Positions 1 to 32,000 of a stretch of 32,000 bases of DNA are shown here, one piece after another. Position numbers and translations under genes: made by a program. The DNA comes from Candidatus Saccharimonadota bacterium (GTDB lineage Bacteria > Patescibacteriota > Microgenomatia > UBA1406 > GWC2-37-13). How positions within the stretch are numbered: the first letter of the stretch is position 1; each line of letters opens with the position of its first letter. The stretch is taken from the NCBI GenBank assembly GCA_016699265.1, contig CP064967.1, positions 896,689 to 928,688 on the forward strand. The letters run 5' to 3'. Below the pieces are notes generated by a model. The model made no database searches. It worked only from the letters and a program-made list of their open reading frames with translations, and was not told the DNA's origin.

Positions 1-51
1 CCCACATCCAACGCATATCTTCGGAAATAGCAAATCCTTGATAAAATGCAT
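1..51 (-). CDS. N-terminal fragment of a ComF-family (ComFC-like phosphoribosyltransferase) protein, runs off the left edge
   Basis: Minus-strand ATG at 51..49 is followed by MHFIKDLLFPKICVGCG. LLFP-x2-C-x2-C is the usual N-terminal zinc-finger start of ComFC-type proteins. Only 17 codons are visible. Confidence 0.3.
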   Translation of the reverse strand, partial: MHFIKDLLFPKICVGCG

Positions 52-201
52 GAAATAAAAGACATCTTAATAATAGAGTTACAGAACAACAAAATCAATC
101 AACTTCGTTCAAATAAATTAGGGCACTTCCTGACGGAATCAACACAAGTTGCAAATTTGAGGCTAAAAATTGACACTGATGTGGTTTATGGGTAGTTTGA
201 T

Positions 202-258
202 ACACTATTTATACTACAATTAGTGCTTGACAAGTGCTCGGTACACCATATATATTGT
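202..258 (+). promoter_or_regulatory. nrdR promoter with candidate NrdR boxes
   Basis: TTGACA at 227..232, a 17-18 nt spacer, then ATATAT/TATATT at 250..256. The 16-mer acaccatatatattgt (243..258) matches 14/16 positions of the NrdR-box consensus acaCwAtATaTwGtgt and overlaps the -10. A weaker box, acactatttatactac, lies at 202..217. Confidence 0.45.
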
Positions 259-279
259 TTTTGCGCTATAATATTACTT

Positions 280-726
280 ATGATATGTCCGTTTTGTAAG
301 AACGCCGATACAGAGGTCATAGAGACAAGAGTGTCAGAACAGGGTAATGTTATTCGCCGAAGAAGGAACTGTCCTAAGTGCGAGAAGCGTTTCACTACCT
401 ATGAGCGAATAGAGGAGATTCCGATGCTAGTTATCAAAAGAGATGGTAAGCGAGAACGATTTAACCCTGAGAAATTAAGAGACGGAATTCTAAGAGCTAC
501 GGGAAAGACAACGGTCACCGCAGGGCAGATTGATGAAATAGTTTCAAATGTAGAGTCTGAGATGAGACAAAAGGATGAGACCGAGATCGACAGCAAGATA
601 ATCGGAAACTTGGTTGCTAAGTACCTTAAGAAGCTCGATAAAGTTGCGTACATCCGGTTCGCGTCGGTATTTAGACGCTTTGTGGACGTAGAAGACTTTG
701 ATAAAGAAGTACAAAAGCTTAAGTAA
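280..726 (+). CDS. nrdR: Transcriptional repressor NrdR (zinc ribbon + ATP-cone)
   Basis: ORF 223..726 trimmed to ATG 280. MICPFCKNADTEVIETR...CPKCEKRFTTYER is the zinc ribbon, followed by an ATP-cone; colinear with NrdR over its full length. Confidence 0.95.
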   Translation: MICPFCKNADTEVIETRVSEQGNVIRRRRNCPKCEKRFTTYERIEEIPMLVIKRDGKRERFNPEKLRDGILRATGKTTVTAGQIDEIVSNVESEMRQKDETEIDSKIIGNLVAKYLKKLDKVAYIRFASVFRRFVDVEDFDKEVQKLK

Positions 727-854
727 TTGCTTTTTGGTTATAGCGTTATATTTACATACATATAGCACTACAGCAAGATGACAATTGTAGGCGATAAGGG
801 CGACCTAAAAATATCATTGCGACAATTATTAATTTTAGTATTATATAAACCCTT

Positions 855-2039
855 ATGAAACTCACCGGAATCTCACAAAAAGCATTCCTCGATCGATATT
901 CGTTAAAAGATAAAAAAGGTAAACCTGTTGAAAAGACACCGGACCAAATGTGGCGTCGAATTGCAAAGTCAGTTGCCGAAATTGAAAAAAAACCTGCACG
1001 AAAACGTTGGGAAAAGGAGTTTTATGATGCTATGGACAACTTCAAGTATGTCCCAGGCGGACGAATCTTAGCCGGTGCTGGTACGGGATACGATGTAAGT
1101 TTTTATAACTGTTTTGTTATTCCATCTCCAAAAGATTCACGTGGAGGCATTTTAGACACTCTAAAACAGATGGTTGAGATTATGGCTCACGGAGGTGGAG
1201 TAGGAATCAATCTTTCATCACTTCGACCAAAAGGCGCTCGTGTTAGAAAAGTAAATGGTTTCTCCTCAGGGCCTATGAACTGGGCTGAGCTTTTCTCACT
1301 CGCCACTAAGGATATCATTCAGCAGGGAGGAACCCGACGCGGCGCTCTTATGCTTATGCTGTGGGACTGGCACCCTGATATTGAGGAGTTTATCACCGTT
1401 AAGCAAGATCTGAATAGAATTAATGGAGCCAATCTTTCACTCTGCATTTCCGATAGCTTTATGGATGCGGTAAAAAAAGATGCTGATTGGCCATTGGTTT
1501 TCCCCGACGTCACAGATCCTGAGTACGATGAAAAATGGAACGGCGACCTTGAGGTCTGGAAGAAGCTAGGAAAAAAAGTTAAGGTGCAACGAGTTGTGAA
1601 AGCTCGCTATATCTGGGATCTTATTGCGGAGGCAGCATGGAAGTCTGCAGAACCAGGAGTAGTGTTTATGGAACGCTACAACAAGATGCACAACAACTAC
1701 TACTGGAATCGCATCAACTGCGTAAATCCGTGTGGTGAAGAGGGTCTCCCAGCATGGGGAGTCTGTAATCTTGGCTCAATTAATCTATCGGCCTTTGTAA
1801 GTGGCAACGATATTGATAAAAAGGGAGTCTTTGACTATAAAGAACTCAAAAAGACAGTTGCTCAGGCAGTGCGTTTTCAGGATAACGTCGTCGATATGGA
1901 TCCGTATATATTTGAGGGGATCCGTGAAACACAGTTGAATGGAGAAAGAAGGATTGGACTTGGCACAATGGGCCTTGGGGACACATTAATCAAGATGCAC
2001 ATTAGATATGGATCACCCGGAGAGTCTCGAGTTCATTGA
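855..2039 (+). CDS. nrdJ: Adenosylcobalamin-dependent (class II) ribonucleotide reductase, N-terminal part (frame broken near 2016)
   Basis: Carries the RNR motifs NCFVIPSP, GGGVGINLSSLRPKGA, NPCGEEGLP and CNLGSINLSAF. The frame ends 7 codons after an apparent extra C in the CCC run at 2016..2018. Confidence 0.9.
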   Translation: MKLTGISQKAFLDRYSLKDKKGKPVEKTPDQMWRRIAKSVAEIEKKPARKRWEKEFYDAMDNFKYVPGGRILAGAGTGYDVSFYNCFVIPSPKDSRGGILDTLKQMVEIMAHGGGVGINLSSLRPKGARVRKVNGFSSGPMNWAELFSLATKDIIQQGGTRRGALMLMLWDWHPDIEEFITVKQDLNRINGANLSLCISDSFMDAVKKDADWPLVFPDVTDPEYDEKWNGDLEVWKKLGKKVKVQRVVKARYIWDLIAEAAWKSAEPGVVFMERYNKMHNNYYWNRINCVNPCGEEGLPAWGVCNLGSINLSAFVSGNDIDKKGVFDYKELKKTVAQAVRFQDNVVDMDPYIFEGIRETQLNGERRIGLGTMGLGDTLIKMHIRYGSPGESRVH

Positions 2040-3282
2040 GGAAATCTATAGACTTATTAGAGATGAAGCGTATAGGGCATCTATGGAAATCTCCCGTGAA
2101 AAAGGTTCGTTCCCTAAGTTCGAACCAGTTCCATTCTCTAAAGGTCTTTTCATTAAACAGCTACCTCAAGATCTACAGACTCAGATTAAAAAATACGGAG
2201 TCAGAAACTCTGTAATTTTGATGCAGGCTCCTACTGGAACAACGGCTCTCGTAGCCAACACTACCTCAGGAATTGAGCCTGTTTTCGAGTATGAGTTTAC
2301 AAGAAAGTCCCGTCTTGGCGAAGACATTATCAGACATCACCTATACGATCAGTGGTTTAAAAAGCACGGTGAAGCATTCAAGAAAGGTGAGATCGAAAAA
2401 CCAGAATACTTTGTATCCGCAAACGATCTTTCACCTGAGGACCATGTAAGAGTTCAGGCTATTATTCAGAAATACGTTGATGCCTCTATCTCAAAAACGG
2501 TTAACGCTCCCAACTCTCAAACAGTTGAGGATGTTAAGAGGATCTATACCTTAGCCTATGATCTTGGCTGCAAAGGGATTGCATATATGAGAGACGGATC
2601 GAGACAGGGCGTCTTAATAAGGAAAGAGGAACCAGTCGCAGTAAAAGCCGTTGAGGTTTCGACTACTCCACAGTATGCGGTTCACCCACGACCTATGGTC
2701 GTACAGGGCTCAACCTATCGTATGAATACCCCCGTTGGAACCGCCTTTATCACCATTAACACAAATGGTGGTGGGGAGCCTCTTGAGGTCTTTATTAATG
2801 TGGGCAAAGCCGGAACAGATGTCTATGCGATGGCAGAGGGATTGGGCAGAATCGTCTCATTAGCCCTTCGTTTTTCGTCACATCTTGCTCCTCATGTACG
2901 AATTAAGGAGATAGTTGATCAGTTAGGTAGTATTGGTGGAGCTCGTGCAATGGGCTTTGGGAAAGAAAGAATCAAAAGTCTTCCTGATGCTGTTGCCAAA
3001 GCACTCGCGATGCACTATCACCTAGGAGCCTATGCTGAAGCCCCAAATGCAAATGGTCACAGTAATGGAAATGGCCACGTTACAAATGGACATGGGTCTA
3101 ATCATGATGAGCCGAAACTTGTAACTGAGGTTACTCAGCCGATGCTTACAGCTGTTGCTCCAGTACCACCGCCAGTCGTCCACACTCAAAGCTTTGATAT
3201 ATGTCCGAGCTGCGGTGAAGCCTTATTGGCTCATGAGGAAGGTTGTACCAAGTGCTATGGATGCGGATTTAGCGCATGCTAG
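2008..3282 (+). CDS. nrdJ: Class II ribonucleotide reductase, C-terminal part (continues 855..2039 in the +1 frame)
   Basis: PESLEFIEEIY... follows directly on ...IRYGS of the upstream ORF once one base is removed. Ends with the Cys cluster CPSCGEALLAHEEGCTKCYGCGFSAC, typical of class II RNR tails. Confidence 0.9.
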   Translation: MDHPESLEFIEEIYRLIRDEAYRASMEISREKGSFPKFEPVPFSKGLFIKQLPQDLQTQIKKYGVRNSVILMQAPTGTTALVANTTSGIEPVFEYEFTRKSRLGEDIIRHHLYDQWFKKHGEAFKKGEIEKPEYFVSANDLSPEDHVRVQAIIQKYVDASISKTVNAPNSQTVEDVKRIYTLAYDLGCKGIAYMRDGSRQGVLIRKEEPVAVKAVEVSTTPQYAVHPRPMVVQGSTYRMNTPVGTAFITINTNGGGEPLEVFINVGKAGTDVYAMAEGLGRIVSLALRFSSHLAPHVRIKEIVDQLGSIGGARAMGFGKERIKSLPDAVAKALAMHYHLGAYAEAPNANGHSNGNGHVTNGHGSNHDEPKLVTEVTQPMLTAVAPVPPPVVHTQSFDICPSCGEALLAHEEGCTKCYGCGFSAC

Positions 3283-3284
3283 AG

Positions 3285-3408
3285 TGGTTGAAAAGTTATG
3301 AAGGTTGTAAAGTTAAAAAGCTTGTTAACTGGTTAATTAGTTAGCCGGTTAACCAGCATACTCACAAACAAACCTTTAAAAACCTGTAACTTTCTGAACT
3401 TTTAAAAT
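3285..3408. repeat. GTT/AAC-word imperfect palindrome filling the nrdJ-pduO spacer
   Basis: Left half has GTT about every 8 nt (ggttgaaa agttatgaa ggttgtaaa gttaaaaa...). Right half has AAC words (caaac aaac ctttaaaaac ctgtaac tttctgaac). The arms are approximate reverse complements. Shares agttatgaag and aaaacctgtaactttct[g/t]aac with the element at 21992..22120. Confidence 0.7.
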
Positions 3409-3413
3409 TATTT

Positions 3414-3923
3414 ATGGCTATTTATACGCGTACTGGGGATAAAGGGACGACCGGTCTCTTCGGAGGGAAGAGGGTCTCCAAAGCTAGTGTGCTGATTGAG
3501 GCTGCGGGAGTAATTGACGAACTTACAACGTATGTGGGTTATGTTGCGCAAGCAATTCCCGGCGTTGAAACACAAAAATCTTTAGTAGAAATACAAAAAG
3601 ATCTTTACAGAATAATGTCGGTTGTCGCCGGAGCAAATATACCTATAGCGTATCTCGAGGGTAGAGCCAAAGATTTTGAACTAAACATAGATAGAATCAC
3701 GCTAAAGCTGTCAAATCTCAATAGCTTTATATTACCTGGTGGAACCAAAGATGCGTCCCTATTTCATATCCTTAGAGTATTGACTCGCAGGGCAGAAAGA
3801 GCAGTTGTTTCGGCAAAATCTGACGCTATAATAATTCAGTACTTAAATCGGTTATCCGATTTATTTTTTACATTAGCACGGAAATACGCAAAAGGAAAAG
3901 AAATTAAAATAAAAACTTTGTAA
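3414..3923 (+). CDS. pduO: PduO-type ATP:cob(I)alamin adenosyltransferase
   Basis: N-terminus is MAIYTRTGDKGTTGLFGG, the family signature. The 169-aa length and helical-bundle C-terminus (LTRRAERAVV, LNRLSDLFF) also fit. Confidence 0.9.
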   Translation: MAIYTRTGDKGTTGLFGGKRVSKASVLIEAAGVIDELTTYVGYVAQAIPGVETQKSLVEIQKDLYRIMSVVAGANIPIAYLEGRAKDFELNIDRITLKLSNLNSFILPGGTKDASLFHILRVLTRRAERAVVSAKSDAIIIQYLNRLSDLFFTLARKYAKGKEIKIKTL

Positions 3924-3925
3924 AT

Positions 3926-4057
3926 GCTGGTTTGGGGAATCCCGTGTAATTCGGGAACAGTGCCGCTACGGTGATGCCGGTGGTCAGCAATCAGGAGTCA
4001 GATCTCAGAACTGACGACTGAAAACTGAAAACTAGTTAGTCCGACTACCAAACAAGC
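3926..4057 (+). promoter_or_regulatory. Cobalamin riboswitch (candidate) in the leader of 4083..5204
   Basis: 3934..3976 reads ggggaatcccgtgtaattcgggaacagtgccgctacggtgatg. This is colinear with the conserved core of cobalamin riboswitches (AGGGAA-NCC-GUG-NAA-UC-GG-AC-G-CCGC-AC-GU-A, compare the E. coli btuB leader). AGTCAG, the start of a B12 box, lies at 3996..4001. A closing helix pairs gctggtttgg (3926..3935) with ccaaacaagc (4048..4057), 9 of 10 bp. The 3' half of the B12 box is divergent. Confidence 0.6.
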
Positions 4058-4082
4058 TCAAAACCCCGAGCAGGGAATATAT

Positions 4083-5204
4083 ATGACAGTAGAACAAGTA
4101 CGACCTCGCGTCGAAGAAGCTAAGCCTCAGACAACCTCAGATATTTTTAAGTACTACAGCGTTCCCAACGAAATCGCGTTTCTTGACAGAGTTCGTCAAG
4201 GTGGTGTTGGCCTGCAAGATTCTGACATATATGTCCAGGAAAATGTCGAGCGCTTTTTAGGAGAGTTTGCGGGGCAGGTCCCTTACACTAGAATTTCATA
4301 TCTGCAGAAGGACGGCCTACTAAAGTATGCTGGAATGGACCTTACCGAATCGTACAGGAGTACTAGCAAAAACAGTGATAGGGAGCTTGATGAATGTATC
4401 GGGTATGAAAAAATTCAGGCAGGATTTGGAAACGGCGCTCATACGGCTGTGTGGATTAGCCCACCCAAAATCGCGGACTACGGGTTTGTATTCTTCTTTC
4501 AGAGAGACCCACAAAATCCAGAACATGTCCGTGAATTCATACTTAGATATAATGAGCGTAAGGGCGATCTGGCAACGAGCCAAAAGATTCTGGACAGGAT
4601 CGATCCACTCCAGTCGTTCTCAACAGATAGAGATTATCTGCAGCGGCCACACATATTTTTCGAACAAGACGGTAACCATCCAACTCTACAAACTATCATG
4701 GCTGGTGTTGGAATTTCTTCCAAGCAGATTGAAAGCTCCAAACAATTTGAAGAGCGAGTCCGCGCCGAACTTGGTGGCTGGACCAATCAATATTCTCAAG
4801 CAGTTTCTCATGGAGATGTTGATCTGGCTAAATTAGTACTCCGATCGATTTATAACCGAGCATGCGAAATTAAAAAAGAGATCGATGGTGGTGCGGGCAC
4901 ATATGCTCCACCTAGGGCGCTTCCTATTGACGGCACTTTACTACACTTTTATGCGAAGCAGGAAAGACCAGTGAGTCAGGGGAGCTGCCCTGTCTCACAA
5001 ACCAACTTTGAAGATCCTTTTAGTCCAACCTCTATCATGGACCAACTCGTTGCAGGAAATACACTAAACAACGTCGTCACGGAGACTCAACATTTCACAT
5101 GCCCAAACTGTAATCACAAAGCAGATGGACCCGTAGGCGATCAGTGTCCTTCATGCAGTATTACCCGCGCTCAATGGGCAGAAAAGGGCAATAAGGTCTG
5201 TTAA
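4083..5204 (+). CDS. Orphan cytoplasmic protein with C-terminal zinc ribbon (CPNC-x11-CPSC), riboswitch-controlled
   Basis: 373-aa ORF with no hydrophobic segment and no family I recognise. The C-terminus is HFTCPNCNHKADGPVGDQCPSC. Starts 25 nt after the predicted riboswitch closing helix. Confidence 0.75.
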   Translation: MTVEQVRPRVEEAKPQTTSDIFKYYSVPNEIAFLDRVRQGGVGLQDSDIYVQENVERFLGEFAGQVPYTRISYLQKDGLLKYAGMDLTESYRSTSKNSDRELDECIGYEKIQAGFGNGAHTAVWISPPKIADYGFVFFFQRDPQNPEHVREFILRYNERKGDLATSQKILDRIDPLQSFSTDRDYLQRPHIFFEQDGNHPTLQTIMAGVGISSKQIESSKQFEERVRAELGGWTNQYSQAVSHGDVDLAKLVLRSIYNRACEIKKEIDGGAGTYAPPRALPIDGTLLHFYAKQERPVSQGSCPVSQTNFEDPFSPTSIMDQLVAGNTLNNVVTETQHFTCPNCNHKADGPVGDQCPSCSITRAQWAEKGNKVC

Positions 5205-5213
5205 GATGAAAGA

Positions 5214-5606
5214 ATGGATGACTCTCACACGCCACTAAAAAATCCTTTGATAAGCACCCCTACAAGCGGTAAGGAGACGGAACCTGCACCACACCAACCT
5301 CAAGAAATGATGGAGCCGATACGAGCTCCTGAGATTGGTCCCGAGGTATCTGCATATATTGAACAGCGAGACAAAATGACAGTCCCTCCCGATCTTAAGA
5401 GTATGGGAGTTCGGGCAGCCGATAATGTTCATGGATCTACAGGTCCAGCATTCCCAATATCTGACGAAAAGATTGAGGAAGGTCTTCACCAACCGGTCAA
5501 CTCTTCATGGAGATGGCTATCGGAGACTTTAGTCTATCACCTGAAACAACTTCATCTAACAATTAAGAAAGTACACGGCCACATAGTACGAGTTGCACGC
5601 GGCTAA
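5214..5606 (+). CDS. Orphan 130-aa protein, probably co-transcribed with 4083..5204
   Basis: ORF starts 9 nt after the upstream stop. The N-terminal half is Pro/Glu-rich and the C-terminal half is basic. No recognisable motif. Confidence 0.55.
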   Translation: MDDSHTPLKNPLISTPTSGKETEPAPHQPQEMMEPIRAPEIGPEVSAYIEQRDKMTVPPDLKSMGVRAADNVHGSTGPAFPISDEKIEEGLHQPVNSSWRWLSETLVYHLKQLHLTIKKVHGHIVRVARG

Positions 5607-5609
5607 TGT

Positions 5610-5693
5610 CGTATATCGTATAAGGTATTTGGTATTTTGTATAAAATCCCACGCAAAAACATACGAGATACGTCATACGGTATACGAAATACG
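5610..5693. repeat. GTAT/ATAC heptad palindrome, empty copy 1
   Basis: Built as 5 x NNNGTAT-type heptads (cgtatat cgtataa ggtattt ggtattt tgtataa), a 17-nt centre, then 5 x ATAC heptads (catacga gatacgt catacgg tatacga aatacg). Fills the spacer between convergent stop codons. Confidence 0.85.
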
Positions 5694-5696
5694 AGT

Positions 5697-6020
5697 TTAT
5701 GAAGATTTCGCTTTTTGAATTTCTTTTAGGAATCCTTCTTTACCCATTGCACCAACGAACTGATTTACAACCTTACCATCCTTGAAGACGATGAATGTAG
5801 GAATGGAAAAAACGGAGAACTGCGACGCCACTTCAGAGTTCTGATCAACATCGATCTTTACAAAAGAAACGTCCTTAACCTCCTCAGATAACTGCTCGAT
5901 AATTGGCTCTGTCATCTTACATGGCCCACACCAAACTGCATGAAAGTCTACAAAAACAAAACCTTTTCGATCTAGTACGTCTTGTTTAAAAGTTGCCTGC
6001 GTTATATCCTTCGTGCTCAT
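5697..6020 (-). CDS. trxA: Thioredoxin
   Basis: WCGPC active site. ORF 5697..6098 trimmed to MSTKDITQATFKQ (ATG at 6020), which gives the canonical ~107-aa length and has aaagga upstream. Confidence 0.9.
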   Translation of the reverse strand: MSTKDITQATFKQDVLDRKGFVFVDFHAVWCGPCKMTEPIIEQLSEEVKDVSFVKIDVDQNSEVASQFSVFSIPTFIVFKDGKVVNQFVGAMGKEGFLKEIQKAKSS

Positions 6021-6042
6021 ATCCTTTATACTAACATTTGGC

Positions 6043-7017
6043 ATGCAAAATCGCAATAACCAAATAGACATTCTTAGAGGTTTCGGCATCATGGCCATGA
6101 TTCTAATTCATGTCACGGCGTGGCATAAATCAGATGTCATAGCTTCCAGTTTATGGAACATTTCACAGTTTGCCGTGCAGGTATTTATCTTCTGTTCTGG
6201 TTATCTTTTTTTCCTTAAAGAGGGAGCCGGAACAACCATTCATTCCTTAGGCTATTTCACAAAAAGAGCTACGCGCCTACTTATTCCTTACTTTGTCTTT
6301 CTTGTTTTTTATCTGCCACTTGAGTTTATTGAGGCACCAAAAAGATTGTCTTTAACTTACGTGTTAAAAAGTCTCACTCTCACCGGAGGAACAGATCTCA
6401 ACTGGATAATTCTTTTATTTTTAATACTCGCAGTCCTCATGCCTTTGCTATTATTTCTTCTTCGCAAACACCGCTTTATGTTTTTCATCTACCTTCTCTT
6501 CGCCACTTTCTCTGCTGCTTTATTTTTAAAATTAGAAATTAAAAATTACAAATTCATCGCATGGCTTCCTTGGTCTCTCATGATTCTCGTATCGTGGTTT
6601 TTTGTTAAGTTTCATAATCGTCTGACACTGCTCTATGTATTCATTTCCAGTACGGTAACCGCGCTCATATTATCCTTTTATCTTTCGGTTCAAAATCATT
6701 CATTGGTATTTTTTGATAATAAGTATCCGCCAAATCTTTACTATCTTCTGTATGGAGTTGCATGGATTTCTGGTCTCTGGTTTGTTTTTAGCTTTATAGA
6801 TCTGGAGAAAAAAAGATGGGACATTGTACGCATCTTCAGCGTTAATTCCTACTCAATATATTTCATTCATTTCTGGATCTTTACATTTATTAGGGTCGTT
6901 CTAAAGTCAGATCTTCACTGGGGATATTTATTTGCGATAGTTATGATCTCATCTGTTCTGGTACAAAAGACCTTTAACGCATTCGCCAAAGCTAGGACTA
7001 CCTTGTCTCCACGTTAA
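6043..7017 (+). CDS. Acyltransferase-3 family integral membrane protein
   Basis: MQNRNNQIDILRGFGIMAMILIHV is the family N-terminal signature, followed by about 10 hydrophobic segments. Start moved to ATG 6043 to avoid overlap with trxA. Confidence 0.8.
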   Translation: MQNRNNQIDILRGFGIMAMILIHVTAWHKSDVIASSLWNISQFAVQVFIFCSGYLFFLKEGAGTTIHSLGYFTKRATRLLIPYFVFLVFYLPLEFIEAPKRLSLTYVLKSLTLTGGTDLNWIILLFLILAVLMPLLLFLLRKHRFMFFIYLLFATFSAALFLKLEIKNYKFIAWLPWSLMILVSWFFVKFHNRLTLLYVFISSTVTALILSFYLSVQNHSLVFFDNKYPPNLYYLLYGVAWISGLWFVFSFIDLEKKRWDIVRIFSVNSYSIYFIHFWIFTFIRVVLKSDLHWGYLFAIVMISSVLVQKTFNAFAKARTTLSPR

Positions 7018-8656
7018 ATAATGGTCCGACAATCTGAATATTTGCCGGTGCTCGTAGATTAAACCAGCTCTTAAATTCGTCGCCAGAGGCAGAAATACCG
7101 CCACCAGAGACTGAATTTGTCCTTCCAAATCCAAAATCTGCGCTAATAGAGATGCTTGTTACGCTTTCTACCGGCGAACCTCCTTTATTTTGTAGTTCTT
7201 GCCTAACTTTTTCTGGGCTCCATACCTCACCCCCATAAGGATGGGGTTTGTCTGGTTGATAGAGGTGGTCTTTTGTTCCCGAATCACGACGTACAAGCTC
7301 GATAACATTAAATATGTCTGCAACTTCCGATGGCTTAAGCCACGCGGTGTTAGAGTAGCTTCCTCTAGCTCCCCAGTCGCAATAAAACCAGGGAGAGGAT
7401 TTGTCGTAGGCATTGGATTGTAGATCTGAAAATCCTCCTGCAGATCCTGTTGTTGTGTCGGTTGCATGTTTAGTGAACGACGTGGAACCTCCCCAAACTT
7501 CAGCAGAAGAAAAAACATATCCTCCGTGTGTGGAAGCAAACCATGCTTTTATAGGGCTTCCTCCTTGAGCCGCAACCTTGCCGCGAGTTGCTTCTACTGC
7601 CTGTGTCCAACCATCGTTTCGACCACCCGGGTCGCTAAAAACCTGACAGCTTTCGGTTGAGCAGATAGATCCGGAGCCATTGTTGGTATAGGCTAATGCA
7701 TAGGAGCGAGCGGCAACTGCTTGCGCCTTAAGCGCTTCCTGCGGCCAGCTCTCTGGCATCTCGCGTATTCCCTTCATATAGTCTTCTAGGTCATACTCGC
7801 TGCCTCCTTCGACCCTAATGCGAACACCGGAAACATCTTTTATTTCATCAAAATTAAAATAAGCTCGTAGTATCGTGTCGTAAGACTGACCCGCTTCTGC
7901 TCGACCTTTCGCGCCGTACTGATTAAGTCCAACTCTATGTGGTGCGCCGAATGAAAAGAAAGCGACCGCAGGGGAGAAGCCTGGGTCAACACTTCGATCG
8001 TCAGAACATCCTCTTGCAGAGGTTCCTGCAGAGCGCGGAATATTAAGAGCTGAAAGTTTTGCTGCAACGAGAGACTGCTGCTGTGCTGAGAGTTGAGCTA
8101 TTTTCGATCTAGTGCTCGCAATCTCTCCCTCAAGTAATGAGCTTTGGCTGTCGAGTTGCTTATTGATTGCGGCCAACTGTCTCTTTTCATCAACTAGCTT
8201 TTGCTTTGTATCCTCAAGGTTCTTTATGTAAAGGACTATCTTAACAATCGCATTTCTATCTTCGTCAACCACTACTTTTTGGTAAAAGAAGTTTTGTAGA
8301 GAATCGGAAAAGTTTTCTCCAATTAATAAACCTATAAACGCAGATCCGCTTTTTTTAATGTTTTTGTAATATGAGCGAGCTCGCTCATCAAGAAGGGTTT
8401 TCTGATGCTCTAGATCCTTTTCTCCTTCGGCAACCTCTCTTTCTTTTTTAGCAACCTCAGCACTAATGAATCCCACTCGAGAACGTATGCCGCTGATTTG
8501 TTTGGCAATATTGGACTTGTCCGACTCTTTACTGTTTAGGTCTGCAGTTAAGGATGCCAGCTGTTTGGTTATGTCGTCCAGCTCATCGGCGTGAATCGAT
8601 ATAACTATTCCGAAAAATAGAACCATGCACAGTAAGATCTTGAAGAACTTTGACAT
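6998..8656 (-). CDS. Secreted coiled-coil protein with SpoIID/LytB-type peptidoglycan-processing domain
   Basis: N-terminal signal or anchor (FKILLCMVLFFGIVISIHA), about 200 aa of heptad-rich coiled coil, then SpoIID-like motifs (EALKAQAVAARSYALAY, AWFASTHGGY). Confidence 0.8.
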   Translation of the reverse strand: MSKFFKILLCMVLFFGIVISIHADELDDITKQLASLTADLNSKESDKSNIAKQISGIRSRVGFISAEVAKKEREVAEGEKDLEHQKTLLDERARSYYKNIKKSGSAFIGLLIGENFSDSLQNFFYQKVVVDEDRNAIVKIVLYIKNLEDTKQKLVDEKRQLAAINKQLDSQSSLLEGEIASTRSKIAQLSAQQQSLVAAKLSALNIPRSAGTSARGCSDDRSVDPGFSPAVAFFSFGAPHRVGLNQYGAKGRAEAGQSYDTILRAYFNFDEIKDVSGVRIRVEGGSEYDLEDYMKGIREMPESWPQEALKAQAVAARSYALAYTNNGSGSICSTESCQVFSDPGGRNDGWTQAVEATRGKVAAQGGSPIKAWFASTHGGYVFSSAEVWGGSTSFTKHATDTTTGSAGGFSDLQSNAYDKSSPWFYCDWGARGSYSNTAWLKPSEVADIFNVIELVRRDSGTKDHLYQPDKPHPYGGEVWSPEKVRQELQNKGGSPVESVTSISISADFGFGRTNSVSGGGISASGDEFKSWFNLRAPANIQIVGPLFNVETR

Positions 8657-8666
8657 GGTTTCATTA

Positions 8667-8748
8667 TATCGCGTATCGTGTATCGTGTATCGCGCATCTC
8701 AAGAGCGTCCTTGCGTTAAACGTTACGCGATTTGCGTTTCGCGACGTA
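8667..8748. repeat. TATCGYG-word heptad palindrome
   Basis: Left arm tatcgcg tatcgtg tatcgtg tatcgcg (8667..8694). Right arm cgcgatt tgcgttt cgcgacg (8726..8746) pairs with it, including G-U positions. Fills the spacer between two minus-strand genes. Confidence 0.7.
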
Positions 8749-9207
8749 TTAGTTTTTCTTTCGAAGATATAGTCCGCTCCCTAGGGCAGAAACAAGAATG
8801 GGGAATAGGATCGTAGGGGATCCTGTTTGTGGAATTGTCTGCGGTCTAGTTGCTACAGAGTTTGTTGAATTGTTGGAGCCTGTGGTTATGGCTCCTCTGA
8901 CAACTCCGTCACTAGTCTTTACTGTGGTTTGGGTTGCCGCTTGCCCTGAGCTTGCCGAGGGGGTTGGGGTTGTTTTTCGTGCGAATAATGACTCGAAAAA
9001 TCCCTTTTTCTTGGTATTTGACCCTGAGCTTGCCGAAGGGTTGGGGGTAGGCGTGATAAGTGCAACTTTTGGAGTAGGAGTCGCCTTTATATTTCTGAAA
9101 GCTATCAGTTTATCCGATAGATTTATTCGTGATCCAAATACAAACAGAAACACTAGCACGACAATGAGTCCGAGAATGAAGGAAGTTGCTTTATTAAAAC
9201 CACTCAT
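8749..9207 (-). CDS. Ser/Thr/Pro-rich surface protein with N-terminal TM segment and C-terminal LPXTG-like sorting signal
   Basis: The C-terminus is IPQTG followed by a hydrophobic stretch (SPTILFPILVSALGSGLYL) and RKKN. Contains the internal repeats TPTP-x-PSASSG. Confidence 0.7.
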   Translation of the reverse strand: MSGFNKATSFILGLIVVLVFLFVFGSRINLSDKLIAFRNIKATPTPKVALITPTPNPSASSGSNTKKKGFFESLFARKTTPTPSASSGQAATQTTVKTSDGVVRGAITTGSNNSTNSVATRPQTIPQTGSPTILFPILVSALGSGLYLRKKN

Positions 9208-9282
9208 GAGAGTATTATAACACTATAAGATAGATTATTCAATGTCCTCAAGTATTACTCCTTAATTTGCTACTATATAAGT

Positions 9283-9978
9283 ATGAATAACAACCCACAG
9301 AACATCTTCACCTGGCAAGCTCCGCTGAGGCCATTCATAAAGAGAAGTTCGACTGTAATTCGTTTTTATATAGCCCTAGCCGTACTCGTTTCAGTGATTC
9401 TCGCTTTCTTTGGAGATAGAATTATTCTCATTCCGGTCTGGGCACTTTTATTTATTTTTTACGTTTTTACGGTAACGCCACCGCAGGAAATCACAAATAA
9501 AATTTCTCGGTTTGGAATTGTCACGAGCGGCAACACGATACGCTGGGAGGATCTTTCCCACTTCTTCTTTACTCAGCGGTTTGGATATGATATTTTGGTC
9601 CTCGTAACGCATGCGCCATATTTGCATCATTTCTATCTTGTCATCCCCAATGAAGAAGTAAAAAAGATCGTAGCCGAGTCTCTGTCGTCACATATCTTAT
9701 TCCAAGAACACCCCCAAAAGACGCTAACGGATAAGCTAATTGAGTGGTTTTCACACCTCGTTCCCACTGAAGAGTTTGTCACGAACTCAGTTTCCGAGCA
9801 AAAACATCCGCCATTATCTCCTTCACCCCAAGTAGTCGACCCCATCGCTTCACCCCTTCATCAGTCGTTACAATATACGCAGCTTCCTCCTTCGCTAACA
9901 CAATCAGATCTAGGTCAGCAAGGCTATCAAGAAAGCCAGCCCGAGTCGCCTGACGGTAGCGATCGCGCAATCCTTTAA
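9283..9978 (+). CDS. Membrane protein of unknown function (two TM segments), low-complexity tail
   Basis: 231-aa ORF with hydrophobic segments at IRFYIALAVLVSVILAFF and LIPVWALLFIFYVF. The last ~66 codons are Pro/Ser/Gln-rich and antisense to the PIN gene, so the 3' end is uncertain. Confidence 0.55.
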   Translation: MNNNPQNIFTWQAPLRPFIKRSSTVIRFYIALAVLVSVILAFFGDRIILIPVWALLFIFYVFTVTPPQEITNKISRFGIVTSGNTIRWEDLSHFFFTQRFGYDILVLVTHAPYLHHFYLVIPNEEVKKIVAESLSSHILFQEHPQKTLTDKLIEWFSHLVPTEEFVTNSVSEQKHPPLSPSPQVVDPIASPLHQSLQYTQLPPSLTQSDLGQQGYQESQPESPDGSDRAIL

Positions 9979-10396
9979 TATGCTTTCCGATCGTCATCTG
10001 GAACTCTTTCTTCGGAAGAACTTCCTTTCCCATCATCTGTGTAGCTATGGCCTCGAATTCTTCCTCAGCGATCTGTAGGCCACGATAGCTTCGCTTGCGT
10101 ATATCGTCCACCAACTCATATAGGAAATGAAGAGCGACTGGATTCTTGCCTAAATCCGGTGATTTGACAGTAATTTGCTCGAGAAATGACTTCATTAAAG
10201 GCTCTTCTTTGTTTTCAAAAAAACTCATTATCTCGTCGATGATTCTTGGTGGCATATAAAATTCGGCTGTTTTCGCAGCCCTTGCTTCTTTCATAGCTTT
10301 AGTAAGCCCTTCCATAACAACATTGGTTGTGTTCCCGAAGCCCAGATTAGCATCCATATTGAACAATAGATTAGTATCTAGTACGTATTTTTCCAT
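9779..10396 (-). CDS. PIN-domain nuclease-like protein
   Basis: The MEKYVLDTNLLFN start carries the first PIN acidic residue, and the late motif YIVTTDEGV carries the C-terminal acidic residue. Start trimmed to ATG 10396. Confidence 0.65.
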   Translation of the reverse strand: MEKYVLDTNLLFNMDANLGFGNTTNVVMEGLTKAMKEARAAKTAEFYMPPRIIDEIMSFFENKEEPLMKSFLEQITVKSPDLGKNPVALHFLYELVDDIRKRSYRGLQIAEEEFEAIATQMMGKEVLPKKEFQMTIGKHIKGLRDRYRQATRAGFLDSLADLDLIVLAKEEAAYIVTTDEGVKRWGRLLGVKEIMADVFARKLSS

Positions 10397-10420
10397 ATAA
10401 GTATGATAGCACAGATGTAA

Positions 10421-10587
10421 TTTCAAAGCTCAAATGTCAAATAAAATCTGAAGCCAAAAGCTAGAACTTTTAAATTTTAGGTTTTTAAATTTATTTGATA
10501 TTGGGATTTTGAGTTTAATGCAGTTTGATGTATTGCATAATTGTGTATATGTCATTATTATTTGTGCATAAGTTATCCACATATACA
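10421..10587. other. Candidate oriC / dnaA promoter region: AT-rich tract plus DnaA-box cluster
   Basis: Perfect DnaA box TTATCCACA at 10573..10581. An inverted box tgtgcataa (TTATGCACA on the other strand) at 10563..10571. A one-mismatch box at 10542..10550. The tract 10460..10500 is very AT-rich. All lie directly upstream of dnaA. Confidence 0.65.
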
Positions 10588-11922
10588 ATGTCTGAGGCTG
10601 AATGGAACCAATTTTTACTTTCTTTAATCGAGGGAGCTGATAAAAACCCTGTTCTTTTCTCTATTCTTAAGCAGGTCTCTCTGTTGTCGGTAAGCGAGAG
10701 GTCGGTAGTACTCTCAACCGACAGTCAAGGGTTCTTTATATTCATTCAAAAGCGCGTACCCGAGATTGAGGAGAGACTGTCTCTTTTTACAAAAAAAACT
10801 CTTAGCATTGAGGTTGTTGTCTCTACTACTCAGGAAAAAAAGATGAAAGAGGCGCCTCTGCTGTCGTTTGAACCGTCCCAAGAAGATGTCTATCGAAAGG
10901 CTGGACTTAACGGAAAGTACTCTTTCGATAACTTTGCGGTTTCAGGTTCAAATCAGGTAGCGTATGCGGCAGCACAGGCCGTAGCAGATAATCTTTCAAA
11001 GGCATATAACCCACTTTTTTTGTATGGTGGGGTGGGTGTAGGGAAGACGCACTTAGCCCAAGCCGTTGCGAGTAAAATTTTGGGAGACGACCCTCAAAAG
11101 AGGGTTGTTTTTAGTCCGGGAGAGCAGTTTACAAACGAACTGATCGAATCTATTCGTGAAAAAAACACAGCAAAATTTCGTAAAAGATATAGACATCTAA
11201 ACCTCTTAATCGTTGACGATATTCAGTTTATCGCAGGTAAAAACACGGTTCAGGAGGAGTTTTTTCACACCTTTAATGCGGTTGTGTCGGGCGGAGGGCA
11301 GATTATTTTTACCTCAGATCGTCCACCTCAGGACATTAAAAACTTAGAAGACCGTCTTCGTTCGCGTTTTGCAGGCGGACTAACTGTCGATGTTCAGCCT
11401 CCAGATTTTGAATTAAGAACGGCAATTCTTCTTATTAAAGCTAAAGAGAAGGGTATAGAGCTGGGAATTGATCTGGCCAGAATTATAGCCGAGCAGGTAT
11501 CCGACTCCCGCTCACTAGAGGGTACCCTTCTCTCTATATACGCCCGAACTCTTGGCAGGGAGGAGAAAATAACTCTTACTGTGGTTGAGTCTTTCTTCCA
11601 TACGGAAAGTGAGGTGCGCCCTAAAATTAGGATTACCCCTCATGAGATACTTAATGTTGTTTGTTCATACTACAACATCAAACAATCTCAGTTAAAAAGT
11701 CCGATCCGCTCAGAGTCACTATCTTTACCACGACAGGTTACTATGTTTTTACTTAGAAGAGAGTTAAATATGAAACACCAAGAGATAGCCAACTTACTTA
11801 AAAGAAGAGACCACACTACTATTATGCATGGGGTTGAAAAGATAAATAAAATGCTCGTTAAAGACGATTTTTTTAAGAAAGAGGTTGATAGAATAATCCA
11901 AACCCTCCACCTCTCCACATAG
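10588..11922 (+). CDS. dnaA: Chromosomal replication initiator DnaA
   Basis: Walker A GGVGVGKTHL, Walker B LLIVDDIQF, and a C-terminal DNA-binding helix-turn-helix (HTTIMHGVEKI). Start trimmed to MSEAEWNQF. Confidence 0.95.
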   Translation: MSEAEWNQFLLSLIEGADKNPVLFSILKQVSLLSVSERSVVLSTDSQGFFIFIQKRVPEIEERLSLFTKKTLSIEVVVSTTQEKKMKEAPLLSFEPSQEDVYRKAGLNGKYSFDNFAVSGSNQVAYAAAQAVADNLSKAYNPLFLYGGVGVGKTHLAQAVASKILGDDPQKRVVFSPGEQFTNELIESIREKNTAKFRKRYRHLNLLIVDDIQFIAGKNTVQEEFFHTFNAVVSGGGQIIFTSDRPPQDIKNLEDRLRSRFAGGLTVDVQPPDFELRTAILLIKAKEKGIELGIDLARIIAEQVSDSRSLEGTLLSIYARTLGREEKITLTVVESFFHTESEVRPKIRITPHEILNVVCSYYNIKQSQLKSPIRSESLSLPRQVTMFLLRRELNMKHQEIANLLKRRDHTTIMHGVEKINKMLVKDDFFKKEVDRIIQTLHLST

Positions 11923-11987
11923 ATTACACAAACTATCTACATGCTAAAAGGCGGTGTTTGTCTTGTCTTGAAAATGAGAACTGTTTT

Positions 11988-12004
11988 TTATACACTTATC
12001 CCCA
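11988..12004 (+). promoter_or_regulatory. Two overlapping near-consensus DnaA boxes in the dnaA-dnaN spacer
   Basis: TTATACACT at 11988..11996 and TTATCCCCA at 11996..12004, each one mismatch from TTATNCACA. Confidence 0.4.
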
Positions 12005-12029
12005 CGTACTACTACTACGAAGTTTATAT

Positions 12030-13133
12030 ATGAAAATAATTTTAGACAAAGAACAATTACTGAATAACGTCCAGATATCCACACGCTTCACGTCGAAAAG
12101 ACTCTCAACAATACAATCACTACAAGGAGCTATGTTTACCATCGAAGGAGACAAGCTCACAATATACGCGACAGACCTAAATACCAACTTTAGCTCAACA
12201 ACAAAACTAAAGACAACCTCCAAAGAGAAGAAGTCGTTTGTAACCGATCCCAAAAAACTTGCTGAATTCCTCGCCTTACTAGCACCAGGAGACATCGTAC
12301 TTATAGTTGAAGAAAAAAAAATTACCATACAGAAAGAAAAAAACCAAGGATTTTTTAACATAATGGAAAGTGGCGACTTTCCATTACCACCAAAACTAAT
12401 CGAAAAACCAATAGTTCTAAAAGCCGAACAATTTAAAAAAACACTTCCACTTGTTTTATTTGCTGCATCAAGAGACGAAGCAAGACCGGCTTTATCCGGC
12501 GTAAACTTTGTATCCAGTGATGGGGAGCTTGTTACAGTAGCCACAGACGGATTTAGACTGTCTTTACTTAAAGAAAAAAATACACAGAAAGTACCTTCGA
12601 TGTTGGTTCCTAGAGTATTTTTTGAGGAGGTATTAAGTGGGCTTAAGGAAGAAGATGAGATTAACTTTACAACCTCCGAAAAGGAAAAGATGGTTAAGTT
12701 TTCAACCCCTACGAAGGAGTATTACAGCCGAGTAATTGAAGGGGCGTTTCCTCCCTTTGAAAAGGTTATACCAACCGAAAAAAAACAAACAATTATCACA
12801 GATCGAGAGGAACTATTAAGAAACATTAAAATAGCGTCGTTATTCGCCCGTGAACAATCAAATATTATTATTCTTAAGGGTGAGAAAGGCGTGATTCAAA
12901 TACGTCCAAAAACCGACAACAGTGATGAAAACACCTCAACTCAAGACGCAGAGATTGAGGGAGACGCTATTCAAGTAGCGTTCAACGCAAGATTTTTATT
13001 AGATTTTCTCCAGAACGTATCAGGTAAAAAAATAACCATTGAGCTGCTCAGATCAGACGCCCCTACGGTATTTAAGACGGATAATCAGAAAAACTTCATC
13101 CATATAATTATGCCCGTTAGGATTCAATCCTAA
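12030..13133 (+). CDS. dnaN: DNA polymerase III beta sliding clamp
   Basis: MKIILDKEQLLNNVQ start, ~367 aa, three-domain pattern with ATDGFRLS and a RSDAPTVF...IIMPVR C-terminus. Lies downstream of dnaA. Confidence 0.9.
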   Translation: MKIILDKEQLLNNVQISTRFTSKRLSTIQSLQGAMFTIEGDKLTIYATDLNTNFSSTTKLKTTSKEKKSFVTDPKKLAEFLALLAPGDIVLIVEEKKITIQKEKNQGFFNIMESGDFPLPPKLIEKPIVLKAEQFKKTLPLVLFAASRDEARPALSGVNFVSSDGELVTVATDGFRLSLLKEKNTQKVPSMLVPRVFFEEVLSGLKEEDEINFTTSEKEKMVKFSTPTKEYYSRVIEGAFPPFEKVIPTEKKQTIITDREELLRNIKIASLFAREQSNIIILKGEKGVIQIRPKTDNSDENTSTQDAEIEGDAIQVAFNARFLLDFLQNVSGKKITIELLRSDAPTVFKTDNQKNFIHIIMPVRIQS

Positions 13134-13136
13134 CCA

Positions 13137-13216
13137 CGTATATCGTATAAGGTATTTGGTATTTCGTATAAAATTCCACGCAAAAACATACGAGATACGT
13201 CATACGATATACGAAG
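13137..13216. repeat. GTAT/ATAC heptad palindrome, empty copy 2
   Basis: Near-identical to 5610..5693: by eye, 4 substitutions in the first 80 nt, and the 17-nt centre aaattccacgcaaaaac differs from the other copy at one position. Also sits between convergent stop codons. Confidence 0.85.
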
Positions 13217-13220
13217 TAGT

Positions 13221-13670
13221 TTAGAGTTCCTCTATCTTATCTTTCTTATGGGGGGTTTCTTTAACCAAGCTTAAGAAACGCTCGGTTGAAGAAAGACGTT
13301 TGTGGCCAACTATTTTAGCAATATAGTCTATAGAGTATCCAGCCATGAGTTGATGCGCTATAAAGGTATTTCTAAAGTCGTTGATAGTGGCATTTTCTAT
13401 ACCAACCTCCTTAAAACACCTCATAATTATCTGGCGAACATTTCTAATAAGCAAACCTTTACCCGTACGAGTCACAAATAGTAAATCGTCAGGAGATGTC
13501 TGGCTGCCTCTTACTGCTAGATAGTCATCAATGGCTTTTTTAACAGATGGACTAAGGGGAACCTCTCGCCCAGAGCTCTTACCATAGCCTCTCACAACTA
13601 AAGCGGAGTCCTTAACATCCGATACGCAGATACTTGTAAGCTCACCAATTCTCACGCCGGTTTGGAGCAA
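13221..13670 (-). pseudogene. Xer-type tyrosine recombinase, catalytic-domain fragment (frameshifted, nucleophile Tyr replaced)
   Basis: LLQTGVRIGEL carries the first catalytic Arg. NDFRNTFIAHQL stands in place of HxLRHTFAT, and GHKRLSSTERF in place of GH...T..Y. The fragment is separated from the N-terminal domain by a frameshift at 13715..13716. Confidence 0.75.
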
Positions 13671-14086
13671 TATCTCAACAACGGCATAGGTTCGAGGGTC
13701 TTCTTTGGCAACGTCCTAATTGCACGGTACTCTAATTTACTAAAAATACGAGGCGGTGTCTGGATATATTTTGGGTGAGAAACTTCTAGGGATGGATTTT
13801 GTTCAATTATATTTGAGCTCTTGAGGTGCCTAAAAAATGTGCGTATTGAGTTGAGCTTTCTTGAGGCGGATTTTTTAGTGTAGTTTTCGGTAATTAACTT
13901 AGCGATAAACCCTTCAATTTCAGGTTTTTTTACATCGCGAATATCATTTATCTCTCTTGAAGACAGGTATCCGATAAACTGCTCTAGGTCCTTTTTATAT
14001 GCAACTATAGTGAAGCTAGATTTGCCCTGAGACTGTAGCTGGGCAACAAACTTTTCTACAAGCGCTGGGAAGATATATCCATCCAT
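13652..14086 (-). pseudogene. Xer-type tyrosine recombinase, N-terminal core-binding (SAM-like) domain fragment
   Basis: FVAQLQSQGKSSFTIVAYKKDLEQFIGYL...SASRKLNSIRTFFRHL is the typical phage-integrase N-terminal domain. The alternate frame continues DVAKEDPRTYAVVEILLQTGVRIGEL. Confidence 0.75.
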
Positions 14087-14178
14087 ATTAGCCTATAATA
14101 TATCATACCTATGGCTAAATTTCAATAGCTCGTAGTGATCCTAAGTATATCCTACTACCTAATGTTATAGGCATAATC

Positions 14179-14207
14179 TTGTTTTTTTATAACACGTCTG
14201 GTATAGT
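14179..14207 (+). promoter_or_regulatory. Candidate rpsA promoter
   Basis: TTGTTT at 14179..14184, a 17-nt spacer, TATAGT at 14202..14207. A GGAGG Shine-Dalgarno lies about 12 nt before ATG 14238. Confidence 0.35.
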
Positions 14208-14237
14208 AGATGAAGAAAATGGAGGTCTACATACTAA

Positions 14238-15314
14238 ATGTCTAAATCACAACAGAAAATAAGCGGAGTAAACCCAATGGAACTTCTCCTACAAAAACAA
14301 CAGGTTCCAAACATCAAAAAAGGTCAGGAAATCAATGCTAAGATCGTCTCCATTACCAAAAAAGGGACACTTTTTAATATTGGTTCAAAGGCAAATGCGG
14401 TATTAGGAGAAAAGGAGATTAAGGAGATATTCCTATATCAAAGCCATCTAAAACCCGGCGATACGGTAAAGGTCCGAATAATCTCTGAAGAGTCGAGAGA
14501 TGGAAACCCAGTTGTTTCTATGCGAAACTTCTTCGAGCGTGGCAAATGGGACGTGCTTCTTAAAAAGAAAGAAACAGAAGAAGATATTGAGGTTATGTGT
14601 GGAGAGTTTGGCAAGGGCGGTGTGTTTATCGAGTTCATGGGAATTAGAGGAGTAATTCCAAAAATACAGCTTACCCAAGACTTTTTAGCTCACCCAGAAA
14701 AACTAGTGGGCCAAAGGATAAAAGCTAAGGTGCTTGAGGTGGATCAAGAAAAAAATAGACTCGTTGTCTCCCAAAAAGCTGCGGTACTGAATATTTCCCA
14801 AAAGGATCTAAGAAAAAAGTTTGACAAAATCAAGGCTGGAGACAAAAAGAAAGCTAAGGTACTTGGAGCGTCCGAGTTCGGGATATTCTGCGAGATTGAT
14901 GGCGTTGAGGGACTAATTCACATTTCCGAGATCTCATGGGAGAAAGTTCGAGACGTATCTCACCTTGTTAAGGTTGGAGACGATATCGAAGTAATGGTTG
15001 TTGAGAAAAATGAGGCAGACCTCAAGCTAAATCTATCAATGAAGAGATTGCTACACGACCCATGGGAAGATATAGAGAAAAAATATCCAAAAGATAAAGA
15101 GGTTGAAGGTGAAGTTGTAAGAAAAGAAAAGTATGGGTATTTTGTTCGTCTTGAGCCCGGAATTGAGGGATTGATTCATGAGAGTAAACTTTCGGGAACA
15201 GAGAACATAGAGATTGGTAAAAAAATCAAAGCATTCATAGAGCGCGTAAGCAAGGAATCGAGAAGGCTCAGTCTCATTCTCCCACAGACCGAGAAGCCGG
15301 TCATGTACCGATAA
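14238..15314 (+). CDS. rpsA: 30S ribosomal protein S1 (four S1 domains)
   Basis: Repeated S1 OB-fold modules: G-x-V-x-V, GVFIEF.GIRGVIP, FGIFCEIDGVEGLIHISE, YGYFVRLEPGIEGLIHES. Confidence 0.9.
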   Translation: MSKSQQKISGVNPMELLLQKQQVPNIKKGQEINAKIVSITKKGTLFNIGSKANAVLGEKEIKEIFLYQSHLKPGDTVKVRIISEESRDGNPVVSMRNFFERGKWDVLLKKKETEEDIEVMCGEFGKGGVFIEFMGIRGVIPKIQLTQDFLAHPEKLVGQRIKAKVLEVDQEKNRLVVSQKAAVLNISQKDLRKKFDKIKAGDKKKAKVLGASEFGIFCEIDGVEGLIHISEISWEKVRDVSHLVKVGDDIEVMVVEKNEADLKLNLSMKRLLHDPWEDIEKKYPKDKEVEGEVVRKEKYGYFVRLEPGIEGLIHESKLSGTENIEIGKKIKAFIERVSKESRRLSLILPQTEKPVMYR

Positions 15315-15315
15315 A

Positions 15316-15332
15316 CGCCGAAGGCGATTTTT
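15316..15332 (+). terminator. Weak intrinsic terminator after rpsA
   Basis: cgcc-gaa-ggcg, a 4-bp stem followed by ATTTTT. The stem is short, so support is weak. Confidence 0.3.
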
Positions 15333-15344
15333 AATTCTTCATTA

Positions 15345-15416
15345 AAAGATTAACGCATTGCGAATTACAGTTCGTTAATCCGTTAATTCGTTAATTATCC
15401 AATCGTAAATTACTGT
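15345..15416. repeat. CGTTAA-word octad element
   Basis: ttcgttaa tccgttaa ttcgttaa (15371..15394, exact 8-nt period), followed by ttatccaa tcgtaaat. The upstream partner gattaacgc attgcgaa ttacag holds the complementary TTAACG word. Confidence 0.45.
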
Positions 15417-15427
15417 AGACTGAAAGT

Positions 15428-16264
15428 ATGGAGCAACATCCTATTCCGCGCCAAATAACGAGCTTCGAGTTTAAGCTGATAGGTTTCATGACGCTTCACC
15501 AATTCATATATCTATTAGTCTTTATTCCGTCAGGATTTGCGGTATATAAATTAATTCCCATTCCGTTTGTTAATATACTCATTGGATTTATGATCTCCTC
15601 CATTGGAGTGCTTCTAGCTTTCTTACCAATAAACGATCGACCGCTTGACGTGTTTATCAAAAATCTTTTTAAACGACTCACATCTCCGACTCAGTATATG
15701 TACAAAAAGTCGAATCACCCACTTTATTTTTTGAACAATTTATATTTTGTCAACGACCCTCACAAAGTTTTAGCGCATGTAGAGTCGCAGGAGATGTTGT
15801 CAGAGTATCTGAAAACAAATACGCTTCCTCCAGTTACAGTCCAAACAGACACACGTTCCTTAGTAGGAGTTCAGGAAGCTTTTAAAAATCCTACCCTAAA
15901 TCAACAATCAACTACCGCAACCACAGTTTCCGCAACAGAGAGTCCTTCAACTAGCTATCCACCAAAACAGGGAGAGCCGTCGCGCATAGCTCAACAACCA
16001 TTCTTTCTTGGAGTGGTAAAAAACAATAAAGAGACGCCGCTTCCCGAGATTCTGGTGTACATTAAGGATGAACGAAACAACCCAGTCAGGCTCTTAAAAA
16101 CAAATCCGCACGGTGTTTTCGCTACCTACAACTCACTACCTGGGGGTGAATATTTTGTAGAAGCGAAGGACCCGAGAGGTTCGCATCTTTTTGATACAAT
16201 GAAAGTAAGGCTCGATGATACAAATCCCTCCACCTTTAATGTAGTTTCAAAAGGATTATTATGA
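15428..16264 (+). CDS. PrgI-family membrane protein (T4SS-associated) with C-terminal carboxypeptidase-regulatory-like beta domain
   Basis: N-terminus IPRQITSFEFKLIGFMTLHQFIYL plus two TM segments, as in PrgI-family proteins. The C-terminus (PEILVYIKDERNNPV...NPHGVFATYNSLPGGEYFVEAKDPRG) resembles CarboxypepD_reg folds. Confidence 0.6.
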   Translation: MEQHPIPRQITSFEFKLIGFMTLHQFIYLLVFIPSGFAVYKLIPIPFVNILIGFMISSIGVLLAFLPINDRPLDVFIKNLFKRLTSPTQYMYKKSNHPLYFLNNLYFVNDPHKVLAHVESQEMLSEYLKTNTLPPVTVQTDTRSLVGVQEAFKNPTLNQQSTTATTVSATESPSTSYPPKQGEPSRIAQQPFFLGVVKNNKETPLPEILVYIKDERNNPVRLLKTNPHGVFATYNSLPGGEYFVEAKDPRGSHLFDTMKVRLDDTNPSTFNVVSKGLL

Positions 16265-16920
16265 CAAATTCCACCACCAAACAGTCACCGACAAAAGCAA
16301 CGACTCAGTCGTTCACAGAGATAGAGGAAATACAGGACGATGTTGTTTTGATGAGGGACTTTTCGGCAGTAACTGTCGTTGAGGTTGGAGCGGTTAATTT
16401 TTGGCTATTGTCGCAGGACGAGCAGGTTTCGATGATTCAGTCTTATTCAAATCTTCTAAACTCATTGTCTTTTCCAGTGCAGATTCTTATTGTTTCCAAA
16501 AAAATGGACATCTCGGTTTACCTTGAATACATTCAGGAACGTTTGCGGAATCAACCGGATGCACAGCAACAAAAAAGACTTCAAAGCTACCAAGATTTTA
16601 TTAAGAATACGGTAAAGAAAACAACAATTTTAGAGAAGCGATTCTTTTTTGTGGTTCCTTTTAGTCCTCTGGAAATGGGTGTCAGCGGAGCAAATACGAA
16701 GGGTTTGAAAAAAGAATATGTTTTTGCACGCGCAAAGACAGCGCTATATCCCAAAAGAGATAATCTAATTAGGCTTTTAACAAAGACCGGTCTACGGGCT
16801 ACTCCTCTCGCAAAACAAGGGTTGGTCGAGATTTATTACAACCTATACAACATGTCGGCAACTGGAAGACAGCTCGGACCAATCGATAGCTATACCGACG
16901 TTGTAATGACGGGAAAATAA
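16261..16920 (+). CDS. T4SS-module partner protein, unknown function
   Basis: Its start overlaps the upstream stop (ATGA), and its stop lies 2 nt before the VirB4-like start. The pattern VTVVEVGAVNFWLLSQDEQ...SYSNLLNSLSFPVQILI is reminiscent of VirB4/TraC N-terminal domains (by eye only). Confidence 0.6.
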   Translation: MTNSTTKQSPTKATTQSFTEIEEIQDDVVLMRDFSAVTVVEVGAVNFWLLSQDEQVSMIQSYSNLLNSLSFPVQILIVSKKMDISVYLEYIQERLRNQPDAQQQKRLQSYQDFIKNTVKKTTILEKRFFFVVPFSPLEMGVSGANTKGLKKEYVFARAKTALYPKRDNLIRLLTKTGLRATPLAKQGLVEIYYNLYNMSATGRQLGPIDSYTDVVMTGK

Positions 16921-16922
16921 TT

Positions 16923-18674
16923 ATGTTCGGATTAAATAAAAATAAACAACAATCGAAAGCACGGCCGACACATTCTGCCGGAAATGTTGCTGATTTGATG
17001 GCGAATGGCTCGGTCTCGATTAAAGATCTCATAGCCCCAGCGTTCGTAGAAGTAGACTTCAACCATATTAGAATAGACGAGAGGTATTACAAAACGCTCT
17101 ATGTGGTCGGCTACCCACGATACGTTTCTGCCAACTGGCTATATTCACTTATCACATTCGATCATCCTCTTTATATCTCGATGTATATTTATCCAACAGA
17201 ATCGAAAAACGTTCTTGAGGAGCTTAAGCGTAAGATTGGAGAGATGGAGGCAACGATCGAGGGAGACATGAAGGAAGGTAAGGTTGTTGACCCGACCGTT
17301 CAGGTTGCGCTTGATGACGCCCTTGGACTACAGGCAGAGCTAGCAAAGGGAGCGGAGAGATTTTTTCAGTTTGGGCTCTACATCACTCTTCCAGCAGACT
17401 CCAAAGAGGAGCTTGAGCAGATTTCTAAACAGGTCGAGTCAATCTTAGCTTCGCTTTTAATCGTGTCTCGCGCGGCGACGTTAGAGATGGAGGAAGGATT
17501 CAAGTCCACACTTCCAATGTTCTATGACAAGCTAAGCGTTTGGCGAAATATCGACAGCACGTCGCTCGCCATGACCTTTCCATTTTCCACCGCCTCTTTG
17601 ACCAGAAATGAAGGAATTCTATACGGTGTAAACCAGAACGACAGTAGTTTGATCATCTTCGATCGTTTTACTCTTGAGAACGCCAATTCCGTGATACTGG
17701 GGAAATCGGGTGGAGGAAAGAGCTTTATGGTGAAGCTTGAAGCTCTGAGACTCTTATCGATGGATGTAGACGTCATAATAATAGATCCTGAAAATGAGTA
17801 CAAAAAACTAGCAGAGTCAGTAGGAGGAGAGTTCGTTGAGTTCTCGGTTAAGTCGCAGTATAAAATCAATCCATTTGACCTAATTAAAGACAATCCTGAA
17901 CCGGATGAGCTTCAGAATAAGATTCTCGATCTACATTCGCTAATGCGAGTCATGATGGGTGACTTAACGCCAGCACAAGACGCACTCCTCGATCGAGCTC
18001 TCGTAGCTGTATATGAACAAAAAGGAATTACGCAGGATCCGGCTAGTTTTAAAAATGAAGCACCTCTCTTGGAAGATCTTTTCAAGGTGTTTTTGGGAAT
18101 GGAGACCGCTGAGGGCAAAGAGCTTGCGGGACGTTTGGAAAAGTACGTAAAGGGTTCTGCTGCGGGAATATTTAATGAAAGATCGAACTTTAATATAAAA
18201 AATAAATTCACAGTTTTTGGAATAAGAGACTTGGAGGAGAATCTCCGTCCGGTTGCGATGTATATAGTCCTAGATTATATCTGGAATACAGTAAGACGAG
18301 AGAAAAAAAAGAGGATTCTCATCGTTGATGAAGCTTGGTATATGATGAAGAACAAGGACTCGGGGGCTTTTCTTTTTAACTTTGCAAAACGTTCGCGAAA
18401 ATATCTCCTCGGCTTAACAACGGTTACGCAGGACGTAGAAGATTTTATAGCTACAAATGAAGGGCGTGCAATAATTACAAACTCCAGTCTTCAGATAATT
18501 CTTAAACAGTCAACTGCCGCAGTGGATGCAATTACAAAGACATTTGCATTGACCGGTGGAGAGCGTCATTTTCTACTAGGTGCTGGAGTTGGAGAAGGAC
18601 TATTCTTCGCAGGACAAGCTCATGTAGGATTTAAGGTCATTGCCTCCGAGGACGAAAAAGCAACTATTGAGTAA
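16923..18674 (+). CDS. virB4: VirB4/TraC-family type IV secretion ATPase
   Basis: Walker A GKSGGGKSF, Walker B RILIVDEAWYMM, a gram-positive VirB4-like N-domain (YYKTLYVVGYPRYVSANWL) and the distal motif LGLTTVTQD. Confidence 0.8.
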   Translation: MFGLNKNKQQSKARPTHSAGNVADLMANGSVSIKDLIAPAFVEVDFNHIRIDERYYKTLYVVGYPRYVSANWLYSLITFDHPLYISMYIYPTESKNVLEELKRKIGEMEATIEGDMKEGKVVDPTVQVALDDALGLQAELAKGAERFFQFGLYITLPADSKEELEQISKQVESILASLLIVSRAATLEMEEGFKSTLPMFYDKLSVWRNIDSTSLAMTFPFSTASLTRNEGILYGVNQNDSSLIIFDRFTLENANSVILGKSGGGKSFMVKLEALRLLSMDVDVIIIDPENEYKKLAESVGGEFVEFSVKSQYKINPFDLIKDNPEPDELQNKILDLHSLMRVMMGDLTPAQDALLDRALVAVYEQKGITQDPASFKNEAPLLEDLFKVFLGMETAEGKELAGRLEKYVKGSAAGIFNERSNFNIKNKFTVFGIRDLEENLRPVAMYIVLDYIWNTVRREKKKRILIVDEAWYMMKNKDSGAFLFNFAKRSRKYLLGLTTVTQDVEDFIATNEGRAIITNSSLQIILKQSTAAVDAITKTFALTGGERHFLLGAGVGEGLFFAGQAHVGFKVIASEDEKATIE

Positions 18675-18725
18675 CTTCATTGTATAATTATCTTCACTAA
18701 TGGGTTTACCTTGAGCGGAAGCGAA

Positions 18726-18798
18726 GGGCCTGTGGCGCAATGGCCAGCGCGTCTCTATGGCATAGAGAAGGTTACGGGTTCGAGTCCCGTCAGGTCCA
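18726..18798 (+). tRNA. tRNA-Ala (anticodon GGC)
   Basis: Hand-folded cloverleaf. Acceptor GGGCCTG/CAGGTCC with the G3:U70 alanine identity pair. D stem GCGC/GCGC. Anticodon stem TCTCT/AGAGA with loop ATGGCAT. T arm ACGGG-TTCGAGT-CCCGT. CCA is not encoded. Confidence 0.9.
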
Positions 18799-18803
18799 CA
18801 ATT

Positions 18804-18812
18804 TGATATAAT
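18804..18812 (+). promoter_or_regulatory. Extended -10 promoter element ahead of tRNA-Lys
   Basis: TGATATAAT matches TGnTATAAT exactly and lies 33 nt upstream of the tRNA 5' end. Confidence 0.4.
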
Positions 18813-18844
18813 GAAGTTCTTCTAACCGATAGAATTACGTTCCT

Positions 18845-18918
18845 GGGCCCCTAGCTCAACTGGTTAGAGCAGTAGCCTTTTAAGCTATTGGTTCTGGGTT
18901 CGAGTCCCAGGGGGCTCA
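18845..18918 (+). tRNA. tRNA-Lys (anticodon UUU)
   Basis: Hand-folded. Acceptor GGGCCCC/GGGGCTC. D arm GCTC-AACTGGTTA-GAGC. Anticodon stem GTAGC/GCTAT with loop CTTTTAA. T arm CTGGG-TTCGAGT-CCCAG. CCA is not encoded. Confidence 0.9.
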
Positions 18919-18944
18919 CAATATTCAGATTGTCATAACGCTCT

Positions 18945-19085
18945 ATGCCAATCCCGGTATGGACATTAGGTATAGAAAACTTCAAACAGCCAAGAGTGGC
19001 TTACGCACTATTTTTTATGATGGTAGTATTGGCGAGCGCGTTTATGTGGAGGAGCCAAAAAAAAGAAGTTAGCCCACTGACGTAG
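18945..19085 (+). CDS. Possible 46-aa single-TM peptide
   Basis: Unlisted small ORF MPIPVWTLGIENFKQPRVAYALFFMMVVLASAFMWRSQKKEVSPLT, with one hydrophobic helix followed by basic residues. No Shine-Dalgarno site. Speculative. Confidence 0.2.
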   Translation: MPIPVWTLGIENFKQPRVAYALFFMMVVLASAFMWRSQKKEVSPLT

Positions 19086-19101
19086 ACCTCGTAGGTCTAC
19101 G
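19081..19101. terminator. Hairpin between the convergent small ORF and TPR gene
   Basis: cgtagacct-cgt-aggtctacg, a 9-bp perfect inverted repeat. The A8 run at 19067..19074 gives a U-run on the minus transcript, but about 6 nt beyond the stem. Confidence 0.4.
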
Positions 19102-19110
19102 GAGGGTAAA

Positions 19111-19512
19111 TTAAAGCGCGGGATCGATTTGTTTGGCTTTGTTTAGATAGTCTAGAGCCTTGGTTTCGTTTCCAGCCTGAGAGTAGAGAAGGTAGAGGTT
19201 GTAAAGGGCATCCCGTGATGAAGGATTCTTCTGGAGGAGATTCTCAAGTTCTTGAATCTTGTTTTTGCGAAGAGTGTCGCTGTAAAAAACCTCTTCTTCT
19301 ATGCGTTTACCGTACAAATTTTTATATAGAATTAAGTCTTTCTTAAAAGTTGGAAGCGAACGAACACTTTGTAGATATGGTACGATTGCATTCTTTTCGT
19401 TGACAATCTGTTTGAAGTACAGCGGTGAGATGAGCTGAGAAAACACAAGGTTGATAACCATATATGTTGCGGCTAACGACAAAAATGTTCCCCAAGCAAA
19501 TTTTTTAATCAT
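19111..19512 (-). CDS. Membrane-anchored TPR-repeat protein
   Basis: N-terminal TM segment (FAWGTFLSLAATYMVINLVF). The C-terminus is TPR-like (ALYNLYLLYSQAGNETKALDYLNKAKQIDP). Confidence 0.65.
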   Translation of the reverse strand: MIKKFAWGTFLSLAATYMVINLVFSQLISPLYFKQIVNEKNAIVPYLQSVRSLPTFKKDLILYKNLYGKRIEEEVFYSDTLRKNKIQELENLLQKNPSSRDALYNLYLLYSQAGNETKALDYLNKAKQIDPAL

Positions 19513-19516
19513 GTGT

Positions 19517-19621
19517 TTCGTATACGGTATAACGTATGACGTATTTCGCCTGCCTGCCGGCAGACATGTATATTGTACCTAATCTCAATACGTTATACGA
19601 AATACGGTATACGGAATACGA
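19517..19621. repeat. GTAT/ATAC heptad palindrome, variant with GC-palindrome centre
   Basis: Left arm ttcgtat acggtat aacgtat gacgtat (19517..19544). Right arm aatacgt tatacga aatacgg tatacgg aatacga (19587..19621). The 42-nt centre contains the perfect palindrome ctgccggcag (19554..19563). Occupies a divergent intergenic region. Confidence 0.8.
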
Positions 19622-19633
19622 TATAATGAAAAT

Positions 19634-21988
19634 ATGGATCCTACTTTGACCTCGACAGCATTGAATGGGCTAATTAATGTGCTGATCGCTCTCCTAGCCG
19701 CATTATCTGCCGGTGGAGCAACGTGGCTGATGATGTATCTGATCATAATCTATGTTCGCATGAAAAAGCGCGAACATATATCTATGTCGATGGTGACAAT
19801 GGAGATAAAGATCTCGAAGGACAATGAGGTTAAGGTGGATGCTGCAGAACAGATGTTTGCAGCCCTAGCCTCTCTTAAAAAGGGAGGATTCTGGGCATTT
19901 TTGGAAGCGGGAGATTCGCTTGCTTTTGAGATTGTTGGTAAAAACGCGGACATACGTTTTTATGTGTCCGCTCCGTCAAAGGTAGCCGACCTTGTTGAAA
20001 AAACAATTTATGGGTACTATCCAGCAGCCGACATTAAGAGAGTTGATGAGCCCAATATCTTTATTGAAAACGGAAAGGTAAGTTACGCTGCCTTTATTGC
20101 AAAAGAAGCTCCATATATGCCACTTAAGACCTACAAAGATATGCCGACCGATAGTCTTGCCTCAATAACTTCTGCGCTTTCTAAGATGGAGGAGGAAGAA
20201 GGAGCGCTTGTACAGATCCTGATTAAACCATCGGACGGCAAGTGGAAAAAGGCCGGAAAGTCCTACGTCGCCAGCGTTAAGAAGAATGAGGCCAATCCAG
20301 AGAAGGCTACCTTCAAAAGCGATCCAAAACTTCTTGAGAGAATTGAGGATAAAAGCGGGAAGCAAGGATTCGACACCGCTCTACGCATAATTGTCTCTTC
20401 TCGGTCCAAGGATAGCGCAGATTTACATCTGCGAAATATCAAGTCTGCCTTTACTCAGTTTAACTCGGACTCAAACAGCCTGAAGGGCGTAAAAATACGG
20501 TTTAAGGGCGGCTTCATGCTAGACGCTATCTATAAGTTCTTTCCAGTATTTGAGCTGCCATTTTTTAGAACCTTCTCTGTATTTTCAAGCGAAGAAATAG
20601 CTTCTTTTTTCCATTTCCCAAACAAAACCATCGAAACGCCACACGTTGCATGGCTAAAGGCAAAGAGTGCTCCTGTGGCCTCAGAGGTACCTCAAGAAGG
20701 CGGCACAGAGATTGGTATGGGCTACTTCCGTGGCATACGACGACCCGTGCATATCGGACTTCCCGATCGTCAAAGGCACGTCTATATAATCGGAAAAACG
20801 GGAACGGGTAAGTCATATCTTCTACAGAACATGATCGACCAAGACATACGAGCAGGTCGCGGAGTCTGCGTGATCGATCCACACGGAGATTTAATCGACG
20901 ATGTCCTAAAGTACATCCCACCGGAAAGAGCGGAGGACGTAATTTACTTTGATCCTGCAGATTCAGAGCGTCCCATGGGGCTAAATCTGCTAGAAGCACA
21001 AACCGAGGATCAGAAACATTTCATAACCACAGCAATTATCAACCTTATGTACAAGCTGTACGATCCTCAAAGAACCGGAATCATCGGTCCTCGATTTGAA
21101 CATGCGGTGCGAAATGCTATGTTGACCGTCATGTCAGAAGAGGGGGCAACATTCGTGGAGGTTATCCGCATTCTCACCGATGCAAAATACGTTCAAGAAC
21201 TTCTACCAAAGGTTACGGACCCAATCATTCGAAGATACTGGACCGATCAGATCGCGCAGACCTCGGACTTTCATAAGTCGGAGGTACTTGACTACATCGT
21301 CTCGAAGTTCGGTCGTTTCGTCACGAATAAACTTATGAGAAATATCATCGGACAGTCAAAGTCTGCTTTTGATTTTAGAAAGGTGATGGATGAGGGAAAG
21401 ATCCTTCTCATAAATCTCTCCAAAGGACGTCTTGGAGAGGAGAACTCAAACTTCCTTGGCCTGACCTTAATCCCTAAGATTCTCGTTGCCGCAATGAGTC
21501 GACAGGAGATCCCTGAAGATCAACGTCGAGACTTCTTCCTATACGTCGATGAGTTTCAGAACTTTGCTACTCCAGACTTTGCAACGATTCTGTCTGAGGC
21601 TAGAAAGTACCACCTCAACCTAACGGTAGCTAATCAGTTTATTGGTCAGGTCGAAGAAGAGGTCAAAAATGCGATATTTGGTAACGTAGGAACGATGATT
21701 ACGTACAGAGTCGGAGTTACCGACGCATCTTACTTACAGCGAGAGTACCAGCCCGTATTTGGAGAGTCTGACCTTATAAACATCGAGCGATTTCACGTAT
21801 ACATGAAGACGATAGTCAATAACGAACCAGTACCTCCTTTTTCCGTAGACTTAACTCGCGATGTGAACGCTCTTAAAAAGACACAAAACCTTAAGATCGC
21901 ACAGGCAATTATTCAGTTATCTCGTCTCAAATACGGAAGACCGAGAGAGCTTGTGGAGGCAGAGATTACGCAACGGGCGAGACTGTAG
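19634..21988 (+). CDS. VirD4/TraG/TraD-family coupling-protein-like ATPase with N-terminal TM anchor
   Basis: N-terminal TM segments, Walker A IIGKTGTGKSYLL, Walker B FFLYVDEFQNF and a LTVANQF motif. The size (784 aa) and architecture fit T4SS coupling proteins. Confidence 0.7.
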   Translation: MDPTLTSTALNGLINVLIALLAALSAGGATWLMMYLIIIYVRMKKREHISMSMVTMEIKISKDNEVKVDAAEQMFAALASLKKGGFWAFLEAGDSLAFEIVGKNADIRFYVSAPSKVADLVEKTIYGYYPAADIKRVDEPNIFIENGKVSYAAFIAKEAPYMPLKTYKDMPTDSLASITSALSKMEEEEGALVQILIKPSDGKWKKAGKSYVASVKKNEANPEKATFKSDPKLLERIEDKSGKQGFDTALRIIVSSRSKDSADLHLRNIKSAFTQFNSDSNSLKGVKIRFKGGFMLDAIYKFFPVFELPFFRTFSVFSSEEIASFFHFPNKTIETPHVAWLKAKSAPVASEVPQEGGTEIGMGYFRGIRRPVHIGLPDRQRHVYIIGKTGTGKSYLLQNMIDQDIRAGRGVCVIDPHGDLIDDVLKYIPPERAEDVIYFDPADSERPMGLNLLEAQTEDQKHFITTAIINLMYKLYDPQRTGIIGPRFEHAVRNAMLTVMSEEGATFVEVIRILTDAKYVQELLPKVTDPIIRRYWTDQIAQTSDFHKSEVLDYIVSKFGRFVTNKLMRNIIGQSKSAFDFRKVMDEGKILLINLSKGRLGEENSNFLGLTLIPKILVAAMSRQEIPEDQRRDFFLYVDEFQNFATPDFATILSEARKYHLNLTVANQFIGQVEEEVKNAIFGNVGTMITYRVGVTDASYLQREYQPVFGESDLINIERFHVYMKTIVNNEPVPPFSVDLTRDVNALKKTQNLKIAQAIIQLSRLKYGRPRELVEAEITQRARL

Positions 21989-21991
21989 AGG

Positions 21992-22120
21992 AGTTATGAA
22001 GTTGCGAAAGTTGAAAGTTAGAAGGTTTGTTTTATGGGTTTGTCGGTTAACCAACAAACCAGTTAACCAGTTAACGCGCTAACAAACTTTCAAAACCTGT
22101 AACTTTCTTAACCTTTAAAC
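21992..22120. repeat. GTT/AAC-word imperfect palindrome, second copy
   Basis: Left arm agttatgaagttgcgaaagttgaaagttagaaggtttgtt, right arm aacaaactttcaaaacctgtaactttcttaacctttaaac, centre rich in ggttaacc/agttaacc. Same family as 3285..3408. Confidence 0.7.
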
Positions 22121-22128
22121 CAAAGTGT

Positions 22129-22503
22129 ATGATTAAATCTTTTGAAGCTACTTTAACCAAACGAACTGAGTTAACCCACGACATTAATCTATTTAACTTT
22201 GAGATTGTAAACGATACGCTGCAGTTCCTCGCCGGACAGTATGTAATCATGTTGATAACTTTTCCTGATGGGACGGTAGCTCGGCGACTTTACTCGATTT
22301 CAAGCGAATCCCAAAACACAAAAAGTTTCGATCTACTTGTAAAGAGAATTCCAGGAGGTATGGCATCAAACTATCTGGCGGGACTTCCGATTGGAGGGAA
22401 GGTTTCTTTTCAAGGACCAGCAGGGGTCTTTTCTATGAAGGACAGCGATCCTACCAAATCAAAGGTTTTTAGCGACGAGTACGGGTATTGCGCCGATCTA
22501 TAG
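22129..22503 (+). CDS. FNR-like FAD/NAD(P)-binding oxidoreductase, FAD-binding half (frame broken at T-run 22466..22470)
   Basis: RLYSISS (the RxYS FAD motif), GGMASNYL and a beta-barrel pattern. The frame ends 10 codons after a T5 run. Confidence 0.8.
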   Translation: MIKSFEATLTKRTELTHDINLFNFEIVNDTLQFLAGQYVIMLITFPDGTVARRLYSISSESQNTKSFDLLVKRIPGGMASNYLAGLPIGGKVSFQGPAGVFSMKDSDPTKSKVFSDEYGYCADL

Positions 22504-22504
22504 T

Positions 22505-22882
22505 ATGCTAAGGTCCAGAATTTTGGATGGTGTAACCAATGAAAAATGGTATCTCTTTTGGGGGGCACGAACAAAGAACGACCTACACTGGGTAAAGGAA
22601 CTGGAGGAGATGCGGCGAAAGAATCCATCTTTTAAGTATTCATTCTGTCTCTCGAGAGAGTCGGACCCTTCACAGAAAACAATGCCACCTGAGTGCGCGT
22701 TGGGGCGAATAGATGCCAGTTTTCAAAATGACATTTTAGAGTCGGTAAAAGGGAACACAGAGCTCCTTAATGGATATGAGTACTACATCTGTGGAAGTAT
22801 TAATGCGGTTGAGACGCTCCGTCAGTCACTCATCGGCGAAGGAGTCGAAAAGAAGAATATACACTCGGAGAAATTCATTTGA
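22505..22882 (+). CDS. FNR-like oxidoreductase, NAD(P)-binding half
   Basis: The same frame read upstream gives FLATSTGIAPIYSMLRS (GTGIAP-type nucleotide-binding motif), then LFWGARTKNDL and YYICGS. It joins the N-terminal half if the T5 run is read as T6. Confidence 0.8.
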   Translation: MLRSRILDGVTNEKWYLFWGARTKNDLHWVKELEEMRRKNPSFKYSFCLSRESDPSQKTMPPECALGRIDASFQNDILESVKGNTELLNGYEYYICGSINAVETLRQSLIGEGVEKKNIHSEKFI

Positions 22883-22917
22883 CTCGTATACGGTATTTGG
22901 TATCTCGTATTCCGTAT
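22883..22917. repeat. Left heptad arm flanking the four-helix-bundle gene
   Basis: ctcgtat acggtat ttggtat ctcgtat tccgtat, with GTAT at an exact 7-nt period, five units. Abuts the ORF stop codon (22918..22920). Confidence 0.85.
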
Positions 22918-23283
22918 TCAGGACTTTGTTTGGGAGGATTTCAATAATCCATTAAGTAATTTATGGACTCTCACAGTTTTTTCTGCAAACTGTCTGAATA
23001 TCACATCATTGAAATAGTGCAGATCTCTAGCTATAAGCAATTGGTTCTGTAATTCGGCGACTGATCCGATTGAGATCGTATAGAAACGATTTTTATCGGC
23101 TGATGTTCTTTTGTAGAATCCTTCGGCAACGTTACTTGTAATGGAAACGACCGCTCTTCTGAGTTGGTCAATTAGTCCATAACGCTCATGTTTTGGAAAA
23201 TGATCTGTAGCTTTGTAGATTTCTATTACCAATTCGTGTCCAATTTTCCATGCGTCTAAGTGGGTAAATGAACGAATCTTCAT
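22918..23283 (-). CDS. Four-helix-bundle protein (23S rRNA intervening-sequence protein / Avd-like family)
   Basis: MKIRSFTHLDAWKIGHELVIEIYKATDHFPKHERYGLIDQLRRAVVSITSNVAEGF...SIGSVAELQNQLLIARDL is the classic signature of this family. Start trimmed to ATG 23283. Confidence 0.9.
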   Translation of the reverse strand: MKIRSFTHLDAWKIGHELVIEIYKATDHFPKHERYGLIDQLRRAVVSITSNVAEGFYKRTSADKNRFYTISIGSVAELQNQLLIARDLHYFNDVIFRQFAEKTVRVHKLLNGLLKSSQTKS

Positions 23284-23315
23284 ACGAAATACCTTATACG
23301 ACATACGGAATACGT
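23281..23315. repeat. Right heptad arm flanking the four-helix-bundle gene
   Basis: catacga aatacct tatacga catacgg aatacgt, with ATAC at an exact 7-nt period, five units. It is the reverse-complement partner of 22883..22917. Its first three bases are the ORF start codon. Confidence 0.85.
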
Positions 23316-23373
23316 TGTCTACGGACTATATGCTACAAAACATCAAGATCGGAGCGTTCTAAAAGGCGGTAGC

Positions 23374-24240
23374 CTAGAATGATGTGAAGAAAAACTCAGC
23401 CGGTATCTGTGGATACGACTGGAAAAGTTGTACCTTCTTAGTAACTCCTGTTCTTGTTGTGGCTTGTGAGGTCACTGTTTGTCCCGATGCCTGTAAGGTG
23501 CTTGTTCCCACAAGTCCAAGGGTCGTGCTTGAAGGCCCACCGATTGAGATATATCTTACGATGAGAAAACGTGGATTGGAGGCAATGGTCACGGGTATAT
23601 TTGAGGTTCTGCATCGATAGGTAGTTCCATTCACCGTTGAGGAGGATACGCTTCCAATCTGTGTTCCAGATGAGCTAAAGTTATTGCCCGTGTCTGCGAT
23701 GTATCTCGTAACTCCCGTAGTTGTCACGACAGCTATATCAAGGACCATGTTATTGCAGTTGGCGCTACCAGAGACATCATAGGCGATGCTTACGTTATTA
23801 TTTGACGCAGGATTTGAGATTAACTTGGTGACGCTATTATAGGAGCCAAGATAGAACGTGAAGCCCTCGCCAGAGGATAGAGAAGGTGAGACAAACTGCG
23901 CGCTCGCTGCGGAGGTTAAACTTGTTGAACCAGAGGTAATTGTTGAGGAGAGACTACCGATACTGGATAGATTGGCTATATTTGATCCGCTCTTTAAGGA
24001 TGCTTCGATGCCTGCTTCTGCTGCGGCTAGAGCTTTCTGGTTCTCCTCTTCAAGTTTGGTAAGTTGAGTATCGGTCCTTGCGGTGAAGGTAATGGTTAAG
24101 ACGATCGTGATGGCAATAGCCATGATCATAACCATAATTAGTAGAATCTGACCGGCTTGGTATGCCGTATTTAGTATATGGTATCTCGTATCTAGCAGAT
24201 TGTTTTTTCTTATGTTTGTGTTTTGGTTTGGTGTTTTCAT
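23374..24240 (-). CDS. PilX/TadG-like pilus-associated protein (N-terminal hydrophobic helix, Ser/Thr-rich beta body)
   Basis: QAGQILLIMVMIMAIAITIVLTITF resembles the PilX_N / TadG N-terminal helix, followed by a short coiled segment and a Ser/Thr/Gly-rich domain. The first ~28 codons run through a heptad element, so the start is uncertain. Confidence 0.5.
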   Translation of the reverse strand: MKTPNQNTNIRKNNLLDTRYHILNTAYQAGQILLIMVMIMAIAITIVLTITFTARTDTQLTKLEEENQKALAAAEAGIEASLKSGSNIANLSSIGSLSSTITSGSTSLTSAASAQFVSPSLSSGEGFTFYLGSYNSVTKLISNPASNNNVSIAYDVSGSANCNNMVLDIAVVTTTGVTRYIADTGNNFSSSGTQIGSVSSSTVNGTTYRCRTSNIPVTIASNPRFLIVRYISIGGPSSTTLGLVGTSTLQASGQTVTSQATTRTGVTKKVQLFQSYPQIPAEFFFTSF

Positions 24241-24272
24241 ACGATATACGGTATATGAAATACTAAATACTC
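24157..24272. repeat. GTAT/ATAC heptad palindrome bracketing the start of 23374..24240
   Basis: Left arm ttggtat gccgtat ttagtat atggtat ctcgtat (24157..24191). Right arm catacga tatacgg tatatga aatacta aatactc (24238..24272). The 46-nt centre holds the first codons of the ORF. Confidence 0.8.
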
Positions 24273-24274
24273 GT

Positions 24275-26107
24275 CTACTGAATCTGAGTCCAGCTTGAGC
24301 GCAAAACTGATAATTTATCGATCAAGTTTACGTATGAGACAGGATTAAAAACGATAAATAAAGATGGCGCAGAAGTTCCACGATTTCGGGTCATAGCAAC
24401 CGGCGTTGAGGACGTGACATTTCCTGTAATCTTCAAAGGAGTTGTGCTTGAGGAAAGTTCGGAAAAGGCAATGGTGTCTGCGATAAATAGACCATTAGCC
24501 TGAGTTAACGAGTCGCCAAAGGTAAGCGTCTTTGGGGTTGTAGACGTACCTGCGACCACCAAGGCAAAGGGTCGATCAAAGATATTGAAGGACTTTGTGA
24601 ATCCACCTGTTCCCCTAAGTGTAACGTTGCCATTTACAATCAATACTACATTGCTCGGCGCGATATCAGAGGAGATAGTAAGATCTCCATTATAGTAGTA
24701 GAGCCCTGAGACAAGTATCTGAGACAGATCTGTTACGGTCGTCACACTCTTATTAGTCATCACATAGCTTTTGAAAGATGAGGCGGTGAATGTGCTGGGG
24801 ATAGTAGTATTTGCACGACTCCACCCCGAGGAGGAGACGGTTCCTGTCCCCACGTTTATACTCCCAATTGCAGCAACAATACCTGAGGCTCCCTGATTAA
24901 AGATTGTTGGAGAGGTATCTGAGAAGTCGTAGATGGTTGATAAAGGAGTAATGGTTGAAGAAAGATTCCCTAACTTATAGAAGGATGCGTCTCTAAGTTT
25001 ATAGAGTGCTCCTGGAACGGCCGGCGTAGTAGGTGTGGGCGCCGCTACTGTTGGAGTGGGAGTTGGAGTTGAACCTCCAAGACAGGTAAACGTATTGCCG
25101 ACGGTTCCTGGGGAGGTGCAACCTAAGCTATTGCAGCTATGCACCCACCAACTATACGTATTATTAAGGGCTCCGATAAATGAATACGCCGGACTGCCTT
25201 GCGTTGCACAGAAGTCTCCTCCTCCGCTACAGGTACCATCCCAACCACCCGTTGTTGTATTATTTACTCGCAGTTCGTAGTATGTGTCGCTTGCTCCTGG
25301 AGTCCATGAGAGATTTACTGTGTTGGCGCCATTACATGACCCGATAAGATTGGTCGGCGGCACTGGAGGGACTGGGCCGACAGGTGTTGGTGTTGCCCCA
25401 GCGGGGGGAGTAGGAGTTGGCGTTGATCCGGAAGGAGGAGTAGGTGTGGCTGAGCAAGCAGCCCCTATATATATCCAGCCCCCCGTCGAGCCATTACACT
25501 GAGATGTTCTACACGTTCCTCCTGCATCTGGTGATCCACAAACTACCTGTCCAGGAGAAGCGACTACCGAACTTCCATCACATAATGTTCCGGAGCAGTT
25601 TTGTGGTACCGGAGTTGCGGTTGGCTTAGGGTCGGTTGGAGCCGCACATGAGCTTGAAGAGACACATCTATACTTAGTCTGACATACTGAGGTGGCGGTA
25701 GACGATGATTGTGTCTGCTGCATTTCAGTACTGGAACATGAGCCACCTCCACAGCTCTGATCGGTCCAAGGTCCATAGGGACAGGCCGAACATACCGGAA
25801 CAAGTCCGAGTGCATTTATTTGAACCGAACAGCTTCTTGTGCCTGCGGTACAAGCTCCGAATTGACAATACTCAGGACCTGGTTGAATATTTCCAATACA
25901 CGCACCGCCTCCCCAGAAGCAGGATACGGTGTCAGTGCCAGTTGAATTAATACATCCATTACTGCATCCTTTATTACTCGGACATTGTGATTTGTTTACG
26001 GTTTGTCGGTAATAATCATCTCCACACGATTGGGCAAATGTGACTTTTGGCAAAAGAATAACCGTGAACGAAGCGAAAATAATGAGTATGATTCGCGATA
26101 ATATCAT
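24275..26107 (-). CDS. Large secreted Cys-rich surface protein with Pro/Thr linkers, an FN3-like module and a beta-rich C-terminal domain (putative adhesin)
   Basis: Signal peptide MILSRIILIIFASFTVILLPKVTFAQ. About 250 aa with many Cys, including a TSP1-like GPWTDQSCGGGSC. Linkers TPTPPSGSTPTPTPP. NLSWTPGASDTYYELRV is FN3-like. The C-terminal repeats are of the type VVLIVNGNVTLRG / GLFIADTIAF. Confidence 0.7.
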   Translation of the reverse strand: MILSRIILIIFASFTVILLPKVTFAQSCGDDYYRQTVNKSQCPSNKGCSNGCINSTGTDTVSCFWGGGACIGNIQPGPEYCQFGACTAGTRSCSVQINALGLVPVCSACPYGPWTDQSCGGGSCSSTEMQQTQSSSTATSVCQTKYRCVSSSSCAAPTDPKPTATPVPQNCSGTLCDGSSVVASPGQVVCGSPDAGGTCRTSQCNGSTGGWIYIGAACSATPTPPSGSTPTPTPPAGATPTPVGPVPPVPPTNLIGSCNGANTVNLSWTPGASDTYYELRVNNTTTGGWDGTCSGGGDFCATQGSPAYSFIGALNNTYSWWVHSCNSLGCTSPGTVGNTFTCLGGSTPTPTPTVAAPTPTTPAVPGALYKLRDASFYKLGNLSSTITPLSTIYDFSDTSPTIFNQGASGIVAAIGSINVGTGTVSSSGWSRANTTIPSTFTASSFKSYVMTNKSVTTVTDLSQILVSGLYYYNGDLTISSDIAPSNVVLIVNGNVTLRGTGGFTKSFNIFDRPFALVVAGTSTTPKTLTFGDSLTQANGLFIADTIAFSELSSSTTPLKITGNVTSSTPVAMTRNRGTSAPSLFIVFNPVSYVNLIDKLSVLRSSWTQIQ

Positions 26108-26322
26108 TGCTTATATAATACAGCACTTATCAAGCGTTGTAGCGCATCTTTTTCTTCAAATTATATGCGGAGCCTGATCCAAAAAATAGGTAGCCACCGA
26201 ATGGGAGCGTTCCCATCATCTGCTTGGAATCACTATATTTTAGTAGATTGTCTGAATGCTAGGTGTGACGACTACTCCAATCAGTGCGAGTTCATCTGCT
26301 GTATACTTGCTAAGTGCTTCAT

Positions 26323-27216
26323 CTAGTTTTCTTGTCTTGGTAGCCTGATAAATTCCGCCGTTACTGGTGCTAGATTAGGATTTTGTTCATAGTCATATCC
26401 TGCCTGTCCAAAAAATGTACTATTGTCTGTGCCATACTCAACGACTATAGGCGCGCCAATTTGGCCGGGATCATTAAGTGCATTAATCAAGTTTTCTGAG
26501 CCTACAATCATTTTATCAGGATCGGGTTTGGCATCAGTTTGGTGGTGGGAGTCAATTCCATAGGTATTTATAGCTCCATCGTTCGCAATAGGCCCCCAAA
26601 AATTAGCTCCTGCATTAGTTTTTATTGTTGGGAAACGTTTGAGTAATTCTGGATCATTTACGTCTTGAATGAATAGTTGCACAAATCTATCTCCTTGGAA
26701 AGTGATATATCCGATCGCTTCCAGCGCAGCCGTTGTATCACCTGTTTGAACTGGTATGGTTCCAAGGTTTATACCAAGCATCCTGTATGAGTTGTCATCA
26801 GGAGCTGGGTAGTTTTTTATCATTGAGAAACCACTCACATATGGGACAAAGTTAGTGGTTTCATGATAATCTACCACTTGCTGTTTCGTGAGCTGAAAAA
26901 ACTTTGCCATGCTCTCTTCCACCGCCTCTACTCTCACTTTTTGCTCTGGGCTTGCAAATACGCGTTCTACGGTTGTGGTAGTAGTATTCTCTGTAGTTGT
27001 TGGATTCTCCGTTGTTGTTTGCCTCGGTAGAGATGCTGTAGTTGGTACCTCAGTGGAAGATGAGCTTGGAGTTGTAGTTCCGAGTGTAGTTGGTTGGGGC
27101 TCAGAAGATTGAGGAGCGCAGCCTGGGATGCCAAGAGCTGCACCAACTCCAATCAGCCCTTTGATAAATGTTCTTCGGTTGAGCACTGGAGCTTGACTAG
27201 GTGATCGTTCTGACAT
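26323..27216 (-). CDS. Tat-signal lipoprotein with Thr-rich linker, unknown C-terminal domain
   Basis: NRRTFIKGLIGVGAALGIPGCA combines a twin-arginine motif with a lipobox Cys. This is followed by a TT(E/T)N-rich linker and a ~200-aa globular domain. Confidence 0.7.
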   Translation of the reverse strand: MSERSPSQAPVLNRRTFIKGLIGVGAALGIPGCAPQSSEPQPTTLGTTTPSSSSTEVPTTASLPRQTTTENPTTTENTTTTTVERVFASPEQKVRVEAVEESMAKFFQLTKQQVVDYHETTNFVPYVSGFSMIKNYPAPDDNSYRMLGINLGTIPVQTGDTTAALEAIGYITFQGDRFVQLFIQDVNDPELLKRFPTIKTNAGANFWGPIANDGAINTYGIDSHHQTDAKPDPDKMIVGSENLINALNDPGQIGAPIVVEYGTDNSTFFGQAGYDYEQNPNLAPVTAEFIRLPRQEN

Positions 27217-27269
27217 ATTGATACTATAGTTTGATTATAGCGATTTTATGCTCGTTGTCAAGCTAACGC

Positions 27270-27767
27270 TCATTTACCAAACAGTTTGTAGAAGCCCTCT
27301 TTATCAAATCGCTGATTTTTGACCATAGAGATTCCAAGTGTATAGCCTTTTATTTCAGTCATTGGTTTTCCGGTTTCTACCCCAATAACCTCACCGGACT
27401 TAACATTACGCTTGGTTGGTGTTGACTCGGGTTCATATAAGAAATAATAAATCGTCCCATCATCTCCCTTGAGGTAATGTATGGGTAGGTTTCCTGGTTC
27501 AAGACGTTGGAATTCGAGAAGTCCTGCCACTGGCGCATAGACCTTAGATCCTTTTGGGAGCTTGAATACAGCAACAATAGTCTCATTAAGACTTTCTCTT
27601 CCAAGAATCTTAACGCTTTTACAGTAGGACGAGTCAACCACTTTACAGTTTTTCGGTAGTTTCTCAAGGAGTTGAGAAATCCTATTTCCTGGATTGAATA
27701 ATACCAATGCTAAGGTAACATCAAAAAGAATGAATAACAAAAGTAGCGCTGTGAGAATTTTTTTCAT
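27270..27767 (-). CDS. Membrane-anchored protein, unknown function
   Basis: N-terminal TM segment MKKILTALLLLFILFDVTLALVLFNP. The body has VYAPVAGLL...VKSGEVIG, reminiscent of a lipoyl/LytM-type beta-hybrid fold without metal ligands (weak). Confidence 0.55.
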   Translation of the reverse strand: MKKILTALLLLFILFDVTLALVLFNPGNRISQLLEKLPKNCKVVDSSYCKSVKILGRESLNETIVAVFKLPKGSKVYAPVAGLLEFQRLEPGNLPIHYLKGDDGTIYYFLYEPESTPTKRNVKSGEVIGVETGKPMTEIKGYTLGISMVKNQRFDKEGFYKLFGK

Positions 27768-27780
27768 TTATTTATCATAT

Positions 27781-28155
27781 TTACTTTGCTCCTGAACTTT
27801 CATTAAATTGCTGTCCGTAACTATATAGAGTGTCTTCGGTCTTGCCCGTGTCCGAGCGTGCGCCCAAACTCTGAGGTTTATCTGTCAGTTCGAACTCAAT
27901 GCGACTTACGGTAACTTTTGTGAGTCTTTTATTAAATAAGTTTATGCGATTTTCATCCCAAAAATTAATCTCATCAAGTTTTTTATCTAAGTACTCTTTA
28001 TTTGCAATGCTTGCCTTCGTTTGTGGAATGGTTGAGGTTACGGTAACGCTATGCTTAAAAGGGAAGCTTAGTATGGATGGATTGAATAAGAATATGGCCA
28101 AAAAAACATCGACCAAAAGAAAGATTCCCAATAACACAGCCAACAGACCCTTCAT
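27781..28155 (-). CDS. Membrane-anchored protein; its N-terminal anchor is paralogous to that of 27270..27767
   Basis: MKGLLAVLLGIFLLVDVFLAIFLFNP parallels the LLLLFILFDVTLALVLFNP of its neighbour. Start moved to ATG 28155 rather than the TTG at 28185. Confidence 0.55.
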   Translation of the reverse strand: MKGLLAVLLGIFLLVDVFLAIFLFNPSILSFPFKHSVTVTSTIPQTKASIANKEYLDKKLDEINFWDENRINLFNKRLTKVTVSRIEFELTDKPQSLGARSDTGKTEDTLYSYGQQFNESSGAK

Positions 28156-28186
28156 TACATTGAGTGTAACAAATCCAGACTTCAAG

Positions 28187-28282
28187 TCAATGACATTCTA
28201 CCCTCATAGAGCCAAATAGTTTATAAGAGCGGACCTCCCCCGATGAAGGAGCAATCTTCTTTTCAAGTTTTTCTGGTTTCAT
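28187..28282 (-). pseudogene. Orphan leader fragment (MKPEKLEKK...GEVRSYKL) of the tandem surface-protein family
   Basis: The 31 codons MKPEKLEKKIAPSSGEVRSYKLFGSMRVECH match the start of the 29424 copy (MKPEKLEKKMNSSSGEVRSHKL) and its upstream spacer. Homology stops near 28220 and a stop codon follows. Confidence 0.6.
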
Positions 28283-28322
28283 ACAAAAAAAGTTAAATAG
28301 ACAAGTGAAAGAGTTGATCGTA

Positions 28323-29424
28323 TTAGGAGACCTTTGTAAAAAGTGCACTTTTTCCAGTGTTTGCGGGCGAATAGTCAAAGATGTTTAGTACTATCTTGCT
28401 TAAATCCTCGTAGTTAGGAACGGTGCTACCGTCAACTATACCCACGGGAACAGCATATGTTAAAGCTGGAGCAACCCACTGGAGTTGAGGGTCTAACGGA
28501 TAGTTTAAGCATGCGATAATGGACAAAGTATGACCTAGGTTAGAGCCAAAAGGCCTGAGAGATCCTTGTGACATTGGTAAATCGTAGTCTGGAGCATTAA
28601 GTACGTGATAGCTAAGGAAGAACTGTCCATCTGGTGTCATTCCCATCAATATTCTCGCATTATCTGCTGATGTTGGGTAGTAGTACTCATTAAATCCACT
28701 GAATGGATCAAAGCCATCTATCTTGGTAAGATCACCACTACTGACTATCATTGGTTTTTTGAAGTCCATGGTCAATGGTGCAGACTTTACAATGGGTGGG
28801 TATTTGACATGCTCAATCGGCTCAGAAATATTGTCTGGCAGGTATACAGTATCTACCCAGTCATGTTCTGAAAGGTATGCTTTGTAGGCCTCAACATCTA
28901 CGCCACCTTCTGGCCTGATAAACTCAGGGTGCTGAGCTCCAAAGGTCCAGAGAAGATCTTCAAAGAGTGCTTCCTGAGGTGCTTCTACTCCTTCCTCTAC
29001 TTTTTAAATCCATACTTATGTGATCCATCTTTCATATGCAGCTCAAATCCTCCAAACTGTGGAGCGGACTCTACTTCAGAGTAGTCCACCATTTCTCAAA
29101 GACATCATATCCATCTTTACTCTCAACCACATCTGTTGGTGTAGGCTCGGCTGTGGTTGTAGGAGCTATAGTTGTCTCAATCGTTGTTGGGGAGATTGTT
29201 GAAGGGATGGTCACAGGTTCAGTTGGACTGGTAGGTTCAACGTCTATCGTGCTAACAACAGGAGTAGTGACAGAAGATGATTCATTTTCACCACGTGTTG
29301 CAATAAAGACACCTGTTCCTCCTCCTAAGAGGGCAGTTGTGGCTATAGCTAGATTACGTAGTTTATGAGACCGGACCTCCCCCGATGAAGAATTCATTTT
29401 CTTTTCAAGTTTTTCAGGTTTCAT
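28323..29424 (-). pseudogene. Decayed tandem paralogue of 29464..30738 (three indels)
   Basis: Colinear with the downstream copy at an offset of 1144 nt, and 28798..29000 is identical to 29942..30144. Relative to that copy it has T5 versus T6 at 29001..29005, a 2-nt deletion near 29078, and A3 versus A2 at 29098..29100. The net effect is out of frame, leaving ORF pieces at 29071..29424 and 28323..~29000. Confidence 0.75.
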
Positions 29425-29463
29425 ACAAAAAAGTTGGGTAGTAAAATGGAAGAGCAGATCGTA

Positions 29464-30738
29464 TTAGGATACCTTAGTAAAAAGTGCGTTGTCTGAGGAG
29501 TTTGCAGGCGCAAAGTCAAAAAAGCTCAGTACTATCTTGCTAAGATCCTCATAGCTGGGGACGGTGCTACTGTCAATCTTTTTGCTTCCGGGCACCCAGT
29601 ATGTCAAAGATGGAGCGATCCACTGTAGTTGAGGGTCTAATGGATAGTTTAAAGCTGCTGTAATAGACATTATTTCACCAAGCTCGTAACTTAAAGGTCT
29701 GAGAGATCCTTGTGACAATGGTAGATCGTAGTCGGTAGTGGTAAGCGTATGATAGCTAAAGAAAAACTGTCCATCTGGTGTCATGCCCATCAACATCCTC
29801 GCGTTATCTGCGGATGTTGGGTAGTAGTACTCATAAAATCCAGCGAATGGATCAAAGCCGTCGATCTTGGTAAGATCGCCACTGCTGATTATCATTGGTT
29901 TTTTGAAGTCCATAGTCAATGGCACAGACTTAATAACTGGCGGGTATTTGACATGCTCAATCGGCTCAGAAATATTGTCTGGCAGGTATACAGTATCTAC
30001 CCAGTCATGTTCTGAAAGGTATGCTTTGTAGGCCTCAACATCTACGCCACCTTCTGGCCTGATAAACTCAGGGTGCTGAGCTCCAAAGGTCCAGAGAAGA
30101 TCTTCAAAGAGTGCTTCCTGAGGTGCTTCTACTCCTTCCTCTACTTTTTTAAATCCATACTTATGTGATCCATCTTTCATATGTAGCTCAAATCCTCCAA
30201 ACTGGGGAGCGGACTCTACTTCATAGAGTAGTCCACCATTTCTCAAGACATCATATCCATCTTTACTCTCAACCACATCTGTTGGTGTAGGCTCTGCAGT
30301 GGTTGTTGATTCGAGGGTGGTTGAAGGAGGTAGTGTTGTTTGGGGTTCAATACTGGTAGTAACAGGAGCTCCTAAATCGGTAGTTTGAACAGCGACAGTT
30401 GTGACAACTGGAGTTTCCCCTTGGGAAGGTTGATTTCCGAATTGATCTATAACTGTACATCCACCTACGCCACCAATAGCAGCCGTCCCAGCTATGATTA
30501 GGTTTCGTGCTTTATGCGATTTGCGTGGTTTATTAGGCTGTCCATCGGGGGTAAATGACGTTCCTGAGCCTGGGATTACTGTATCGGATCCTCTACCAGA
30601 ACCGGGTTTAGTTAAGGGCTCCATGACGCGAGCTTCAAATTTCTGTGGAATCCCTCCTGCTGGAACTGGACTTAGTCTTTCTCCCATATCTTTCATAGTA
30701 AAGTTACTATAGGACTTATTATAGTATTTCGAATCCAC
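29464..30738 (-). CDS. Lipoprotein-type surface protein with Thr-rich linker and ~270-aa globular domain (intact paralogue)
   Basis: About 75 aa of Gly/Ser/Pro-rich N-terminus, then KSHKARNLIIAGTAAIGGVGGC (anchor plus lipobox-like Cys), a TT-rich linker, and a conserved C-terminal domain shared with 28323..29424. Confidence 0.7.
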   Translation of the reverse strand: MDSKYYNKSYSNFTMKDMGERLSPVPAGGIPQKFEARVMEPLTKPGSGRGSDTVIPGSGTSFTPDGQPNKPRKSHKARNLIIAGTAAIGGVGGCTVIDQFGNQPSQGETPVVTTVAVQTTDLGAPVTTSIEPQTTLPPSTTLESTTTAEPTPTDVVESKDGYDVLRNGGLLYEVESAPQFGGFELHMKDGSHKYGFKKVEEGVEAPQEALFEDLLWTFGAQHPEFIRPEGGVDVEAYKAYLSEHDWVDTVYLPDNISEPIEHVKYPPVIKSVPLTMDFKKPMIISSGDLTKIDGFDPFAGFYEYYYPTSADNARMLMGMTPDGQFFFSYHTLTTTDYDLPLSQGSLRPLSYELGEIMSITAALNYPLDPQLQWIAPSLTYWVPGSKKIDSSTVPSYEDLSKIVLSFFDFAPANSSDNALFTKVS

Positions 30739-30752
30739 ATGTCAAGCGAATA

Positions 30753-32000
30753 TTACCTGCTTCTCCGCCTCAGGATAAATATAGTTCCAAAAGAACCGAT
30801 GTACAAGATGGTAAGAGGAAGGTCTTGGTAGCGCGCGTAAAATGAAACTTCTTTTATCTTAGGCACATCGACCAGTGGACTTTCTCGTATTAAGGATGGG
30901 ATTCTGTAGTCAAGATGTCCGGTTGGGCTTATCACAAGGCTGGGACCGGTGTTGGAGACATATATAAAGTACTTACCGTTCTCCATCGCGATACGCCGTA
31001 TATGATTCTCGATGCGCTTTGCTCCATCGGTCTCAAGAAATAACTGGATGTTCGCAATTCCGATGAAGAAGTCAAAGGGTTGATCAAGATTCGAGTAGTC
31101 GGCAACGAACTTATGATACGCAACCTCGAAGCAGGAGATTACCGGAAAAGTCGCATACTGCGAGTTAAACATCACCCGTTTGGTGCCGACCTTTACGTTC
31201 TTAGAGATTGGATGTACGGCTCTGTATGGGTCTAAGAGAATCTTTTTAGGGTCAAAGACCAGTGACACATCGTAGCCAGTCCATTTTGCATTTGGATTTG
31301 GTACGTCGGTGACTAGCTCAAGTGAGCCAGTAACGATCACAACATTTTCCTGAATGGACAATGCCGCGAGTTTTTCACCTATGTCTCGACGGTCATGGAG
31401 TACGTCAACAGGGACAGCATACTCTGGCCAAACAACTATTTTTGCTCCTTTTCGAGCAGCCTTTTTTGTCTCAGCACTGTAATAACGGAAGATCTCATCC
31501 GATCTGTTGAGGCGATCCTCCCAGCTCCAGTTAAAGTTACCCTGAAGTAGGGCAACCTTTACAGATTCCTGCTTTTTGATGGCGCTTCTTGTAGGACTGG
31601 TATTAAGTAATGGGACGGCGAGTAGAATAATGAACAAGACAATGTATATATAGAGAACTTGTGAAATCTTCTTCTTCTTTGTCTCAAGATAGAGGAGTGC
31701 CCCAAGAGATCCGGTTGAAAGGACAAGGATATCGGTGATGGATGAGCCAAAATACGGCACCAGCCAGTCAAAGACAGTTGTTGTGTTAACGATGGTAAGA
31801 AAGGCCTTGGCGTAGGCAAGAAAAGGAGAGTAATGGAAGATGAGCCTCATGACAAAGATCCCCACGCTCAGTCCAAATACCTGCACGAATACAGTTCGAG
31901 GGAATGTTTTATAGAGAAAATATGCGAAGACAAACATAACAGAGACCATGAGGCCATTAAAGGCAATGGCAAGATTGAAGGCGGTAAAGTCGGCAAAACG
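30753..32000 (-). CDS. lnt: Apolipoprotein N-acyltransferase (5' end beyond the window)
   Basis: Multi-TM N-terminal part plus a C-N hydrolase domain with VVWPEYAVP (Glu) and VISCFEVAY (Cys). The frame stays open and hydrophobic upstream of Met 31949 to the window edge. Confidence 0.8.
   Translation of the reverse strand, partial: RFADFTAFNLAIAFNGLMVSVMFVFAYFLYKTFPRTVFVQVFGLSVGIFVMRLIFHYSPFLAYAKAFLTIVNTTTVFDWLVPYFGSSITDILVLSTGSLGALLYLETKKKKISQVLYIYIVLFIILLAVPLLNTSPTRSAIKKQESVKVALLQGNFNWSWEDRLNRSDEIFRYYSAETKKAARKGAKIVVWPEYAVPVDVLHDRRDIGEKLAALSIQENVVIVTGSLELVTDVPNPNAKWTGYDVSLVFDPKKILLDPYRAVHPISKNVKVGTKRVMFNSQYATFPVISCFEVAYHKFVADYSNLDQPFDFFIGIANIQLFLETDGAKRIENHIRRIAMENGKYFIYVSNTGPSLVISPTGHLDYRIPSLIRESPLVDVPKIKEVSFYARYQDLPLTILYIGSFGTIFILRRRSR

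Follow-up and report, generated by a model that had tools for sequence, protein, structure and literature searches.

Heptamer hairpins between the genes of a candidate-phyla-radiation bacterium as IVS-type elements possibly read by a four-helix-bundle protein

Intervening sequences (IVSs) of 23S rRNA that carry an S23p ORF have been described in Leptospira, Coxiella burnetii, Brucella and Azospirillum (Ralph & McClelland 1993, cited in PMC4990558). The Coxiella IVS, which has a 28-bp stem, carries three to four GACAGAT units ahead of its ATG, and RNase III cleaves it at the first repeat; S23p was considered untranslated by the authors of that study (PMC4990558). Heptamer arrays are also known outside rRNA. 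The Xanthomonas genome contains 186 GGGAATC arrays, of which most have 4 units, most lie between co-oriented genes, and 70 occur in inverted pairs; one array of four units overlaps the start codon of XCC0516, whose product was crystallised as a pentamer (2GSC), and GGGGAYT arrays occur in Nostoc (Rehm et al. 2015, PMC4692102). Four-helix-bundle (4HB) genes were not connected with heptameric repeats in that work. Direct repeats of the heptamer TAACTGA were reported from Beggiatoaceae, cyanobacteria and Bacteroidetes, and a mobile repeat-binding protein was postulated for them, not identified (MacGregor 2015, PMC4679880); no link of these repeats to 4HB genes was found in the text or supplement of that paper. 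Finally, flipped-out bases mediate the binding of an RNA stem-loop by the Avd pentamer (bioRxiv 10.1101/2023.10.23.563531). A link between heptamer repeats and 4HB proteins appears to be undescribed in the literature searched.

We analysed a 32-kb stretch of DNA (the window) from a candidate-phyla-radiation bacterium, in which a preliminary description had reported spacers filled with palindromes of short words repeated at a fixed period. The palindromes proved real. Seven 35-nt segments were self-similar (at least 68% identity) at lag 7 and one at lag 8, versus none at either lag in 50 first-order Markov shuffles of the window; the same scan of the 32 kb found none at lags 4-6 and 9-12. Lag-7 identity over the whole spacer was 0.47-0.59 in the spacers starting at 5607, 8657, 10427, 13134 and 19513, compared with a periodic identity of ~0.25 in ordinary spacers of the window, and lag-8 identity was 0.51-0.52 in the spacers at 3283 and 21989. 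RNA folding of these spacers went far beyond that of shuffled sequence, with z-scores (versus mononucleotide shuffles, better-folding strand of each spacer) of -7.2 (19513), -5.5 (5607), -4.8 (13134), -4.4 (3283), -4.1 (21989), -3.7 (24150), -3.3 (10427, + strand) and -2.2 (8657). The features are as follows, with the strand given where one is assigned.

22918..23304, minus strand: 4HB gene, PF05635, S23p / Avd-like (Pfam E 2.1e-33).
23281..23314, minus strand: cassette 5' arm, five CGTATnn heptamers on the gene strand (ATAC run 23282-23313).
22883..22917, minus strand: cassette 3' arm, five nnATACG heptamers on the gene strand, abutting the stop codon (GTAT run 22886-22917, 5 units).
5610..5693: solo GTAT heptamer hairpin, 5+5 units, filling a convergent spacer (GTAT run 5611-5642, 5 units; ATAC run 5661-5692; fold -28.7 kcal/mol).
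13137..13214: solo GTAT heptamer hairpin directly 3' of the dnaN stop codon (GTAT run 13138-13169, 5 units; ATAC run 13188-13212).
19517..19622: solo GTAT heptamer hairpin in a divergent spacer, with arms of 4-5 units around a loop of 38-50 nt (GTAT run 19520-19544, 4 units; ATAC run 19588-19619; fold -45.6 kcal/mol).
24157..24272: solo GTAT heptamer hairpin, 5 units, ~54 nt loop (GTAT run 24160-24191, 5 units); it overlaps the N-terminus, as mechanically called, of ORF 23374-24240.
8667..8745: heptamer hairpin, word TATCGYG, right arm with CG core at period 7; two small terminator-like matches fall within this right arm.
3984..4040: TCAG x4 / CTGA x3-4 heptamer palindrome, found in the lag-7 scan; a sub-threshold AdoCbl-II aptamer match (3917-3994) precedes it.
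10421..10517: TCAAA/TTTGA hairpin of looser period 7 upstream of dnaA (lag-7 identity 0.51).
3285..3410: period-8 GTT/AAC palindrome with central GGTTAACC.
21992..22120: a further period-8 GTT/AAC palindrome, the second copy of the preceding element.
15341..15404: weak member, a direct CGTTAAT x3 array (period 8) accompanied by a single inverted copy (fold z -0.6 on one strand, -2.0 on the other).

The GTAT/ATAC runs are exact and lie where they had been placed. One of that set, 22883/23281, is no spacer palindrome; its arms flank an ORF of PF05635. The earlier list had also missed the palindrome at 3984-4040 and included the weak element at 15371 and the only loosely periodic one at 10421. 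The periodic palindromes are the stems of small IVS-type cassettes that normally carry a 4HB gene, each stem combining two runs of four or five 7-base units in opposite orientation; here they occupy intergenic spacers, mostly without the gene.

One copy in the window, at 22883-23314, is complete. Its protein also goes by the names 23S rRNA-intervening-sequence protein, S23p or Avd-like, and is described as pentameric. The true start of the gene is likely the ATG at 23283; P0002, a 99%-identical homologue, is 121 aa long. This start ATG sits inside the innermost unit(s) of the 5' arm (23281-23314), in which GTAT is invariant every 7 nt. The arms of the window's solo hairpins align with the cassette arms with the same invariant GTAT, and in three of four solos one inner end still has the start-codon unit CGTATG. 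An AF2 model of the protein (pLDDT 93) found its best fold matches in pentamers: 2GSC (TM 0.86/0.94), 2RLD and Avd (4DWL/8UB7).

Examination of 80 related loci (1.09 Mb) showed that period 7 is the general phenomenon. The arrays numbered 522, of which 345 had period 7, and an inverted partner was present for 194 of these 345 versus 14 in the control. Around 4HB homologues, 7 was the best self-similarity lag on both flanks in 59 of 77 loci. The preliminary description had suspected a connection with four-helix-bundle genes, and this was borne out: 72 of the 81 genes enclosed by heptamer inverted repeats were 4HB genes, one further repeat, built from another word, held a divergent member of PF05635, and a GIY-YIG nuclease ORF occupied one heptamer hairpin (L033 3395-3849). 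In the complete element about five heptamers are followed by a PF05635 gene starting in the last heptamer and by about five inverted heptamers abutting its stop codon. Most copies are ORF-less solo hairpins that take up the space between two, usually co-transcribed, genes; 49 gene-less solos were found in the 1.09 Mb.

Period 8 had been described as part of the same class. Such arrays were rare (32 of 522) and showed no partner excess in the 1.09 Mb. The GTT/AAC palindrome at 3285-3410, with GTT spacings of 8, 9, 8, 12, 8, 8 and 8, is 68% identical to 21989-22128 and has a related copy in L095 at 260-399; no ORF-bearing relative of it was present in the window or the related loci. We conclude that the period-8 elements are a separate dispersed family, less explained than the heptamer hairpins. 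The elements at 10421 and 15371 are possibly analogous hairpins of separate families as well, and inclusion of 10421-10517 in the heptamer class is tentative.

The elements had been said to occur between convergent, tandem and divergent genes; an equal distribution over the three does not hold generally. The upstream gene was co-oriented with the cassette in 73 of 80 cases, and 41 of 46 solo hairpins lay between co-oriented genes (spacer background: 397 tandem, 74 convergent, 111 divergent). Upstream neighbours belonged to 81 different Pfam families.

Each unit consists of a conserved 4-nt core and three free positions, with conservation of 0.91-0.98 in the core and 0.68-0.76 in the three variable phases. 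The variable positions are frequently mismatched within stems, as previously noted: arm complementarity was 73.6% over 48 related cassettes. Identity between arms at variable positions was 0.734, compared with 0.714 when unit order was shuffled, and 0 of 45 elements reached p<=0.05 for a unit-by-unit register between arms. Mismatches showed no G·U bias in the 48 cassettes (78 of G·U type versus 71 of A·C type). The two arms nevertheless share their word (GTAT/GTAT 27, GAAT/GAAT 22, GTAG/GTAG 6), mixed pairs being rare. Cassette arms had a mode of 5 units and exceeded 5 in only 2-4 of 84, and solo arms had 4-5 units in 43 of 49 and 41 of 49. Taken together, the conserved cores, the capped arm length and the absence of a unit register favour sequence-specific reading at a 7-nt pitch, in agreement with the earlier impression of an array of binding sites.

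We therefore favour, with a probability of roughly 0.6, the view that these are IVS-type 4HB cassettes and their solo derivatives, acting as RNA stems whose words are read by the 4HB pentamer, which is most plausibly the reader. The element follows a host gene in sense orientation and would be transcribed by read-through. Its arms would then fold in RNA, as in the 23S rRNA IVS of Coxiella, into an imperfect stem of 28-35 bp in which core helices of 4-5 bp are separated by mismatches of 2-3 nt, and by the same analogy such a stem would be a substrate of RNase III. The 4-nt cores at strict 7-nt pitch may be the recognition sites of a 4HB homopentamer, each subunit taking about one heptamer. A pentamer bound to the 5' arm would mask the start codon of its own gene, resulting in autoregulation, and one bound at a solo site would affect how host operon transcripts are processed or how stable they are.

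In mutual information with word class, the top two of 114 protein columns are both internal, a ranking that ignores kinship, and 4HB protein identity was about equal within and between word classes (0.62/0.58). Solo words matched the local cassette word (at least 6/7 positions) in 29% of cases and cassettes of other genomes in 14%, a modest difference. Counting against reading by the pentamer, the window contains at least five word types and yet only one 4HB gene, and S23p of Coxiella was, as noted above, considered untranslated. Elsewhere, Xanthomonas arrays have mostly 4 units, cyanobacterial arrays reach 8-13, and the two arrays flanking a Pseudanabaena 4HB gene are direct, not inverted. 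Since array lengths and orientation differ in this way, "five units for five subunits" is not universal.

The alternative that survives best, which we nonetheless consider unlikely, is that the hairpins are purely structural, REP-like RNA elements (RNase III sites, 3'-end stabilisers or inter-cistron insulators) whose words no protein reads; the 7-nt period would then be left over from an origin by tandem duplication, and the 4HB gene would ride in the loop only now and then. Such elements would be expected to fold well, to follow stop codons directly, mostly between co-oriented genes, and to persist at the same spacers in relatives despite sequence change, all of which was observed; one hairpin follows a riboswitch-like aptamer in the manner of an expression platform, and RNase III cleavage has been demonstrated for the homologous rRNA IVS stem (PMC4990558). 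However, selection for pairing alone would not fix a 4-nt core while leaving three phased positions free and uncompensated, nor does the sense strand show any excess of G·U over A·C. Direct arrays in Pseudanabaena and the single array at XCC0516 cannot form a stem, and the presence of one protein family in nearly all enclosed genes would be left unexplained.

Comparison with relatives bears on a second alternative. In relatives with ~75% nucleotide identity, orthologous spacers hold hairpins with different words. The spacer orthologous to 13137, after dnaN, has other unit sequences or words in the hairpins of three relatives; the spacer of 8667 has a CG-type hairpin in L097 and a period-8 GTT/AAC element in L095; and different hairpins occupy the site of 10421, upstream of a conserved GTTTGATGTATTGCA leader. 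L095 also carries a ~100-nt hairpin insertion missing from the window and L097. Within the window, the elements at 5610 and 13137 are near-identical copies (75 of 78 positions). The different words at orthologous spacers show turnover of elements: over evolutionary time copies are replaced, and within a genome they are duplicated from one site to another.

Such mobility, together with the diverse insertion contexts, the strand-symmetric mismatches expected of DNA and the GIY-YIG ORF in L033, is what DNA-level foldback or MITE-type elements would show, with heptamer arrays as multi-site transposon ends for a transposase or host factor, solos as internally deleted non-autonomous copies and 4HB as an accessory or cargo protein. 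We judge this explanation improbable, and less probable than a purely structural role. Neither transposase nor target-site duplication was seen for the window elements and related loci, a pure DNA transposon would not be expected to lie so consistently in sense with the upstream gene, and rRNA copies demonstrably act as RNA. Furthermore, the arrangement thyA|4HB|folA is retained in 9 loci, suggesting long vertical retention.

Rho-independent terminators or chance low-complexity sequence, for which position downstream of genes and an AT-rich genome could be invoked, are very improbable. The stems are not G+C-rich, some lie in divergent spacers, and, as already proposed, ordinary termination does not explain them: the window scan found no U-tracts after stems, terminator-like sites were not enriched (24 versus 17.7 +/- 4.6 in shuffles) and none matched a full periodic palindrome. 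Chance is contradicted by the lag-7 runs and inverted partners, both far in excess of their controls. Hairpin-templated (snap-back) synthesis, suggested earlier and recommended by nothing except the palindromic layout, has the least to be said for it, because no register makes the variable positions complementary; the overall arm complementarity of 73.6% and the conserved gene bracketed by the arms also argue against it. Arms that share a word without unit complementarity or G·U bias thus reject both snap-back synthesis and ordinary terminators.

How the preferred reading, a heptamer stem read by a 4HB pentamer, relates to known systems can be summarised as follows. TRAP, an 11-mer, reads (G/U)AG repeats, and HutP reads UAG every 7 nt. 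The analogy is one of mechanism, namely an oligomer with one site per subunit and a short core at fixed pitch with free spacers; reading by 4HB would resemble these ring proteins on spaced triplets, and homologous Avd on its RNA stem-loop. The Avd pentamer of diversity-generating retroelements (4DWL/8UB7) is a structural homologue of the window 4HB protein, although no reverse transcriptase lies near the window gene. Unlike the targets of TRAP, HutP and Avd, the window arrays come as inverted pairs.

REP/BIME and MITE-type repeats (REPIN, Correia, ERIC) share with the window solos that they are short, ORF-less, hairpin-forming, multi-copy and intergenic, that they follow stop codons, and that a protein-coding relative has plausibly given rise to them or services them. 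They differ in that the window elements have no RAYT or transposase and no target-site duplication was seen, and in the internal 7-nt periodicity of the arms, with words that differ between copies within one genome.

Among intergenic heptamers, TAACTGA repeats resemble the window arrays in having 2-6 units and ending just upstream of start codons, but are direct rather than inverted. STRR heptamers are heptameric intergenic repeats of heterocystous cyanobacteria, and 4HB genes on cyanobacterial plasmids have heptamer arrays on their flanks. The Xanthomonas and Nostoc repeats are like the window elements in that a 7-nt unit, conserved at 4-5 positions, is mostly present 4 times per array, and in that ~90% are intergenic, lying a short distance after the upstream ORF and for the most part between genes of the same orientation; Xanthomonas further has 70 convergent (inverted) array pairs and one array at the 4HB gene XCC0516. 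They differ in their G-rich words, studied as G-quadruplexes, and in arrays of up to 26 units that are often unpaired.

The closest relatives are the IVSs of 23S rRNA. The window cassette differs from these in lying between protein-coding genes and not in rRNA, in arms of the window type that are ~74% complementary with phased mismatches, and in that most window copies lack the ORF. As in the 23S rRNA IVS, a PF05635 ORF of ~120-130 aa occupies the loop of a stem formed by terminal inverted repeats, the whole element measuring ~430 nt, and as in Coxiella and other rRNA IVSs each arm is a tandem array of heptamers. True 23S rRNA IVSs with an ORF have 5-unit heptamer arms (TCAGAAG, ATCAGnn, GACRGAN), with 5 units per arm in the rRNA loci L091, L099 and L103, and the word of the window palindrome at 3984-4040 is that of true IVS stems (TCAGAAG x5, ATCAGnn x5). 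We conclude that the heptamer hairpins are IVS-type elements outside rRNA, together with their ORF-less derivatives.

The preliminary description had listed spacer palindromes built from words repeated every 7 or 8 nt, and the sequences at the coordinates it quoted read as described. GTAT/ATAC runs with exact 7-nt spacing, of 4-5 units each, were found at the following positions.

GTAT/ATAC runs in the window
5611-5642 and 5661-5692: paired runs, hairpin at 5610
13138-13169 and 13188-13212: paired runs, hairpin at 13137
19520-19544 and 19588-19619: paired runs, hairpin at 19517
22886-22917 and 23282-23313: paired runs on either side of an ORF
24160-24191: run in the hairpin at 24157

The periodicity also exceeded that of shuffled sequence. 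At lag 7, 35-nt stretches reaching a self-identity of 68% or more numbered 7 in the window and 0 in 50 Markov shuffles, and lags 4-6 and 9-12 gave zero such stretches in the window. Across whole spacers, identity reached 0.47-0.59 at lag 7 (five spacers) and 0.51-0.52 at lag 8 (two spacers), compared with ∼0.25 in ordinary spacers. The intergenic 7-nt units stand head to tail and keep a conserved core, as in heptamer SSRs. A period-7 TCAG/CTGA palindrome (3984-4040) was an additional element, absent from the original list, of which the weakest members were 15371 (CGTTAAT, three direct units and one inverted copy) and 10421.

The element at 22883/23281, initially taken for a spacer palindrome, proved to have a different organization. 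Its arms bracket an ORF encoding a PF05635 four-helix-bundle (4HB) protein, described as “23S rRNA-intervening sequence protein” (Pfam E 2.1e-33). We refer to a 4HB ORF between inverted heptamer arms as a cassette, and to an ORF-less heptamer hairpin as a solo.

Components of the window cassette
22883-22917: arm abutting the stop codon
22918-23304 (-): 4HB ORF
23281-23314: arm containing the start codon, an inverted repeat of the first, allowing a stem

One arm includes the start codon in its innermost heptamer, and the other meets the stop codon with its first heptamer; five CGTATnn units stand just upstream of the start, an arrangement of the Coxiella tandem-heptamer type. The AlphaFold model of the protein (pLDDT 93) superposed on XCC0516 (2GSC, five chains deposited; TM 0.86/0.94), on BT_0352 (2RLD) and on the DGR protein Avd (4DWL, 8UB7). 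XCC0516 has been described as a homopentamer (PMC4990558), and Avd is a pentamer (bioRxiv 10.1101/2023.10.23.563531). The host is a Microgenomates-group (CPR/Patescibacteria) bacterium. Rfam detected no rRNA in the window, and the cassette's neighbours are protein-coding. Since none sits in helix 45 or 25 of 23S rRNA, the window copies are IVS-like rather than intervening sequences (IVSs) in the strict sense, and the solos, lacking the PF05635 ORF, count only as derivatives.

Every metagenome contig carrying exactly this 4HB protein (L001-L006, 1.1-1.7 kb) was shorter than 2 kb and ended at or near the heptamer arms, which suggests that heptamer repeats break short-read assemblies. Three window genes, encoding a class II ribonucleotide reductase, a tyrosine integrase and an FAD/NAD-binding oxidoreductase, are each broken into two ORFs that overlap or adjoin in different reading frames (855-3282; 13221-14086; 22129-22882). 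Because the oxidoreductase is intact on L001-L006, which come from other samples, as one 251-aa gene, these splits are probably assembly indel errors, not pseudogenes.

We analysed 80 genomic loci fetched around 4HB homologues (1.09 Mb; 567 confirmed homologue matches in total) by autocorrelation and inverted-repeat search. The heptamer periodicity held up in these related loci, period 7 accounting for 345/522 short-period arrays; within 700 nt, 194 of the 345 had a partner in reverse complement, the reversed-sequence control giving 14. Period 8 was not supported as a general class, with only 32 arrays in 1.09 Mb and no excess of inverted partners. The best self-similarity lag was 7 on both gene flanks in 59 of the 77 usable loci. 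Paired arrays fell into two size classes, ∼49 with a loop below 150 nt (solos) and ∼67 with a loop of 340-460 nt. A 4HB ORF was found inside 72 of the 81 gene-enclosing pairs, confirming a tight tie of this architecture to one protein family; one further pair, with a different word (AATTATC/GATAATT), holds a divergent PF05635 member and another a GIY-YIG ORF. The latter, a 95-aa nuclease ORF (Pfam E 1e-14) between inverted AATTTCG-type arrays on a Berkelbacteria contig (L033, 3395-3849), indicates that heptamer stems are able to carry non-4HB cargo. No relatives were found in viral contigs scanned with the 4HB alignment.

The arms of the window solos align with the cassette arms, GTAT being invariant every 7 nt, and the CGTATG start-codon unit is kept at an inner end in 3/4 window GTAT solos. 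This alignment, together with the presence of 4HB in 72/81 gene-enclosing pairs, identifies the window solos as the ORF-less form of the 4HB cassette. The GTAT family very probably consists of IVS-type cassettes and ORF-less derivatives; we extend this assignment to the other period-7 words with less assurance, and regard it as doubtful for the period-8 family. For the combined statement, IVS-type cassettes and their ORF-less derivatives with reading of the arrays by a 4HB pentamer, we estimate a probability of about 0.6.

Within the heptamer unit, ∼4 positions are conserved (0.91-0.98) and 3 are variable (0.68-0.76). The two arms share one word (GTAT/GTAT 27, GAAT/GAAT 22, GTAG/GTAG 6; mixed pairs rare), with complementarity between them of only 73.6%. 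Identity between arms at variable positions (3′ arm reverse-complemented) was 0.734, and 0.714 when unit order was shuffled; 0/45 elements individually showed a significant preferred register. Since no register is preferred, we conclude that the arms are arrays of one word, independent of each other, and do not make a base-for-base palindrome. On the gene's strand, mismatches were not biased towards RNA wobble pairs (78 G·U-type versus 71 A·C-type). Arm length is quantised and capped: cassette 5′ arms of 2, 3, 4, 5, 6 and 7 units numbered 17, 18, 19, 26, 1 and 1, and solo arms had 4-5 units in 43/49 and 41/49 cases, none reaching 6. The word of a solo matched that of the cassette at the same locus in only modest excess. 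A role of heptamers as a three-frame source of stop codons (7 mod 3 = 1) was dropped because many words contain none.

The upstream neighbour was co-oriented with the 4HB gene in 73/80 cassettes, and these neighbours span 81 Pfam families. Solos lay between co-oriented genes in 41/46 cases, background spacers comprising 397 tandem, 74 convergent and 111 divergent. From a start only a few bases past the upstream stop codon, the hairpins fill the spacer. The cassette recurs after thymidylate synthase (thyA) in 9/74 loci from several CPR lineages, among them L010, L011, L015, L022, L034 and L079, with dihydrofolate reductase (folA) on the other side at least in L079. Intercistronic gaps of operons are the preferred setting of the 4HB cassette, and read-through positions are favoured.

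Other observations concern genes adjoining the window hairpins. dnaA and dnaN are adjacent (10525-13133), and for this reason the segment, together with 10427-10524, is probably the replication-origin region. The leader GTTTGATGTATTGCA directly upstream of dnaA is conserved in two relatives (L095 and L097), and the hairpin preceding it differs in each genome (spacers of 98, 320 and 155 nt). tRNA-Ala, tRNA-Lys and a GTAT hairpin break up a type IV secretion/conjugation-like cluster (15428-21988) that encodes a PrgI-like protein, a VirB4/TraG-type ATPase (16923-18674) and a VirD4/TrwB-type coupling protein (19634-21988). The 288-aa TadG/pilin-like membrane protein encoded at 23374-24240 (-) has a called N-terminus, MKTPNQ...DTRYHILNTAYQAGQ, that spans one arm and the loop of the GTAT hairpin 24157-24272, starting at a CGTATG unit; either the true start lies further downstream or the hairpin has been recruited as coding sequence. 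Spacers 28186-28322 and 29369-29463 share ∼95 nt, GACCTCCCCCGATGAAG...TTTTCAAGTTTTTC.GGTTTCATACAAAAAA, the minus strand of which encodes a common N-terminus, MKPEKLEKK..SSGEVRS, suggesting paralogous small genes with mis-called starts or frameshifts.

A purely structural, REP-like RNA role would suit the single-strand folding of the spacers, which was far better than that of shuffled sequence (z down to -7.2); we nevertheless consider it unlikely. Selection for pairing alone would treat the seven positions alike and give compensatory changes, whereas we observed a fixed 4-nt word, conserved in phase without pairing-type compensation, while the remaining positions drift. This argues for a reader of the word.

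Copying of whole elements was evident within the window, where the 5610 and 13137 solos are identical at 75/78 positions. Four GTAT solos and one cassette, near-identical ORF-less copies with terminal inverted repeats among them, resemble MITEs. A DNA-level foldback or MITE element mobilized by a transposase is quite unlikely, however: the flanks of the 5610 and 13137 copies share no target-site duplication, the window holds no cognate transposase, and the protein inside the cassette is not a known one. The sole recombinase in the window is the split tyrosine integrase.

Between genomes, elements are replaced. Three relatives (L095, L096 and L097) are syntenic with the window over 8.4-18.7 kb at ∼75% nucleotide identity, and the same spacers also bear hairpins in them, but with a different word or unit sequence.

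Hairpin words in two orthologous spacers
Behind dnaN, window: GTAT x5
Behind dnaN, L097: ACGCG-type word
Behind dnaN, L096: GTAG x2
Behind dnaN, L095: GTAT x3-4, core as in the window, variable positions and unit count different
Spacer 8657, window: TATCGYG
Spacer 8657, L097: CG-type word
Spacer 8657, L095: copy of the period-8 GTT/AAC element (window 3285, 21992)

CG-type words occupy 5/5 hairpin-bearing spacers of L097. A ∼100-nt hairpin in L095 (921-1095), in which AATTTYG/TTTGAAA heptamers surround a central stem rich in G+C, is missing from the corresponding divergent spacer of the window (9208-9282) and of L097 (744-819) and is an insertion/deletion polymorphism. The divergent promoter-bearing spacer 14087-14237 is conserved among the relatives, without a hairpin.

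Ordinary terminators, already set aside in the preliminary description, or chance are very improbable. Terminator scanning of the window gave 24 sites versus 17.7 ± 4.6 in shuffles and matched no full periodic palindrome; two small matches (8711-8730 and 8732-8744) fell within the right arm of the 8667 element. Neither terminators nor promoters were enriched in the window scan. None of the window palindromes shows the G+C-rich stem with U-tract of rho-independent terminators, their stems being A+T-rich with phased mismatches. Rfam 15, run on the whole window at gathering thresholds, returned two tRNAs only and no family at any hairpin. Snap-back (hairpin-templated) synthesis, suggested earlier as a source of the palindromes, is contradicted by both the register test and the mismatch spectrum and can be discarded.

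The only Rfam match near any window hairpin was a sub-threshold AdoCbl-II (B12) riboswitch aptamer at 3917-3994 (+) (28.3 bits, E 6e-5; gathering score 36.5), which follows a cobalamin adenosyltransferase gene and precedes an unannotated gene (4083-5204). The TCAG/CTGA palindrome, whose first units overlap the 3′ end of the aptamer, is placed as an expression platform would be.

Returning to IVS-type cassettes and their derivatives, the arms would pair in the transcript and might then be processed by RNase III, by analogy with rRNA IVSs; RNase III excision of the stem has been demonstrated only for rRNA copies (PMC4990558). The word cores could be read at 7-nt pitch by a 4HB pentamer, a proposal we make tentatively. 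The 4HB protein is the candidate reader because it travels with the arrays, forms pentamers matching arms of 4-5 units, is homologous to Avd and has two word-linked columns. The latter, window residues S68 and T76 (helix 2-3 turn), are internal columns that ranked top two of 114 in mutual information with GTAT/GAAT word class, phylogeny being uncontrolled. The Avd homologue grips an RNA stem-loop via flipped-out bases (bioRxiv 10.1101/2023.10.23.563531). Three points weaken the case for 4HB: overall protein identity does not follow word class, with no clear clade structure (0.62 within, 0.58 between); the window has several words but one 4HB gene; and other phyla have arrays of different length. 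Should the arrays indeed be read by the pentamer, the protein and the periodic nucleic acid would form a naturally modular pair.

An excess of heptameric simple repeats in bacterial genomes has long been noted. PF05635 pentamers (S23p, Avd relatives) might be widespread heptamer-repeat readers, each taking 4-5 phased 7-nt units of RNA or DNA, with gene and array moving together as a minimal cassette into transcribed spacers and rRNA helices, and ORF-less derivatives accounting for CPR hairpins, GGGAATC and STRR-type repeats and this bacterial excess; we place this generalization on the unlikely side. To our knowledge, no function has been established for S23p/4HB proteins since the rRNA IVS description in 1993, nor for heptamer intergenic repeats (STRR since 1990, Xanthomonas/Nostoc arrays since 2015).

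The S23p ORF in an inverted-repeat stem and heptamer intergenic arrays were already known separately. New are 4HB cassettes outside rRNA, pervasive in CPR spacers, their gene-less derivatives, and heptamer arms as a family-wide hallmark of PF05635 genes. A literature search (4HB, S23p, STRR, heptamer, Patescibacteria, HEPN) found no heptamer-PF05635 link except the three to four heptamers of Coxiella; Rehm et al. 2015 (PMC4692102) do not mention the PF05635 family, nor does the MacGregor 2015 supplement (PMC4679880) mention 4HB. The finding ties S23p/4HB proteins and heptamer repeats together across CPR bacteria, Proteobacteria and Cyanobacteria. In CPR genomes of ∼1 Mb it accounts for the content of a large part of the longer intergenic spacers, as well as for short-read assembly breaks at these spacers.

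The same architecture was found in rRNA. Rfam identified loci L091, L099 and L103/L104 as genuine 23S rRNA genes, each with a 4HB ORF between heptamer arms of ∼5 units, the words being GACRGAN, TCAGAAG and ATCAGnn. The window element at 3984-4040 has the same word as the TCAGAAG and ATCAGnn arms of these true IVSs. In the Coxiella IVS, 3-4 GACAGAT heptamers precede the S23p start codon, the stem has 28 bp, RNase III cuts at the first repeat, and repeat number varies among strains (PMC4990558).

Heptamer arrays (GGGAGTA/TCCCTAC, AGGAGAT/ATCTCCT, CTCTGCC) also flank 4HB genes on cyanobacterial plasmids, where the 4HB gene separates RNR subunit genes, cas10 from cmr3, or cas6 from cas4. The cas6/cas4 copy on Pseudanabaena galeata plasmid pPg_01 (L089, 300-870) has GCTAAAA x13 upstream and GCCAAAA x10 downstream, both direct, so that a stem is impossible; these direct arrays speak for the array, not the hairpin, as the gene's conserved partner.

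Xanthomonas campestris carries 186 GGGAATC heptamer arrays, which usually have 4 units and conserve positions 1-4 and 6 (Rehm et al. 2015, PMC4692102). Of these, ∼90% lie in intergenic sequence, a short distance after the upstream ORF and for the most part between genes of the same orientation, with 70 in convergent pairs (PMC4692102). Compared with arrays of the STRR/GGGAATC type, those of the window are short, with 4-5 units, show degeneracy at 3 positions and come in inverted pairs throughout. Array #15 of Xanthomonas lies 6 nt after bccP and overlaps the start codon of XCC0516 (PMC4692102 supplementary table), the very protein crystallised as pentamer 2GSC.

Follow-up and report, generated by a model that had tools for sequence, protein, structure and literature searches.

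The question raised by this locus is what two genes, ORF373 and ORF130, are doing behind a cobalamin aptamer that lies inside an operon rather than at its head. The genes and the aptamer concerned, all within the window (the whole stretch of 32,000 nucleotides that was analysed), are displayed as follows.

223-726, plus strand: nrdR, ATP-cone and Zn-ribbon repressor (Pfam PF22811, PF03477)
855-3282, plus strand: nrdJ, class II adenosylcobalamin-dependent ribonucleotide reductase (TIGR02504, NF006417)
3414-3923, plus strand: pduO, PduO-type ATP:cob(I)alamin adenosyltransferase (PF01923, E 7.6e-45; TIGR00636, 142.5 bits, cutoff 108.45)
3926-4057, plus strand: cobalamin aptamer, whole, with a Cbl-II-like 5' side that lacks the P2 arm and with a long P6 extension
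4083-5204, plus strand: ORF373, first gene under the predicted control (alignment A1 and AF2 model)
5214-5606, plus strand: ORF130, second gene under the predicted control, 9 nt after ORF373 (alignment A2)
5697-6098, minus strand: thioredoxin, convergent with ORF373 and ORF130 (TIGR01068, 113 bits, cutoff 96.8)

The best explanation of the evidence as a whole, with a probability of roughly 0.8, is that positions 3926-4077 form a functional cobalamin riboswitch acting on translation. The earlier note had placed nrdJ and the PduO adenosyltransferase directly upstream, and the family matches listed above bear this out. Its account of nrdJ is corrected in one respect, as the window copy carries a 1-nt frameshift. 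A 1-nt insertion near 2019-2020, placed by alignment with the intact relatives in loci L001 and L018, divides the gene into two ORFs, 855-2039 and 2008-3282. The nrdJ product includes a TSCPD domain and ends in a Cys-rich tail. The true start of nrdR is probably near 280, and a NrdR-box-like site, ACACCATATATATTGT, is found at 243-258 with 2 mismatches, where 0.42 matches are expected at 3 mismatches or fewer. Between the pduO stop codon (3921-3923) and the first nucleotide of the aptamer lie 2 nt.

The aptamer is not apparent from a standard scan. At Rfam gathering thresholds no riboswitch was found in the whole window, and two tRNAs were the sole matches. A sensitive local scan of 3850-4150 aligned the AdoCbl-II model RF01689 to the 5' part of the aptamer (3917-3994, 28.3 bits, E 8.9e-5), which is below the gathering score of that model (36.5 bits; 31.5 bits for RF00174). 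The window aptamer stays under the Rfam gathering score because of its 69-nt P6 extension. In the RF01689 alignment the 3' half of the aptamer falls on a neighbouring segment that is spurious; AGUCCGACUACCAAACAAGC, at 4038-4057, is the orthologous one, past an insertion of 65 nt (69 nt when counted between the P6 strands). This segment is identical at 20 of 21 positions to the same segment of locus L018, the leader of which scores 56 bits, over the threshold. A covariance model, R1, was built from 9 compact homologous leaders with the window sequence left out. Across the 32 kb it gave a single match, at 3922-3996 (49.4 bits, E 2.5e-15), with the runner-up at 10.7 bits and E 0.31. In the alignments of Rfam and of R1 alike, a pseudo-partner at about 3973-3996 takes the place of the distal segment as the 3' half. 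A search with nhmmer of the window leader against the homologous loci gave no match, and the leaders in those loci were recognised by a core-motif regular expression together with covariance models. It can be seen that the cobalamin aptamer proposed earlier for the ORF373 leader stands: Rfam alone scores below gathering on the window, yet the homologue-built R1 is significant, and orthologous leaders pass the Rfam gathering scores. Two of its details change. The aptamer ends at 4057 and not at about 3994, and what had been taken near 3977 for the start of a B12 box is not the orthologous box, which lies at 4038-4044.

The elements of the aptamer and of the region between it and the start codon are the following.

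3926-3935, plus strand: 5' strand of the P1/P3 closing helix, GCU(G)GUUUGG, which pairs with CCAAAC(A)AGC at 4048-4057
3940-3956, plus strand: P4 hairpin, UCCCG/CGGGA, with the 7-nt loop L4, UGUAAUU (3945-3951)
3959-3967, plus strand: P5 (AG/CU) and L5, UGCCG (3961-3965), the loop that the aptamer contributes to the kissing interaction
3969-4043, plus strand: P6, CGG (3969-3971) with CCG (4041-4043), around the 69-nt extension 3972-4040
4038-4047, plus strand: B12-box-like core AGUCCGA and J6/3, with AG[UC]C[CAG]G[AG] at the same position in 38 of 38 leaders
4064-4075, plus strand: P13 hairpin, CCC (4064-4066) with GGG (4073-4075), and loop L13, CGAGCA (4067-4072)

All core motifs of the P3-P6 four-way junction are present, at 3935-3972 and 4038-4044 (GGGAA, a T-loop-like L4, GCCGC-A-C-GGU and AGUCCGA). 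The closing helix, which the earlier note had only suspected, is real and appears even in the unconstrained MFE fold; it has 9 bp with one bulge in each strand, and its sequence varies between loci while complementarity is retained. With the consensus helices enforced the fold reaches -46.6 kcal/mol, compared to -50.5 for the MFE structure, which pairs 3962-3966 with 3980-3984 in competition with P5 and P6. The P6 extension ranges from 2 to 102 nt among orthologues, always at the same position, and in the window it forms an imperfect hairpin of its own (-21.2 kcal/mol).

Comparison of 26 distinct leaders supports these helices by covariation. Paired cells amount to 96.6% against 84.9% in shuffles, cells changed on both sides number 49 against 11.5, and the covariation score is 0.309, whereas slid partners give at most 0.099. 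Compensatory changes are found in P4, P5, P6, P13 and the L5-L13 kissing loop. In P4, 4 of the 5 pairs are changed on both sides and 99.2% of cells are paired in these leaders. At P5, 22 leaders have U-A and 4 have A-U, the middle pair of P6 alternates between G-C, C-G and U-A, and the P13 stem occurs as CCC/GGG, CCA/UGG or ACA/UGU. For one pair of the kissing loop, 24 leaders have G-C and 2 have A-U. L5 is invariant except for a G to A change in L006, L027 and L028, which is compensated by a C to U change in L13.

The position of P13 suggests how the element would act. It ends 7 nt 5' of the ORF373 AUG, and the GGGAA at 4073-4077 ends 5 nt 5' of it. In 35 of the first 38 leaders, window included, P13 lies 5-15 nt 5' of the start codon; the exceptions, L006, L027 and L028, have it farther away as start codons were assigned by script. 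Five pairs join 3961-3965 to 4067-4072, with A4069 bulged. In the kissing loops of cobalamin riboswitches one or more nucleotides are always left unpaired, a bulge in L13 being characteristic (PMC5028336), and a hairpin is required to present L13 (PMC5028336; PMC7367189). The window kissing loop fits this published rule, since it has a bulged L13 nucleotide and its L13 is held in the P13 hairpin. No intrinsic terminator was found in the leader on the plus strand. The terminator-like hairpin at 3844-3863 is probably no terminator; it lies inside the pduO coding sequence and encodes a conserved YLNRLSD-type segment. Because most genes of the window have no Shine-Dalgarno sequence, what would be called sequestration of the ribosome-binding site is really occlusion of the initiation region, which is presumably the mode of control here.

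In the proposed mechanism, the four-way-junction aptamer would bind a cobalamin, and the bound ligand would stabilise the contact in which L5 (UGCCG) kisses L13 (CG-A-GCA, its A being bulged out). P13 would thereby be locked against the aptamer and loading of the 30S subunit on ORF373 would be blocked. Most likely, then, translation fails to initiate once B12 has stabilised the kissing loop, and we infer that the switch is OFF with B12. ORF130, only 9 nt downstream of ORF373, would be expected to be co-regulated. The switch and its cargo are presumably co-transcribed with pduO; a point against this is a possible internal promoter in the 3' end of that gene, with a perfect TATAAT at 3827-3832 and a poor -35 element. 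Because the switch sits inside the operon nrdR-nrdJ-pduO-[switch]-ORF373-ORF130, control would fall on the distal pair only: nrdJ and the adenosyltransferase would be made whatever the B12 level, and ORF373 and ORF130 only when cobalamin is scarce.

The linkage between the switch and this gene is conserved. Homologues of ORF373 were found in 47 loci, all on CPR/Microgenomates-type contigs, and a cobalamin aptamer lies directly upstream of the homologue in 46 of them. In the remaining locus, L045, the one aptamer lies in front of pduO, and the ORF373 homologue comes 66 nt after that gene; in L044, pduO and the homologue each have an aptamer of their own. In the loci retrieved by the ORF373 profile, the aptamer core is directly upstream in all 37. 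Gathering scores were passed in 15 of the 17 Rfam-scanned loci. Nine of 11 loci pass them with up to 64 bits for RF00174 and up to 56 bits for RF01689, and the distant homologues, with mutual identities of about 15-35%, show RF00174 at 34-53 bits in 6 of 6 loci. L044, L046 and L047 were matched by R1.

The gene order is likewise conserved, as nrdR-nrdJ-pduO-[switch]-ORF373-ORF130-(thioredoxin, opposite strand). The ORF373 homologue always follows pduO or the genes that trail pduO, and never stands beside nrdJ alone. An ORF130 homologue lies downstream of it in 28 of 37 loci; the ORF130 homologue in L002 is divergent and none was found in L012. The thioredoxin neighbour was detected by tblastn in 23 of 37 loci, and by gene calls also in L038-L041 and L046. 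In 13 loci the genes DUF4430 and DUF6580, candidates for B12 uptake, stand upstream of the switch and are not controlled by it, a placement compatible both with a handling role and with a backup role of the pair. Additionally, a nucleotide-metabolism gene, purF-like and in L002 formyltransferase-like, joins the cluster in L002, L013, L046 and L047. In the window and in L046, dnaA and dnaN are a few kb away. Both the riboswitch and the nrdJ/pduO linkage of the homologues are thus present in nearly every locus, as the idea of a B12-related pair had called for. Literature searches on the ORF373/ORF130 family or on riboswitches in CPR bacteria found nothing relevant.

The two proteins themselves are as first described, cytoplasmic in character, as no hydrophobic segment was found (highest 19-residue Kyte-Doolittle means 0.92 in ORF373 and 0.23 in ORF130). 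ORF373 consists of an alpha/beta domain, a helical bundle, a flexible loop with the invariant GSCP cysteine C302, and a C-terminal Cys4 ribbon (C340, C343, C355, C358) followed by the terminal Cys373. The cysteine features are kept family-wide, and the invariant polar residues E61, R100, S126, Y133 and C302 persist even in very divergent members. The family comprises 461 clusters at 50% identity (E<=1e-3). The AF2 model is confident (pLDDT 81.8, pTM 0.75), with a five-stranded sheet plus helices. For ORF130 the model reaches only pLDDT 62, and was kept out of the fold search because of this low confidence; its N-terminal part is disordered, and the conserved helix at residues 98-129 (SSWRWL...LKK), at the C-terminus, is the sole confident part.

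No relative of known function was recovered for either protein. As a single sequence ORF373 has no match in Pfam, NCBIfam, PHROGs or PDB, and ORF130 has none in Pfam or NCBIfam. The ORF373 profile gave only coiled-coil and Zn-ribbon noise against PDB, and scans of 51 and of 25 family members singly recognised only the Zn-ribbon/rubredoxin-like C-terminus; the longer members have no informative domain fusions. Foldseek of the ORF373 model against PDB and BFVD returned nothing below E 0.1 and a TM of at most 0.17, and against PDB nothing below E 0.35; weak PAS, longin and hot-dog fold matches were judged not credible. Kinship of the GSCP motif and Cys4 tail with the TSCPD and Cys-rich domain of NrdJ was rejected: against the NrdJ tail (CPxC...GCxxCxxCG..C), hhalign gives a probability of 15.9% over 17 columns around one CPxC knuckle and BLASTP gives E 0.11. 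No RNR domain of Pfam or NCBIfam and no RNR among the Foldseek matches was found for ORF373, and the five-stranded sheet of the model is not the ten-stranded RNR alpha/beta barrel. Nor does ORF373 resemble in sequence or fold (Pfam, NCBIfam, PHROG, PDB, BFVD) the B12-binding, B12-processing and B12-transport proteins compared, namely the B12-binding domain, CblC/CblD, BtuF/BtuM/CbrT and DUF4430. The cargo is therefore unlike the usual riboswitch cargo, as had been noticed at the outset, with no transporter, cob/cbi, metE or RNR family matched.

The presence of the switch before the ORF373 homologue in 46 of 47 loci points to an undescribed B12-related function. This part of the earlier proposal is supported by the riboswitch and pduO linkage, while its choice between B12 handling and a B12-independent backup is narrowed and not settled. 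The reading put forward, tentatively and at slightly less than even odds, is that ORF373, aided by ORF130, is a cytoplasmic thiol/redox factor for cobalamin processing or hand-off. ORF373 would ready non-adenosylated corrinoids for PduO, as a functional analogue of CblC/CblD or PduS, and the chemistry is proposed to involve its invariant GSCP cysteine along with the Cys4 ribbon (Zn or Fe) and the cysteine at the C-terminus. Handling of B12 is favoured because pduO and the homologue stand behind one riboswitch in L045 and each carry an aptamer in L044. Against it, ORF373 shows no likeness to any known B12-binding or B12-processing fold, and it is under the switch while PduO (in most loci) and DUF4430/DUF6580 (in 13 loci) are not. 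Such a regulatory pattern is classical for B12-independent isozymes (PMC545781).

This same pattern is what a B12-independent bypass for NrdJ would produce, in which the pair, repressed by B12, would serve deoxynucleoside or dNMP salvage or a new reductive or radical-generating activity. A precedent is the repression of B12-independent RNR by B12 elements in genomes where NrdJ is also encoded (PMC545781). The operon is headed by nrdR and nrdJ with thioredoxin alongside, the uptake genes upstream of the switch leave the pair alone B12-repressed in 13 loci, and the purF-like and formyltransferase-like genes join the cluster. Moreover, thioredoxin-dependent reductases use a terminal cysteine together with a flexible one, and ORF373 has both. 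The bypass is nevertheless considered unlikely, as the pair bears no likeness to any RNR class, nucleoside kinase or deoxyribosyltransferase, the model lacks the ten-stranded RNR barrel, and no P-loop motif was seen on reading the sequence. The homologue in L045 shares its one riboswitch-controlled unit with pduO, a B12-processing enzyme, and nowhere does the homologue accompany nrdJ alone. Thiol-based processing or hand-off of cobalamin is hence favoured over a B12-independent dNTP route.

The pair may also have no direct part in B12 chemistry, acting for instance as a regulator or adaptor by which, if the cofactor is lacking, replication is stopped or the use of RNR and thioredoxin is remodelled; the Zn ribbon would then bind nucleic acid or protein. 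This is about as doubtful as the bypass. The Zn ribbon is indeed the sole recognisable module, ORF130 has a build typical of adaptors, mostly disorder and a single long helix, and dnaA and dnaN are nearby in the window and L046. However, ORF373 has a large, well-folded domain in which the conserved polar residues look like an active or ligand site, and the strict coupling to pduO speaks for cofactor metabolism.

A further alternative concerns the switch in the window only, namely that the 65-nt insertion broke the aptamer and that ORF373 and ORF130 are constitutive here while their relatives are regulated. The sub-threshold Rfam score, the nearby pseudo-partner picked by Rfam and R1, the competing pairing in the unconstrained fold and the frameshifted genes of the window would fit such decay. 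It is judged very improbable, since the conserved core is intact throughout, L5, AGUCCGA, closing helix, P13 and L13 included, and the insertion is a self-contained hairpin. Insertions of 19-102 nt at the same site are common in orthologues that pass the Rfam thresholds, and a long P6 extension is normal in Cbl-I riboswitches (PMC7367189). Least probable of all is that the pair is a wholly new B12-independent dNTP supply, on only without B12, in the form of a thioredoxin-linked enzyme of new fold or of a partner letting NrdJ work without adenosylcobalamin.

To our knowledge, CPR/Patescibacteria have tiny genomes and no B12 synthesis. The lineages examined depend on the B12-dependent NrdJ for DNA precursors, and a B12-independent dNTP supply, if true, would be a way for ultrasmall bacteria to sustain their deoxyribonucleotides. 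The ORF373 family is without annotation or detectable fold relative and yet has the switch directly upstream in all but one locus, and nearly all 47 loci place the homologue near nrdJ, pduO and thioredoxin. Evidence of such consistency from regulation and gene position is seldom available for a hypothetical protein, and it opens the function to direct tests. The loci also provide a natural series of orthologous cobalamin riboswitches, from a Cbl-II-like to a Cbl-I-like periphery, before the same gene, and a predicted example of an intra-operon riboswitch that regulates distal genes only.

Compared with known systems, the role proposed for the pair is shared with CblC/MMACHC, CblD/MMADHC, BtuM and PduS, that is, readying cobalamin for a PduO-type adenosyltransferase, with no homology to any of them. 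BtuM carries out cysteine-mediated decyanation and PduS is a cobalamin reductase. The features of the ORF373 family that are likened to these proteins are the reliance on cysteines and the adjacency to an adenosyltransferase gene; no flavin, Fe-S or B12-binding Pfam domain was found in ORF373. The nrdDG, nrdAB and metE systems are B12-repressed beside a B12-dependent enzyme and show an association with RNR genes, as proposed for the pair (PMC545781), but ORF373 and ORF130 have no sequence or fold likeness to RNR or methionine synthase.

Among riboswitches, the Cbl-IIa element env8HyCbl (RF01689, AdoCbl-II or AdoCbl-variant; PDB 4FRN) has, like the window element, a P3-P6 four-way junction without a P2 arm. 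Its L5 likewise kisses an L13 hairpin at the translation start, with the bulge on the L13 side and, as proposed for the window element, control at translation (PMC5028336). The gathering score of RF01689 is passed by the compact orthologues L018, L034, L015, L012 and L007 and not by the window copy. Unlike env8HyCbl, the window element has a 69-nt P6 extension and its own L5 and L13 sequences (UGCCG with CG-N-GCA), and it lies within an operon, 2 nt past the pduO stop, and not in a promoter-proximal 5' UTR. With Cbl-I (RF00174; T. tengcongensis, PDB 4GMA) it shares the long P6 extension and the conserved core. A P2 arm is present in the second-clade leaders and in those of the distant homologues, and these pass the RF00174 gathering score. 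Unlike Cbl-I, the window copy is without the P2 loop-stem-loop, as only GGAA lies between P3 and P4 and the closing helix is continuous. Its 5' side fits Cbl-II, for which the 69-nt P6 extension is too long and the 2-3 nt of the compact orthologues are suitable. Judged by its sequence, the window element is therefore a hybrid between Cbl-I and Cbl-II in its peripheral architecture, and the B. subtilis yvrC element likewise mixes peripheral elements of both classes (PMC7367189).

The RNA between pduO and ORF373 can be identified as a cobalamin riboswitch with a probability of about 0.95, and it is the comparative evidence from orthologous leaders that decides the question. The element belongs to the following arrangement in the first 8.7 kb of the window.

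223-726, NrdR
855-3282, NrdJ, class II adenosylcobalamin-dependent ribonucleotide reductase (RNR), in two ORFs
3414-3923, PduO-type adenosyltransferase
spacer of 159 nt between the PduO-type adenosyltransferase gene and ORF373
4083-5204, ORF373
5214-5606, ORF130
5697-6098, thioredoxin, convergent
after the thioredoxin, acyltransferase and SpoIID

At curated thresholds, no riboswitch was called by Rfam in the window. The Rfam check proposed in the earlier note, run as a sensitive scan of the spacer, gave AdoCbl-II (RF01689) at 3917-3994 (28.3 bits, E 8.9e-5), under the gathering score of 36.5; taken alone, it is suggestive only. Among ORF373 homologues, 35 protein clusters were gathered and 25 aligned, and 37 loci were fetched from genomes and metagenomes, the sources being Roizmanbacteria and Microgenomates MAGs as well as groundwater or sediment metagenomes; these relatives mark the organism as a bacterium of CPR/Patescibacteria type. 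The core GGGAA-P4-CNGUGCCGCNNCNGU ... AGUCCGA was found directly upstream of the homologue in all 37 loci, and Rfam at gathering thresholds reported Cobalamin (RF00174, at most 64 bits) or AdoCbl-II (at most 56 bits) in 9 of 11 scanned loci. Six further loci of distant family members (about 15-35% mutual identity) were found by profile search, and RF00174 stands in front of the gene in each of them (34-53 bits), so the riboswitch linkage anticipated for other genomes is present. Our own covariance model showed the aptamer before the homologue in three of four more loci; in the fourth, L045, it precedes pduO, and the homologue follows 66 nt after pduO without an aptamer of its own. When trained on nine compact orthologous leaders, with the window sequence left out, the covariance model gave one match in the whole 32 kb, at 3922-3996 (49.4 bits, E 2.5e-15; runner-up 10.7 bits), which confirms the aptamer proposed for the ORF373 leader.

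The element of the earlier note therefore stands, but its boundaries had to be corrected. Its 3' half was misplaced onto a nearby pseudo-partner by both Rfam and our own model; orthologue comparison puts the actual 3' half, AGUCCGACUACCAAACAAGC, at 4038-4057 (20/21 identical to the orthologous locus L018). A 65-nt insertion separates it from ACGGU (3968-3972). Exactly here, in the P6 loop or extension, orthologues have from 2 to 102 nt; cobalamin riboswitches classically vary in this peripheral element (PMC7367189). The parts of the window element are as follows.

3926-3935 with 4048-4057, P1/P3, the closing helix
3940-3944 with 3952-3956, P4
3959-3960 with 3966-3967, P5
3961-3965, L5 (UGCCG)
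3969-3971 with 4041-4043, P6
3972-4040, P6 extension, a self-contained hairpin (-21.2 kcal/mol)
4044-4047, J6/3
4058-4063, linker
4064-4066 with 4073-4075, P13
4067-4072, L13 (CGAGCA)
4083, AUG of ORF373

The folding energy is -46.6 kcal/mol with the model helices enforced versus -50.5 kcal/mol for the unconstrained optimum, which includes the extension hairpin, P4, a two-pair version of P13 and the closing helix. The last of these, earlier judged only plausible, also keeps its complementarity despite sequence differences between loci. After variable insertions had been cut out, 26 distinct leaders were aligned (A4); in this trimmed alignment, standard pairs make up 96.6% of cells versus 84.9% in shuffles, cells changed on both sides number 49 versus 11.5 expected, and the covariation score is 0.309 versus at most 0.099 with partners slid 1 to 3 columns. 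Covariation is seen in 4 of the 5 pairs of P4; P5 has either U-A or A-U, and P6 has G-C, C-G or U-A at its middle pair. The P13 stem occurs as CCC/GGG, CCA/UGG or ACA/UGU. A kissing loop is proposed between L5 (5'-UGCCG-3') and L13 (5'-CG(N)GCA-3'), with one or two nucleotides bulged. Three leaders (L006, L027, L028) have a compensatory double change, with UACCG as L5 and GUA at the end of L13. According to published work, every class of cobalamin riboswitch has the L5-L13 kissing loop, one nucleotide or more in it is always left unpaired, and a hairpin must present L13 (PMC5028336; PMC7367189).

No terminator was found on the + strand of the leader, and the ends of P13 and GGGAA lie 7 nt and 5 nt from the AUG; the canonical translational mechanism is therefore most likely. 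Cobalamin, once bound, would bridge the junction and the kissing loop, and P13 docked onto the aptamer would occlude the initiation region and repress ORF373 translation. This mechanism is considered probable, and we infer that the switch would be OFF with cobalamin. Because most window genes lack a Shine-Dalgarno (SD) sequence, occlusion of the initiation region fits better than SD sequestration. TATAAT-like hexamers were observed no more than about 10-20 nt from several start codons (e.g. 8657-8681, 19609-19633, 26108-26132, 27217-27241); together with the few Shine-Dalgarno sequences, they suggest that leaderless or very short-leader mRNAs may be used in this organism. ORF130, whose start lies 9 nt beyond ORF373, is probably coupled to it. 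The start of the aptamer is 2 nt past the pduO stop codon, in keeping with the position after nrdJ and the adenosyltransferase gene described earlier, and the switch would thus lie inside a polycistronic unit and regulate the distal genes only. The nrdJ and pduO genes would answer to NrdR, for which a candidate box, the palindrome ACACCATATATATTGT, occurs at 243-258 with 2 mismatches to consensus, upstream of the probable true nrdR start (~280); this palindrome suggests that the whole operon may be autoregulated. The 3' end of pduO might also contain an internal promoter.

The linkage to nrdJ and pduO, which the earlier note wanted examined in other genomes, recurs elsewhere: the order nrdR-nrdJ-pduO-switch-homologue-small ORF, followed by thioredoxin on the opposite strand, was found in all loci with sufficient flank apart from L012. 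There, none of nrdJ, pduO and ORF130 lies near the homologue and its own riboswitch, which makes the riboswitch and ORF373 the invariant module. Where ORF130 and thioredoxin are missing in L012, a membrane protein gene (7206-8303, - strand) is convergent with the homologue. Judged by eye, its product has an N-terminal thioredoxin-like CPHC motif and DsbD/CcdA-like transmembrane segments, so a thiol-redox neighbour is kept. In 13 loci of one clade (L008, L004, L009, L011, L020, L022, L023, L025, L029-L032, L037), DUF4430 and DUF6580 genes abut pduO, between it and the switch; neither was found in the window by tblastn. The DUF4430 protein is membrane-anchored and the DUF6580 protein multi-pass (L008 4812-5755), and DUF4430 is a domain at the C-terminus of transcobalamins (PMC4350170). 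The two are plausible as an uncharacterised B12 uptake pair of CPR bacteria, and, being upstream of the aptamer, they are outside switch control.

In four other loci (L046 2413-3969, L047 5179-6711, L013 4185-5711, L002 1965-3599), a purF-like amidophosphoribosyltransferase gene lies between pduO and the switch, scoring 195-232 bits on TIGR01134, under the equivalog cutoff of 350; it is followed in L002 by a weak formyltransferase-like ORF (3523-4425). Such genes are unexpected where organisms are said to lack purine synthesis. A pduO riboswitch was found in another lineage (L044 6063-6251, L045 6073-6298). L044 has aptamers before both pduO and the homologue, and L045 only the single one before pduO. 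The platform of this pduO switch is a CUCCUC...GAGGAG hairpin and then U6, directly before the AUG, and it could either sequester the SD or terminate transcription. The nrdJ of L045 carries an intein with a LAGLIDADG domain.

Beyond the first 8.7 kb, the window carries dnaA, dnaN, type-IV-secretion-like genes and two tRNAs. The dnaA and dnaN genes (10525-13133) lie only ~5 kb from the RNR/B12 cluster, which is therefore probably near the origin region; a PrgI/VirB4-like/coupling-protein set follows at 15428-21988. The cluster is also followed by type-IV-secretion-like genes in L039, L041 and L042, and by dnaA/dnaN in L046. Three genes are each split into two ORFs in different frames: nrdJ (2008-2039), an integrase (13652-13670) and an FAD/NAD oxidoreductase (22503-22505). 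The nrdJ split is a single extra base, CACCCGGAGAG versus CACCC-GAAAG in L001 and L018. Since there are three frameshifts in 32 kb, assembly indels seem likelier than pseudogenes; were nrdJ truly broken, the biology of the locus would be different.

ORF373 had been called a Zn-ribbon protein without transmembrane segment, unlike the usual cargo, and all three points hold. It has no match in Pfam, NCBIfam, PHROG or PDB sequences, and the only recurrent weak matches among 51 and 25 family members scanned are Zn-ribbon or rubredoxin-like, at the C-terminus. No convincing transmembrane segment occurs in the family, the 19-residue Kyte-Doolittle mean reaching at least 1.6 in only 1 of 177 members. 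The AlphaFold2 model with family alignment is confident (pLDDT 81.8, pTM 0.75) and comprises an alpha/beta domain, whose sheet has five strands, together with a helical bundle, a loop of low confidence that carries an invariant GSCP, and a Cys4 ribbon; Foldseek returned nothing in PDB or BFVD (best E 0.35 and 0.12, TM at most 0.17). Against 1.84 billion representatives, the profile recovered 461 clusters at E<=1e-3 and 121 at E<=1e-30, and the SPP[KS] motif, the GSCP cysteine, two CxxC knuckles and a cysteine in the last three residues recur throughout. A suspected likeness to the NrdJ C-terminal cysteine-rich tail was unsupported (hhalign 15.9%). The family protein P0035 (L046 4109-5305) is only ~29% identical overall to the window protein, yet over its last ~45 residues, with the Cys4 ribbon and KGNQVC tail, it is almost the same as P0002; this suggests that divergent alleles may have recombined. 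ORF130 belongs to a small unnamed family with invariant motifs including SSWRWL and a basic helix, and its model is mostly disordered; it accompanies ORF373 in most loci and is divergent in L002.

Since homology gives nothing on function, the case has to be made from regulation and context. A role of the pair in B12 handling is tentatively favoured, at a little under even odds, because the homologue follows pduO, or uptake genes placed after pduO (L012 being without pduO nearby), and because it shares B12 repression with pduO in L044 and L045. A B12-independent bypass for dNTP supply is rather unlikely: the regulatory pattern is as for nrdDG, nrdAB and metE (PMC545781), the pair lies within an RNR operon accompanied by thioredoxin, and the switch does not regulate the uptake genes, but the pair resembles no RNR and no salvage enzyme. 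Equally improbable is another role, such as adaptor or regulator, and decay of the switch in this particular genome is far less probable still. As for B12 handling, an auxotroph adenosylating cobalamin has to remove the upper ligand and carry out reduction, and the cluster shows no genes for these steps. With its flexible invariant cysteine, Cys4 metal site and terminal cysteine, ORF373 would be suited to the thiol or redox chemistry that BtuM, CblC and CblD perform on cobalt. An AdoCbl-sensing switch would sensibly shut off such a converter when AdoCbl is plentiful, and PduO would stay on, re-adenosylating cofactor inactivated on NrdJ.

Overall, the first interpretation of the locus is supported. 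As a family, the cargo is large, lacks annotation and has no fold relative that could be detected; a description of its tight association with cobalamin riboswitches and nrdJ/pduO was not found in open-access papers and bioRxiv, and its function is now a well-posed experimental question. The window RNA is a member of a very well known class, and what is new is its hybrid peripheral architecture and intra-operon position. It resembles Cbl-II in having no P2 arm and Cbl-I in its long P6 extension, and its orthologues range from fully compact Cbl-II-like elements at one end to long-extension forms that have a P2 hairpin at the other.

Follow-up and report, generated by a model that had tools for sequence, protein, structure and literature searches.

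Organization of the cassette locus

The analysed window comprises 32,000 nucleotides of contig CP064967.1 from Candidatus Saccharimonadota bacterium. At positions 22883-23315 it contains a minus-strand gene for a four-helix-bundle protein that is enclosed by two inverted arrays of 7-nt units. The following features were annotated at this locus, given in the order of the gene:

23316..23390, minus strand: leader, spanning the gap between the stop codon of the 288-aa gene upstream and the 5′ arm
23281..23315, minus strand: 5′ arm (gene sense), ac GTATtcc GTATgtc GTATaag GTATttc GTATG, five heptads
22918..23283, minus strand: four-helix-bundle gene, 121 aa, PF05635/TIGR02436 "23S rRNA intervening-sequence protein" (Pfam, NCBIfam)
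22883..22917, plus strand: 3′ arm (gene sense), (NNNGTAT)5 on the plus strand, equal to (ATACNNN)5 on the minus strand

Read on the plus strand, the left arm (22883-22917) consists of the heptads ctcGTAT acgGTAT ttgGTAT ctcGTAT tccGTAT and the right arm (23281-23315) of cATACga aATACct tATACga cATACgg aATACgt. The arm coordinates and the five-heptad composition given in an initial annotation, which was made from the sequence alone, hold in full, as does its statement that the ORF fills the space between the arms. The stop codon at 22918-22920 (plus-strand TCA, minus-strand TGA) abuts the left arm, and in the sense of the gene the (ATACNNN)5 array follows this TGA directly. The CAT at 23281-23283 is the start ATG, which is backed by alignments of homologues (protein MKIRSF...) and whose AT is contributed by the last heptad of the 5′ arm. 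A second in-arm ATG at 23304 opens the longest ORF, with an alternative product of 128 aa.

Searching for GTATNNNGTATNNNGTAT with at most one mismatch resulted in 33 matches, compared to 0.12 expected. Arrays of at least four units were found 12 times at period 7, once at period 8 and never at periods 5, 6, 9 and 10, and shuffled sequence contained none. Exactly five units are present in 8 of the 10 arms of the window. The heptad-arm cassette pattern in the window is confirmed as real and lies well above chance.

A consensus promoter scan detected no promoter for the four-helix-bundle gene, and no intrinsic terminator (a G+C-rich stem with a downstream T run) was found at any arm between 22700 and 24400. 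With Rfam at the gathering threshold, no arm or hairpin was matched and the only matches in the window were two tRNAs. The cassette is located outside any rRNA gene, its neighbours are protein genes, and no rRNA gene was found in the whole window, as had been noted before.

The encoded four-helix-bundle protein

The assignment of the ORF to the 23S-IVS-type proteins, initially made from the sequence alone, was verified by profile searches against Pfam (PF05635, 115.4 bits, cut-off 33.8, E=1.8e-33) and NCBIfam (TIGR02436, 108.4 bits, cut-off 24). The AlphaFold2 model of the 121-aa protein (pLDDT 94.8) has four helices and resembles the up-down four-helix bundle of the Xcc0516 / BT_0352 type, with Foldseek TM values of 0.9 to 2GSC, 0.79 to 2RLD and 0.75-0.78 to 4DWL and 8UB7. 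The protein is basic, with a pI of 9.8 (median of the homologues 9.5). Each of the relative structures 2GSC, 2RLD and 4DWL contains five chains, which suggests that the window protein is a homopentamer as well.

Fold and pentameric assembly are common to this family and to the Avd proteins of diversity-generating retroelements (DGR), Avd being part of an RNA-protein complex (8UB7). However, the scores of the window protein remain below the cut-offs of both Avd models (bAvd, 22.9 bits versus 40; DivGenRetAVD, 23.6 versus 80). No reverse transcriptase domain was detected among the 26 window ORFs scanned, in accordance with the initial annotation, and no DGR template or variable repeats were seen in the window. 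An identity as DGR Avd was rejected on the basis of these scores and the lack of a reverse transcriptase among the scanned ORFs.

ORF-less elements in the window

Seven ORF-less periodic inverted elements (unstranded) were annotated in the window:

5608..5695, unstranded: ORF-less GTAT hairpin, 5 + 5 units, 18-nt loop, occupying the gap between convergent stop codons
13135..13215, unstranded: ORF-less GTAT hairpin, 18-nt loop, between the convergent dnaN and integrase gene
19513..19626, unstranded: ORF-less GTAT hairpin, 43-nt loop, occupying a divergent intergenic region
24157..24270, unstranded: ORF-less GTAT hairpin, 47-nt loop, between two minus-strand genes
3283..3413, unstranded: ORF-less periodic inverted element, period of about 8, AAGTT/AACTT outer arms, GTTAAC-type inner units
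21989..22128, unstranded: second ORF-less AAGTT/GTTAAC element
15340..15427, unstranded: period-8 ATTAACG / CGTTAAT inverted element, upstream of a PrgI-like gene

The four GTAT hairpins had been recognized initially as loci of the same design, four of the window's five GTAT loci sharing CATACGA as their inner heptad, and both observations were reproduced. The elements with other cores were missing from that list. Hairpins of the window often sit between convergent genes.

The window hairpins fold with z values of -4 to -7, for instance -30.1 kcal/mol (z -4.1) for 5608..5695 and -45.4 kcal/mol (z -6.8) for 19513..19626. The latter is kept in strains L007-L012, and its right arm stops 7 nt short of the ATG of a 784-aa coupling-protein gene. 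The hairpin 24157..24270 retains the start remnant GTATGAAAA and also encloses the start that was called for the 288-aa ORF. At 76 of 80 positions (95%), loop and spacers included, the 5608 copy is identical to that at 13135, and an origin by copying is well supported for at least two of the four GTAT hairpins. It is likewise well supported that all four are ORF-less members of the element family of the window cassette, corresponding to the "empty" members postulated at the outset. The type of the element 3283..3413 matches the arms of the sub-family B cassettes described below, and strain L011 has a GTAT hairpin in place of the element 15340..15427.

Folding and pairing of the arms

For the window arms a duplex of -27.3 kcal/mol was predicted, in which the two innermost units form an 11-bp helix over the AU of the AUG; farther out only the cores pair and the stem is poor. 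The supposed in-register complementarity of the arms thus stands for the 4-nt cores, while most 3-nt spacers outside this innermost helix are not complementary, and the proposed sequestration of the start codon agrees with the position of the AU inside the predicted helix.

Many homologous cassettes have near-perfect stems of 20-37 bp, and cognate arms pair better than non-cognate ones (14.3 versus 8.9). In-register complementarity of the spacers is weak (0.69 versus 0.54 in the null), and the best arm register is scrambled, spreading from -3 to +3 units. The sense-strand G·U (wobble) bias expected in the arm mismatches of a selected RNA stem was not found, with 51 G·U and 51 A·C mismatches. 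Across the Patescibacteria classes the cores are conserved and the spacers drift. A role of the heptads in placing stop codons in all frames was also considered; it suits some cassettes and fails for the window arms.

Alternative alleles at the cassette locus

In at least 8 samples a different PF05635 gene with different arms (type B, 38% identity) occupies the cassette locus between flanks that are 99-100% identical, so that the cargo polymorphism between strains envisaged in the initial annotation does occur. Both alleles use the one slot, and each of them, type A as well as type B, was seen in at least 8 contigs. Their sequences are 100% identical up to the vicinity of the cassette, and over a distance of some 20 nt from it the identity falls to roughly 40%. 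The leader 23316..23390 is swapped along with the cassette, and only the short tatatgctacaaaa is common to both. The second protein sub-family (B) carries period-8 GTTAA arms, in the same species too; arm period (7 or 8) and core go with the protein sub-family within one species. Strain L008 encodes a type B protein.

The arms are not hypervariable between strains; nine sequences contained a single SNP. An insertion of the ORF into a pre-existing host hairpin was ruled out at the cassette locus, since the arms change with the gene between strains.

Distribution across genomes and phyla

An adjacent period-7 array of at least three units was found in 79 of 80 Patescibacteria PF05635 loci; a lack of paired periodic arms at the other four-helix-bundle genes of the lineage, which would have spoken against the cassette as first described, is thus not observed. 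In 77 Patescibacteria homologues the lag-7 autocorrelation amounts to 0.50 and 0.51 in the flanks versus 0.24 within the gene. The gene has the same direction as both neighbours in 58 of 80 cassettes and as the upstream gene in 71 of 77, and the gaps between the cassettes and their neighbours are about one arm length.

The same arm design was found in Nostoc, Picosynechococcus, Geminocystis, Stanieria, Leptolyngbya, Riemerella and Gemmatirosa, and in Xanthomonas, which has roughly 186 GGGAATC arrays, units of this published orphan repeat form the arms around an Xcc0516-type gene between accB and accC. In total, the arrangement spans five phyla plus an rRNA IVS. A Pseudanabaena cassette has 14 units in direct instead of inverted orientation.

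For a reciprocal test, metagenomes were scanned with the arm sequence as the sole seed, which returned 120 stretches. A PF05635 gene was present in 54 of these and another small gene in about 6; the few other genes between two hairpins include SemiSWEET, DciA and AtpE. Among 44 arm-seeded cassettes, 32 show the GTATG start fusion and 37 an ATAC abutting or overlapping the stop codon, and 71 of 96 arms consist of exactly five units. A hairpin nested in a hairpin was seen in 48 metagenome stretches. The core type of nearby ORF-less arrays follows the local cassette (21:3 versus 2:13, Fisher p = 6e-6), and 113 heptad arrays that are not adjacent to PF05635 genes were counted in about 247 kb. The proteins flanked by GTAT and GAAT arms do not differ in any discriminating residue, the identity being 61% between and 61-66% within the classes.

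Viral contigs were scanned for GTATx5 and yielded 118 stretches, 80 of which were analysed. These are simple tandem repeats in which the spacers are in most cases identical, and had neither a paired arm within 800 nt nor a PF05635 gene; for this reason they were regarded as a different phenomenon and rejected as the same element.

Interpretation of the cassette

It is well supported that positions 22883-23315 of the window form one entire copy of a compact cassette found together with PF05635/TIGR02436 genes in many phyla. Equally good support exists for its composition, an ORF of about 120 codons with start and stop built into two inverted periodic arrays, for its placement between protein genes, normally in the direction of the upstream gene, and for its being the free-standing counterpart of ORF-bearing 23S rRNA intervening sequences (IVS). 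The original idea of a free-standing cassette of the IVS kind, with loaded as well as empty members, withstood all the tests made and is strengthened by the same design in the 23S IVS of Azospirillum lipoferum.

The reading we favour, with slightly less than even confidence, is that of an IVS-type cassette with fold-back arms, the arrays of which are read by the encoded pentamer. A host transcript would carry the cassette, whose 5′ array overlaps the AUG of the ORF and is complementary to the 3′ array, so that a fold-back would close off the ORF. This would occlude the start codon and form a stem of the type that RNase III cuts in rRNA IVSs, which would render the insertion harmless to the neighbouring genes. 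The arms would at the same time be recognition-site arrays for the encoded basic, presumably homopentameric protein, which would bind to the G-containing strand, reading inward on either side. With one unit for each subunit, five 7-nt units would amount to 35 nt. At its own leader the protein would set the expression of its gene, and at ORF-less copies it would compete with hairpin formation. In its mode of action such a system would be like TRAP or HutP on RNA arrays, and in its genomic organization like a RAYT gene with REPIN hairpins.

The conserved cores, the free spacers, the equal numbers of G·U and A·C mismatches and the pentameric relatives point to arrays read by the encoded protein; cores, spacers and the missing G·U bias, together with the scrambled registers and the five units, suggest that the arms are more than a stem. 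The basic pI of the protein and its homologues, the place of Avd in an RNA-protein complex and the period-8 GTTAA arms of sub-family B also count in favour of protein sites. A caveat is that a single ancestral cassette could have passed on both the five units and the conserved cores, which is conceivable because unequal spacers suppress slippage. Against a reading as protein sites stands the unit number, which is not five everywhere (Xanthomonas, Nostoc, Pseudanabaena). The favoured reading is further weakened by the poor stem of the window cassette beyond its two innermost units, by the reported lack of the IVS-encoded protein in Coxiella in vivo and by the attribution of heptamer over-representation to polymerase slippage. 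A base-specific reading of core position 2 is unlikely, since GTAT- and GAAT-flanked proteins show no systematic difference.

If the arms acted as RNA alone, they would be a fold-back stem like that of rRNA IVSs, which hides the AUG and lets RNase III excise the cassette RNA from the host transcript; the periodicity would be a by-product of slippage and template-switch homogenization, and the protein would not read the arms. Such a module is suggested by the architecture shared with the true IVS of Azospirillum and its near-perfect 32-bp stem, by the stems of 20-37 bp in many cassettes and by the sense orientation in operons, which suits co-transcription; moreover, RNase III cleavage in the middle of an IVS stem was demonstrated experimentally (PMC4990558) and a slippage bias for heptamers has been proposed (PMC4692102). 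However, a stem needs complementarity and not a given sequence, yet G-W-A-K or GTTAA cores persist where the proteins are only about 60% identical and the spacers drift. Neither the lack of a preference for G·U over A·C nor the scatter of the best register from -3 to +3 units fits a pure stem, and the same is true for the direct flank arrangement in Pseudanabaena, the change between period 7 and 8 by protein sub-family within one species and the sharp peak of the unit number at five. We therefore consider a pure RNA module unlikely.

A mobile element acting at the DNA level, in which the arrays are terminal or sub-terminal repeats for a trans-acting recombinase or transposase encoded elsewhere, with the gene as passenger or accessory and the ORF-less hairpins as MITE-like derivatives, appears still less probable. 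It would account for the equal constraint on the two strands (G·U = A·C), for the duplicated copies, the replacement of whole segments between strains and the breaking of assemblies at the arms, and the hairpins found nested in one another in 48 stretches of metagenome are suggestive of insertion into the loops of hairpins. Of the features of a MITE, inverted arms are present, but a direct target-site duplication could be seen neither at the 5608 copy nor at the 13135 copy, and no transposase is consistently found beside the cassettes. A passenger model does not predict PF05635 as nearly the sole protein-coding cargo, and there is no sign of ongoing activity because the arms differ by at most one SNP among strains. 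Least credible of all, with hardly any weight, is a coincidence in which the heptad hairpins are ordinary intergenic repeats or terminators of the host and the gene merely lies between two of them. Heptad arrays are indeed common away from PF05635 genes (the 113 in about 247 kb), and SemiSWEET, DciA and AtpE genes are enclosed as well. The comparative data already contradict this explanation, given arms at 79 of 80 homologues, start and stop codons fused to the arms in 73-84% of the cassettes, the joint change of arms and gene at one locus and the occurrence in five phyla and an rRNA IVS; at the arms the signature of an intrinsic terminator is lacking, too.

Extending the favoured reading of arrays bound by the encoded pentamer, PF05635 proteins may be the dedicated partners of bacterial heptad repeats in general, the pentamer reading five units of 7 nt (type A) or 8 nt (type B) and the gene with its ORF-less hairpins forming a system of the REPIN/RAYT or TRAP kind that extends from Patescibacteria to Xanthomonas and cyanobacteria. 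Such a generalization is speculative and rather doubtful. The link between the four-helix-bundle protein and heptad repeats appears to be undescribed, as literature searches found no stated connection between the PF05635 family and periodic repeats. The initial annotation knew of no description of the element; this is right for the whole cassette in the literature searched, while two parts of it, the IVS ORFs and the heptameric repeat pairs of Xanthomonas, are known. To our knowledge, the "23S rRNA IVS protein" family has been without a function since 1993. If the partnership were true, a function would be found for this family and for orphan heptamers (STRR, GGGAATC and possibly TAACTGA). With the repeats recognized as arms of the gene's cassette, in several phyla and in a real rRNA IVS, two old puzzles, the protein family and the heptad repeats, become the one question of whether the pentamer binds the array. 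The arms may also explain the presence of the gene inside cas, acc, RNR and secretion operons. In practice, the arms break short-read assemblies and mislead the calling of start codons.

Comparison with known systems

The rRNA IVSs of Leptospira, Coxiella (S23p) and Alphaproteobacteria resemble the cassette in carrying a PF05635 ORF between stem-forming terminal inverted repeats. ORF-bearing rRNA IVSs are distributed sporadically and regarded as selfish elements, and a sporadic distribution is also seen for the present cassettes. In contrast to the IVSs, the window copy is flanked by protein genes, and beyond the cores its stem pairs poorly. The genuine 23S rRNA IVS of Azospirillum lipoferum has the PF05635 ORF between heptad-periodic inverted arms, the design of the window, and a near-perfect stem of 32 bp with 3 G·U and 1 A·C. 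Cleavage by RNase III is established for the IVSs of Coxiella, Leptospira and Salmonella, and the IVS-encoded protein of Coxiella was reported as not produced in vivo (PMC4990558). In the IVS literature, no mention of a periodicity of the arms was found.

Records of heptameric repeats between genes go back to 1990 for cyanobacteria, and later ones concern Xanthomonas and Beggiatoaceae; the cyanobacterial STRR heptamers were reportedly described by Mazel et al. in 1990. GGGAATC heptamer pairs of Xanthomonas are without an assigned function (Rehm et al. 2015, PMC4692102), and TAACTGA heptamer repeats were described by MacGregor (2015, PMC4679880). The Xanthomonas repeats mostly have four units and those of Nostoc up to 26, and the over-representation of heptamers in bacteria was ascribed to polymerase slippage (PMC4692102 and citation therein). 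Like the window arms, these repeats are intergenic 7-nt arrays, often in convergent pairs able to form stem-loops; they are known to be transcribed. They were interpreted as G-quadruplex formers or translational signals, and the four-helix-bundle gene is not mentioned (PMC4692102, PMC4679880). The units of the window differ from STRR and GGGAATC in having a 4-nt core and three free positions, so that only 4 of 7 positions are conserved, whereas perfect 7-nt arrays occur in cyanobacterial and viral examples.

With REPIN-RAYT systems the cassette shares a gene located between inverted repeat copies, further copies of the matching type being dispersed as intergenic hairpin doublets. The difference is that the window gene encodes a PF05635 four-helix bundle without HUH/Y1 motifs and that the repeats are periodic arrays and not single palindromes. 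We know of no nuclease activity of PF05635 four-helix bundles.

TRAP and HutP are ring-shaped proteins that bind periodic RNA triplets, and the omega repressor and ParG bind DNA arrays of 7-8 bp. None of these is homologous to PF05635, and the binding of arrays by PF05635 proteins is a proposal. What the arms have in common with their binding sites is a short core at fixed spacing with free spacers, an overlap of the arrays with either a start codon or a hairpin of regulatory function, and a unit number that would match the subunits of the oligomer.

Organization of the cassette

The cassette at 22883-23315 was resolved into the following features, which agree with the initial annotation in arm coordinates, unit make-up and the position of both codons:

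22883-22917: left arm, five NNNGTAT units
22918-22920, minus strand: stop codon of the cassette ORF, directly abutting the left arm
23281-23283, minus strand: start codon of the cassette ORF (CAT), forming bases 1-3 of the right arm
23281-23315: right arm, five NATACNN units

The claimed in-register complementarity of the GTAT and ATAC cores was confirmed for these 4 nt. It does not extend to the spacers, which are mostly non-complementary, except in the innermost unit pair, where an 11-bp helix lies over the AU of the AUG. The mechanical ORF list begins the ORF at another ATG within the arm, at 23304, which gives a longer version; the start at 23283 is favored by the alignment of homologues, which begin M-K-I-x-S-F.

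The cassette product was identified by profile search as a clear PF05635/TIGR02436 member. Its predicted structure consists of four helices (pLDDT 94.8) and superposes on Xcc0516 (2GSC; TM 0.9, 42% identity) and on BT_0352 (2RLD), whereas Avd (4DWL, 8UB7) is more distant and the protein scores under the Avd cut-offs. The entries 2GSC, 2RLD and 4DWL contain five chains each. The protein is basic (pI 9.8; median of 80 homologues 9.5). As had been noted from the sequence, rRNA genes are absent from the window, and no reverse-transcriptase domain was detected among the 26 window ORFs scanned. The genome belongs to the Microgenomates group (Patescibacteria), near GCA_044224595.1, and the region lies near dnaA and dnaN, adjoining type IV secretion-like genes.

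Periodic elements in the window

The periodicity of the window is far beyond chance. In total, 33 occurrences of GTATNNNGTATNNNGTAT with at most one mismatch were counted (0.12 expected). Arrays of at least four identical 4-mers were found 12 times at spacing 7, once at spacing 8 and never at spacings 5, 6, 9 and 10; shuffles contained none. The periodic inverted elements outnumber those listed in the initial annotation, whose four further loci with the same arm design were all recovered as ORF-less GTAT pairs (loops of 18-47 nt):

3283-3413: composite periodic palindrome, outer arms of AAGTT/AACTT units (period about 8), inner GTTAAC-type arrays
3984-4008: TCAG heptads
5608-5695: ORF-less GTAT pair
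8657-8748: ATCG heptads, TATCGCG TATCGTG TATCGTG TATCGCG facing GCGTTAA ACGTTAC GCGATTT GCGTTTC
10400-10524: TCAAAnn/nnTTTGA heptad arrays, directly upstream of dnaA
13135-13215: ORF-less GTAT pair
15340-15427: ATTAACG/CGTTAAT inverted element, CGTTAAT units of period 8, between the S1 gene and a PrgI-like gene
19513-19626: ORF-less GTAT pair
21989-22128: composite periodic palindrome, outer arms of AAGTT/AACTT units (period about 8), inner GTTAAC-type arrays
24157-24270: ORF-less GTAT pair

The inner arrays of both palindromes read GTTAACTG GTTAATTA GTTAGCCG GTTAACC. The inner heptad CATACGA is indeed common to four of the five GTAT loci, and eight of the ten GTAT arms have five units. GTAT elements fill intergenic gaps almost to the base, between convergent, divergent and tandem neighbors alike. 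The 5608 and 13135 copies agree in 76 of 80 positions, loop and spacers included.

Downstream of the cobalamin adenosyltransferase gene, a structured-looking leader (3924-4082), in which no Rfam family reached threshold, ends in TCAGnnn x4 followed by TGAnnAC units, which resemble the published TAACTGA repeat. At 15315-15427, a small canonical GC hairpin with a T run precedes the ATTAACG/CGTTAAT period-8 element. The arrays upstream of dnaA, which closely resemble an element in an unrelated Saccharibacteria contig (L075, 2171-2271), may represent either a component of the replication origin or a further hairpin family. The heptads AAATTAG AAATTAA AAATTAC AAATT (6529-6554) fall within ORF 6013-7017; that this ORF is coding is doubtful, given its overlap with the thioredoxin gene on the opposite strand. 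For the 288-aa pilin-like ORF 23374-24240 (minus strand), the start was called at the GTATG remnant within the ORF-less element 24157-24270, so that the initial ~30 codons of this ORF are heptads read as protein (…LLDTRYHILNTAYQ…); translation probably begins more internally, near MVMIMAIAITIV.

Allelic variation between strains

At the window locus, the cassette lies between the 288-aa gene and an FAD/NAD oxidoreductase gene. The GTAT cassette was found there in at least eight samples, and an alternative PF05635 gene (133 aa, 38% identity) in at least eight others. The arms of the latter are period-8 AGTT/GTT arrays, with the ATG again fused to the last unit (AGTTATG), and the flanks of the two alleles share 99-100% identity to within ~20 nt of the replaced segment (approximately 22870-23390). 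Cargo polymorphism between strains is thus present, as two alleles in one slot. Relatives of the second protein in other Patescibacteria mostly have period-8 GTTAA(C/T) arms, one having period-7 GAGTTAC units. This GTTAA(C/T) type is that of the ORF-less elements at 3283, 15340 and 21989, and the palindromes 3283-3413 and 21989-22128 share the arm type of the alternative allele in comparison contig L008. The arms of both alleles and of these relatives show that period and core go with the protein sub-family and not with the host. ORF-less arrays near a cassette match its core type (Fisher p = 6e-6). A further swap was detected upstream of the PrgI-like gene, where strain L011 (779-870) has a GTAT hairpin in place of the CGTTAAT element and several other lineages have loaded cassettes.

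Three genes (22129-22882, 13221-14086 and 855-3282) are each broken into a pair of overlapping or adjacent ORFs in the window and intact in related strains, pointing to assembly indel errors or to recent pseudogene formation. The split genes are the FAD/NAD oxidoreductase (251 aa in L001-L012), the tyrosine recombinase (288 aa in L007) and the class II ribonucleotide reductase. At 18675-19110, tRNA-Ala and tRNA-Lys lie in a 437-nt gap, for which L007 (7953-9477) has ~1.5 kb with a called 400-aa MFS gene; the strains therefore differ by a ~1.1-kb indel. The short-read contigs with the cassette gene (L001-L006) are at most 1.7 kb long and end 35-197 nt upstream of it, which suggests that assemblies are broken by the repeated arms.

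Distribution of armed PF05635 genes

A protein-seeded scan of species-representative genomes yielded 80 Patescibacteria loci, of which 79 have an adjacent array, so the lineage's other four-helix-bundle genes do not lack periodic arms. The lag-7 autocorrelation was 0.50-0.51 in both flanks and 0.24 within the gene. Upstream cores are GTAT, GAAT or GTAG, downstream cores their complements; the ATG is fused to the final upstream unit (GTATG, GAATTATG) and the stop codon continues into the first downstream unit (TAATAC, TAATTC). Co-direction with both neighbors (58/80 cassettes) and with the upstream gene (71/77), together with gaps to the neighbors of about one arm length, indicates that the cassettes are operon inserts lacking a promoter.

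Outside Patescibacteria the polarity is the same, with a purine-rich, G-containing array upstream and its complement downstream. It was found in Nostoc ((GGGAGTA)n and (TACTCCC)n arms, between the two ribonucleotide reductase genes), Picosynechococcus (between cas10 and cmr3), Geminocystis, Stanieria, Leptolyngbya, Riemerella and Gemmatirosa. In one Pseudanabaena copy the arrays are direct, not inverted.

Reciprocally, metagenome contigs were scanned for GTATx3, a gap of 340-370 nt and ATACx3, using no protein information, which yielded 120 stretches.

Content between the arms of the 120 arm-seeded stretches
PF05635 gene: 54
Non-coding composites of nested heptad arrays: 48
Other ORF of at least 75 aa: 11 (about six are real small genes between two separate hairpins)
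Simple tandem arrays: 7

Detailed analysis of 44 cassettes showed the GTATG fusion in 32 and an ATAC unit abutting or overlapping the stop codon in 37. The unit number is sharply quantized, with exactly five in 71 and four in 16 of 96 arms; in the protein-seeded set, counts climb to five units and then collapse. The composites (L230 1181-1585, L349 1339-1740 and 46 further metagenome loci within L230-L349) are ~400-nt non-coding stretches closed by GTAT/ATAC arms and filled with nested arrays of other heptads and GC-rich hairpins (for example GTAGGGGCACAATGAATTGTGCCCCTAC), as if hairpins had inserted into hairpin loops. A narrow, Patescibacteria-based profile detected no PF05635 gene elsewhere in the 67 loci (405 kb) that lack one between the arms, composites included.

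Stem formation or protein recognition

A stem is suggested by the better pairing of cognate than of non-cognate arms (14.3 vs. 8.9), hairpin folding z-scores of -4 to -7, a start codon occluded in the predicted fold and the homology to IVSs. Against a mere stem, the same cores are retained between proteins that share only ~60% identity, with the spacers diverging, and no excess of wobble pairs was seen among mismatches (G·U 51, A·C 51, other 129). The best register varies widely, with a spacer identity of 0.69 against a null of 0.54, one flank arrangement is direct, the unit number is fixed at five and, within one species, the sub-families have different periods. Such features are typical of protein-site arrays like those of TRAP, HutP, the omega repressor and ParG, and only one partner accompanies the arrays constantly, a basic protein with pentameric relatives. 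Protein recognition was therefore taken, by inference, as the likeliest explanation of the periodicity, ahead of a mere stem. Against specific reading of the units by the protein, GTAT- and GAAT-flanked proteins are indistinguishable, and unit numbers differ in other phyla (PMC4692102).

Relation to heptamer repeats and IVSs

The Xanthomonas Xcc0516-type gene lies between accB and accC, with GGGAATC-type heptads on both sides that pair in register with one mismatch per unit. The GGGAATC repeat is strongly enriched in Xanthomonas (186 sites in X. campestris, 70 convergent pairs); no function was found for it and Xcc0516 is unmentioned (Rehm et al., 2015, PMC4692102). A connection of the repeats to the PF05635 family is absent from that study and from the TAACTGA study (PMC4679880), and literature searches for one returned none. 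The link appears to be undescribed and is directly testable.

ORF-bearing IVSs have been described as selfish elements whose terminal inverted repeats are cut mid-stem by RNase III and whose ORF function is unknown (PMC4990558). PF05635 ORFs have also been found within Patescibacteria rRNA insertions (bioRxiv 10.1101/2024.02.27.582315) and within cas operons (PMC3936711). The Azospirillum lipoferum 4B homologue is located within a 23S rRNA gene (Rfam LSU match 2292-5490 in contig L099), between the arms CAGAGGA CGGATGA CAGAGGA CGGAGGA and TCCGTCC TCTGTCT TCTGTCA TCCGTCT, which form a stem of ~32 bp that contains three G·U pairs and a single A·C mismatch. The initial interpretation of a free-standing IVS-like cassette with loaded and empty members is supported in its core: the element is a variant of the ORF-bearing IVS that stands on its own and has ORF-less derivatives.
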